A stretch of DNA of 39,178 nucleotides from a virus (lineage: Duplodnaviria; Caudoviricetes): positions 1 through 39,178 of the IMG/VR virus record IMGVR_UViG_3300026196_000016, one strand, 5' to 3'. The first letter of the stretch is position 1, and each line of letters begins with the position of its first letter. The notes under the pieces were generated by a model, which had not been told where the DNA came from, ran no database searches, and saw only the letters and a list, made by a program, of their open reading frames with translations. Of this stretch, positions 1-39,178 are shown in pieces. The position numbers and the translations under genes are program-made.

Positions 1-147
1 CTATCGCCGCGCCCACTGCCACAATCGGACCGATCGCCGCCATCATCGCCGTTCCCAGCGTTCCCGTTGTGACCGCCGCTGTACCTTCTGCCGCCGATGC
101 GATTCCAAGAGCACCGGAAAATAAGCCCCACAATCCCGTCGCCACAC
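1..147. repeat. Terminal direct repeat (circular assembly overlap), copy 1
   Basis: 1-147 matches 39032-39178 except one position (127 C vs 39158 T); the tape-measure ORF continues in frame across the junction. Confidence 0.95.
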
Positions 148-1372
148 TGACAAGTCCACTTACCAGACTCACAGCCGTTCCGACTGCACTGATCACCGGA
201 CCTAATATCACCGCCGCGCCCGCCATCAATACCAGTTGATTTGTAAGTTCTGGATTTTGTTGCATCCATGCCAGCACACCATCTAATGCCGGGAGCAAGG
301 CATTGTCAATTAATGAGATAATCACCGGCGTCAACTGATCGCCAACCGTGATTGCTGTCTGTTGCAATTTTGATCCCAATAAATTCCATGACGACGTTTG
401 CCCCTGAATCGCTACTGCTGCATCTGTCGCTCCTGTAATTCCCACCTGGAATTTCTCGTTAAATGCCGTGAATCCTTCAGTTGATAGAGCCGTTGCACCC
501 TGTAACGCCTCTTGACTGGTGATCAATCCGGCGAAGGTCCCGTTATTATATTGTTTTAAGGCATCATAGGACCCGGCAAGTCCCAGAGAGTTGATCATAG
601 CTTCACCGGTATCATAACCCAGTGCATTAATCGCCTTCTGCACATCGGCAGTAGGATTGAGCAGACTTGTCATCATTGATTTCAAGAAGGTCGCACTCTG
701 TGATGCACTGAATCCCTGCGTTGTCAGATAAGCCATTTGTCCGCCAACCGCCTCAATCCCGATACCAAGGCTAGATGCCAGTCCGGTTACTTGCGGCATT
801 GCAGACGCCAGATCATCCATCGTCAACACGCCCATACCAACCGTTCGTGTGAACACATCGGATACATGCGCCGCATCATCGGCAGAGAATTTATAACTGT
901 TCATCGTCGAAATAAGAGCCGATGTTGTAGCGGTTAAATCGGCTTGCCCCGCGTCAGCCGTCCTTACCGCCGCGTCTAGAATCGCCATATGTGTACTGGC
1001 ATCAGACACACCGGATACAATACTATAAAACGCATCGGCTACCGCTTGCGGTCCCTGTCGTGTACTGCCGCCATATTCAAGTAATTTTTGGCGTAGATCA
1101 TCCGCCGCTGTGCCGGTGATACCTAAAATCGCATCGATGTTCGCCATCGATGAATTGAAGTTCTTGGACGCATTGACCGCTATTGCTAACCCTGCCGCGA
1201 TCGGCACCGTTGCCACCGTCATCTTATTGCCGAAATTGGAAATATTCTGACCTGCCGCTTTGAGGTTAGAACTAAAGCTCTTTGTGTCGCTTTTCGCTTT
1301 ATTCATGCCGTCCTTGAAACTCTTGTCATCAAGTTTCAACAGAGCTAGCAATTCACTAACGACTGTTGCCAT
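1..1372 (-). CDS. Tail tape measure protein, N-terminal part (continues at 39031-38595; about 602 aa in total)
   Basis: Not in the ORF track because it runs off the edge. ATG at 1372 reads MATVVSELLALLKLDDKSFKDGMNKAK..., Ala/Gly/Thr-rich with a TP901-type core (ADDAAHVSDVF, DLASAMPQV). 1372+437 nt = 603 codons. Follows the tail chaperone. Confidence 0.92.
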   Translation of the reverse strand, partial: MATVVSELLALLKLDDKSFKDGMNKAKSDTKSFSSNLKAAGQNISNFGNKMTVATVPIAAGLAIAVNASKNFNSSMANIDAILGITGTAADDLRQKLLEYGGSTRQGPQAVADAFYSIVSGVSDASTHMAILDAAVRTADAGQADLTATTSALISTMNSYKFSADDAAHVSDVFTRTVGMGVLTMDDLASAMPQVTGLASSLGIGIEAVGGQMAYLTTQGFSASQSATFLKSMMTSLLNPTADVQKAINALGYDTGEAMINSLGLAGSYDALKQYNNGTFAGLITSQEALQGATALSTEGFTAFNEKFQVGITGATDAAVAIQGQTSSWNLLGSKLQQTAITVGDQLTPVIISLIDNALLPALDGVLAWMQQNPELTNQLVLMAGAAVILGPVISAVGTAVSLVSGLVSVATGLWGLFSGALGIASAAEGTAAVTTGTLGTAMMAAIGPIVAVGAAI

Positions 1373-1374
1373 GA

Positions 1375-1623
1375 TTACCGCCTAAATAATTTCGCTAATT
1401 CCACCGCAATCAATTTCGCCTGTCCTTGTGCATCCGCGTACTTTTGCACCTGTGCTAATTCCAATATGTCCATCGCGTCAAATAGATTCATGTCTTCGAT
1501 TTGTTCGGGTGGTATTCCGAGCATCAACAGCTTGACAAAATGGATTCGCTCAATCTCGCCACTGTCAAAATTGACGAATCCCGGTGTATCTAATGATTCG
1601 CGGTACCACCCCGCAAGTTTTTT
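1375..1623 (-). CDS. -1 frameshift extension of the tail assembly chaperone (gpGT-like)
   Basis: The -1 frame after the slippery heptamer A AAA AAC (1623-1617) is open for about 81 codons (KLAGWYRESLDTPGF...AKLFRR) to TAA at 1375-1377, 2 nt before the tape-measure ATG. Confidence 0.85.
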   Translation of the reverse strand, partial: KKLAGWYRESLDTPGFVNFDSGEIERIHFVKLLMLGIPPEQIEDMNLFDAMDILELAQVQKYADAQGQAKLIAVELAKLFRR

Positions 1624-2021
1624 GAGTCGTTCGCCCGTGCCAGTGTCACACCCTGCACCAGATCGCTTGTATGGATGTCGAGCACATAATCCAGCAGGTT
1701 TTCAGGATTACTCCAGTCGATTTCCGCCGGTGCATCCGCCGTCAACCATTCACGCGGGATGTCCTGAATCACCATTGCCAGCAAGACATTGCGTTCATCG
1801 ATCAATTCGTTGATCCGACTGCCCGCCTCCATCCGCCCAACTCGTAAAGTCGCCTGTTCATCTTCCGTCAGATCATCACGTTCGGGAGCCGTCGCCACCG
1901 TTACCGCTTGCTGTAGTTCAGCGTCAATCTTGAACCACCGGCTACCCCACCGTCGCGATACCTGCGAAAAGTCGCAAACGACTTCCGGCGAAACTTCCAT
2001 CGTCTTTCCATTTTTAGACAT
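1590..2021 (-). CDS. Tail assembly chaperone (gpG-like)
   Basis: Lies between major tail and tape measure genes with a slippery site near its 3' end; ATG 2021 (MSKNGK) is the likelier start than 2051. Confidence 0.8.
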   Translation of the reverse strand: MSKNGKTMEVSPEVVCDFSQVSRRWGSRWFKIDAELQQAVTVATAPERDDLTEDEQATLRVGRMEAGSRINELIDERNVLLAMVIQDIPREWLTADAPAEIDWSNPENLLDYVLDIHTSDLVQGVTLARANDSKNLRGGTANH

Positions 2022-2048
2022 CTCGTCATAAGCACCTTTCTCTAGACC
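2021..2048. other. dif/lox-like 28-bp site
   Basis: TCTCGTCATAA GCACCT TTCTCTAGACC. Confidence 0.6.
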
Positions 2049-2067
2049 CAATTAATTCCCGTGATGG

Positions 2068-2490
2068 CTAGAATGTATCGCCATCGACCGGACGTGCTGT
2101 CGGAGTATCGCTCGCCATGAATGTTACCTCGAACTTTTGCAGAGGTTTTTGAATACCTGCATTCGGTCCGCTGATTGCGCTCACGCGCATATTGCAAGCA
2201 AATTTCGGTTCGCCGGTGGCATTGCCACTCGGACCGTAAATCACCGCGAATTCATCACCCGGCTTGATCTTTGCCATCGCCGTCGTCCGCGTTGCATCAT
2301 CATGCACCAGTCCCAGTTTAAGCGTATAGTCGTTTAAACCGGATAGCCGCTGTTTGGTCGCTTGACCGGCTCCCGCTGTCGATTCCACCAGATCATTTGT
2401 CTGATCGAATACAATTTCATCGGTATAGATAGCCGATACATCCAAGCCACCCAGGCTTAAAAATACGTCGTTCGTGTTAATTGAAGTCAC
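2068..2490 (-). CDS. Major tail (tube) protein
   Basis: 140 aa, beta-rich, with an ESTAGAG...RLSGLND segment typical of tail tube proteins; synteny. Confidence 0.75.
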   Translation of the reverse strand: MTSINTNDVFLSLGGLDVSAIYTDEIVFDQTNDLVESTAGAGQATKQRLSGLNDYTLKLGLVHDDATRTTAMAKIKPGDEFAVIYGPSGNATGEPKFACNMRVSAISGPNAGIQKPLQKFEVTFMASDTPTARPVDGDTF

Positions 2491-2956
2491 TTTTATCCTC
2501 CATGCGAATCATAAACTCATAGCCGTACTCGAAATATTTGATGCCATATTCCTTATTAGGTTCAATGCGGATCGCCCGCCCTGCCGTTACCGTTGTGAAT
2601 GTCCACTCGCTATGTGTGCCGATGCTCCTGTAATCCGCGTCGGTTGACGCCAGATTCCCGCGTCGGTCCTGTGACCCGCTTTCGTTCAACAGGTCGTAAA
2701 TCCGCGAGCTTGCCCGTTCACACCATTCCCCGTCAGCACTAATCGCCTGCACCTTGACCGTAAGCACACGATTTGAGCGGTTCCCGCGTTGCGCTCCATC
2801 CTCATCACTGCCTATGCGGATCACCACCCAGCCCGACGCCCGATCGAAGATATTCGATGGTGCGAATTTGCTGTAGACGTGTGTTCCCCACTTATCACCG
2901 CGTAAGGTGTTACTCATCACAAATAAAGCCGCGTCAGGAGCTTGATACGTCGTCAT
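2477..2956 (-). CDS. Tail terminator / tail completion protein
   Basis: Synteny and size (159 aa). Confidence 0.6.
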   Translation of the reverse strand: MTTYQAPDAALFVMSNTLRGDKWGTHVYSKFAPSNIFDRASGWVVIRIGSDEDGAQRGNRSNRVLTVKVQAISADGEWCERASSRIYDLLNESGSQDRRGNLASTDADYRSIGTHSEWTFTTVTAGRAIRIEPNKEYGIKYFEYGYEFMIRMEDKSDFN

Positions 2957-3360
2957 AGCGTAAGATACGCTTTCGCCATACCCGGAAACTCATTTTTGAG
3001 TTGATCAAATGCCGGTTGGATAAACGGACGATTTTTCATCGTGCTATCTTCTAGCTCCAGCCCGTATTCCATCCCGAAGATTTTGCGCGTCGATTGTCCC
3101 GCCTCTTCCCATCGGAGCGAATTGCTTAATGCTCCCGTGTCAATATTCGGCGGATAACCCGGCTGGCTGGCGGTATGTGTCCGTGTCCCGCGTTGATGTA
3201 TACGTCCCGCCGGACTCGTATTGAACGATGTTTTCATGATCGTGATCGCCCGTTCTGCCCCGGCGGATAACAACCGTCCCGCTTTAATCGGTTCCTCACG
3301 TAACACACGATCATAGCCGCTCAAATCTACCGTGATTTCGATTCCGCTACTCATTATCAT
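2953..3360 (-). CDS. HK97 gp10-like neck protein
   Basis: HTASQPGYPPNIDTGALSNS, YGLELE and RPFIQPAF motifs. Confidence 0.8.
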   Translation of the reverse strand: MIMSSGIEITVDLSGYDRVLREEPIKAGRLLSAGAERAITIMKTSFNTSPAGRIHQRGTRTHTASQPGYPPNIDTGALSNSLRWEEAGQSTRKIFGMEYGLELEDSTMKNRPFIQPAFDQLKNEFPGMAKAYLTL

Positions 3361-3733
3361 TACCTCGAATGCGCTTGACTGTTACCTGTAAATCCGCCGC
3401 GTCCGTGCGATCATCGGTCATATCGACTACCTGATATTTTCTATCGCCTACCGTAATCCGATAATCCTGCTCCACCGTCGTTCCAACTGCGAATATAATG
3501 CGGTACATATCCACCATCGCATCGGCTTGACCTACTTCCATCCAACTTTCAGTGCGCCTACTCCGTGCGTCAATCACCCGGCAGGCTACGCCCGTGTCAA
3601 CTAGCGTGTAGGCGTTTTCAACGGGAGCACCTAAACGATCAATCGCGTTAATATCACGCTTTTCAATCGTCGCTGTCTCCGTCAGGAATGTAGCAAGACG
3701 CCGCTGAATTGCCGTCAGATACCGACTGCTCAT
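3347..3733 (-). CDS. Head closure / head-tail adaptor
   Basis: Synteny; C-terminal DYRITVGDRKYQVV pattern of head-closure proteins. Confidence 0.7.
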   Translation of the reverse strand: MSSRYLTAIQRRLATFLTETATIEKRDINAIDRLGAPVENAYTLVDTGVACRVIDARSRRTESWMEVGQADAMVDMYRIIFAVGTTVEQDYRITVGDRKYQVVDMTDDRTDAADLQVTVKRIRGNDNE

Positions 3734-3755
3734 AATAAACCACTTTATCTAGACC
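3728..3755. other. dif/lox-like 28-bp site
   Basis: GCTCATAATAA ACCACT TTATCTAGACC. Confidence 0.65.
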
Positions 3756-3778
3756 AATTGATAAATTGTTTTTTGCGC

Positions 3779-4183
3779 CTAATACAGCGTGTCACCATCG
3801 TATAGCGCGTCATAATCCGGTAAATCATAGTCAGGTGTTGCATGTTGTGCCGAATCGTTTCTATACCGGTTGACGACGCCGCTTGTCACCCGCGAGATGC
3901 CGAATTCGTTGAGTTTCTCGTTCAGAAGCTTTTCGAGTCCTGCCACAGCCCGCGAGCTGTCAACCTGTAACCAGTCTGCTTTAAAATCCGGTTCACTTGA
4001 TAATTCGGCTATCTTGCCTCGTAACAGGCTAATAACCGCCGCTTTCACTGTGCTCTGATCCGCTAAGACCATCGCTATTTCTTCATCGGTGAAGATCGCC
4101 GATGCTTCCACCGTATCACGGATGTGATAGCGGATTAGCGTTGTATCGCTTGGTGTCGCCGATGGTGAGTAAGTAAATGTCAT
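3779..4183 (-). CDS. Head-tail connector protein
   Basis: MTFTY...IRYHIRDT...FTDEEI N-terminal pattern; synteny. Confidence 0.7.
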   Translation of the reverse strand: MTFTYSPSATPSDTTLIRYHIRDTVEASAIFTDEEIAMVLADQSTVKAAVISLLRGKIAELSSEPDFKADWLQVDSSRAVAGLEKLLNEKLNEFGISRVTSGVVNRYRNDSAQHATPDYDLPDYDALYDGDTLY

Positions 4184-4186
4184 CGT

Positions 4187-4651
4187 CTACTTCTTTAACC
4201 AGAACGTCCGCAAAAACAGATCACTCGTTGCCGTATAGGTTGGCGTTCCATCGCAAACCAGATACCCGTACAGCTTCCCGGACGGAATCCCGAAGACATC
4301 GTTACTACCGTCTGCCTCTGCATATGCGTTACCGTTGATCGTCACATAGGTATCGATCGCAATTGGCGCACATACCATCTTTTTCAAATCAGCCACCAAT
4401 AAGGCGGTTGCAAATGCACCATTATCAGCAATCGTCGTTGGCACATCATCGAATAAATACAGCTTCATATTCGCCTTTTCGTTGTCGTCATCGATCAATA
4501 AGACGCGATCAAGCAGTAAACCGCCCTCGATAAGATGATTCGGTGTAAATGTCAACAATCCACCGACAACATCACTGGCGGAGTACGCCCCGGCTGTAAT
4601 CAGCAACGTTTTATCAATCGTCTGGAATGTATTACTCATCTGCTTCTCCAT
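4187..4651 (-). CDS. Hypothetical virion-associated protein
   Basis: 154-aa ORF in the head operon, beta-rich composition. Confidence 0.5.
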   Translation of the reverse strand: MEKQMSNTFQTIDKTLLITAGAYSASDVVGGLLTFTPNHLIEGGLLLDRVLLIDDDNEKANMKLYLFDDVPTTIADNGAFATALLVADLKKMVCAPIAIDTYVTINGNAYAEADGSNDVFGIPSGKLYGYLVCDGTPTYTATSDLFLRTFWLKK

Positions 4652-4688
4652 TCAAAAATGGGGTATATCTTACATACCCCATTTTTGA
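4652..4688. terminator. Intergenic hairpin (possible terminator or processing site)
   Basis: TCAAAAATGGGGTAT-ATCTTAC-ATACCCCATTTTTGA, a perfect 15-bp stem. Confidence 0.55.
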
Positions 4689-5612
4689 TTAGGTTGATAG
4701 GGCGGTTGGAACGATGGTTCCAGATTCGTCGACAGCATTGACCACATAGTTTTCTGTGTTCAATGTTGCGCCCGGATCGAACGCCGTTTCCGGTGCCGTC
4801 GCATACAGCGTAAACGCCTGATTACCTGCCGTAATGCCGGTTGTATCGTCGTGATGATCGAGAGTTAATCCGGCTGTTGTATCCAGATTCTCAATCAGGT
4901 TGTTCAACACAGCCGCATTCGTGGACGCCGCGCTGGTTCCAGCGTTGCCGCTGATCGTCGCCGTTGTGTAGTCGCCACGAAATTCGCAATTACGAATCGT
5001 ACAATCGACTGTCGCATCAATACGAATCGCGTTATTGGTTCCCGCTGTTGCATTCGCAATGAACCGGCAATTTTCAACCACTACCCGTGTTGCTGCGTCA
5101 ATATCCAACATTTGCAGGAATTCGAGAATCGCGCTTCCTACCTCGAAATCACACCCGCGCAAAGTAACGTCATTGGCGGTAATGGTGACACCGCTCACGA
5201 TGTTAGCCACTGCTCCAAGGAACACCAGCCCGCTAACAAGGATATTCGCCGCGCTAATCGGGATTCGGCTTGCGGTTGCGCTGAAACTCAACACCGGGCG
5301 ATTGCGTCCGTGTCCCAAGCCGATAATACTGATACCCGCCACATCCAACACAAGCGACGTAGCCGCGCTGATTGTCTCTGCGTGTCCCGGCATGACAATA
5401 ATCACATCACCTTGACTGGCAGTACACAGATTGACCGCCTGATCAATCGTTGCTTTCGGGCGTGATGGCTCTTTACCATCGTAGCCATTGCTTCCCGTGC
5501 TACTATGTACGAAATACACGTCTCCCGTTGTTGTCGGAATGCCATTGCCGGGTAAAACCGGCAGTCCAAACGAACTCACGCCATTCGGGTATGCTGTAAG
5601 TTTTGTCATCAT
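4689..5612 (-). CDS. Right-handed beta-helix (pectin-lyase-like) protein, possible head fibre
   Basis: YFVHSSTGSNGYDG...PKATIDQAV...GDVIIVMPG cap followed by VTLRGCDF, VVENCRF and CTIRNCEF rungs; directly after the capsid gene. Confidence 0.75.
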   Translation of the reverse strand: MMTKLTAYPNGVSSFGLPVLPGNGIPTTTGDVYFVHSSTGSNGYDGKEPSRPKATIDQAVNLCTASQGDVIIVMPGHAETISAATSLVLDVAGISIIGLGHGRNRPVLSFSATASRIPISAANILVSGLVFLGAVANIVSGVTITANDVTLRGCDFEVGSAILEFLQMLDIDAATRVVVENCRFIANATAGTNNAIRIDATVDCTIRNCEFRGDYTTATISGNAGTSAASTNAAVLNNLIENLDTTAGLTLDHHDDTTGITAGNQAFTLYATAPETAFDPGATLNTENYVVNAVDESGTIVPTALST

Positions 5613-5631
5613 AAATACCTTTCTCTAGACC
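5604..5631. other. dif/lox-like 28-bp site
   Basis: TGTCATCATAA ATACCT TTCTCTAGACC. Confidence 0.6.
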
Positions 5632-5693
5632 TCTCTAATTGTCGGAATTTACCCCTCCCCAACCGGGGGAAGGATCAATTGTGAAGACAATTA

Positions 5694-6605
5694 TTAGGTG
5701 GCGTGTCCGTAAATCCAACGCCAATCAGTATATCCGTAGGAATACCGCATATAGGTTGGATAGACGATCTCGACTTGGTTCATCCGCATTTTTTCAGTCT
5801 CAATGCGGAACGGAACGCGATCAAACCAGAACAAGGACTGACGCATGGCGACACTATCCGCCATGAACCAGTTATCCGAGTCGCTTAAATACAGCCATGG
5901 AATCACACGGAAGCGTCCCGCTTGCGGATTGATGGCATTGTTTCCCGTGTCCGGGTCCTGAATCGACCGGGTGATTTCCAGTGCATCATCTTCCAGCGCT
6001 GGCGGAACAATCAGCGTATCCGGGATGATGTTGATTTTGTTGCCTGCGTCATCCGTATACGCCATCATCAAGACACGTGTATCTTTCACCGCGTCCTTGG
6101 ATAATGCGGTTGTTCCACTGTTACTGAAGGTTGTTCCGGTGTCGTCAGGGCTTGCCGGATGAGCACCGTCACATAAGGATTGACCGTCGATCCCCGCGAA
6201 ATTGGTGGCATCAAACGCATTGTTGAAGACGCTTGACGCATCACTTTCCATCAACACCTGTGCGGCTGATCCCAGATTTTCGGCACGATTGCGAATCACG
6301 CCATAAGCATCATCATCGATCAGTGACCGCTCTACCACAAAATCCGCCGGATATTCGACGTGTGTAAAGCGTGTTACATAACCTTTGTTGAATTCCAGCT
6401 TGCCGATGGTGCCGTTTTTGCTATATTGCCGGAATGGTTCTGGATTGGTTCCGCCCATGCCGACAAATTCTTCCCACGCCTGCTCCGATGATTGTACGTT
6501 GAACAGCATTTGACGCATCGGTGGACGCATGTTGAATCCAACATCAAAAAAGCGTTCGATTCCCGGTACTAGAGCCTCTGCAAATTGATCTGAAATAACT
6601 GGCAT
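5694..6605 (-). CDS. Major capsid protein (HK97 fold, Mu gpT-like)
   Basis: LIDDD, LIVPPALE, PWL.D.DNWF and YGYTDWR motifs; follows scaffold and decoration genes. Confidence 0.88.
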   Translation of the reverse strand: MPVISDQFAEALVPGIERFFDVGFNMRPPMRQMLFNVQSSEQAWEEFVGMGGTNPEPFRQYSKNGTIGKLEFNKGYVTRFTHVEYPADFVVERSLIDDDAYGVIRNRAENLGSAAQVLMESDASSVFNNAFDATNFAGIDGQSLCDGAHPASPDDTGTTFSNSGTTALSKDAVKDTRVLMMAYTDDAGNKINIIPDTLIVPPALEDDALEITRSIQDPDTGNNAINPQAGRFRVIPWLYLSDSDNWFMADSVAMRQSLFWFDRVPFRIETEKMRMNQVEIVYPTYMRYSYGYTDWRWIYGHAT

Positions 6606-6616
6606 GATTGAGTCTC

Positions 6617-7066
6617 CTATACCCAGGCTTGCTCAGCCGGAACGAATCGAACAAGTGTACGTTCATCCGCGCCTAAACCGCCGCAGACATACACATCATG
6701 GTTGCTGTCAGTTGCGACCGTCATTTGTCCTGTTGTGCCGGTAATATCGAGCTGTGCGCCGATAGCCCGGGCATTCGGGTCATAGACTGACCACACTGCG
6801 TCAGGATTGACAATCACTCGAATTTGCGTTGTGGAATCGGTTCCCGCGACAGTTTCAGCCGCTACACCGATAAACGCCGTGTCATCGGTAGCCGCTAAAT
6901 CGACCTCACCCGATTCCAGATTCAGAACATCACCCTTTGTCAGAGTTTCCGTGTCCTTGAAATAGAAATCTTTGTAGATGGGGGCGGCGTTAGGTCCACC
7001 GTAGAAAGTCCCGGCGAATTTGAAGCCAAGACCGGTATCAAGATTAGTCATTGCGACTCTCTCCAT
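6617..7066 (-). CDS. Capsid decoration / cement protein
   Basis: Small acidic beta protein (KGDVL, FIGVAAE) between scaffold and capsid genes. Confidence 0.6.
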   Translation of the reverse strand: MERVAMTNLDTGLGFKFAGTFYGGPNAAPIYKDFYFKDTETLTKGDVLNLESGEVDLAATDDTAFIGVAAETVAGTDSTTQIRVIVNPDAVWSVYDPNARAIGAQLDITGTTGQMTVATDSNHDVYVCGGLGADERTLVRFVPAEQAWV

Positions 7067-7146
7067 AGCTATGATTTACACAATGACATCCCGTCAATTA
7101 AGCCCTGGGGCTTACTCTGTCTTACGTGGTTGGGCATCTCGCCCGT

Positions 7147-7848
7147 TCAGGAGGGTGTTTTTCCTGCTATTTTTTGTTTCTGCTCCAGATATTCCGCTTC
7201 CGTCATCTTCATCTTTTTGGCGATGATCTTTTCTTCATCGGTCAACTTTGGAGCATTGCCACTGCCACCATTGACACCCGGATCAAGGTTCGGAGCCGGC
7301 TGCCTGGTGAGAATTGCCATATTTTTTGCTAGATATTCCGCTAATGCCTCCGGTGCGAGATTCGATGGTATCAGCGAGCGCATATGTTCCGGCACCAGTG
7401 CGATTTGTGCCTCGTTATTGGTGCGAATGATCGCCTCAACATTATCGAGCCGCGCCGCTTTCGCCTGTGCTTCCGCCAACTTTTTTGCGGTTTCATCGGC
7501 AATCGCTTTAAAATTGCCTTCTGCCGCCAGCTTTTCCATGAGTGTCTTTTGCTCAGCCTCTCGCTCCTGCTTCAGACGCTCAATCTCATGGCGACGACTC
7601 GCACTCTCATTGTTCAATTCTTTGATTCGTCTATCGCGTTCCTCGATATATGCACGTATCTCAGACGATAGACCACTTAAATCAATCGCGCCATTGCTGT
7701 CATTAGCTGGCGGATCACCGGCAGGATCACTATCATCAAACCAAAAACGCCGCTTCGCCAGATAAGCGACTGGCTCCCGACGATGCAGACTCACGGTTTT
7801 TCGAATGCGCCCTTGTTGCTGCATTGGCGTCTCGCCTTCTTTCCTCAC
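7147..7848 (-). CDS. Capsid scaffolding protein
   Basis: Coiled-coil with ELNNESASRR, Pro/Gly linker and C-terminal LTDEEK..AKKMKMTEAEY. Confidence 0.8.
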   Translation of the reverse strand: MRKEGETPMQQQGRIRKTVSLHRREPVAYLAKRRFWFDDSDPAGDPPANDSNGAIDLSGLSSEIRAYIEERDRRIKELNNESASRRHEIERLKQEREAEQKTLMEKLAAEGNFKAIADETAKKLAEAQAKAARLDNVEAIIRTNNEAQIALVPEHMRSLIPSNLAPEALAEYLAKNMAILTRQPAPNLDPGVNGGSGNAPKLTDEEKIIAKKMKMTEAEYLEQKQKIAGKTPS

Positions 7849-7884
7849 GAAATTAACTATCTCTCTACAATCTAAATCATCTCC

Positions 7885-7912
7885 TCTCTAAATAACGAAC
7901 TTTATATAGAGA
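7885..7912. other. dif/lox-like 28-bp site
   Basis: TCTCTAAATAA CGAACT TTATATAGAGA. Confidence 0.7.
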
Positions 7913-8098
7913 AGTCCGATAAATTCTCTCATTTTCTAGGATTGAACGGAATAGAAGCGGGCTAAATATGGGGTATAATATCCTCATCAAATCAGGGAGA
8001 AAACCACATGGGGAACTATACACAACGATTACAAAATGAGATCGACCATTTGAGACATCTTCAATACAAAAATGAAAAAGACTTCCCACAAAGAATAA

Positions 8099-8392
8099 TT
8101 GAGGATTAGTCACATGACGAAAATCACCGAAATAGACATTCATGTTCCGGGACTCGAACAATTCGGAGATTTAGTTCAAATCAATCGACAAATTACGGTA
8201 AATGGTCAAAAACCATCATATGATACATGGCTTTTAAAACGTGATGACATACCTAAAAGTCTTGCGTTTGTACGTGCTGGATATAAAGTATATGCCCATC
8301 TTAATTTCCAGTGGCAAATATCAATCAATGGCGTTGCCTTAATGCAATCTAAAGGATGGCAAGATGTCCCGGAATTCAAGCCCCGCGCATAA
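8099..8392 (+). CDS. Hypothetical protein, moron-like (opposite strand within head operon)
   Basis: 97-aa AT-rich ORF; likely ATG 8114 after GAGGA. Confidence 0.55.
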   Translation: MRISHMTKITEIDIHVPGLEQFGDLVQINRQITVNGQKPSYDTWLLKRDDIPKSLAFVRAGYKVYAHLNFQWQISINGVALMQSKGWQDVPEFKPRA

Positions 8393-8394
8393 CC

Positions 8395-8419
8395 AAAAAC
8401 ACCCCATTTTCAGGGGTGC
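8395..8419 (-). terminator. Rho-independent terminator downstream of the tRNA
   Basis: Minus strand CACCCC-TGAAAAT-GGGGTG-TTTTT; an identical copy lies at 10506-10529. Confidence 0.7.
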
Positions 8420-8474
8420 CTTGGGTCTGCTTTTGCAGACTAAAGCCTTTTATATATTATATATTATAGGCATG

Positions 8475-8548
8475 TGCCACCGGAAGGACTCGAACCCTCA
8501 CCTATTCGATCTAAGGTCGAATCGCTCTGACCTTTGAGCTACTATGGC
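8475..8548 (-). tRNA. Atypical tRNA, anticodon UUA (ochre-suppressor-like or pseudo-tRNA)
   Basis: GCCATAG TA GCTC-AAAGGTCA-GAGC G ATTCGA-CCTTAGA-TCGAAT AGGT GAGGG-TTCGAGT-CCTTC CGGTGGC A folds as a cloverleaf; one acceptor mismatch, no encoded CCA. Confidence 0.8.
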
Positions 8549-8648
8549 ATGATCTCCACCCGTTGCTGTCCCGCTACAAGACATGGATGGAGTCTGAATC
8601 AACTTATTCGGTATATAAATAGTACCCCTGCCCCTCACAAATAACGAA

Positions 8649-9719
8649 TCACTTTTTAAACGGACTCGCCGCGTCTTTTCCCAGCATTCCATTAAGTGAC
8701 GCCTGCCGGATCATATCCCCGAACACCCTGTCTTGATACGGTTCTACAAAATCCTGTAGGTCGATCTTGCCCGCTTTCCATGCCTCAAACGCCGCATCAT
8801 TACGCATCAAATCGCGCTGTTTCCTTTCATTCAAGCCGTTGAACCAATCTTGACCGCTTCCTACATTTGCCGTCGTTCCCAGCACATCCGTTACTGTTGT
8901 TCCCCGTCCGTTGTGATGCTCCTGAATCGGCGGGATCGGCTTGCCCTTATCGCGGACGCTATCCCATATCACCGTCCCGTGTAGCACGATACACGCCATA
9001 CAGATTCTATCGTCAAGCGATTCAATCCGTATCACCCGCGCGATGATGTCCGCATTGGCGTTCTGGTGGATTGCCGTTCCCGTTCTCATTGATTCGAGCT
9101 GTAGCGTCCTCATTAAAGTATTCGCCGTTGACGCCGGGAGTCCCTGTGTCATTTGTCGGATCACGCCCGCCGTTTTCATCGGACTCCATCCAAGCGCGAA
9201 TCCCTGCACCGCCTGATTGCTGATCACATTGACCACATCGGGACCATATTGTGCCAGCTCTTCCGACCACCCCGCCGAATCGACGAATCCCACAAGCCGG
9301 TTGACCGCTTCCGGGTCCGGTGTATTCCAATCTTTCCCCACCGCGAGCCGCACCTGTGCATCACTCAGCCCCGGTAATGCCAGTTGCCGTGTCACCGTTC
9401 CCGCCACATCCACCCCATTTTTTTGCACATCATCGGCTACACCATCCACCCGTGACGCATTCCGTCCCATCACCGTATCCAGATCAGCCCGTAACGCTCG
9501 TAATACTGCGTTATCCGGTTTGAGCTTCTGCCCCTCCCCTGCCAATCGGCGCGCCTCTGCCTCTAATTCGCCTAATCGCTGTTGGATCAGTCCCTTTGGA
9601 TCATTGGTCGACGTGACGATAGACGCCACGACTTTTTCTGTCGTCTGCACATAGCCTCGATTCAGCAACCTGTCAATCGTCGCCTGTACCGTCTCCGCTG
9701 GCGCATTCGGTTGTACCAT
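8649..9719 (-). CDS. Minor head / head morphogenesis protein (SPP1 gp7 / MuF-like)
   Basis: LDDRICMACIVLHG and HHNGR motifs; likely start ATG 9719 (ORF track 9758). No C-terminal toxin extension. Confidence 0.8.
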   Translation of the reverse strand: MVQPNAPAETVQATIDRLLNRGYVQTTEKVVASIVTSTNDPKGLIQQRLGELEAEARRLAGEGQKLKPDNAVLRALRADLDTVMGRNASRVDGVADDVQKNGVDVAGTVTRQLALPGLSDAQVRLAVGKDWNTPDPEAVNRLVGFVDSAGWSEELAQYGPDVVNVISNQAVQGFALGWSPMKTAGVIRQMTQGLPASTANTLMRTLQLESMRTGTAIHQNANADIIARVIRIESLDDRICMACIVLHGTVIWDSVRDKGKPIPPIQEHHNGRGTTVTDVLGTTANVGSGQDWFNGLNERKQRDLMRNDAAFEAWKAGKIDLQDFVEPYQDRVFGDMIRQASLNGMLGKDAASPFKK

Positions 9720-9783
9720 GTATCCGCTCCTACAAAATGTAGGGGCATGATGGATCATGCCCCGCCTTGGTGTTCATGGGGTA

Positions 9784-10008
9784 TCATTCCGCCGTTTTCG
9801 GTCTTTTCTTTGGTGGATCAGCTTTAGCTATTGGAGGGGCGAACACATGGATAGATGTCCACTCGCGGGAATCCTCTCCTATGTGCATTTCAATGGATGG
9901 ATCATCCATCACTTGATCCTCGTCACCATGCGCCTTGACTTCCGCCACGAACGCCCGAACTACATTTTTTAGCTTCTTTTCGAGATCAGTACGCCAATCC
10001 GTAGCCAT
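9784..10008 (-). CDS. Hypothetical protein
   Basis: 74-aa ORF coupled to the upstream gene by a TAATG overlap. Confidence 0.6.
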   Translation of the reverse strand: MATDWRTDLEKKLKNVVRAFVAEVKAHGDEDQVMDDPSIEMHIGEDSREWTSIHVFAPPIAKADPPKKRPKTAE

Positions 10009-10430
10009 TATGCCGCAACCGCCACACCTGATGGAATCGGCTTGAGTATCGCCTTGGATGTGGATATCGGCACCATCAACAGCGTTACAAATACGCCTGC
10101 TCCCACATCCGCCGCCGGGCAGATTCCGCCTGCTGTTTCAGATACGTATAACTGTGTCCCGATTGCCAGTGTCCCGCCCGGAGTAAAATCATCGTCTTCG
10201 ATGTCAACTTCCACCGGTTGACCACTCGCACCACCATTGAGCGCAATACCAATATTGCCATCACTGCCCGCTGTTCCGACAGCATTTCCGTCTGCCAGCT
10301 TCCATGTTCCCGCCGATGAATCGAAATACACAGCCTGACCCGCTGTCGTCGTTGCGCCTAATGTTCCAAGCCGCGTAATGGCATTAGCACCTTTTGCTAC
10401 GCTTGTGGCTGTTATTACTACGTCCGTCAT
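10008..10430 (-). CDS. Putative capsid cement / decoration-like protein
   Basis: Gly/Ala/Thr-rich; AGQAVY...WKLAD...GIAL...G..LYVSETAG pattern; AGGAG RBS; own late-type promoter. Confidence 0.6.
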   Translation of the reverse strand: MTDVVITATSVAKGANAITRLGTLGATTTAGQAVYFDSSAGTWKLADGNAVGTAGSDGNIGIALNGGASGQPVEVDIEDDDFTPGGTLAIGTQLYVSETAGGICPAADVGAGVFVTLLMVPISTSKAILKPIPSGVAVAA

Positions 10431-10505
10431 CTTAAAATCTCCTGTTAAATATGCGCATATTTCCTATCACAATACCCATTCCCGCGCATAAATAACGAAC
10501 AAATG

Positions 10506-10529
10506 AAAAACACCCCATTTTCAGGGGTG
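10506..10529 (-). terminator. Rho-independent terminator after the DUF6745 pair
   Basis: Same hairpin and T-tract as at 8395. Confidence 0.7.
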
Positions 10530-10565
10530 TCCGCTTTTGTTTCATCGGTTTTACCGATGAATGAA

Positions 10566-10874
10566 TTAATCCAACACGCGACGAATATCACCGCGCACAT
10601 ATTGGCGCTGGTGAATTACCTGCCAGATTCCAGCAGGCAGATTAATGGTTGCGTGTTCTTCATGGACAACCTTCACCGGTGCATCAACAACAAGCCATTC
10701 CAAATCCTGGACAGAATCACGATACATGGTTGCGTTTTTGTCATGAATCGCATGAGCATGACCAGTAATCTCACCTTCCGCAATCACAATACGATTGTTT
10801 TGGCGTTTTACCTTCTCGCCTTGATAATCACCATCGACTTGCACAAAATAAATATCACCTTGTCTAAATTGCAT
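10566..10874 (-). CDS. Conserved partner of DUF6745 proteins (RQGD...GE.TGH.H...HEEH family)
   Basis: MQFRQGDI, AEGEITGHAH, HEEH and RQRQY-like motifs; AAGGAG RBS. Confidence 0.75.
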   Translation of the reverse strand: MQFRQGDIYFVQVDGDYQGEKVKRQNNRIVIAEGEITGHAHAIHDKNATMYRDSVQDLEWLVVDAPVKVVHEEHATINLPAGIWQVIHQRQYVRGDIRRVLD

Positions 10875-10922
10875 TTTGTCACTCCTTTTAATTGGTGATT
10901 CAAACGCATACCCCTGCGCTTA

Positions 10923-11957
10923 TCAACTCTCAAAAATTGGATCATAATCGCGCCAATTTTCTTCATATCCAAATGTCCATGCGACTGCCTGATGTGCGCT
11001 TTGCATACTTGCAGGTACTTGCAACCAATAACGTCGTTGTGTCGATGGACAACGCACATTGACCATTGCGAGTGGCTCGTCCTGCTTAAAATCAATGCGG
11101 TAGAGGTCACCGAATTTATCACTATGGATAGGTTTCGCATCGCTATCTTGGATGAAGCGTTCTTCGGTGTATCGTTCCATCATGACCCGTGCTAGCTCCG
11201 CGTTATCTTCTTCCAGGATGGTTTGTGGTGTAATTCGCTCAGGATTTATGATAACCCAATCTGGCACCCGATGCCCATGCCAGGCGTAAATACCCCACCC
11301 ATCAGGATATGCGCAAGCCATGTCGCTTGCGCAATGCAAACGATCTCGTACATCAAAGTTCAAGATGCTGTGACGTTCCGAGACAAAACAAATGTCTTTA
11401 TATGGAAACCACCACCCAGCATGTTGAGCAACTAGGCTCAACCCCTGGAGGTTTTTTGTTTGATCAACTAATCCTAACACCGTTGCCATGTAATCATAGA
11501 AGACTAACCAATTAGCTTCGTGTTGCCCATAGACGCAAGCCTGGACGGAATCCCCAACCGAAGCCCGGACCGAAGCCTGGACCAAAGCCCAGACCGAAGC
11601 CCAGACCGAAGCCCGGACGGAAGCCCCAACCGAAGCCCAGATCGAAGCCCGGACGGAATCCCCAACCGAAGCCCGGACCGAAGCCCGGACCGAAGCCCAG
11701 ATTCCGTCTTGGACCGAAGCCCGGATCGAAGCCCGGACGGAATCCCGGATGGAATTCTTCTTTAACATCATAGCCATAGGCGAATCACACCAGATGATGC
11801 GCTTCGGTGGCTTTAATCCTGCCACCTCGTAAGCCAGATTGACCCCTCTCTCGGCTTCAGGTCGATCCGCAGCTTTGGTAGACAGACCGATGGCAGTCCA
11901 CTTGGCTACAAATTCAGGAAATAGATCCTTTTGATATTCTGTAAGTTCTGTAATCAT
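10923..11957 (-). CDS. DUF6745-domain protein with tetrapeptide repeat
   Basis: GLST..ADR, GQHEANW, GWWFP, RLHC...YPDGWGIYAWHG, NAELARV and CPST.RRYW motifs; likely ATG 11957 after AAGGAG. Confidence 0.8.
   Translation of the reverse strand: MITELTEYQKDLFPEFVAKWTAIGLSTKAADRPEAERGVNLAYEVAGLKPPKRIIWCDSPMAMMLKKNSIRDSVRASIRASVQDGIWASVRASVRASVGDSVRASIWASVGASVRASVWASVWALVQASVRASVGDSVQACVYGQHEANWLVFYDYMATVLGLVDQTKNLQGLSLVAQHAGWWFPYKDICFVSERHSILNFDVRDRLHCASDMACAYPDGWGIYAWHGHRVPDWVIINPERITPQTILEEDNAELARVMMERYTEERFIQDSDAKPIHSDKFGDLYRIDFKQDEPLAMVNVRCPSTQRRYWLQVPASMQSAHQAVAWTFGYEENWRDYDPIFES
11538..11753. repeat. In-frame 12-bp tandem repeat, about 18 units (S-V-R/W/G/Q-A/D)
   Basis: GCCCGGACCGAA-type units read directly from the sequence. 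Confidence 0.95.
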
Positions 11958-12045
11958 AATTTCTCCTTTGGTATTCAATTTTGAATGTCATTCTTTTCCT
12001 ATAAATAGAATAGCCGCCCCTCGTGGCGGTCTGGTGATTAGGAGC

Positions 12046-12073
12046 TATCTACATAATGCTCATTATTTCGACA
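12046..12073. other. dif/lox-like 28-bp site
   Basis: TATCTACATAA TGCTCA TTATTTCGACA. Confidence 0.72.
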
Positions 12074-12485
12074 CAACCCACACGCCACAACCGGGATGAG
12101 GATTCCCATCATCGCCCTGATACCATCCTGCGAATAATAGCTTGTACCGCGAATGATTGAGATAACGTGGATAAGCCCACCGTGACACCATCCCGCCGAT
12201 CGTCACATACTCGCCCGCGTGAAAATAGAGTCCGTAACGCATATCATATCGTGCATACAGTAGCGGAATCCCCGCAACCGTCCACAAATCGGATACGTTG
12301 ATATATCCTAGCTCTTCCAACGCGCCAACATCACACGCAGGCGCATTATCCGCGCGCACCGTTCCCGCACATAAAAACAGCAAGCACACCGGTACCAGTA
12401 CCAGCATCACCAGACACGCGAGAATCTGACGTTCTGGAACGCCCTCACGTTCATATTCATTGATCATTTCGTCTACGTTATCCAT
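12063..12485 (-). CDS. Hypothetical membrane-anchored or secreted protein
   Basis: Hydrophobic segment ILACLVMLVLVPVCLLFLCAG. Confidence 0.6.
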   Translation of the reverse strand: MDNVDEMINEYEREGVPERQILACLVMLVLVPVCLLFLCAGTVRADNAPACDVGALEELGYINVSDLWTVAGIPLLYARYDMRYGLYFHAGEYVTIGGMVSRWAYPRYLNHSRYKLLFAGWYQGDDGNPHPGCGVWVVSK

Positions 12486-12487
12486 GT

Positions 12488-13198
12488 TTACCCCCGATAC
12501 GCCCCGATACGATTGTGCAGGTCTAAGATTTGCGCGTCACTGAGCAGGCTTGGAATGCGTGCCACCACGCCCAAACTGCCGTCAAGTCCAGTATCACCTA
12601 ATGAGCGGTTGCCGATATTTGTGGTGACATCATCCGGCTGATACGCTCCGACGCCCGCTGTTGCTGCGGCATAGGTTTGCTCAACAGCATCAAAATAGAG
12701 CTTTGCCAGCTTGGTCGTGGTTCCGTCCACTTGCTCGGCAATGGTTTTAATGCCGAGGGTGACAAATTCATTCGTGCGGATGTTGCTCGCTGAGGTAGCA
12801 TAAGCGCCCTGCGAATCGAGTTGATTCGCAGCCGTAATATAGACATGCGGAAACGAGTTGCTATAGCCATGTAATTCTTGATTTAAACCAAGCGATGTTA
12901 GCGTCACGTCAAATATCCATGTCCATTGTTCGTGAGCGCGAAAGGTTGCGTTATTGCTAAAGGTCAAAATGGATGTTGCCGTCGCATCAAAGACCATGCG
13001 CCCACCGGACAGGGTCACCGCGCCGCCATTGCTGATGGTGAATCCATGCACACCAAAATCAACCGCCGTGCCGCCCACCCAGCCGCCGGATTCGTTGGGC
13101 ATTAAAAGCAGGTCGGCACCAAGGCTCTGTAAATATTCCTTGAACGTTTGATTCGCACTTATAATCTTCTTACCCAATGCTCGCCCTAAAAAACCCAT
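12488..13198 (-). CDS. LamG / concanavalin A-like lectin-fold protein
   Basis: LLMPNESGG, KLYFDAV, NIGNR and LSDAQILDLHN patterns of LamG-like jelly-roll domains. Confidence 0.7.
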   Translation of the reverse strand: MGFLGRALGKKIISANQTFKEYLQSLGADLLLMPNESGGWVGGTAVDFGVHGFTISNGGAVTLSGGRMVFDATATSILTFSNNATFRAHEQWTWIFDVTLTSLGLNQELHGYSNSFPHVYITAANQLDSQGAYATSASNIRTNEFVTLGIKTIAEQVDGTTTKLAKLYFDAVEQTYAAATAGVGAYQPDDVTTNIGNRSLGDTGLDGSLGVVARIPSLLSDAQILDLHNRIGAYRG

Positions 13199-13208
13199 CG
13201 TCTTATCC

Positions 13209-13236
13209 GTTCTAAATAATTTGTTTTCTGTCGATT
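13209..13236. other. dif/lox-like 28-bp site
   Basis: GTTCTAAATAA TTTGTT TTCTGTCGATT. Confidence 0.6.
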
Positions 13237-14794
13237 AGATTTTCGATGGAGCCGCCACCGCTCCCGGAACGCCGTTGAGGTTCGCGCCGAAATTCAACGC
13301 ATTCCCCACACCCGGCAGATTCAAGCCCGCCAGCACTTGATTCGCTTGTGCCTGTGACCGGTCTAGGATCGTCTGTCGCTTGCTTGCATCCAGATCGATC
13401 ACATCGCCGATCATATCGAGATACAGCGTCTTATCTTCCAGCTTATCATATACCATGTTCGCCTCCTGGAATGTCTCCAGATCGTTCCTCACCTGGGCAT
13501 CCTGCCAGTGACAATTAAACAGGTCGATCATCGGCGGCTTTTTGGTGGCGAATGCTGATTCTACCCGGTGCATGAGGCTCATCACATCTTCCCACGAATT
13601 TCCAAGGATCACCTGTGCATTTCGCACTTTAGCGAGCAAACCCTTATCACGTTCTTTCAGTGCTTCCCCGCTGGAGGAATCGCTTCCTAGTTGACCGCTC
13701 ACTGGCGTGTCCGAAATATCCCCGATGAAGTCAACCAACCGCTCCAACACCTTAATAAAGGATTGCGGATCACCCGGATTGATGCTTGATAGATCAACAT
13801 ATTGCAGAAGGCTAGGATCACCGTCCGCGTTTGCTGTGATAATATCGCCCGGTGCAATCGTCGGAGGTGGCACGAATCCTTTCGCAAATAGCAGAAGGAA
13901 TCCGGTCAATTCGCAGGACATCACCATAGAGACACTCACACGGTTAAGCATATCCTGTAGATTGATGATCTTCAGTAATTCCGACTGCCCCACGTTATCC
14001 CCGTCTTCCCGTTCTGCCGCAAAATGTACCACCGGCACACCCAGCGGTTTTTGACTGACGGGATCAATCCAGGGGATACCCGTCTCAACGACTGTCAGAT
14101 CGCCGCCGTTGATGTCCATCGTATATTTATCAATATGATCGGCATAGTATACGTTGATCTGTTTTGTTTCCTTGCCGGTATAGAATATCTTGATCGCCGC
14201 GTACAATTCATCGGGATCAGCCCTGTCATAGACCGGGATCATGCCCACATCCCCATCATATGCACGCTCGTAATACATGCGTGAGGTCATCGTAGTTTCG
14301 TCGAATGCCACCATCACGAACACATCACCGTCCCGCGATTCCGCCTTATGCACCTTGATCTGTAGCGCATCGAAGCGGTTCAGCTTTAGCCGATCATCTA
14401 CCCACATCTGCCCCGCGTTAATTACCTCCCCCTGCGTAGCGGGGGGAACAGAGGGGGGAGTCTGCGTAGCGGGGGGAACAGAGGGGGGAATCTGCATAGC
14501 GGAGGGGCTAGGGGTGGGGATGGTTTCACTCGCCTCAATCTGCTTGACGACCAACCGCTCGCTTTTCTTCCGCGCTACTTTCTTGGTATAGTCAATCGAA
14601 AAATGCTCTAATACGTCGCTCTTGAGATTAAGCATCCGTTTCATGGTTTCCGTGAGGTAAGTCCGCTGTTGACCCTTGGTGTATTGCCGGTAGAGCGCGA
14701 TACGCCGCCCCCACAGATCGATCTCCTGTGCCCAATCAACAGCCACATAGTCCTTAAATAATTGTTCGTATAATTCACCAAGCATTTTGTACAC
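13235..14794 (-). CDS. Portal protein (SPP1-like)
   Basis: PLGVPVVHF, SEL..IINLQDMLN and SSGEALK motifs; directly after terL. Confidence 0.9.
   Translation of the reverse strand: MYKMLGELYEQLFKDYVAVDWAQEIDLWGRRIALYRQYTKGQQRTYLTETMKRMLNLKSDVLEHFSIDYTKKVARKKSERLVVKQIEASETIPTPSPSAMQIPPSVPPATQTPPSVPPATQGEVINAGQMWVDDRLKLNRFDALQIKVHKAESRDGDVFVMVAFDETTMTSRMYYERAYDGDVGMIPVYDRADPDELYAAIKIFYTGKETKQINVYYADHIDKYTMDINGGDLTVVETGIPWIDPVSQKPLGVPVVHFAAEREDGDNVGQSELLKIINLQDMLNRVSVSMVMSCELTGFLLLFAKGFVPPPTIAPGDIITANADGDPSLLQYVDLSSINPGDPQSFIKVLERLVDFIGDISDTPVSGQLGSDSSSGEALKERDKGLLAKVRNAQVILGNSWEDVMSLMHRVESAFATKKPPMIDLFNCHWQDAQVRNDLETFQEANMVYDKLEDKTLYLDMIGDVIDLDASKRQTILDRSQAQANQVLAGLNLPGVGNALNFGANLNGVPGAVAAPSKI
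14424..14520. repeat. REP-like / 30-bp tandem repeat inserted in frame in the portal gene
   Basis: CTGCGTAGCGGGGGGAACAGAGGGGGGA twice plus a variant; encodes PTPSPSAMQIPPSVPPATQTPPSVPPATQGE. Confidence 0.8.
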
Positions 14795-16106
14795 CGCTCG
14801 TTACTTGACCATATGGTTTATCTTCGCCCATAATCGCATAGCGTAACGCATCCATCGCATGATCGTTCACTTTCATCGGCACATCACGGATACCACTCGT
14901 ATTGCTTGCCCACTGGTATTGTTCAAATTCGATGATCGTGTTCGCCGCCTCGCGTGATACCATCAATCGCGGTTGATTGTCTGCCTGTATCACCAGCCGG
15001 TTTTGTATCTTCTGGATTCCTGTCTCAACCGTGTTATCTGCCCCTAGTGCCTTCACGCCCGCCTGCTTGTTGAATTCCTTGATATAATCCGGCTTACTCG
15101 GATCACAATAGAACGTCTCGATATTCCACGTATTGCGCAAGTCTTTCGCCAGTGACGCCCATTCTTCGATTCGCCTCTGTCGTTGGTACGCCTCATACAG
15201 CACATACGCCCGTCCATCGTAATCGATCCCCACTACCAGAATCACGCCCGGATGAGCAAATCCCCAATCGACACCCGCGATTACCCGCTTGAACGACACT
15301 GGCATAACGACCCGTGTATGGCGATCCCGGTCAAACAGTTGGTAGATTAATCCCTCGTGCGCAATGAATTCGCCTTCAAGCTCCTGAAGCGCAAAATCAC
15401 CCGCATAAGACGCCTGCCATTCTTCGACAATCTCCACCTCAAGAAAAAGATTGTCGGCACTCCGTACCTTGATAATCTTGAATCCGCGCCGGGGATCACG
15501 GACGTACACCTGCCATAGCCAATTTCGTCCTTTGGGAGTCGTCGTTAGCCAATCATGCCCCATTTTCCCGCCCTGCCGCAGACGCCCGATCATGATGTTG
15601 CGCACGTCCTTGCCATACATCGCCGCCTCATCACCCCACCACCACGCCGCCGATGGACCGCGCAATAGTTCAGGATTCGACGTGCTACGCCACAGAATCT
15701 CGCTTCCATTCTTGAGACGCATCTCACCCGTAGCCCGATTCATCCCCTCAATATATCGATCCGCCACTTCATAAAATGTTCGCAAGCTGGCATCGCGTAA
15801 CATGGGGTATGTCGGAGCCGTCACAATACCTAGATTCGGTGTGTCAATCCGCTCCTGCCCGATCCATCCATACGCCGCCCGGATCGCTCGCATGGCACCG
15901 CCGCGTGTTTTCCCGCTCCCGATGCCACCGATCATCGCCAGATGTTTGTCATTCGCCCGGATGAATTCCGCTTGCTTGGGGTGACGCTCGTCGATTTCGC
16001 GCATGGAATCAAAAAGCGGCGGATTAGTGAAGACATTCACCAGCCGCGCCGCTAGATTTGTTCCAAGAGTTTTTTGAAGCTTTACATTGCTTCCCGATGC
16101 ACTCAT
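14775..16106 (-). CDS. terL: Terminase large subunit (PBSX-like)
   Basis: Walker A GGIGSGKT, Walker B WWWGDEA, TTTPKG, nuclease motifs GVDWG and DHAMDALRY. Confidence 0.95.
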   Translation of the reverse strand: MSASGSNVKLQKTLGTNLAARLVNVFTNPPLFDSMREIDERHPKQAEFIRANDKHLAMIGGIGSGKTRGGAMRAIRAAYGWIGQERIDTPNLGIVTAPTYPMLRDASLRTFYEVADRYIEGMNRATGEMRLKNGSEILWRSTSNPELLRGPSAAWWWGDEAAMYGKDVRNIMIGRLRQGGKMGHDWLTTTPKGRNWLWQVYVRDPRRGFKIIKVRSADNLFLEVEIVEEWQASYAGDFALQELEGEFIAHEGLIYQLFDRDRHTRVVMPVSFKRVIAGVDWGFAHPGVILVVGIDYDGRAYVLYEAYQRQRRIEEWASLAKDLRNTWNIETFYCDPSKPDYIKEFNKQAGVKALGADNTVETGIQKIQNRLVIQADNQPRLMVSREAANTIIEFEQYQWASNTSGIRDVPMKVNDHAMDALRYAIMGEDKPYGQVTSGVQNAW

Positions 16107-16109
16107 ATC

Positions 16110-16137
16110 ATTCTACATAATTCCGGTTATGACGATT
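16110..16137. other. dif/lox-like 28-bp site
   Basis: ATTCTACATAA TTCCGG TTATGACGATT. Confidence 0.68.
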
Positions 16138-16381
16138 ACTTGTCGTCTTTCGCGGTTGTCTTTTTCTTCTCTTCCGCGAACACCAGCTCACGCCCTGTCC
16201 GTTCGAGATACAATTCACCCGCTACAGTTTTCGCATGTTCGACCGTCCGCCCCTGCCCGTGAATCACACCATCGCCAAACGTCAACTTGAATGACACCAT
16301 CACCGTCATTTGTGTGATTTCCAGCGTCCCGCCCTCAACCTCAAATACAATTCGTTCTCTCATCATATCCTCTAATCTCAC
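16136..16381 (-). CDS. Hypothetical protein
   Basis: 81-aa ORF in the packaging operon. Confidence 0.55.
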   Translation of the reverse strand: MRLEDMMRERIVFEVEGGTLEITQMTVMVSFKLTFGDGVIHGQGRTVEHAKTVAGELYLERTGRELVFAEEKKKTTAKDDK

Positions 16382-16980
16382 TAGTCACCTTGTACAGCCA
16401 CAGCATCTCGATTAATGCCCTTGAATTCTTGCCTTAATTCACTAATCGGACGCGCCATACCAAACCAGACTAACTCATACGCCGTTAAATGTTGGACGCC
16501 ATCGGACCCGATCGCTCTCATACGATCTTCCCAGAAGACCCCGGATTTATTGGATGCCATCGCCATGATCCGCGCTGTCCGTCCATCATAACTCTGTATC
16601 ATGCGAAATCGGTTTTCAGCCCCCGAAATATCCATTTTGGTTCCGCTGTCGAAGAAGTATTTTGAGGAATGGATACCCAAGCACGCCAGCGGGAACACAT
16701 ACCGCTTTTGACACGCTAGAAAAACATCGCCGTGGCAACTATCCGCTTGACCCGGTAGTAAGCCAACGCAGTTCCCCCGGTGTTGGATCATATCGGCAAT
16801 CGCCAAGGCGCAATTGGTTTCTCCGCCCATCCCCTGACAGAATATCCGTAATTCTTTGCGTTTGATGCTGTGCGCAAAATAGAAAGATTCAACTATTTGC
16901 ATATAAGCATCATGATCAATCGTATCCGGCAGGACAATCACGCCATATTGTTCGATCAATTTCACCTGTGTCTCATTCAT
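16381..16980 (-). CDS. ClpP-like (S14) protease
   Basis: GMGGE...ALAIADMI, GQADSCH (catalytic Ser position, cf. AASMG), GIH (His) and LTAYELVWFGM (cf. L.A.EA..YG). Confidence 0.75.
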   Translation of the reverse strand: MNETQVKLIEQYGVIVLPDTIDHDAYMQIVESFYFAHSIKRKELRIFCQGMGGETNCALAIADMIQHRGNCVGLLPGQADSCHGDVFLACQKRYVFPLACLGIHSSKYFFDSGTKMDISGAENRFRMIQSYDGRTARIMAMASNKSGVFWEDRMRAIGSDGVQHLTAYELVWFGMARPISELRQEFKGINRDAVAVQGD

Positions 16981-17458
16981 GATTGCTCTCTTCGATTGCC
17001 TCCCGCATCATCGCCACAAATTGATTGACCGCTTCAGACATCACCTCTTCCTCATCCGCGCCCACTTTCGCTAAATACTCGCGCACATCGTCGGGAAGCT
17101 CCATAATCGGAACACCTGCCTCTGCTACCTCAACTCTGGATGTCCACCCGCGCCGCTTGCCCCGCGTTGATAATACGTACTTGATCACATCGAATGGCGG
17201 TTTCACCAGCACTCCATCATCATCCGTTTTCGGTTTTTTGTCTGCATTGACCGGATTCAAATATTGCGCTAACCACCACTCCGCCCGGTCGACAATCTCG
17301 TCAGATGCCCGTTCCAGCGACTTCTTTAATTCCGGACGTTTCTTGAGAAAGTTGTAGACCGTCTGCCGCGAACACCCACACCGCCGCGCAATCTCGGAAA
17401 CATTGCCGTAGGAACCTTCAAGAGCCTCTTTAAATTTGGTGATTGTGATGCTTGCCAT
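16973..17458 (-). CDS. terS: Terminase small subunit (N-terminal HTH)
   Basis: GNVSEIARRCGCSRQTVY HTH and KYVLSTRGKRRGW; first gene of the late operon; likely ATG 17458. Confidence 0.7.
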   Translation of the reverse strand: MASITITKFKEALEGSYGNVSEIARRCGCSRQTVYNFLKKRPELKKSLERASDEIVDRAEWWLAQYLNPVNADKKPKTDDDGVLVKPPFDVIKYVLSTRGKRRGWTSRVEVAEAGVPIMELPDDVREYLAKVGADEEEVMSEAVNQFVAMMREAIEESNHE

Positions 17459-17596
17459 CTTGCGCAATCTCCACCCACTGTCAAAATCTGTCAAATCATA
17501 CGCCGATTTTTTCAAGCGCATACTTGGCTATACGAAATCGTATCATTACACTACATCTAGACATCCATCTGTAACGAAACCGTCCACTTTTAAATC

Positions 17597-17622
17597 AAAA
17601 ATGCCCCATTTTGAGGCATTTT
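17597..17622. terminator. Bidirectional terminator separating early and late regions
   Basis: AAAAATGCC-CCATTTTGA-GGCATTTTT. Confidence 0.6.
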
Positions 17623-17673
17623 TCTATCATTTCGCCACGTTTTTGACACATTCCTCAAAAATGGGGTGACGCC

Positions 17674-18015
17674 TTACGCCACCCATTCCCGCGCTTCCAT
17701 CACTGATTTTAAATCCACCCGCTTAAACTCAAACCGCATGGATCGACTCACCCTCTGATGTTGAATCAAATCAGGTACAGGCAGAACGCCTTGCCGGATG
17801 ATCTCCCAGGCATCGATCACCAGATACCCGCGCCGCGAGCCATACCCGCCTAATCGAATCAATTTTCCGTCTCGCCACATTCGTTCCATATTCCGGCGAA
17901 TGTAGCCCTCACTCGCCACCACTGGCAACTTAGATTGAACTTGGAACGGGAATACCCCATTCTTGTAAGTTCGTTGAAGCCTACTGACCGCTGTGATAAT
18001 CAAATCGTCAAACAT
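17674..18015 (-). CDS. Winged-helix-like protein, candidate late transcription activator
   Basis: SEGYIRRNMERMWRDGKLIRLGG..RRGY wHTH pattern; last gene before the terS promoter. Confidence 0.5.
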   Translation of the reverse strand: MFDDLIITAVSRLQRTYKNGVFPFQVQSKLPVVASEGYIRRNMERMWRDGKLIRLGGYGSRRGYLVIDAWEIIRQGVLPVPDLIQHQRVSRSMRFEFKRVDLKSVMEAREWVA

Positions 18016-18118
18016 GATCTCCTAGTGTCTCCTGTCTAGCCCACATTGAGATGCTAGGAATCCCTTCCGCTTATCCCAATTATATCCCAATTCTCCCATT
18101 GAAACACGCCGCCAATCT

Positions 18119-18146
18119 TGTCTACATAACATCAGTTATTTAGACC
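18119..18146. other. dif/lox-like 28-bp site
   Basis: TGTCTACATAA CATCAG TTATTTAGACC. Confidence 0.78.
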
Positions 18147-18318
18147 CCTCCCCGATTTTCTCAAGCGTCCATTCTAAAAATAAAATCATTTGCCAGTGCC
18201 AATAATCATCCTCTGCGTGTTCGTCGATCAATTTACTGATCTCCGTTGGCACACCCATCAATCCAGTATCCTCGTAGAAGGCTTGTTCTAATTCACTGAT
18301 CAATTCTTCCTGTGTCAT
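18136..18318 (-). CDS. Small acidic hypothetical protein
   Basis: 60 aa with AGGAG RBS; flanked by dif-like sites. Confidence 0.65.
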   Translation of the reverse strand: MTQEELISELEQAFYEDTGLMGVPTEISKLIDEHAEDDYWHWQMILFLEWTLEKIGEGSK

Positions 18319-18332
18319 ATCAATATTCTCCT

Positions 18333-18360
18333 GTGTCGATAGAAGTCGCTTATTTCGACC
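18333..18360. other. dif/lox-like site (degenerate)
   Basis: GTGTCGATAGA AGTCGC TTATTTCGACC; alternatively a 5-bp spacer with arm TGTCGATAGAA. Confidence 0.5.
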
Positions 18361-18665
18361 TAAACGCCCGTCTCTAAATTTTTCAGCACCCCCTCAACCA
18401 CCAGCAACCGCGCCTTAAGACTTCGACAATCCGCACTCAATTGCAAATTCTCCGCTTCGACTGCCAGCCGCCGCGCCCGTTCGCTCTCCCATTTTTCATG
18501 CGTCACCTGTGCCGCTTGTATGTTCCGCTGATTCTCCGCCCGCACATTGGCTAGACGATCCTGCAATCCACGAATCACAACATCTTTCACATCCACCTGA
18601 CGCCCGCGCCGTTTACTTTTACCCATGAGCCTTAACTCCCTTGCATGTACATGGCTGTAATTCAT
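18360..18665 (-). CDS. Coiled-coil hypothetical protein
   Basis: Heptad-rich; true start probably MGKSKRR, overlapping the stop of the replication gene. Confidence 0.6.
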   Translation of the reverse strand: MNYSHVHARELRLMGKSKRRGRQVDVKDVVIRGLQDRLANVRAENQRNIQAAQVTHEKWESERARRLAVEAENLQLSADCRSLKARLLVVEGVLKNLETGV

Positions 18666-19806
18666 ACGCTATCCCCGCATTGGGACCATACCCGCCACAC
18701 GTCGGACACGTGTCACAATCCCCCTCGCCCATTGGGAGAGGGGCAGGGGTGAGGGCGAAATAATCATCGTATCGCCCGAACCCATACGATTCAACATCCG
18801 CCGCCTGTATCACCAGACGATTCCGCCGTAATTCATCGATCACAAATCCCGCCGGATTCCTCAAGCCGTCTTTGTGTTTTTTGGCATATGCCACCGTTAA
18901 CGCCATTTTTGTTTGACCATATTGCTGAATCAAACCCTCTGTTACGGTCTGCGTTAAGCCCGGTATATCCTCCCTTATCAATCGGGCCAACATTGAGGGG
19001 GGACCGGCGGAATAGGGGGGAGCATCTGCCCCGCTTGCCATCAATACCGGCTCGAATGTCGCCGTGTCGTCAATGCCATCTTCCCGGATCGAATCAAATT
19101 CTCCCGTATCTGGAATATTTAATTCATCACCACCATCATCACGCTTCGCGCGCGCGTCTGGTGTTGGTGGTGTTTCTGCTTGTGATAAGGCATTGCTGTT
19201 TTCTTTTCTTGGTTTCTTATTTGTATATGGGGAACTTTCTTCCCCATCATTGGGAACTTTCTTCCCCATCATTGGGAACTTTCTTCCCCATGATTGAGAA
19301 CTTTCTTCCCCATGATTGAGAAGACCATCCAACCGCAATTCATCCACTCGATACGCCTTTTCGCGTCGTCTTAAAAATGGGGCATCGTCACACGAAATAA
19401 TTACGCCCATTTGCTCGAGCTTTCTAATCAATTCCTTGAACCAACGCTCCGAAAACCATGAAAAATGTTTCTCATGCCAGAAGCGATACGAGCCATATGT
19501 CCATACATAGCCGCCATGACTATTCCGTGCATCACGCCGGTTAACTTCCGTCCACTCGCGGAACTTCTGCACAATCGCCGCCTCTTTTTCTCCCAGAAGT
19601 TCCGCGAGCCGCGCCTGTAATTTAAGCGCGTCCTCATCTTCAAGGATCGGCTTACCCCCGTGATAAGCCGTCTCCGCCGGATCAATCCAATCCCGCGCCG
19701 CTACCAGCCAGAAAATCAGCCAGTCAATCAATATGACGATTCCCGCCGCCATCAATCCCCGCTTAATCATGATCTTCTTTCCTATATAGATGATCGTATT
19801 CATCAC
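18619..19806 (-). CDS. Phage replication initiator (wHTH replisome-organiser type)
   Basis: LAELLGEKEAAIVQ...GYVWTYGSY..W...FSWFSER..KELIRKLEQMGVI; internal iterons; NPAGFV C-terminal motif; CxxC...CxC tail. Confidence 0.75.
   Translation of the reverse strand: MMNTIIYIGKKIMIKRGLMAAGIVILIDWLIFWLVAARDWIDPAETAYHGGKPILEDEDALKLQARLAELLGEKEAAIVQKFREWTEVNRRDARNSHGGYVWTYGSYRFWHEKHFSWFSERWFKELIRKLEQMGVIISCDDAPFLRRREKAYRVDELRLDGLLNHGEESSQSWGRKFPMMGKKVPNDGEESSPYTNKKPRKENSNALSQAETPPTPDARAKRDDGGDELNIPDTGEFDSIREDGIDDTATFEPVLMASGADAPPYSAGPPSMLARLIREDIPGLTQTVTEGLIQQYGQTKMALTVAYAKKHKDGLRNPAGFVIDELRRNRLVIQAADVESYGFGRYDDYFALTPAPLPMGEGDCDTCPTCGGYGPNAGIAYELQPCTCKGVKAHG
19230..19317. repeat. Four 22-bp iterons, putative replication origin
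   Basis: G(G/A)GAACTTTCTTCCCCAT(C/G)ATT x4 next to a T-rich tract (19198-19228), inside the initiator gene as in lambda O. Confidence 0.85.
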
Positions 19807-20104
19807 TCAGCAATTGACACTCATCAGCCGCGATCATGAACCCCTGCACCGTTAGCAGAGCGTCCACATCTTCACGGCTCATCTGCATCTCACCTGCCAG
19901 CACACCGAGAAACCGTTCATATTCCACCGGTGTAAACGCTTCCATGTCTACCATATAACCCGTGATCGGTTCCGCGTTCCCGTTCATATACATTTTCAGC
20001 GGACAATCAAACATCACGTTCAATTCGTCCGTCCCCGTGATCTTCTCAAACGCTTCTTTGTACCGGCACTCTGTCAGCCGGATTCTATATTGTCCTGTAA
20101 TCAT
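19763..20104 (-). CDS. Hypothetical protein
   Basis: Likely ATG 20104 after GAGGA; the ORF-track extension runs through the intergenic repeat. Confidence 0.65.
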   Translation of the reverse strand: MITGQYRIRLTECRYKEAFEKITGTDELNVMFDCPLKMYMNGNAEPITGYMVDMEAFTPVEYERFLGVLAGEMQMSREDVDALLTVQGFMIAADECQLLSDEYDHLYRKEDHD

Positions 20105-20106
20105 TG

Positions 20107-20134
20107 TGTCCTCATAAACGCTTTTATCTAGACT
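20107..20134. other. dif/lox-like 28-bp site
   Basis: TGTCCTCATAA ACGCTT TTATCTAGACT. Confidence 0.7.
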
Positions 20135-20184
20135 TCTTTTCCCCTCGCCTATGGGAGAGGGGATCAAGGGGTGAGGGGTGAGGA

Positions 20185-21681
20185 CTATTCCTCACCCTCC
20201 AGTTTCTCAATTTCCTTATCCAGGATCGTTCCCATGTCGTTAAATAATTCCGCGATGGCATCTAGACAACGACTCCAGATCGTCTCCATTGCCGCGTTTG
20301 TCATCTCGAAAACATCATTAACAAATGTGACGTTACCCGCTTGTACCTGCTCGCGGATATATTCCCCCGTGATGGAGCGCAAAAACTGTAATGCTTTTGC
20401 CTCCTGCTTTAATTCAAATTGATAAGCAAACACATCCGCTAAGTTATTCAATACCCATAGCGTTTGTTTGCGCTCTGTGACTGCACTCAATGGAATCTGA
20501 CCGTCGTCGATTATCCGCCGCTGTGGTTGTTCCCATTCGTCATCAGTTTCATAGCGGTAAGATCGACCTTGACCCACCTGTAAATCACCCTCATTTGTGG
20601 CAGACGGTTCAGGACTAACATTTCGCTTGATGTGAGATACAAACGGCGTAAGTGTCTCATTTTCATCGGCAGGGGAAGGACTTATGTCAACTACCGTTGA
20701 CATATCTCCATTTTCAACCGTCCAATCATCTTCATTTTCGACGGTGGGGGAGGGCGGTTTTACGGTTCTTGTTTGGGGATGAAGAATCAACCGACAGCGG
20801 AACTCGCGCCAATTGCCTTCATCCGCATTATTCCATTCATGATCTGGCAGATTCAGCAAATCGCGGTATTGTCCCACCTGTTGACGGCTCTTTAATCCCG
20901 TCGCTATCAGGATATGCCCCATAAATCCCCGCTTAATCTGGAACATATTTCCATCTGCCACCTGTGCATAAAACGGACGGTCACACCCACCCGCATTCAC
21001 CAGTGTATCAAATGTGTCAAATGACACTCCGTCATCATCCTTGTACATATCCATGATGAGTAACGCCAACTGCCGCGCCATCTCAATAGCGTTCAAGGGA
21101 TGACGGTTCCCGTTTTCCTGTGCCTGCTTCCAGACATCGCGCTTTTTATCTTCCGCCGGGATTCTGGCGTATAATTCACCGTCTACATGCTCGCGCAATA
21201 GATGGAAGGCTAGCCATCGCCGCTCGCCCATGATGATCGTCCCGCCCTGCCCGGACTTTTCGATCTGGATAGGGTTGATCAATCCGTCGCGGTGGATACC
21301 CGCCGCCAGTTTGGCCAGACTCACGAATTTATCCGCGATCGGTTGCGTGATGGGATCAATATCGAGTCCGTCGTGATTCCCGTGCAGGATCGCCCGCAAT
21401 GCAATCGGCGTTTCCAATTCTTCCTCCGCCTTGATAGCCCACCGTCGTAACAAGCCCGGCACATCTTGAGCTAGTCCGCCCCACATGCCGCGAACCGATG
21501 TCGGTACGGCTCGCCTTGGTTGTGTGATGTCCGCTTTCAATTGCGAAATGTCCACCGTCGGAATCACCCGCTTGTCTGATTTCGGCAGATCGCCATAAAG
21601 GATTTTATCTGCATCACTCAAACTGAGCGGTTCATAGTTATCATTCCCGAATGGATCAGTCGCATCGTTTAATTTATCCAT
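20185..21681 (-). CDS. parB: ParB-like partition protein
   Basis: QPR, GLINPI and GERRW arginine patch; overlaps the parA stop. Confidence 0.8.
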   Translation of the reverse strand: MDKLNDATDPFGNDNYEPLSLSDADKILYGDLPKSDKRVIPTVDISQLKADITQPRRAVPTSVRGMWGGLAQDVPGLLRRWAIKAEEELETPIALRAILHGNHDGLDIDPITQPIADKFVSLAKLAAGIHRDGLINPIQIEKSGQGGTIIMGERRWLAFHLLREHVDGELYARIPAEDKKRDVWKQAQENGNRHPLNAIEMARQLALLIMDMYKDDDGVSFDTFDTLVNAGGCDRPFYAQVADGNMFQIKRGFMGHILIATGLKSRQQVGQYRDLLNLPDHEWNNADEGNWREFRCRLILHPQTRTVKPPSPTVENEDDWTVENGDMSTVVDISPSPADENETLTPFVSHIKRNVSPEPSATNEGDLQVGQGRSYRYETDDEWEQPQRRIIDDGQIPLSAVTERKQTLWVLNNLADVFAYQFELKQEAKALQFLRSITGEYIREQVQAGNVTFVNDVFEMTNAAMETIWSRCLDAIAELFNDMGTILDKEIEKLEGEE

Positions 21682-22459
21682 GAACCATATCCTCCACCCG
21701 ATGCACCAGCCGCCACATCTGCTTGACCGCTTCCCCTTTTGGTTGATAGGAATAGAGCAGACGCGATAAGAAACTCGCCTGTGTCCACACCGTCAAATCC
21801 TTGATCGGTTCAAACACATCATCGCGGAATTTCTGATTCAGGAATTCCAGTGCCTTCTTATGTGATATCAATTGACCGTCATACTTATTCGGCAAAACGC
21901 CTAAAATCAATGGCGTCTCGGTTTGGTATTTCGGAGCCAGTTTTTCTAGCCCTGCCATTGTCTTGAGCGATTCATTCAACCCATCGAGGCTGAAATTCTC
22001 CGTCTCGGTGGGATACAAAACATGGTCAGTCGCCAGATACACCACCACATGAAATAGAGATGGGGTGGGCGCAGTATCAATCACCACATAATCAAACACC
22101 GGGGCTATTTCTGCCAATCGATTTGCGAGCACCATCGGATCACTCATATTTTCGCCGATGGAGCGCGTTTCCTTGTTACTTGGCAGTACCACCAGCGTTC
22201 CCTTGCCATCCTTATCACTTCCCCACACTTCCCGCGCTGGAACAACAAGCACATTCCGCCAATCGGTGTCTTCCCGCACCAGCAAGTCATAGAGTGCCGG
22301 GCTTTTCTTCAGCCCTAATGCCCGTGTTGCTTGTCCCTGTGCATCGGCGTCGATTAACAACACCCGCGCGCCCTGCAATGCCAAGCCCGCCGCCAGATGC
22401 GTACTCAGTGTCGTTTTCCCGACACCGCCCTTCTCATTAAATAAACCTATAGTTTTCAT
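21674..22459 (-). CDS. parA: ParA/Soj partition ATPase
   Basis: KGGVGKTT, LIDADAQG and DYVVIDTAP. Confidence 0.95.
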   Translation of the reverse strand: MKTIGLFNEKGGVGKTTLSTHLAAGLALQGARVLLIDADAQGQATRALGLKKSPALYDLLVREDTDWRNVLVVPAREVWGSDKDGKGTLVVLPSNKETRSIGENMSDPMVLANRLAEIAPVFDYVVIDTAPTPSLFHVVVYLATDHVLYPTETENFSLDGLNESLKTMAGLEKLAPKYQTETPLILGVLPNKYDGQLISHKKALEFLNQKFRDDVFEPIKDLTVWTQASFLSRLLYSYQPKGEAVKQMWRLVHRVEDMVHG

Positions 22460-22544
22460 AATCTGTAACCTTCCTATATACTATAGTTGTGTGCCACGTT
22501 GCAGGTTGTTCCTCATCCAACAACGTAGCACTCACCCTCTAACC

Positions 22545-22772
22545 TTATTTCTTCAGTTTCTTCACCATAACGACCACCGGTATATAGTGAAGCTTCCGCG
22601 CCTTATTGACGCCGAATTCCACCGCGTCCGCAAAGTGGCTGAATTCATGCGCCACATCATTCATTTGATCATAGGATGTGATCAGCACATCATCCGGCAC
22701 CGCTAGATCATTGGTGATCCGGACCCGCTTATTTTCATGGATGATCCACACTGTAAATCTAGTCATGGTCAA
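22545..22772 (-). CDS. Hypothetical protein
   Basis: Likely start overlaps the upstream stop (22766 or 22772). Confidence 0.5.
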   Translation of the reverse strand: MTMTRFTVWIIHENKRVRITNDLAVPDDVLITSYDQMNDVAHEFSHFADAVEFGVNKARKLHYIPVVVMVKKLKK

Positions 22773-23250
22773 ACGCCTTGATTTTGCGCCGGATTTTCGC
22801 CCGCCGATCGTTCGCTTGTGCAATCTTGTCAATCACTGGCGATACCCGCCGCTCATGTTTCTCTGGCAGGCTTCCCGCAATCAATTGATCGATGTTCTTC
22901 TCACTCGCGTTAACCGCCTTTTTACGCGATTTCCGTTTCGCTGGCGTGTGATTCTCTTTCTTTTTCCGCCAGTATTCCTGTTGACAATCAACACACATCG
23001 TTAACTGTTTCCCTGTCTTGGATACCATTCGCGGCGCACCACAAACGACACACACCCGATCGAACAACGGAACAACCCGATCATTTTCCGGTTCATCGTA
23101 GACACATGCATTTTCAATATCTTTCCACCATGCCTGTTGGTGTCCATCATCACAAGTGAGTAGAACCGCATCATATAGATGTCCATCACGGATAATCGGT
23201 GTTCGTTTCAATTCCAGTCCGTCTTTGTGGCATAAAGGACAATCTTTCAT
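22759..23250 (-). CDS. Zinc-finger-like hypothetical protein
   Basis: CPLC, CDDGH, CVVC and CVDC; basic C-terminus; ATG 23250 after AAGGAG. Confidence 0.65.
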   Translation of the reverse strand: MKDCPLCHKDGLELKRTPIIRDGHLYDAVLLTCDDGHQQAWWKDIENACVYDEPENDRVVPLFDRVCVVCGAPRMVSKTGKQLTMCVDCQQEYWRKKKENHTPAKRKSRKKAVNASEKNIDQLIAGSLPEKHERRVSPVIDKIAQANDRRAKIRRKIKAFDHD

Positions 23251-23277
23251 CTCTAAATAACTCCTTTTATCTAGACT
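23250..23277. other. dif/lox-like 28-bp site
   Basis: TCTCTAAATAA CTCCTT TTATCTAGACT. Confidence 0.75.
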
Positions 23278-23322
23278 TCTTTCCCCCTCGCCTGTGGGAG
23301 AGGGGATCAAGGGGTGAGGGCG

Positions 23323-23826
23323 TTATTCCGCCTTAACCAATCGCTCCAGCATGACCACCAGAACCTTATTGCGGAATTCACGGTAAGTAACTTGCCAAGC
23401 ATTCGCCGCCATTTGAGATAAATAAGCCGATGCTTCCCCTTCCTTAATTTCATCAAACGTGAAAACTGCGACATCTATTTCATGCTTGACGCCCGGATTG
23501 ACAATCGACCCGCCGCCGAAATGTTCCTCTAGCGTCTTCTCGACTTCCGCGCTCACCTGTTGCGGTACCGTCGGTTCCACCACCGGCTTACCCCATGCCT
23601 GGATCCTCTCGATGCTCAATTCCACATCGAATTCTGTCCATCCGTTTGACAGCGTACACATGAACTTATCGCGTGTCGTCGGATAGCGGATAACAATGGT
23701 TTCACCCGTCTCTTCGTTGAAGGCCTTGTATCCCGCTGTAAATAATTCGGGATCAACCATTTTCTCATCCGCCGTTTGCGGATAATCCGGTAATTCCGCT
23801 GGCTTTTGTTGCGGTTGATCTGACAT
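23323..23826 (-). CDS. Hypothetical protein
   Basis: Likely ATG 23826 (MSDQPQ) after GGAG; the ORF-track extension overlaps int. Confidence 0.65.
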   Translation of the reverse strand: MSDQPQQKPAELPDYPQTADEKMVDPELFTAGYKAFNEETGETIVIRYPTTRDKFMCTLSNGWTEFDVELSIERIQAWGKPVVEPTVPQQVSAEVEKTLEEHFGGGSIVNPGVKHEIDVAVFTFDEIKEGEASAYLSQMAANAWQVTYREFRNKVLVVMLERLVKAE

Positions 23827-23887
23827 TCTCCAATTCCTTTCATCTAATATTAAATTTGTGCTAAAATAACCTACAGGGAGATTAGCT

Positions 23888-24802
23888 ATGAAACTCAAAT
23901 CGGCTGTAGAACTATTCCTAAATCGCATCGATAACACCGGCACCAAAAAAGCCTACAAACAGGCGACAACTTATTTGATGAAATATCTGGGTACAGATCG
24001 CGCGTTAGCATCCATTGATGCTGAAACCTTCCAGAAAATATTCTGGATACCGCTACTGGAGGATCATAATACCTGGTCGATTGCTACCCGCCGTAAGCAC
24101 ATAAAGAGCCTGCGCGCTTTATTCAATCTGTGTATTGCACAGGGCTACATCTCCATTAACCCTGCGCATATCGTCAAATTACCCTCCATCAACGCCGCCG
24201 TTCCCCGCGATCGCGCCATATCCGAAATCGAGTATGAACGTCTGCTCGAATATGCACGCTTTACATCACCCCGTAATTACGCCTTACTTCTCTTCCTTGC
24301 CGACACTGGCTGTCGTGCCATTGCCGCAGCCGGTCTACGACTGGAAGACATTGACCTAACCTCCAAATCGGCCTGGATTACGGGTAAAGGCGATAAATCA
24401 CGTACTGTCTATTTCGGAGATGAATGCCGCATTGCGCTTCAGAATTGGCTACGCATGAAAAAAAAGAAAAGCGGTGCGTATGTTTTCCGCGAACGTCCGG
24501 GAGACAAACCGATCAAACCAGCCGCCATATCTCAAGCCGTCTGGAGACTGGCGAAAACCTGTGGCATTGATCACCCGGTAGGCTCACACCGTTTCCGTCA
24601 TCGCCTGGGACACCGGCTCGCCGATGCGCACGTTCCGCCGTCTGTCGCTCAAAACGCATTAGGGCATACCGACGTAAGAACGACGCTCGATCATTACTAT
24701 CCGAATGATGATGAGAGAGTAAGGGAAGCCGTGCAATCCTTGGCTACCCGTAAACAGGAACAACCGAAAGTTATTCAGCTATTCAAAGAGGGCAGGAAAT
24801 AA
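23888..24802 (+). CDS. int: Tyrosine integrase
   Basis: R (TGCR), K (GKGDK), HRFR, LGH and catalytic Y (TTLDHY); attP core immediately downstream. Confidence 0.92.
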   Translation: MKLKSAVELFLNRIDNTGTKKAYKQATTYLMKYLGTDRALASIDAETFQKIFWIPLLEDHNTWSIATRRKHIKSLRALFNLCIAQGYISINPAHIVKLPSINAAVPRDRAISEIEYERLLEYARFTSPRNYALLLFLADTGCRAIAAAGLRLEDIDLTSKSAWITGKGDKSRTVYFGDECRIALQNWLRMKKKKSGAYVFRERPGDKPIKPAAISQAVWRLAKTCGIDHPVGSHRFRHRLGHRLADAHVPPSVAQNALGHTDVRTTLDHYYPNDDERVREAVQSLATRKQEQPKVIQLFKEGRK

Positions 24803-24820
24803 ATGCAAAGAAGGCAGGAG

Positions 24821-24856
24821 AACAAGAGGTCCTCGGTTCAAATCCGAGTACCCCGA
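24821..24856 (+). other. attP core: 3' half of a host tRNA, probably tRNA-Pro
   Basis: AACAAGAGGTC CTCGG-TTCAAAT-CCGAG TACCCCG A is a variable loop, T-arm and acceptor 3' strand ending G72 A73. Confidence 0.8.
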
Positions 24857-25004
24857 CTCTTAATGAACCTTATCCAACTCTCACCGTAAAACGGAGAGTC
24901 CTCATTGACATCGGGAACGTAAATAATTAAATAGACTTATTTTTATTTGTAATCAGCACTCGATCACATTTGTCATCTTTTGTTGAGTCGCCCCTGGTAG
25001 ACTT

Positions 25005-25286
25005 TTACACGGGAATAGCTGGCAGGGGACTTTCTTCTGTGTCGTCTGACGATTCCTCTCTTGTGAGTAAATCCCCAACGTCACAGTTTAAATATTCACA
25101 CAGGGCATCGATGATTCTTTGATCGAATCGAGTCACCGTATTGTTGTACCATGAATAGATTGTTGGTTTTCCAAGATTAGTTTCTTCGATAACATTAATT
25201 GGGCTGATCCGTCGTTCCTCCCGCCGTGCTTTTTTAGCGAGAAGTTCCGCAAATCGGTTCTTTGTTTTCTTTCGCTTATTTGACAT
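25005..25286 (-). CDS. Cro/CI-type HTH regulator (candidate immunity repressor)
   Basis: ETNLGKPTIYSWYNN and IDALCEYLNCDVGDLL; AGGA RBS. Confidence 0.85.
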   Translation of the reverse strand: MSNKRKKTKNRFAELLAKKARREERRISPINVIEETNLGKPTIYSWYNNTVTRFDQRIIDALCEYLNCDVGDLLTREESSDDTEESPLPAIPV

Positions 25287-25313
25287 AGAATATCCTTAAC
25301 TAGAGGTAACTCT

Positions 25314-25342
25314 AAAATACACCTACAATCTCGACTTGTCAA
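25314..25342 (-). promoter_or_regulatory. sigma70-type promoter for the HTH gene
   Basis: TTGACA-17-TATTTT on the minus strand. Confidence 0.6.
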
Positions 25343-25367
25343 GAAATTATATTTATTACACGGAATC

Positions 25368-25397
25368 TTAACAACCTTGTATAAACTATCATATAAT
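25368..25397 (+). promoter_or_regulatory. Divergent sigma70-type promoter
   Basis: TTAACA-18-TATAAT upstream of 25423. Confidence 0.55.
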
Positions 25398-25422
25398 AAA
25401 CTTAAAACATAAGAGGTGAGAA

Positions 25423-25872
25423 ATGGCAAAAAAAGAAAAACCCAGAAACAATTCAAGCGGAGGTTGTATTTTATTGCTGATTGCTATAATAGGATTCGGC
25501 GCATATCTCAACAGCAAGCCCGCGACAACACCGATAAAAGTAACGCCAGCTATGAGAGCGACCACCCACCCAAAAACCGAATTATTGGGGCAGGCGATAA
25601 TCATGATCCCCGCCATTACCTCCATTACGAGCGTTTCTATTCTTGTCCCGGAAAAGGACCCACATATAAACATTGATGCTCGTACAAAAGCGGGATACAA
25701 CACGTCAGAAATTGCCGATCTAATCCGCTCACAGGCGATTACAGTTTTGGATACGGATTCCATGGAAATCGAAATCATCCTGAGCGATGATAAAACATCA
25801 ACGCTCTATATTTGGGAGAATGCTAATCAACATTGGCGCGTAGCAAACATTGATTATGTCAATGCGCCCTGA
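25423..25872 (+). CDS. Single-pass membrane protein (possible superinfection exclusion)
   Basis: Basic N-terminus and GCILLLIAIIGFGAYL TM segment; GAGGTG RBS; immunity-region position. Confidence 0.6.
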   Translation: MAKKEKPRNNSSGGCILLLIAIIGFGAYLNSKPATTPIKVTPAMRATTHPKTELLGQAIIMIPAITSITSVSILVPEKDPHINIDARTKAGYNTSEIADLIRSQAITVLDTDSMEIEIILSDDKTSTLYIWENANQHWRVANIDYVNAP

Positions 25873-25880
25873 TTAATCAC

Positions 25881-25922
25881 TTGACGTTTTCATGACTATA
25901 CGGTAAAATTTATTGTATAGTC
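25881..25922 (+). promoter_or_regulatory. Promoter of the second recombinase with overlapping operator
   Basis: TTGACG-17-TAAAAT; inverted repeat GACTATAC (25894-25901) / GTATAGTC (25915-25922) straddles the -10. Confidence 0.65.
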
Positions 25923-25975
25923 GTAAGAAACAAAAACCCCCGTCTGATATACGGGGGAATTTGTCCAGACCGTTT

Positions 25976-26003
25976 AGTCTAGAGAAAACCATTTATCAGG
26001 AGA
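25976..26003. other. dif/lox-like 28-bp site upstream of recombinase 2
   Basis: AGTCTAGAGAA AACCAT TTATCAGGAGA. Confidence 0.62.
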
Positions 26004-26012
26004 GAATGCACC

Positions 26013-27140
26013 GTGAATACACTCACCATCCTTGATCAAAGTATATCAGAGGATCAATTTACTGACACCTCTTGGTTGCGATATTTCGACATAAAGCAGG
26101 CGTTACGCGCCGTTCACGCCCACATTGCCGCCCTACCCTCTGACCGCACTCCCGAACGGCACACCCGTAATTTATACGTCGCCGGGATAAAATATTTTCT
26201 CGAATGGGCTGGCGGATCATCCTTATCGTTGCCTACCGCCGATCTGATTGCGGAATACATCGCCCACTTATCCAAGGAAAAGGAGTGGACACGGGGCGGT
26301 AAAACCTATTACGGCATATCCACCGCGTCCATCGCCAGTCGCTACATCGCGCCCTTGCGTATCTTCCTTACTAAGCTGGCAGGACAGAAGATCACCGGCG
26401 TTCATGGCATCGAACGCGATTTTGTCACCGATTGCCGCGAGCACATCCGCGCCGCCATCGCCGTCAAGCCACCCCGCAATCAGGAGACAACCAATATCGC
26501 GCCCCTCTGGAACCCCAAATTTACCCGTCTGACATTAACACAGGTCAACGCTGTGCTCCGTGCCTGTAATACCAAAACCCTGCCCGGCTTACGCGATTAT
26601 GTCATCATGCGCACGGCGTTTGAAACCGCCTTCCGTCTATCCGAACTCGGGCGCATAACGCCCAATAGCATCACGCTCGAAGGCGATAACGTGCTCATTA
26701 CCGTGCGCGGCAAACGCTCGAACATTGATCCCATCGCCATTAGTCACGAACTTTTTTCTTATATCAAGCAATACGTGAATCTATACAACGCTCTCGCAGG
26801 TGAGCAGGCACAACATATCGAAGACGATATACCCATCATTCAAAGTCTATTGACCGGCGGACATATCCCGGCAATTGGTGCCACCGATTCCGGCATGACT
26901 GGCGATGGATTGCGCCGCTTGATCTGGAGGCGGACGGCTGGCGTGTTGGGTGATGAATACGGACTTAAACCGCATGATACCCGCCGCACATTTGCCGCCA
27001 TCGCCTATGAAATGGGAATGCCCCTGCCCGACATTGCCAAGGCATTACGCCATAAAGATAGTTCTGTGACCCTGCATTACATCGGACAGAAACCGGATTA
27101 TGATTCAACCCTGATCACCAATTATGTTAAAATTGGTTAA
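26013..27140 (+). CDS. Second tyrosine recombinase (Xer/Cre-like)
   Basis: R (TAFRLSEL), K (RGKR), HDTR, H (LRH) and Y (VTLHY) all present. Confidence 0.9.
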   Translation: MNTLTILDQSISEDQFTDTSWLRYFDIKQALRAVHAHIAALPSDRTPERHTRNLYVAGIKYFLEWAGGSSLSLPTADLIAEYIAHLSKEKEWTRGGKTYYGISTASIASRYIAPLRIFLTKLAGQKITGVHGIERDFVTDCREHIRAAIAVKPPRNQETTNIAPLWNPKFTRLTLTQVNAVLRACNTKTLPGLRDYVIMRTAFETAFRLSELGRITPNSITLEGDNVLITVRGKRSNIDPIAISHELFSYIKQYVNLYNALAGEQAQHIEDDIPIIQSLLTGGHIPAIGATDSGMTGDGLRRLIWRRTAGVLGDEYGLKPHDTRRTFAAIAYEMGMPLPDIAKALRHKDSSVTLHYIGQKPDYDSTLITNYVKIG

Positions 27141-27372
27141 TCAATCGGCATTATATGGAGATGAAAGAAATGAGGATGAAATGCAATTAGCAACTATTAT
27201 ACTAAAGGCAATATCAGATATGGAATCTATCGAAGGTCATGAGCTTAAATTTGAAAGCAAAACACGTTTACTCGAAGGCTTATGTGATGAAATCACACAA
27301 TACATGCTGAATTATAGCGAACGGGATAGATACCTATTTGGATGGCATAGCAGGGGAGGACTAAGACCATGA
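27124..27372 (+). CDS. Small hypothetical protein
   Basis: Likely ATG 27181 after GAGGA; stop overlaps the MTase ATG. Confidence 0.55.
   Translation: MLKLVNQSALYGDERNEDEMQLATIILKAISDMESIEGHELKFESKTRLLEGLCDEITQYMLNYSERDRYLFGWHSRGGLRP
27134..27161. other. dif/lox-like site (degenerate) at the stop of recombinase 2
   Basis: TGGTTAATCAA TCGGCA TTATATGGAGA. Confidence 0.5.
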
Positions 27373-28208
27373 TTATAGTAGACACGATTGTCTGCATGGA
27401 CGCACTCGACTTCCTGCGCGGTCTGGATAGTGACAGCATAGATTGTTGTGTGACAAGCCCGCCTTACGACAACTTGCGGGATTACAATGGCTATACATGG
27501 GATTTTGAGGGAATTGCACAGGAGCTGTACCGGGTGATTAAACCCGGTGGTGTGGTGGTGTGGGTAGTCGATGATGCAATGTCTGACAATGGCAAGGGCT
27601 TAAATAGCCATAAGCAATTAATCTATTTTAATGAGGTTGTCGGTTTCCGTAATCATCAGACGATTATCTGGCAAAAAAACTCGATACCTCAAAAACGTTC
27701 AAAGGCATATCTCGACGATTTTGAGTATATGTTTGTTTTGAGCAAGGGTGAACCTGAGACGTTTAACGAAATCAGACGTAAAAATAAAAACTACGGGCAA
27801 AAGAAAAAACAGATGCACTACGGGAAAAAGGGGAAATCATACGGAAAAAACTTTTATACAGTCCAGCAAGATTCTATAGATTACAACGTCTGGCTTATGA
27901 TGACAGGATTCAATGGCGCAACTGACGCATTAGCCTTTGGTCATCCAGCGCTATTTCCCGAAGAATTAGCAGAACGTCATATCAGAACATGGACAAACAC
28001 CGGTGATATTGTGCTTGATCCATTTATGGGCAGTGGCACGGTTGCAAAAGTAGCCCGAAACTTAGGCCGCCATTATATCGGCTGTGACTTATCACAAGAT
28101 TATGTAGACCTTGCTAACCAGCGCTTGCAAAATAGTGACCCTTATAAAGCAACTGACTTGAACAACGGTCTTAGACAACTCAGCTTATTTGGGGATGTGA
28201 TGCCATGA
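27369..28208 (+). CDS. Orphan beta-class amino DNA methyltransferase (SPPY suggests N4-mC)
   Basis: TSPPY, HPALFPEEL and DPFMGSGT. Confidence 0.92.
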   Translation: MIIVDTIVCMDALDFLRGLDSDSIDCCVTSPPYDNLRDYNGYTWDFEGIAQELYRVIKPGGVVVWVVDDAMSDNGKGLNSHKQLIYFNEVVGFRNHQTIIWQKNSIPQKRSKAYLDDFEYMFVLSKGEPETFNEIRRKNKNYGQKKKQMHYGKKGKSYGKNFYTVQQDSIDYNVWLMMTGFNGATDALAFGHPALFPEELAERHIRTWTNTGDIVLDPFMGSGTVAKVARNLGRHYIGCDLSQDYVDLANQRLQNSDPYKATDLNNGLRQLSLFGDVMP

Positions 28209-28381
28209 TTAACCTATTGCTCATCGGCGAAGACATCACACTGATACCCTCGGCATCCCAACGCCTGAACATTCCAGACACATGCATCGGCATCATTGCC
28301 CATGTGCGGCTGGACTCAGCAGGGCAGGCCGAATATGGGGTGGATTTTGCAGGCCGGGTGCGCCAGTGGTCACAAAGATAG
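28205..28381 (+). CDS. Small hypothetical protein (58 aa)
   Basis: ATGA overlap with the MTase stop; MINLLLIGEDITL...RQWSQR; below the ORF-track cutoff. Confidence 0.45.
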   Translation: MINLLLIGEDITLIPSASQRLNIPDTCIGIIAHVRLDSAGQAEYGVDFAGRVRQWSQR

Positions 28382-28494
28382 CCGATGTGATGATGCCATT
28401 CGGGGTATCGTGCTGGATAAGGTGTGGAGGCCGAAATTGCTTTGATGATTAATTGCAACTATGCCCGAATATATGTAATGAAAGTAGGCGAGTA

Positions 28495-29691
28495 ATGACT
28501 TGGATAGATGATCGTGAAAAAAGAAAGACTACCTTTTGGGATTCGCCACAAGAACAGTATGACGACAACATAGAGCTTACTTTTGCTAGTTTGCAAGCAT
28601 ATGCAAACGGTAAAAAATTAGCTGTGACCTATAGCGGCGGGAAAGATTCAAGCGCAACCTTATCACTGGTGATTTATGCCATTGAAAGCGGAATGCTCAA
28701 ACCTGCTGACTTAATTATCTTGTACGCCGATACAGGCTTGGAATTACCACCGCTTGACATCACTGCTAGAGCTACCTTATCGGAGCTTGAACAGCGTGGC
28801 TATAAAACGCAAATAGTCCGCGCTCCGGTTGAAAATCGTCTGTATGTCAAGATGCTAGGCTATGGCTATCCCTATCCGACTAATCGGCGGCGGTGGTGTA
28901 CACGAGTTTTAAAACAAGAACCGATGGCGCAAGCTATCGAACAATTGGGCGATGACTGGGTATTGATTACAGGGGTTCGCCTAAATGAATCCGACCAACG
29001 CGACAAAATCATTACCGCGTCATGCTCCACAGGGGATGGGGAATGCGGTCAAGGCTGGTATCAGCAAAATAAAAACGCGCTTGCGCCGATTGTCCACTGG
29101 CGCGCCTGTCATGTTTTCCGATGGCTATTCAACGACGAGCGCAATAGCTTGCTTGTATTGCGCGGTATCGAAGATGTCTATAAGCTGGACGAGTTTGTCC
29201 CAAATGGTATTCGGACAGGTTGCATCCAATGTCAGGTAGTCCACGAAGACAAAAGCTTCCATTGGTTAGTTAAAAAATGTCCAGAATGGGGATGGCTAGA
29301 ACCGTTGCGTGAGTTAGACAAACTCCATGTGTGGCTAGCACAGCCTGCGCAACGCCTCATGATGGTAAAGCCAAGTCTCAAGTCTGATGGCACTTATCGC
29401 AACCGGAAAAGTGCGCCAGTCGGACCTATTCATATCGAGGCGCGGCAAGTTGGACTTGATTGGATTAAGCGCATTCAAGATGCGACCAATGAAGGTGCGC
29501 CAGATGGTTTGCATATTACGCTTGTTAGCGACGACGAAGAAGCTGTCATCAGACAAATGTGGGTGGACAATATCTATCCGCAGGGATGGACAGGTGATGA
29601 ACCACACGGTGATGAATTGCACGAAATCGTCACGGTTCAAGATGGCAATATATTGCATATTCAACAGTTATTGCCGCACATGTTTGACTAA
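28495..29691 (+). CDS. DndC-like PAPS-reductase-family (PP-loop, Fe-S) protein
   Basis: YSGGKDS, DTGLE, GYPYP...RWCT..LK.EP, GVR..ES..R and RTGCIQCQVV.EDKS; likely ATG 28495. Confidence 0.82.
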   Translation: MTWIDDREKRKTTFWDSPQEQYDDNIELTFASLQAYANGKKLAVTYSGGKDSSATLSLVIYAIESGMLKPADLIILYADTGLELPPLDITARATLSELEQRGYKTQIVRAPVENRLYVKMLGYGYPYPTNRRRWCTRVLKQEPMAQAIEQLGDDWVLITGVRLNESDQRDKIITASCSTGDGECGQGWYQQNKNALAPIVHWRACHVFRWLFNDERNSLLVLRGIEDVYKLDEFVPNGIRTGCIQCQVVHEDKSFHWLVKKCPEWGWLEPLRELDKLHVWLAQPAQRLMMVKPSLKSDGTYRNRKSAPVGPIHIEARQVGLDWIKRIQDATNEGAPDGLHITLVSDDEEAVIRQMWVDNIYPQGWTGDEPHGDELHEIVTVQDGNILHIQQLLPHMFD

Positions 29692-29757
29692 CGTAAATGA
29701 ATACATATACTGTGATTTCTATAGGCTAAAAAAGATCAGCAAGAATCAGAAAAGACC

Positions 29758-29785
29758 TGTCGAAATTATCGGCATTATGTAGATC
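29758..29785. other. dif/lox-like 28-bp site
   Basis: TGTCGAAATTA TCGGCA TTATGTAGATC. Confidence 0.68.
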
Positions 29786-29832
29786 TGTTCAATACCCCCT
29801 AAAAATTGGGGGGTTGAATTGAGATGAAATGC

Positions 29833-29861
29833 TTGACAAAGGTACGTATCTACGCTATAAT
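29833..29861 (+). promoter_or_regulatory. Perfect sigma70 consensus early promoter
   Basis: TTGACA-17-TATAAT. Confidence 0.88.
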
Positions 29862-29913
29862 ATAGATAGTTAAGCAATACAGCTTAACGAGATTAAATCA
29901 GAGGAGTAAAATC

Positions 29914-30120
29914 ATGTTAGAGGTAACCGTAACCCGCAATCAACACCAAGCAACCGTTCAGCTTCCTAATGCTGAGAAATTAACGCCAAAATCAGCCCGT
30001 AGTGCTGTTGCTATCGCTTTCGGTGGCTTTACTGGTACTGTTTTTGACAATGCTGGAAACATCTATCGTATTACAGAAAAGTCAGCCCGCAAATTGAATC
30101 CCGCTGATTTCGGATACTAA
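29914..30120 (+). CDS. Small early protein
   Basis: 68 aa with GAGGAG RBS. Confidence 0.75.
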   Translation: MLEVTVTRNQHQATVQLPNAEKLTPKSARSAVAIAFGGFTGTVFDNAGNIYRITEKSARKLNPADFGY

Positions 30121-30177
30121 AACCGAAAGCGGGGAGTGAAAGCTCCCCGCGTCTCCCTCTACGGGAGGATCAAATCA
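30103..30177 (+). repeat. 75-bp structured direct repeat, copy 1
   Basis: Identical to 30744-30818 except for an inverted 6-bp loop. Confidence 0.95.
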
Positions 30178-30189
30178 CAGGAGTTTAAA

Positions 30190-30729
30190 ATGAACACAGA
30201 CATACTGAATGAAATCAACAACATCCTACTCGAAGCCAAAGTCCAATACAACAGTGCCAAGCAAAACAAAGTTACGCTCAAGGCACAAAAAGAAATCCGT
30301 GCTCTTGGTTTGGGTTATTACTTACCTGCATGGATGATGGAAAAAGGCGCAAAGTGTGACCGCCAGATCGATGCCGTTATACGCGCCGCAAAAGAAGATG
30401 GCACACGGGTCAATCGCCAAAGGAAATCCGTATGGACACTGGACGGGGACGCCGAAGTTATCCCCGGTAGCACCTACCCAATAAGCAAGCTCTACAGCTT
30501 GCTGAATCCAGTTGTACAGACAGCAACCAATAATCAACCGTTTGAAATTTACGCAATATCGAGCGATTACAATCAAATCCCCACTGGAAAACGGGATGAG
30601 GATTTCGGCAAATTTGTTGCTGAACACGATCTTGAAGTCATGGAACGCAACAAAGTTACCGCCACCGTCCGTGCAGAATGGGGAAATGGTGAAGGATACG
30701 ACGTATACGCAGTCACATTTTTTGCATAA
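30190..30729 (+). CDS. Early hypothetical protein
   Basis: ATG 30190 after AGGAG; lies between the two 75-bp repeats. Confidence 0.75.
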   Translation: MNTDILNEINNILLEAKVQYNSAKQNKVTLKAQKEIRALGLGYYLPAWMMEKGAKCDRQIDAVIRAAKEDGTRVNRQRKSVWTLDGDAEVIPGSTYPISKLYSLLNPVVQTATNNQPFEIYAISSDYNQIPTGKRDEDFGKFVAEHDLEVMERNKVTATVRAEWGNGEGYDVYAVTFFA

Positions 30730-30743
30730 AACAAGCAAAACGA

Positions 30744-30818
30744 GCTGATTTCGGATACTAAAACCGAAAGCGGGGAGCTTTCACTCCCCGCGTCTCCCTC
30801 TACGGGAGGATCAAATCA
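30744..30818 (+). repeat. 75-bp structured direct repeat, copy 2
   Basis: See copy 1. Confidence 0.95.
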
Positions 30819-30848
30819 GAAGCCCTTTACGAGCAGGGAGTATTATAC

Positions 30849-31127
30849 ATGAAACGAACAGAATTGAAAAGCTCCGCCGCTGAGAAAGAGGCGTGGGAGA
30901 CGCAACGAAAAATAGACGGCTACCAGTCGCTGAGCGGGTGGGTACGCGACACGCTGAACGAAGCATGTCAGGATAAACCCGCCAAAACATTACCCGGCTG
31001 GGGCGATCACAACCGCACCTATAAGTGTCTGTGGTGTGGACACACTCAAAAAGGAAGTATCGAGTGCGAGCAATGCGGAGAAGAAGAATTTACAGTGGTA
31101 GAACGGTCAACGCCAGACCGCCGTTAA
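30849..31127 (+). CDS. Ribbon-helix-helix-like regulator with zinc ribbon
   Basis: EKEAWE...GYQSLSGWVRDTLN (RHH pattern) plus CLWC and CEQC. Confidence 0.6.
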   Translation: MKRTELKSSAAEKEAWETQRKIDGYQSLSGWVRDTLNEACQDKPAKTLPGWGDHNRTYKCLWCGHTQKGSIECEQCGEEEFTVVERSTPDRR

Positions 31128-31138
31128 GTGTCTGGTAA
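31113..31138 (+). repeat. 26-bp pre-RBS direct repeat (second copy 31546-31571)
   Basis: CCAGACCGCCGTTAAGTGTCTGGTAA, each copy followed by AACTAAGGAGA. Confidence 0.92.
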
Positions 31139-31156
31139 AACAACTAAGGAGATGAA

Positions 31157-31522
31157 ATGAAAGCAGAAATAGTTTTAAACAACGAACGGTGGCAACGAGG
31201 AACAGTCATATTCAACGATTCTGATGCGGATGTCACAATCCGCATTAGGAGAGATGGAGAGCCATATTTTGGTGGATCAATAAAAAAGATAAACATCACA
31301 GAATCAGAAAAAACAGACCTACATGGTCGCAAAATTTATGAAGCAAACGGTATACCGTTTGTAATATTTTCTCTGTCCGGGTCGGTGTCATCCCGGGCTA
31401 TTTTTGGCATCGACAAGCCAGAACACGACTCCGTCTTTGCGACAAAAGACGCGAAACATCTGACATACCTTGCTAGACGACACCCAGCCTTTGTCTGGTG
31501 CCGCCGTGATTTTAGGGGATAA
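31157..31522 (+). CDS. Early hypothetical protein
   Basis: 121 aa with TAAGGAG RBS. Confidence 0.72.
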   Translation: MKAEIVLNNERWQRGTVIFNDSDADVTIRIRRDGEPYFGGSIKKINITESEKTDLHGRKIYEANGIPFVIFSLSGSVSSRAIFGIDKPEHDSVFATKDAKHLTYLARRHPAFVWCRRDFRG

Positions 31523-31592
31523 AATCCCTATCTTAAAAAACCAACCCAGACCGCCGTTAAGTGTCTGGTAAGACTACAAAACTAAGGAGAAA

Positions 31593-31940
31593 TTGAGAAT
31601 GATATTATATAACGATAGTAGTTCAATCAATTTAATGAGAGAAGATTGGATGTCCTATGATGAGGAAACCGGCCAGCTCATCCGATTCCGTTCCTGGTAC
31701 TCATCGGCATGGAGCGAAACCTTAAAGACCTCCCAGCAAATTAAATCGCCAAGTCAAAAAGGCGAGTGGATTCATCTCTTGACCTATTGTCCACGCAATA
31801 TGCTCCACCATATCAAGGTGGAGCATTTCGAAGAAGCCAGACAACATCGTCCAAGAGAGCATTTTATGGCTCTATATATCTTGGGCACGCCGTTGCCTAT
31901 ACAAAAGTTGTCCGATGAATTTTTAGCCCAATGGGATTAG
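31593..31940 (+). CDS. Early hypothetical protein
   Basis: 115 aa with TAAGGAG RBS. Confidence 0.62.
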   Translation: MRMILYNDSSSINLMREDWMSYDEETGQLIRFRSWYSSAWSETLKTSQQIKSPSQKGEWIHLLTYCPRNMLHHIKVEHFEEARQHRPREHFMALYILGTPLPIQKLSDEFLAQWD

Positions 31941-32120
31941 CTTTCGCGGCGGTCTGGCGCATAAATCACCAGACCGCCCCTCGTGGCGGTATTGATTGCG
32001 GAATATCGACCCGTATATTATGTAGATAACCGCACTTGGCTTGATTGCAACAATACGCTATAATCAGCTTAACGAATTCGTAACGTAATTTCTCCACATT
32101 GAGATGATAGCTAATCCCCG

Positions 32121-32147
32121 AAGGCTGAACTCCCATCAGCCTTTTTT
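32121..32147 (+). terminator. Rho-independent terminator
   Basis: AAGGCTGA-ACTCCCA-TCAGCCTT followed by a T run. Confidence 0.75.
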
Positions 32148-32289
32148 ATTTCAATACTCCATTATTGAGCATCAACAAGCCTATCGCCGCCAGCACCGCC
32201 AGCAATACAATCAGCCGCCACGCCCACACTTTACCGCGTGGCATCGGCTCGTGGACCTGTCGCACACCATCATAAAACCACTGTTTCAT
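32146..32289 (-). CDS. 47-aa single-TM peptide
   Basis: GGAG RBS; MKQWFYDGVRQVHEPMPRGKVWAWRLIVLLAVLAAIGLLMLNNGVLK; below the ORF-track cutoff. Confidence 0.6.
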   Translation of the reverse strand: MKQWFYDGVRQVHEPMPRGKVWAWRLIVLLAVLAAIGLLMLNNGVLK

Positions 32290-32351
32290 ATTCGCTCCAA
32301 TCGGACACCCCCTCTCCCCAAGGCGAGGGGGCAGGAGGTGAGGGTAAAATA

Positions 32352-32609
32352 TTAAACGCTTGGTGATTGAGCGTCCGTTACCGGCTCATCCGGCGGGACC
32401 ACTGGAACGCCCTTAAACGCGAGAACCACATCCTCAATACCGAACAATCCCATCAGGATCGTTGTTAGCATCAAGATTTGATCCGTGTGCTGTGCCAGCT
32501 TGGTTCCCACGTCAGGAACAAACACTTGCAACAGCCCGATTACCAGTATAATCAATGTGCCTAATGCACCTGCCTTAAACCGCTTGCTTTCCTGTAGACC
32601 TTGCATCAT
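32352..32609 (-). CDS. Putative holin (two TM segments)
   Basis: SKRF followed by two hydrophobic helices and GIED; AAGGAGG RBS; follows the tail genes. Confidence 0.65.
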   Translation of the reverse strand: MMQGLQESKRFKAGALGTLIILVIGLLQVFVPDVGTKLAQHTDQILMLTTILMGLFGIEDVVLAFKGVPVVPPDEPVTDAQSPSV

Positions 32610-32618
32610 AGCCTCCTT

Positions 32619-33374
32619 TCACTTGGTATTACCCAATAAACGTAAAATTTCCGCAATCACAACCCCGATCGCTCCGCCCCCCGGAATCACCCAGGCTTTC
32701 CAGTTTTTTACCACTGACCATAAGTTATCATAAAATAACTGACGCCGTGCTTTTGCCGCTTTCGCCTGTGCCACATAATCAATAATCGCGGTGACGTTGT
32801 TTGTTAAATTATCCAGCGTCCGCGTATTGTTATTGACAGATGCCCGTGTCTCTCGTAGCTGATCCAATACCCCATTTTCCTTTGAAATCGTCAGGTTTAA
32901 CGCCTTAAAATTCGCCACCATCATCGCACGTTCTGCATCCAGTTTTGCCAACGCCTTTTCTTGATCGTTATGTCCCGCTTTTAACTCGCGGATGTCATCG
33001 GCGTTACCGATTGCCACCGTCCGTATCTCTAGCCATTGATCGAGATTCTTATTCAACACTTTCAATTGAGCATCAATTTCCTTCATCTGGCTTTCCATGC
33101 CATCAACCGCCGCGTGAACGATCTGCTTGGTAGCATCATAGTTTGGATACTCTACCAGTGCCGATTTAATCGCCTCATCAACTTCATCTTGTTTGATGTA
33201 GCCGCTTGATTTCAAGGCGTCGTCGATGGACTTCTGCGTCGCACGCTGTGATTCATCCAATTTCTGCTGGATCGACCGTTCTAGATTCTCGCGGAACTGT
33301 TTGAGACTCTCAATCGTCACCTCTACCGGCGGAGCTTGTATTTCATTCTCCATATCTTGCGTCTGCTCGGACAC
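32619..33374 (-). CDS. Coiled-coil protein with C-terminal membrane anchor
   Basis: Long heptad region ending in WVIPGGGAIGVVIAEIL; lysis-region position. Confidence 0.65.
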   Translation of the reverse strand: MSEQTQDMENEIQAPPVEVTIESLKQFRENLERSIQQKLDESQRATQKSIDDALKSSGYIKQDEVDEAIKSALVEYPNYDATKQIVHAAVDGMESQMKEIDAQLKVLNKNLDQWLEIRTVAIGNADDIRELKAGHNDQEKALAKLDAERAMMVANFKALNLTISKENGVLDQLRETRASVNNNTRTLDNLTNNVTAIIDYVAQAKAAKARRQLFYDNLWSVVKNWKAWVIPGGGAIGVVIAEILRLLGNTK

Positions 33375-33448
33375 GTCTATAATTCCTTAATGATTGCGTA
33401 TGATTATCATACCATTATCCGCATAGCCTCATCTATATAACGAATTCC

Positions 33449-33476
33449 CCTCTATATAAAGTTCCTTATGTAGACA
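33449..33476. other. dif/lox-like 28-bp site
   Basis: CCTCTATATAA AGTTCC TTATGTAGACA. Confidence 0.75.
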
Positions 33477-33519
33477 AAAACAAAACACCCCCGATTGTGA
33501 CTACGGGGGCGTTTGCTCT
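33476..33519 (-). terminator. Rho-independent terminator
   Basis: Minus strand AAACGCCCCCG-loop-CGGGGGTGTTT followed by TGTTTTT. Confidence 0.7.
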
Positions 33520-33601
33520 CTTGGGGGCAAGAGAAGTAATTAGGGAAGTGGGAATGTTATGGATCACCTTAAGCATATGCGCCACCCTCATATATAACGA
33601 A

Positions 33602-34168
33602 TCAAGACGGGATTTTGAACAATAGGACCGTGAGATAGACCTCATCACCACCATCACCGGTATTCACGCCCTGCCCATCGCCGATGTTCAATGTTGTCGC
33701 ATAATGTTGAATCTGATACGCATCAGTCCCGTTTGCTGTGATGATATACGCCAGAAATGCCGGCGTTCCGGCGTTTGCGGTAATATTTGCCGTTGCGTTC
33801 TGCCCGTGTGCCACCTCCGATCCCTGTGTAACGTTATACAGCAACAGCTTATGATGTCCAATGTCCACACCCGGCGCATACGCCAACACCAGATAAGTTC
33901 CCGCTGTCGGAGTAAAGCGATTCCCTGCGACCGCGACAATACCGGCGGCGTCATCTTCTGTATTCAGCGTGGCATTATTCCATGTATTACTTGCGGTCCC
34001 GCCGTCTGTAGTGGTCAATTCCGTGTCGGTTACTACCGCCGCCGCTAGATCACTGACGGAACCTGACGCCGTATTAATCGCGTCCTCGATGGCTTTCATC
34101 GGCGTATTAGCGACCTGTACAGTAATCGCGCCATCAGTCGCTATGGCATCGTGATAGGTTGTACTCAC
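33602..34168 (-). CDS. Tail fibre / receptor-binding-like protein (one copy of the shared domain)
   Basis: Shares the NRFTPTAGTYLV...ITANGTD.YQI.HY domain with the upstream gene. Confidence 0.65.
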   Translation of the reverse strand: MSTTYHDAIATDGAITVQVANTPMKAIEDAINTASGSVSDLAAAVVTDTELTTTDGGTASNTWNNATLNTEDDAAGIVAVAGNRFTPTAGTYLVLAYAPGVDIGHHKLLLYNVTQGSEVAHGQNATANITANAGTPAFLAYIITANGTDAYQIQHYATTLNIGDGQGVNTGDGGDEVYLTVLLFKIPS

Positions 34169-34176
34169 ATCGCCTC

Positions 34177-35349
34177 CTATGGAATCTGTACTAGTAAAAC
34201 CTGTGCAAAATTCTCTTCTGTGCCGTCATCGACCGCTAGACCAAATCCGTTTGTTGCAATCGTCGTATCAACATAATGCTCTATCTGATATTCATCCGTG
34301 CCATTCGCCGTAATGAGTCCGACTAAAAACGCCGCTGTGCCGAATCCGCTTCCTGATCCTAATCCGCTGGTACTTTGCCCCTGAATCACAACCGTATCAG
34401 AATCGGTGTGATTCACCAATCGAATCTTATGTGTCAACGCCTCATAAGACGGAGCAAATGCAAATACTAGATAGGTTCCGGCTGTCGGAGTAAAGCGGTT
34501 TGCCGCAATCGTTACGATATTATCCGGGTCCTGTTCTGCGTTTAAATCACGTTGTACCCACGTTGCGCCGGTTGATCCGCCGCCGTCTACTGTCGTCGCC
34601 TTGCTGTCGTAGACCCGCGCCACGGAAGGGGTTGAACCTGATTGCACCAGCAAATTTCCAATGTTCTCATCCAATTGTGCCAGACGCGAATTAATTTCTC
34701 TCGCACTGACAAATCCTGTAGGCTGTAACATCGTAATTGCGCCGAATGACGCCGCACTGCCGCCGCTCGTGGGAGATACATTGATTAAGATGATCAATTC
34801 ATAAATTTCCTCAATCGCCGGGACACTATTGTCGATACCTAGCCCGTAGCTTGCGACCGCCAATTCGGTGTAATGTTCGACCTGATACGCATCCGTCCCG
34901 TTCGCCGCGAACACTGCCAGCAAATAAGCGTTTGTCATACTGTTTTTAGCCGCTGGCGAAATAGCGACGCTACCATAAGCCGTCACATTTCCGGCTGTCA
35001 CATTTTTTAATCGCGCTTTATGCAATCCCACTTTATAAGCCGGGCATATCGCAAATAAGATATACGTCCCTGCGTCCGGTGTGATCTGATTGCTATCCGT
35101 TGCATAAAACGCATTTCCGGTGTTCACAATCTGATTGAATGTGCGCACGCTCCAATCAGCCGCCAGACTCGCTCCTGCGCGGGTGCCATTTGTCTGTTGA
35201 TTGCGGAAGACTGCCGCCTGTGTAAATCCGTTGGCGACTTTTGCCACTAATGCCGCGTCAAGATCACTCAGAGCACCGTTGAAAGCCGTGAGTGTATCCG
35301 CCGCGCCTAATCCACCTGTTAATGAGGTATGGTTTGCATTGCTTCCCAT
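34177..35349 (-). CDS. Tail fibre / receptor-binding-like protein (two tandem domain copies)
   Basis: Two internal copies of the same roughly 150-aa domain. Confidence 0.65.
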   Translation of the reverse strand: MGSNANHTSLTGGLGAADTLTAFNGALSDLDAALVAKVANGFTQAAVFRNQQTNGTRAGASLAADWSVRTFNQIVNTGNAFYATDSNQITPDAGTYILFAICPAYKVGLHKARLKNVTAGNVTAYGSVAISPAAKNSMTNAYLLAVFAANGTDAYQVEHYTELAVASYGLGIDNSVPAIEEIYELIILINVSPTSGGSAASFGAITMLQPTGFVSAREINSRLAQLDENIGNLLVQSGSTPSVARVYDSKATTVDGGGSTGATWVQRDLNAEQDPDNIVTIAANRFTPTAGTYLVFAFAPSYEALTHKIRLVNHTDSDTVVIQGQSTSGLGSGSGFGTAAFLVGLITANGTDEYQIEHYVDTTIATNGFGLAVDDGTEENFAQVLLVQIP

Positions 35350-37176
35350 TTATGCCGCCTTTCCGCGTGTAATGATGTTCTGTACCATGATTTGAAACCT
35401 GATTTCGCCCTGCCCGCCGGTACAACTGGCGACGATCGGATGGGTTGTCTGGAATCCTCCGACTTTATTGCGCACTTCATCGGTGATGTTAATTTCGAGG
35501 TTGGTTAACCCCGCGCCAGATGTATCGAGGTTGCTCGCCACCGTCGTTCCGTTAACCGTAATCGACACATGATCCGGGTAATCCGTGTCTGTATAAACTC
35601 CATACTCTTGAGCACCATCTGCGCTAACAGTATAAATATCCCCCACTGATGAGGCGACGGCCAGAACAACCGTCGTCGATCCGACCGCGCCCGCATCCGC
35701 CGCCGCCGAAAAAATATTATTGCCTGCCAGATCAGCATTCGAGCTTATCCAGTTAAACATCTGATGCCTATGGGCCGCGCTTTTCGCCGTGCTCCCAAAC
35801 GGTGTTGTTGTGATATACAACGTTACCTTATCAATATCAACCGTTTGATCGTCGATGATAAACTCGCTCGTGCCGGTGTTGCTGGCATCCATCGGCGACT
35901 GATACGGACCCCACACATACTTATTGAGCGTCGCTTGATAACCCACTTCCTGAACGTCGATCGCGTCCACCTGTCCCACAATGATTTGTTCTTCCCCCAT
36001 CGCCACCCGGTCAATGTTCGATAAATCCAGAGCAACGCTTTCGCCGCTCATGCTCAAACTTTCGTCAACGCTCAAAATCCAGTAATCGCCGCTGATGTCC
36101 ACCAGTGTATTTGGCACACCGTTTTGATTGACCACGCCGATATAATCCACAGCCACCTTATCCCCCACCGCAAAATTGACATCCGGCTTAAATACATGCA
36201 CCGTCAATTGTTCCACCGGGTCCTTATGCCGTGCTAGCCATTCATTCGCCGCGATTGCCAGATCATCGCTCGCGTTAGCAACTTCAGTTGCACTGGCTCC
36301 CGTTGGCGCGATTTTTTTAAAGTTTACTCGTGCCTCAATTGTCCCGTAAGCCGTGATACTGGTGGAATCGGAATAATAATAGACCGTTCGCCCGTCGGGA
36401 CCCGTTTCACTCTGCCGTGTATAGGTCGTGACCGCTGTTGATTGTTCCAGCGTCAGGAAGCTGTCTCCATCCCCTGCACCGCTTGGATAAATCTTGTTCA
36501 CGATGTCCGCGCTGTTGTCGAGAACTTTCATTGATTCAATCGGGATTACCGTTGACGCCCGTTCCACTTCGGGATGATCGCCCTCAAATTTACGTAGCGT
36601 ATAGCCATTGCTGTCACCGAATGCCCCGAATTCCAGCGTTTTAAACGTGCTGGTGAGGCGCATGTGATAGCCTTTTTGACTGGCTATCGCCTGTAATGCC
36701 TTTAATACACTCGCCCCGTCAAATCGTGTGCTGATATTCCCGCTCACACTATCATAACTCGCCGTCCATCCTGCCAGCGTCAGCAATGCCGATACCACCG
36801 TCTGCACCGTTTGATCCGCATAAGACCGCGCATAATTCGTTGATTTGTTAAGCAGTAGGCTCATAACATCTGAACCCGTTGCTTTCAACCGAAAACCCTG
36901 GGCATCTTCCACGAACTGCCGTTTCTCAACTACCATTGCACCTTTGAGAATTGGCGTCTTCGGTTCCTCCTGCCACCAGATTTCGACCACTGATTTGACC
37001 GTGAGTAGATCATGCGCCCGTGCCAGAAATTCTAGACCGATCACCGGCGAATCAATATCGATTGACCCGGGTCCATCAAACGCGCGCGTAATCCGTGCTG
37101 TCGCCAGCGGGATCACATTATTTGTTTTAGGCGCACTATACGCCGCGTTGTAAACCTCTGCCCACAGATAAATCAC
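35350..37176 (-). CDS. Baseplate hub / tail spike (Tal-like) protein
   Basis: 608 aa after the Dit-like gene; IVNKIYPSGAG, SITAYG and VGDKV patterns. Confidence 0.72.
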   Translation of the reverse strand: MIYLWAEVYNAAYSAPKTNNVIPLATARITRAFDGPGSIDIDSPVIGLEFLARAHDLLTVKSVVEIWWQEEPKTPILKGAMVVEKRQFVEDAQGFRLKATGSDVMSLLLNKSTNYARSYADQTVQTVVSALLTLAGWTASYDSVSGNISTRFDGASVLKALQAIASQKGYHMRLTSTFKTLEFGAFGDSNGYTLRKFEGDHPEVERASTVIPIESMKVLDNSADIVNKIYPSGAGDGDSFLTLEQSTAVTTYTRQSETGPDGRTVYYYSDSTSITAYGTIEARVNFKKIAPTGASATEVANASDDLAIAANEWLARHKDPVEQLTVHVFKPDVNFAVGDKVAVDYIGVVNQNGVPNTLVDISGDYWILSVDESLSMSGESVALDLSNIDRVAMGEEQIIVGQVDAIDVQEVGYQATLNKYVWGPYQSPMDASNTGTSEFIIDDQTVDIDKVTLYITTTPFGSTAKSAAHRHQMFNWISSNADLAGNNIFSAAADAGAVGSTTVVLAVASSVGDIYTVSADGAQEYGVYTDTDYPDHVSITVNGTTVASNLDTSGAGLTNLEINITDEVRNKVGGFQTTHPIVASCTGGQGEIRFQIMVQNIITRGKAA

Positions 37177-37203
37177 GTCTCAATAATCCCTTTTATGTAG
37201 ATT
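37176..37203. other. dif/lox-like 28-bp site
   Basis: CGTCTCAATAA TCCCTT TTATGTAGATT. Confidence 0.72.
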
Positions 37204-37558
37204 GCTTTCTTGGTGGCTGAACTTCCAGCTTGATCCGTTTTTTGTTGCGTTTGGAATAAATCCCATCGGCACTGAATACCAGATCGCCCGGTTGTTCGTT
37301 CGATGCCCTCAATACGGGATATTGAAATAGCTCGAACGCCCTGTTTTTGTCGATGCGTTCGAGCATCACGACATCGCCTGTATCCGGCGTCTCTACAAGG
37401 CGCAATTCATCGCCTTGCGGCAGGTACAGCGCGCGGAGTTGCGTCCGTAGCCGGTCACTGAGCGTCTGATGTTGTTGCTCCAGTACCCGCAATTGTGCGC
37501 GAACGTCGTCTATATCCTGCATTAATTTTGCCAATCCTGCATATGGATCACTCGCCAT
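37193..37558 (-). CDS. Hypothetical protein between Dit and hub genes
   Basis: 121 aa; bounded by a REP-like hairpin upstream and a dif-like site at its stop. Confidence 0.6.
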   Translation of the reverse strand: MASDPYAGLAKLMQDIDDVRAQLRVLEQQHQTLSDRLRTQLRALYLPQGDELRLVETPDTGDVVMLERIDKNRAFELFQYPVLRASNEQPGDLVFSADGIYSKRNKKRIKLEVQPPRKQST

Positions 37559-37671
37559 GTCTTTATCGCTTTCTTGATAATGTCTTGTCTTAGCTCCATC
37601 GATGGAGCTGAACCATCAATACTTTCTTAACTTTCCCCCTCGCCCATTGGGAGAGGGGTTAGGGGTGAGGG

Positions 37672-38535
37672 CTATATCCACGTATCCCAGAAATCAATCG
37701 TGAATAGTGCATGTCCCGCAAACGTTCCGCTGATATACAGCGTCGTATCGCCTTCAGGAATTTCCAGCCATGCCCCGCTCCCGCGTGTCAATGCGCTTTC
37801 ATCTGTGACCGTATACGTCCGTGCATCGATCTCGATCACATCCGTCGCCGCGAAATTTTTAGTGTATAGCAGGCTATCAACCACTTCACCATACTGGTTT
37901 TTACGTTCGATTAACGGATTGCTAAACGTATCGCTTCCGTTCCCTTCCCATCGAACCCATGCCGCCGCTGGTGCGTTGCCGCGATTCGTGACTGTCACCG
38001 TCGAACCATCCAGCACTGACGATTGATCGAGCTTGAGCGATGGAAGCATCAGCTCCGCGTCATCCCAGTTGAAGCCGTCGTTCCAGAACACCATTTCCGG
38101 CTTGTTGTACCATCTTGCATCGGGACACTGGAACGTCATCTGACACAATTGCTGTAAATGCGGCACACGATTTGCCACTTGCGGACTATTGAATGAGGAT
38201 AAGCTCGCCCACGTCCACATCAATTCCCCGTTTTCGTGCAACTTGAATAACCGTTGCATCCCCCATGATGCCATGCGCCGTAATTGGCTCACATCATAGC
38301 CGATCTGCCCCATGCCCCCGAATTCACCCGTTTTCACCCACGTCACATAACGCACGTTCCCGACTTCGCTCGGACCGCGTCCGAGTCCATATGGCGAAAT
38401 ACCGCCGTCCTTGCCCGGAACATTCGTCGTCGTCTGTCGGATGTTGGCGAAATTATCGCTATATTCGGTTTGATTGCGTTGGATAAACGTCCGACTTTGA
38501 ACGCTTCCCGTCCCGAATCTTACGAGGCTATCCAT
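37672..38535 (-). CDS. Distal tail (Dit-like) protein
   Basis: After the tape measure; VPGKDG, FQCPDARWY, VTNRGNAPA and WLEIPEGDTTL. Confidence 0.78.
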   Translation of the reverse strand: MDSLVRFGTGSVQSRTFIQRNQTEYSDNFANIRQTTTNVPGKDGGISPYGLGRGPSEVGNVRYVTWVKTGEFGGMGQIGYDVSQLRRMASWGMQRLFKLHENGELMWTWASLSSFNSPQVANRVPHLQQLCQMTFQCPDARWYNKPEMVFWNDGFNWDDAELMLPSLKLDQSSVLDGSTVTVTNRGNAPAAAWVRWEGNGSDTFSNPLIERKNQYGEVVDSLLYTKNFAATDVIEIDARTYTVTDESALTRGSGAWLEIPEGDTTLYISGTFAGHALFTIDFWDTWI

Positions 38536-38556
38536 GTAACCTCCCTAGAAATGAGG

Positions 38557-38584
38557 TGTCTATATAAAAGCTCTTATTCAGAAT
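38557..38584. other. dif/lox-like 28-bp site
   Basis: TGTCTATATAA AAGCTC TTATTCAGAAT. Confidence 0.7.
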
Positions 38585-38594
38585 CCGGTGAGGG

Positions 38595-39178
38595 TTAACC
38601 ACGTGTCACCCCCTGCCGCACCATCTCACGCACCACCCGCCCGGCAAACGCCTGACCATTCTCCCCTGGCTGTTGGGTAACATAAATATTGACGCCACCC
38701 ATCGCGCCGTTAGGCGTAATCGCTCCGCTTTGATCCGGCGTGAACAATTCCGGTCCACGTTCCCCTACCATATACGGCTGTCCTGCCACCACATCGCCTC
38801 CGTTCGCCTTGCCTGCGATCCGATCGCTGACATTGCTATACGATAACCGCGCCGCTATATCACCCACAATGCCCCCACCAAATTGACTCGCCACCGCTCC
38901 GAACGATGCCGCGTCCAATTGTTGTCGGTTGACTGCCCCACTCTTTAATTCATCCGCTAATTGCCCGCGCGCATAACTGACGCCCGTCGCCACCGTGTTA
39001 TTAAAATTACTCACCGCCGCGATTACACCGGCTATCGCCGCGCCCACTGCCACAATCGGACCGATCGCCGCCATCATCGCCGTTCCCAGCGTTCCCGTTG
39101 TGACCGCCGCTGTACCTTCTGCCGCCGATGCGATTCCAAGAGCACCGGAAAATAAGCTCCACAATCCCGTCGCCACAC
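38595..39178 (-). CDS. Tail tape measure protein, C-terminal part
   Basis: KANGGDV..GQPYMVGERGPELFTP tape-measure C-terminal motif; continuous with 1-1372. Confidence 0.9.
   Translation of the reverse strand, partial: VATGLWSLFSGALGIASAAEGTAAVTTGTLGTAMMAAIGPIVAVGAAIAGVIAAVSNFNNTVATGVSYARGQLADELKSGAVNRQQLDAASFGAVASQFGGGIVGDIAARLSYSNVSDRIAGKANGGDVVAGQPYMVGERGPELFTPDQSGAITPNGAMGGVNIYVTQQPGENGQAFAGRVVREMVRQGVTRG
39032..39178. repeat. Terminal direct repeat, copy 2
   Basis: Matches 1-147. Confidence 0.95.

Follow-up and report, generated by a model that had tools for sequence, protein, structure and literature searches.

Evenly spaced dif/lox-like sites with half-spacer addresses form a genome-wide lattice in a family of tailed phages and may stand in for homologous recombination

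Phage P1 carries one loxP site, in which symmetric arms of 13 bp flank a spacer of 8 bp, and Cre acts there to circularise the injected DNA. Cre/loxP also serves in multimer resolution, as described in the available part of PMC10999674. The phage analysed here resembles P1 in being a plasmid prophage with partition genes and in having a simple tyrosine recombinase with a site just upstream of its gene. A second likeness is to the pdif/dif modules of Acinetobacter Rep_3 plasmids, the substrates of XerC/XerD, which in the available parts of PMC13141974 and PMC11705084 have an 11-6-11 layout with two different arms, many sites per replicon and differing spacers, with crossover inside matched spacers and exchange via cointegration and resolution. 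The XerS/difSL and XerH/difH systems, as far as the available text of PMC5357621 goes, share a recombinase of about 355-390 aa, a site beside its gene and imperfect arms with a preferred side.

The window, i.e., the whole stretch of 39,178 nt that was analysed, is a circular 39-kb ParA/ParB phage, and its host lineage is probably Anaerolineae. The parA and parB genes (20185..22459, minus strand) are of the plasmid-prophage partition type, while terL and an SPP1-type portal gene occupy 13235..16106 on the minus strand, the portal matching PF05133 above the cut-off and terL having a PBSX-type family as its best, sub-threshold match (74 bits with TIGR01547, cut-off 105). Sampled relatives split into those with 2-6 sites per 10 kb and those with nearly none, giving an array-bearing set of 26 records and 24 others, and the complete array genomes carry 11-20 sites each. 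Scanning viral contigs with the window consensus as a DNA pattern returned 117 loci, mostly AT-rich singletons, and of those with at least two matrix matches none was GC-matched and none array-like. A terminase-seeded search gave two loci, neither of which has sites, and a genome scan for a host prophage matched only an unrelated Bacteroidales. RecB375, the 375-aa tyrosine recombinase of the window, had no match among 50,697 annotated phage records.

The first-pass annotation listed 17 elements of 28 bp, all of which are found where it placed them, with the Xer/lox-type anatomy it proposed, namely two 11-bp arms, a 6-bp spacer and conserved inner A(T/G)AA and TTAT. Strong sites read on the minus strand lie at 2021..2048 (spacer AGGTGC, junction of the major tail gene and ORF153), 3728..3755 (AGTGGT, ORF134/ORF128), 5604..5631 (AGGTAT, major capsid/beta-helix protein), 7885..7912 (AGTTCG, upstream of a putative scaffold gene), 13209..13236 (AACAAA, 3′ end of the portal gene), 20107..20134 (AAGCGT, downstream of parB) and 37176..37203 (AAGGGA, upstream of ORF608). 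On the plus strand are 25976..26003 (AACCAT, directly upstream of RecB375) and 33449..33476 (AGTTCC, downstream of the tail fibre genes), the spacer of the latter differing by one base from that at 7885. The sites left without a strand, with spacers given as on the plus strand, are 12046..12073 (TGCTCA, orientation ambiguous, an arm supplying a TAA stop), 16110..16137 (TTCCGG, immediately upstream of terL), 18119..18146 (CATCAG, the top score of the window), 23250..23277 (CTCCTT, or AAGGAG on the minus strand, a reading that fits the window arms better), 29758..29785 (TCGGCA) and 38557..38584 (AAGCTC, tape measure/Dit junction). Fifteen of the listed elements hold as strong sites and two do not. 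The site at 27134..27161 (plus strand, TCGGCA), which spans the recombinase stop codon, is weak, with a leave-one-out score of 7.6, and forms the left joint of a deletion variant seen in one contig; the element registered at 18333 was placed out of register and is a relic of two good arms with a 5-bp spacer at 18334..18360 (plus strand), 215 nt from 18119. TCGGCA, at 27134 and 29758, is indeed the sole repeated spacer, a TAA stop is present, as claimed, at each of 12063, 18136 and 37193, and the reported lone arm at 32018 is confirmed, with a second one at 28100.

An arm matrix built from the 17 listed sites and used to score the window gives 21.8-31.3 for the 15 strong sites (20.0-30.6 leave-one-out) and 14.5 for the next window position. 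Scores of at least 15 occur 15 times in the real sequence and 0.12 times on average in 200 local dinucleotide shuffles (maximum 1), and the signal is confined to a spacer of 6, other lengths from 3 to 10 yielding 0-1 sites. Eleven exact ATAA-N6-TTAT cores are present in the window, ten in the listed sites previously credited with them and one at 21588, compared with a mean of 1.0 and a maximum of 6 in shuffles. Across the family the two arms are distinct, with an AGAA side and a TTAT side that give each site an orientation (199 mixed cores vs 38 and 22 symmetric ones); the window arms are near-symmetric, unlike these mixed cores, and arm cores vary among phages, with TTGT in one relative (G020). 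A reading of the sites as sigma-70 promoters was dropped because promoter-like matches in positions 1-20000 are not above those in shuffles (21 vs 27).

Neighbouring sites are about 2-3 kb apart all round the genome, and their spacing is even in 25 of the 26 array-bearing records (CV 0.14-0.48 vs about 0.85). On the window circle the CV is 0.35 and the largest gap 4161 nt, and in all five large gaps examined the best sub-threshold candidates fall inside the gap. The statement that every site sits at a gene junction is correct for the 15 strong sites of the window, which lie at or overlap junctions, but fails for the family, where 60 of 218 sites (26 records) are deep within called ORFs, some of these calls being doubtful. 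Among family ORFs, 9 of the 309 that measure 0.3-0.9 kb contain an internal site, vs 15 of the 19 longer than 2.1 kb. In portal, ParB, tape measure and Dit, in-frame sites fall on codons that records share, and both codon and phase are common to nine records for portal and six for ParB. Neighbouring sites show no alternation (107 pairs in the same orientation, 123 in opposite ones). Even spacing, in-frame sites and a half-spacer address are absent from the first-pass annotation, and a literature search found no paper on even spacing or in-gene sites of such arrays.

Within genomes, the spacer triplet on the TTAT side repeats in 1 of 1094 strong pairs, where 14.4 +/- 3.6 are expected, and the sole repeat among strong sites lies in one duplicated region; the other triplet shows no depletion of repeats. 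The earlier proposal that unique spacers act as addresses is supported in substance, but the address is only half of the spacer. This near-uniqueness points to a recombination address rather than an operator, and on the sequence evidence the TTAT-side triplet is best described as such an address, since a pure operator reading leaves its uniqueness unexplained.

The candidate enzyme RecB375 (26013..27140, plus strand) has the intact residues R208-K234-H321-R324-H347-Y356 and a predicted fold nearest to Cre (TM 0.6-0.7, at 13-14% identity). A second tyrosine recombinase, the 304-aa RecA304 (23888..24802, plus strand), also has intact catalytic residues and is probably an integrase. It is followed by a tRNA-3′-end-like stretch, the probable attP (24825..24858, plus strand), which holds what we take to be a T-arm motif and gave no Rfam or ARAGORN match; Rfam also gave no match in 23000-30000. 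Between the two recombinases lies a Cro/C1-type HTH repressor gene (25005..25286, minus strand). Both recombinases score far below every cut-off of the XerC, XerD, XerS and XerA NCBIfam models (RecB375 reaching 22 bits with XerS, cut-off 267), and neither is an IntI-type integrase of the kind that, with attC hairpin sites, marks an integron, as RecA304 scores 46 bits and RecB375 has no match with the integron-integrase model (cut-off 265). In 21 rows of dereplicated records a site stands directly upstream of RecB375 in constant place and orientation. The arm consensus follows the RecB375 tree more closely than those of RecA304, ParA or ParB (partial 0.58, p 0.004, 13 genomes); the portal agrees with the arms at least as closely as RecB375 does, so that host or lineage may drive the arms. 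Two relatives, G004 and G005, carry RecB375 with no lattice and no site seen upstream of the gene, while the complete genome G018 has nine evenly spaced sites in one half and lacks RecB375. The RecB slot in G018 and G019 is occupied by AAA_24, presumably Sak4-like. AAA_24 or RecT genes occur in 0 of 26 array-bearing records vs 5 of 24 others, a contrast that for complete circles only is 0 of 4 vs 2 of 5 (p 0.44).

What is directly observed is the anatomy of the sites, their even spacing, the presence of in-frame sites within long genes, triplet uniqueness and conservation, and a few exact crossovers. We give an even chance to the reading that the dif/lox-like 11-6-11 sites are an evenly spaced, genome-wide lattice with near-unique triplet addresses that likely stands in for homologous recombination by means of a site-specific recombinase, most likely the Cre-like RecB375. 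If, as we infer, the phage packages headfuls, each virion DNA would begin elsewhere and its ends would repeat a few kb; because sites recur every 2-3 kb, the terminal repeat would nearly always hold one site in two copies, and the recombinase would join these to close the circle wherever the ends fall. The address would block pairing of non-matching sites and thereby deletion or inversion of the genome, and the same chemistry could resolve plasmid-prophage dimers and occasionally exchange segments between co-infecting relatives with a common address. For SPP1, the available text of PMC6316719 states that recircularisation requires terminal redundancy. Full site coverage in the window phage would take a redundancy of about 4.2 kb (11%), and an SPP1-sized 2 kb covers 71%. 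The SPP1-type portal, the PBSX-like terminase, the even spacing and the site adjoining RecB375 speak for circularisation. Speaking against it, site density shows no gradient from terL (gap size vs distance, rho -0.01), although permutation in a pac-started headful series is only partial; RecB375 without a lattice and a half-lattice without RecB375 both exist, and array-negative relatives have similar terminase families, so that terminase type does not separate the two sets. Somewhat short of an even chance is the fuller form of the idea, in which the family would have replaced homologous recombination by a built-in map made up of a Cre-like enzyme and triplet-addressed sites. The spacing would place a site in the terminal repeat of every headful, codon choice would fit the sites into essential genes, and the map would both circularise the genome on entry and fix the points at which relatives trade segments. 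Such a recombination map would be a natural counterpart of engineered orthogonal-lox genomes.

The model of the first-pass annotation, in which the main purpose of the lattice is to let co-infecting relatives exchange modules by address, appears unlikely. Relatives would form a cointegrate at one address that they share and resolve it at a second, thereby swapping the intervening segment, with in-frame sites permitting domain swaps, and pdif modules move by the same route in the available parts of PMC13141974 and PMC11705084. The expected conservation of spacers by position is borne out, with 5-6 of 6 bases identical in 104 of 989 same-junction pairs vs a null of 0.68% and outer arm positions at background, and the TTAT-side triplet is the best-conserved segment between genomes at every divergence level, a conservation that circle closure does not require. 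However, slow spacer change could stem from the uniqueness constraint or from overlap with Shine-Dalgarno, promoter or codon sequences. Most of the diverged relatives have differing addresses at the same junction, and when the scaffold junction (7885 in the window), where a site is present in 22 dereplicated records, is excluded, the triplet is shared in only 15 of 395 distant pairs. Crossovers at spacers are seen in four base-exact flank switches, and all four left/right flank combinations are present at the AACCGA site, but the bulk of breakpoints lies elsewhere: of 58 events, 4 coincide to the base with a spacer and 41 are over 40 nt away from every site, proximity to sites being marginal against a gene-end null (p 0.002-0.2 at x1, 0.09-0.6 at x1.5). 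Exchange also offers no direct reason for the avoidance of both short and long gaps. By these counts, module swapping does occur, in a minor rather than the main role. No joints at strong sites were found in three contig runs, of which X1 is possibly the phage's own source and X2 and X3 have little coverage, and a candidate inversion between 7911 and 33450, from loose ends in run X1, was rejected as the phage's own contig matching a near-identical second site.

Less likely again is an explanation in which the sites serve host XerC/XerD, activated by FtsK and with XerD first, in unlinking the ParAB plasmid prophage or resolving it to monomers at whatever point the septum catches it, the phage recombinases not being the actors. 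A single site is enough for dimer resolution, which counts against it, as do the arm cores that differ between phages and the fixed site upstream of RecB375. The lattice nevertheless shows no strict association with either phage recombinase and accompanies this ParB family, and the asymmetric family arms agree with published pdif arms in both their inner and their outer positions (PMC13141974, Table 1, available part). In addition, a TTAT-side address fits the host enzymes because XerD cuts first at dif (PMC11705084) and its exchange is blocked without homology on the XerD side (PMC5357621), both according to the available text. Chloroflexi are represented by Dehalococcoides only in the dif comparison of Kono et al.

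Very improbable are binding-only roadblocks or operators for the repressor, ParB or a recombinase in the role of a DNA-binding protein, serving, e.g., to stop translocating motors or spreading clamps at regular distances, since, although even spacing suits a roadblock lattice, the ParB family is found in every array-bearing record covering its region and the HTH repressor gene adjoins the site upstream of RecB375, binding alone leaves the uniqueness of one spacer half unexplained, both recombinases retain all catalytic residues, orientation is mixed relative to transcription (126 sites with, 92 against), one relative (G016) has ParB and no sites, and the arms do not track ParB.

For the preferred reading of an addressed circularisation lattice, selection on spacing and on half the spacer would amount to a new use of site-specific recombination. 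The lattice makes it testable, at named bases, whether phage mosaic joints are programmed, the one-sidedness of its address yields a prediction of which strand exchange undergoes the first check, and a recombinase able to distinguish 15-20 sites by a triplet would provide ready orthogonal sites for genome engineering. Compared with the single loxP of P1, these phages have 11-20 addressed sites, unequal 11-bp arms and 6-bp spacers, and, unlike the phage lattice, XerS/difSL and XerH/difH are chromosomal, single-site systems in the available text of PMC5357621. Acinetobacter pdif sites, as described in the accessible sources, bound accessory modules and alternate in orientation, with C and D modules in turn between inversely oriented sites, whereas the phage lattice is even and without alternation over the whole genome. 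Phage sites also enter essential genes in frame rather than being confined to accessory regions or backbone ends, and their TTAT-side triplet is, unlike in pdif, unrepeated among strong sites save for the one duplicated region. Multi-site Xer recombination is already known from Acinetobacter plasmids, where it moves accessory genes; what is new here is a lattice that extends across a whole tailed-phage genome.

For the 17 dif/lox-like 28-mers that the first-pass annotation placed at gene boundaries, all of the coordinates are correct, and 15 are the top-ranked positions in the window by an arm matrix; the other two are the weak element at 27134 and the one listed at 18333, which is misregistered and starts at 18334, where two arms flank a 5-bp spacer. 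The 15 strong sites, with 11-bp arms around a 6-bp spacer, score 21.8-31.3 bits (20.0-30.6 in leave-one-out), and the next position in the window reaches only 14.5. The proposed enrichment over shuffled DNA holds, a threshold of at least 15 bits giving 0.12 sites per local dinucleotide shuffle (maximum of 1 in 200), and spacer lengths other than 6 yield 0-1 sites with the arm matrix. Lone TTAT arms (28100-28110 and 32018-32028) lie within two of the window's larger gaps, and the weak in-gene candidates at 21588 (parB 5' end) and 35586 (ORF608) lie within two others. The sites at 7885 and 33449 are near-identical in inverted orientation, with spacers differing only at the base adjoining the TTAT arm. 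The only repeated spacer, TCGGCA, is found at 27134 and 29758 and brackets a cargo of DNA methyltransferase and PAPS-reductase/DndC-like genes (27151-29774), in which GC is lower and the skew reversed.

The window ends overlap by 147 nt, not quite exactly, and one contig of run X1 spans the junction, so that the window represents a circle of 39,031 bp; its CheckV entry reads linear and 47% complete. The circle carries head and tail genes of siphovirus type, including an SPP1-type portal, as well as ParA, ParB, an HTH repressor, a terminase whose best family is the PBSX type (score below cut-off), and the tyrosine recombinases RecA304 (304 aa; 23888-24802, plus strand) and RecB375 (375 aa; 26013-27140, plus strand). 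Both recombinases have R-K-H-R-H-Y intact, and neither reaches a cut-off against Xer family models. RecA304, followed by a tRNA-3'-end-like stretch, is probably the integrase. The predicted model of RecB375 (pLDDT 93) has Cre as its nearest structure. Among its 114 homologues one is named, from Phototrophicus methaneseepsis, which we take to belong to the Anaerolineae; this homologue is the sole basis for suggesting an Anaerolineae host. ARAGORN predicts a tRNA at 8474-8548 (minus strand) with anticodon TTA, which would read TAA, and a 38-nt stretch at 37634-37672 matches several unrelated contigs in two runs.

Searches with RecB375 returned 14 viral and 43 metagenome loci, the window among them, in which the window's own matrix finds few matches. 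There are 191 occurrences of the core A(T/G)AA-N6-TT(A/C)T with its 6-nt spacer, as against 15-32 with spacers of 3-12 (59 loci, three duplicates), and a family matrix derived from 54 records gives 227 sites of at least 16 bits with the 6-nt spacer but 2-6 with other spacer lengths. The arms are unequal, AGAA ending one and TTAT beginning the other. A further 143 loci of at least 8 kb from recombinase, portal and capsid profiles, several being the same records, have at least 2 sites per 10 kb in 41 cases, at most 1 in 97 and an intermediate density in 5. The complete circles of the window, G002, G003 and G010 carry 11-20 sites each, and those of G004, G005, G024, G039 and G042 carry 0-2. The complete chimera G018 (L399-L401) has 9 sites, all in its ParAB/replication half, and a site-free gap of 25 kb over its unrelated structural half. 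Variant cores occur in G020 and G052; the array core of G020 (L405-L406) is ACAA-N6-TTGT, and its RecB375 is sister to that of the window. In G004, three sites about 500 nt apart lie among small ORFs at 6179-7212, just downstream of RecB375, with the rest of the genome site-free, and 2'-5' RNA ligase-like and Mu F-like domains are fused to a portal fragment (L189:11215-13242).

Of 26 array-bearing records, chosen as long and not near-duplicates, 25 have a gap coefficient of variation of 0.14-0.48 and the remaining one has 0.82, as against about 0.85 for random placement; 24 of the 26 are more evenly spaced than random gene junctions (p 0.03 or less). The 244 gaps have a median of 2353 nt, with 11 below 1 kb and 6 above 5 kb; each of five large gaps checked contains a sub-threshold candidate (8.7-12.5 bits), clearly above the next best in three. 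Internal sites are present in 9/309 family ORFs of 0.3-0.9 kb, in 14/142 and then 13/41 of two intermediate length classes, and in 15/19 above 2.1 kb (21 records). They keep a common codon and phase in the portal RVNIYY motif (9 records), the ParB linker (6), the tape measure (3 and 2) and Dit (3 and 2), some of these records being close kin.

The spacers had been proposed to be unique, and this applies to one half of them. Among 241 strong sites (27 records, 1094 within-genome pairs), the triplet beside the TTAT arm repeats in 1 pair, a duplicated region of G001, against 14.4 ± 3.6 expected with columns shuffled within each genome, whereas the other triplet repeats freely (70 vs 62.9 expected). 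A looser site threshold gives 4/1489 against 20.1, and arm and flank triplets show no repeat deficit by the same test. In the window, all 15 TTAT-side triplets are distinct and the other half repeats 7 times, about six near-symmetric sites being of uncertain orientation. Conservation by position, also anticipated, is borne out, as no other segment is conserved so well as this triplet when corresponding junctions are compared between genomes: its excess identity is 0.41-0.45 at 60-90% protein identity (0.17-0.26 for flanks, arms and other half) and 0.12-0.23 below 45% (about 0 for flanks and arms), where the scaffold junction gives much of the signal (81/547 pairs with it, 15/395 without; null about 1.3%). 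At G002 19370 and G036 4966, arms and near flanks are identical whereas 4/6 spacer positions differ, a pattern that would fit replacement of just the spacer. Each recombinase of an Xer system requires homology on its own spacer side (VGJphi case, PMC5357621), and by analogy the TTAT-side address suggests cleavage of the sites, with strand exchange at the TTAT arm preceding the other. Taken together, the elements are very probably addressed recombination sites.

Module swapping between phages through matching spacers, the function first put forward, accounts for a minority of joints. Between close relatives, 87 sharp alignment ends represent 58 events, of which 4 coincide to the base with a spacer (G001/L135, G001/L246, L150-151/L152 and G034/L288), 13 lie within 25 nt of a site, 17 within 40 nt and the other 41 beyond that distance; nearness of breakpoints to sites is far above uniform chance but only marginally above that expected for gene ends in general. 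One low-depth contig of run X3 lacks 1318 nt (27150-28467) starting inside the spacer of the weak site 27134, with a short side of 29 nt. Site-borne swapping happens, yet is not the origin of most mosaic joints in this sample. In G001, 35358-40536 carries an inverted second RecB375 gene copy with its junction within a site spacer, a natural rearrangement or a misassembly.

Phage P1 circularises via Cre/loxP at one site. A headful packager delivers linear DNA whose terminal repeat has to undergo recombination; with permuted ends and no annealing protein, every possible repeat would need a site pairing only with itself. From this need would follow gaps of limited length, long genes with sites placed in frame, unique addresses, decay of a site that has a close neighbour (18334) and only a slight need for agreement with distant relatives, and all of these are seen. 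By calculation, the window lattice would cover 71% of repeats 2 kb long, 91% at 3 kb and 99.5% at 4 kb, with 54, 70 and 80% for 15 random sites. A gradient of site density from terL is absent and the packaging mode is itself deduced, and for these reasons we give an even chance to the reading that the lattice serves recombinase circularisation of headful-packaged permuted DNA.

The acting enzyme is somewhat more probably RecB375 than not. A site lies just upstream of its gene in a single orientation in 21 rows, and the arm consensus tracks its tree better than those of its neighbours (partial 0.58, p 0.004, 13 genomes). Four annealing-protein families, sought in 51 records of which many are fragments and some array-free ones are classed from part only, match 0/26 array-bearing records and 5/24 others, plus G018 (p 0.02; p 0.44 for complete circles alone). 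The RecB375 slot is occupied by an AAA_24 protein in G018 and G019. Counting against RecB375, the arms follow portal and TerS equally well or more closely, and its link with the lattice is broken in G004, G005 and G018; action by host XerC/XerD is a less likely alternative, though a serious one.

Searches of the literature covered, which takes in few subscription journals, found no tailed phage described as having a dif/lox lattice with even spacing or with sites inside genes; the component parts are known and the organisation is new. SPP1, with a genome of 44,016 bp, packages about 45.9 kb and cannot recircularise without this redundancy (PMC6316719), and Cre/loxP of P1 functions in multimer resolution (PMC10999674). 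The family arms agree at inner and outer positions with the pdif arms in Table 1 of PMC13141974.
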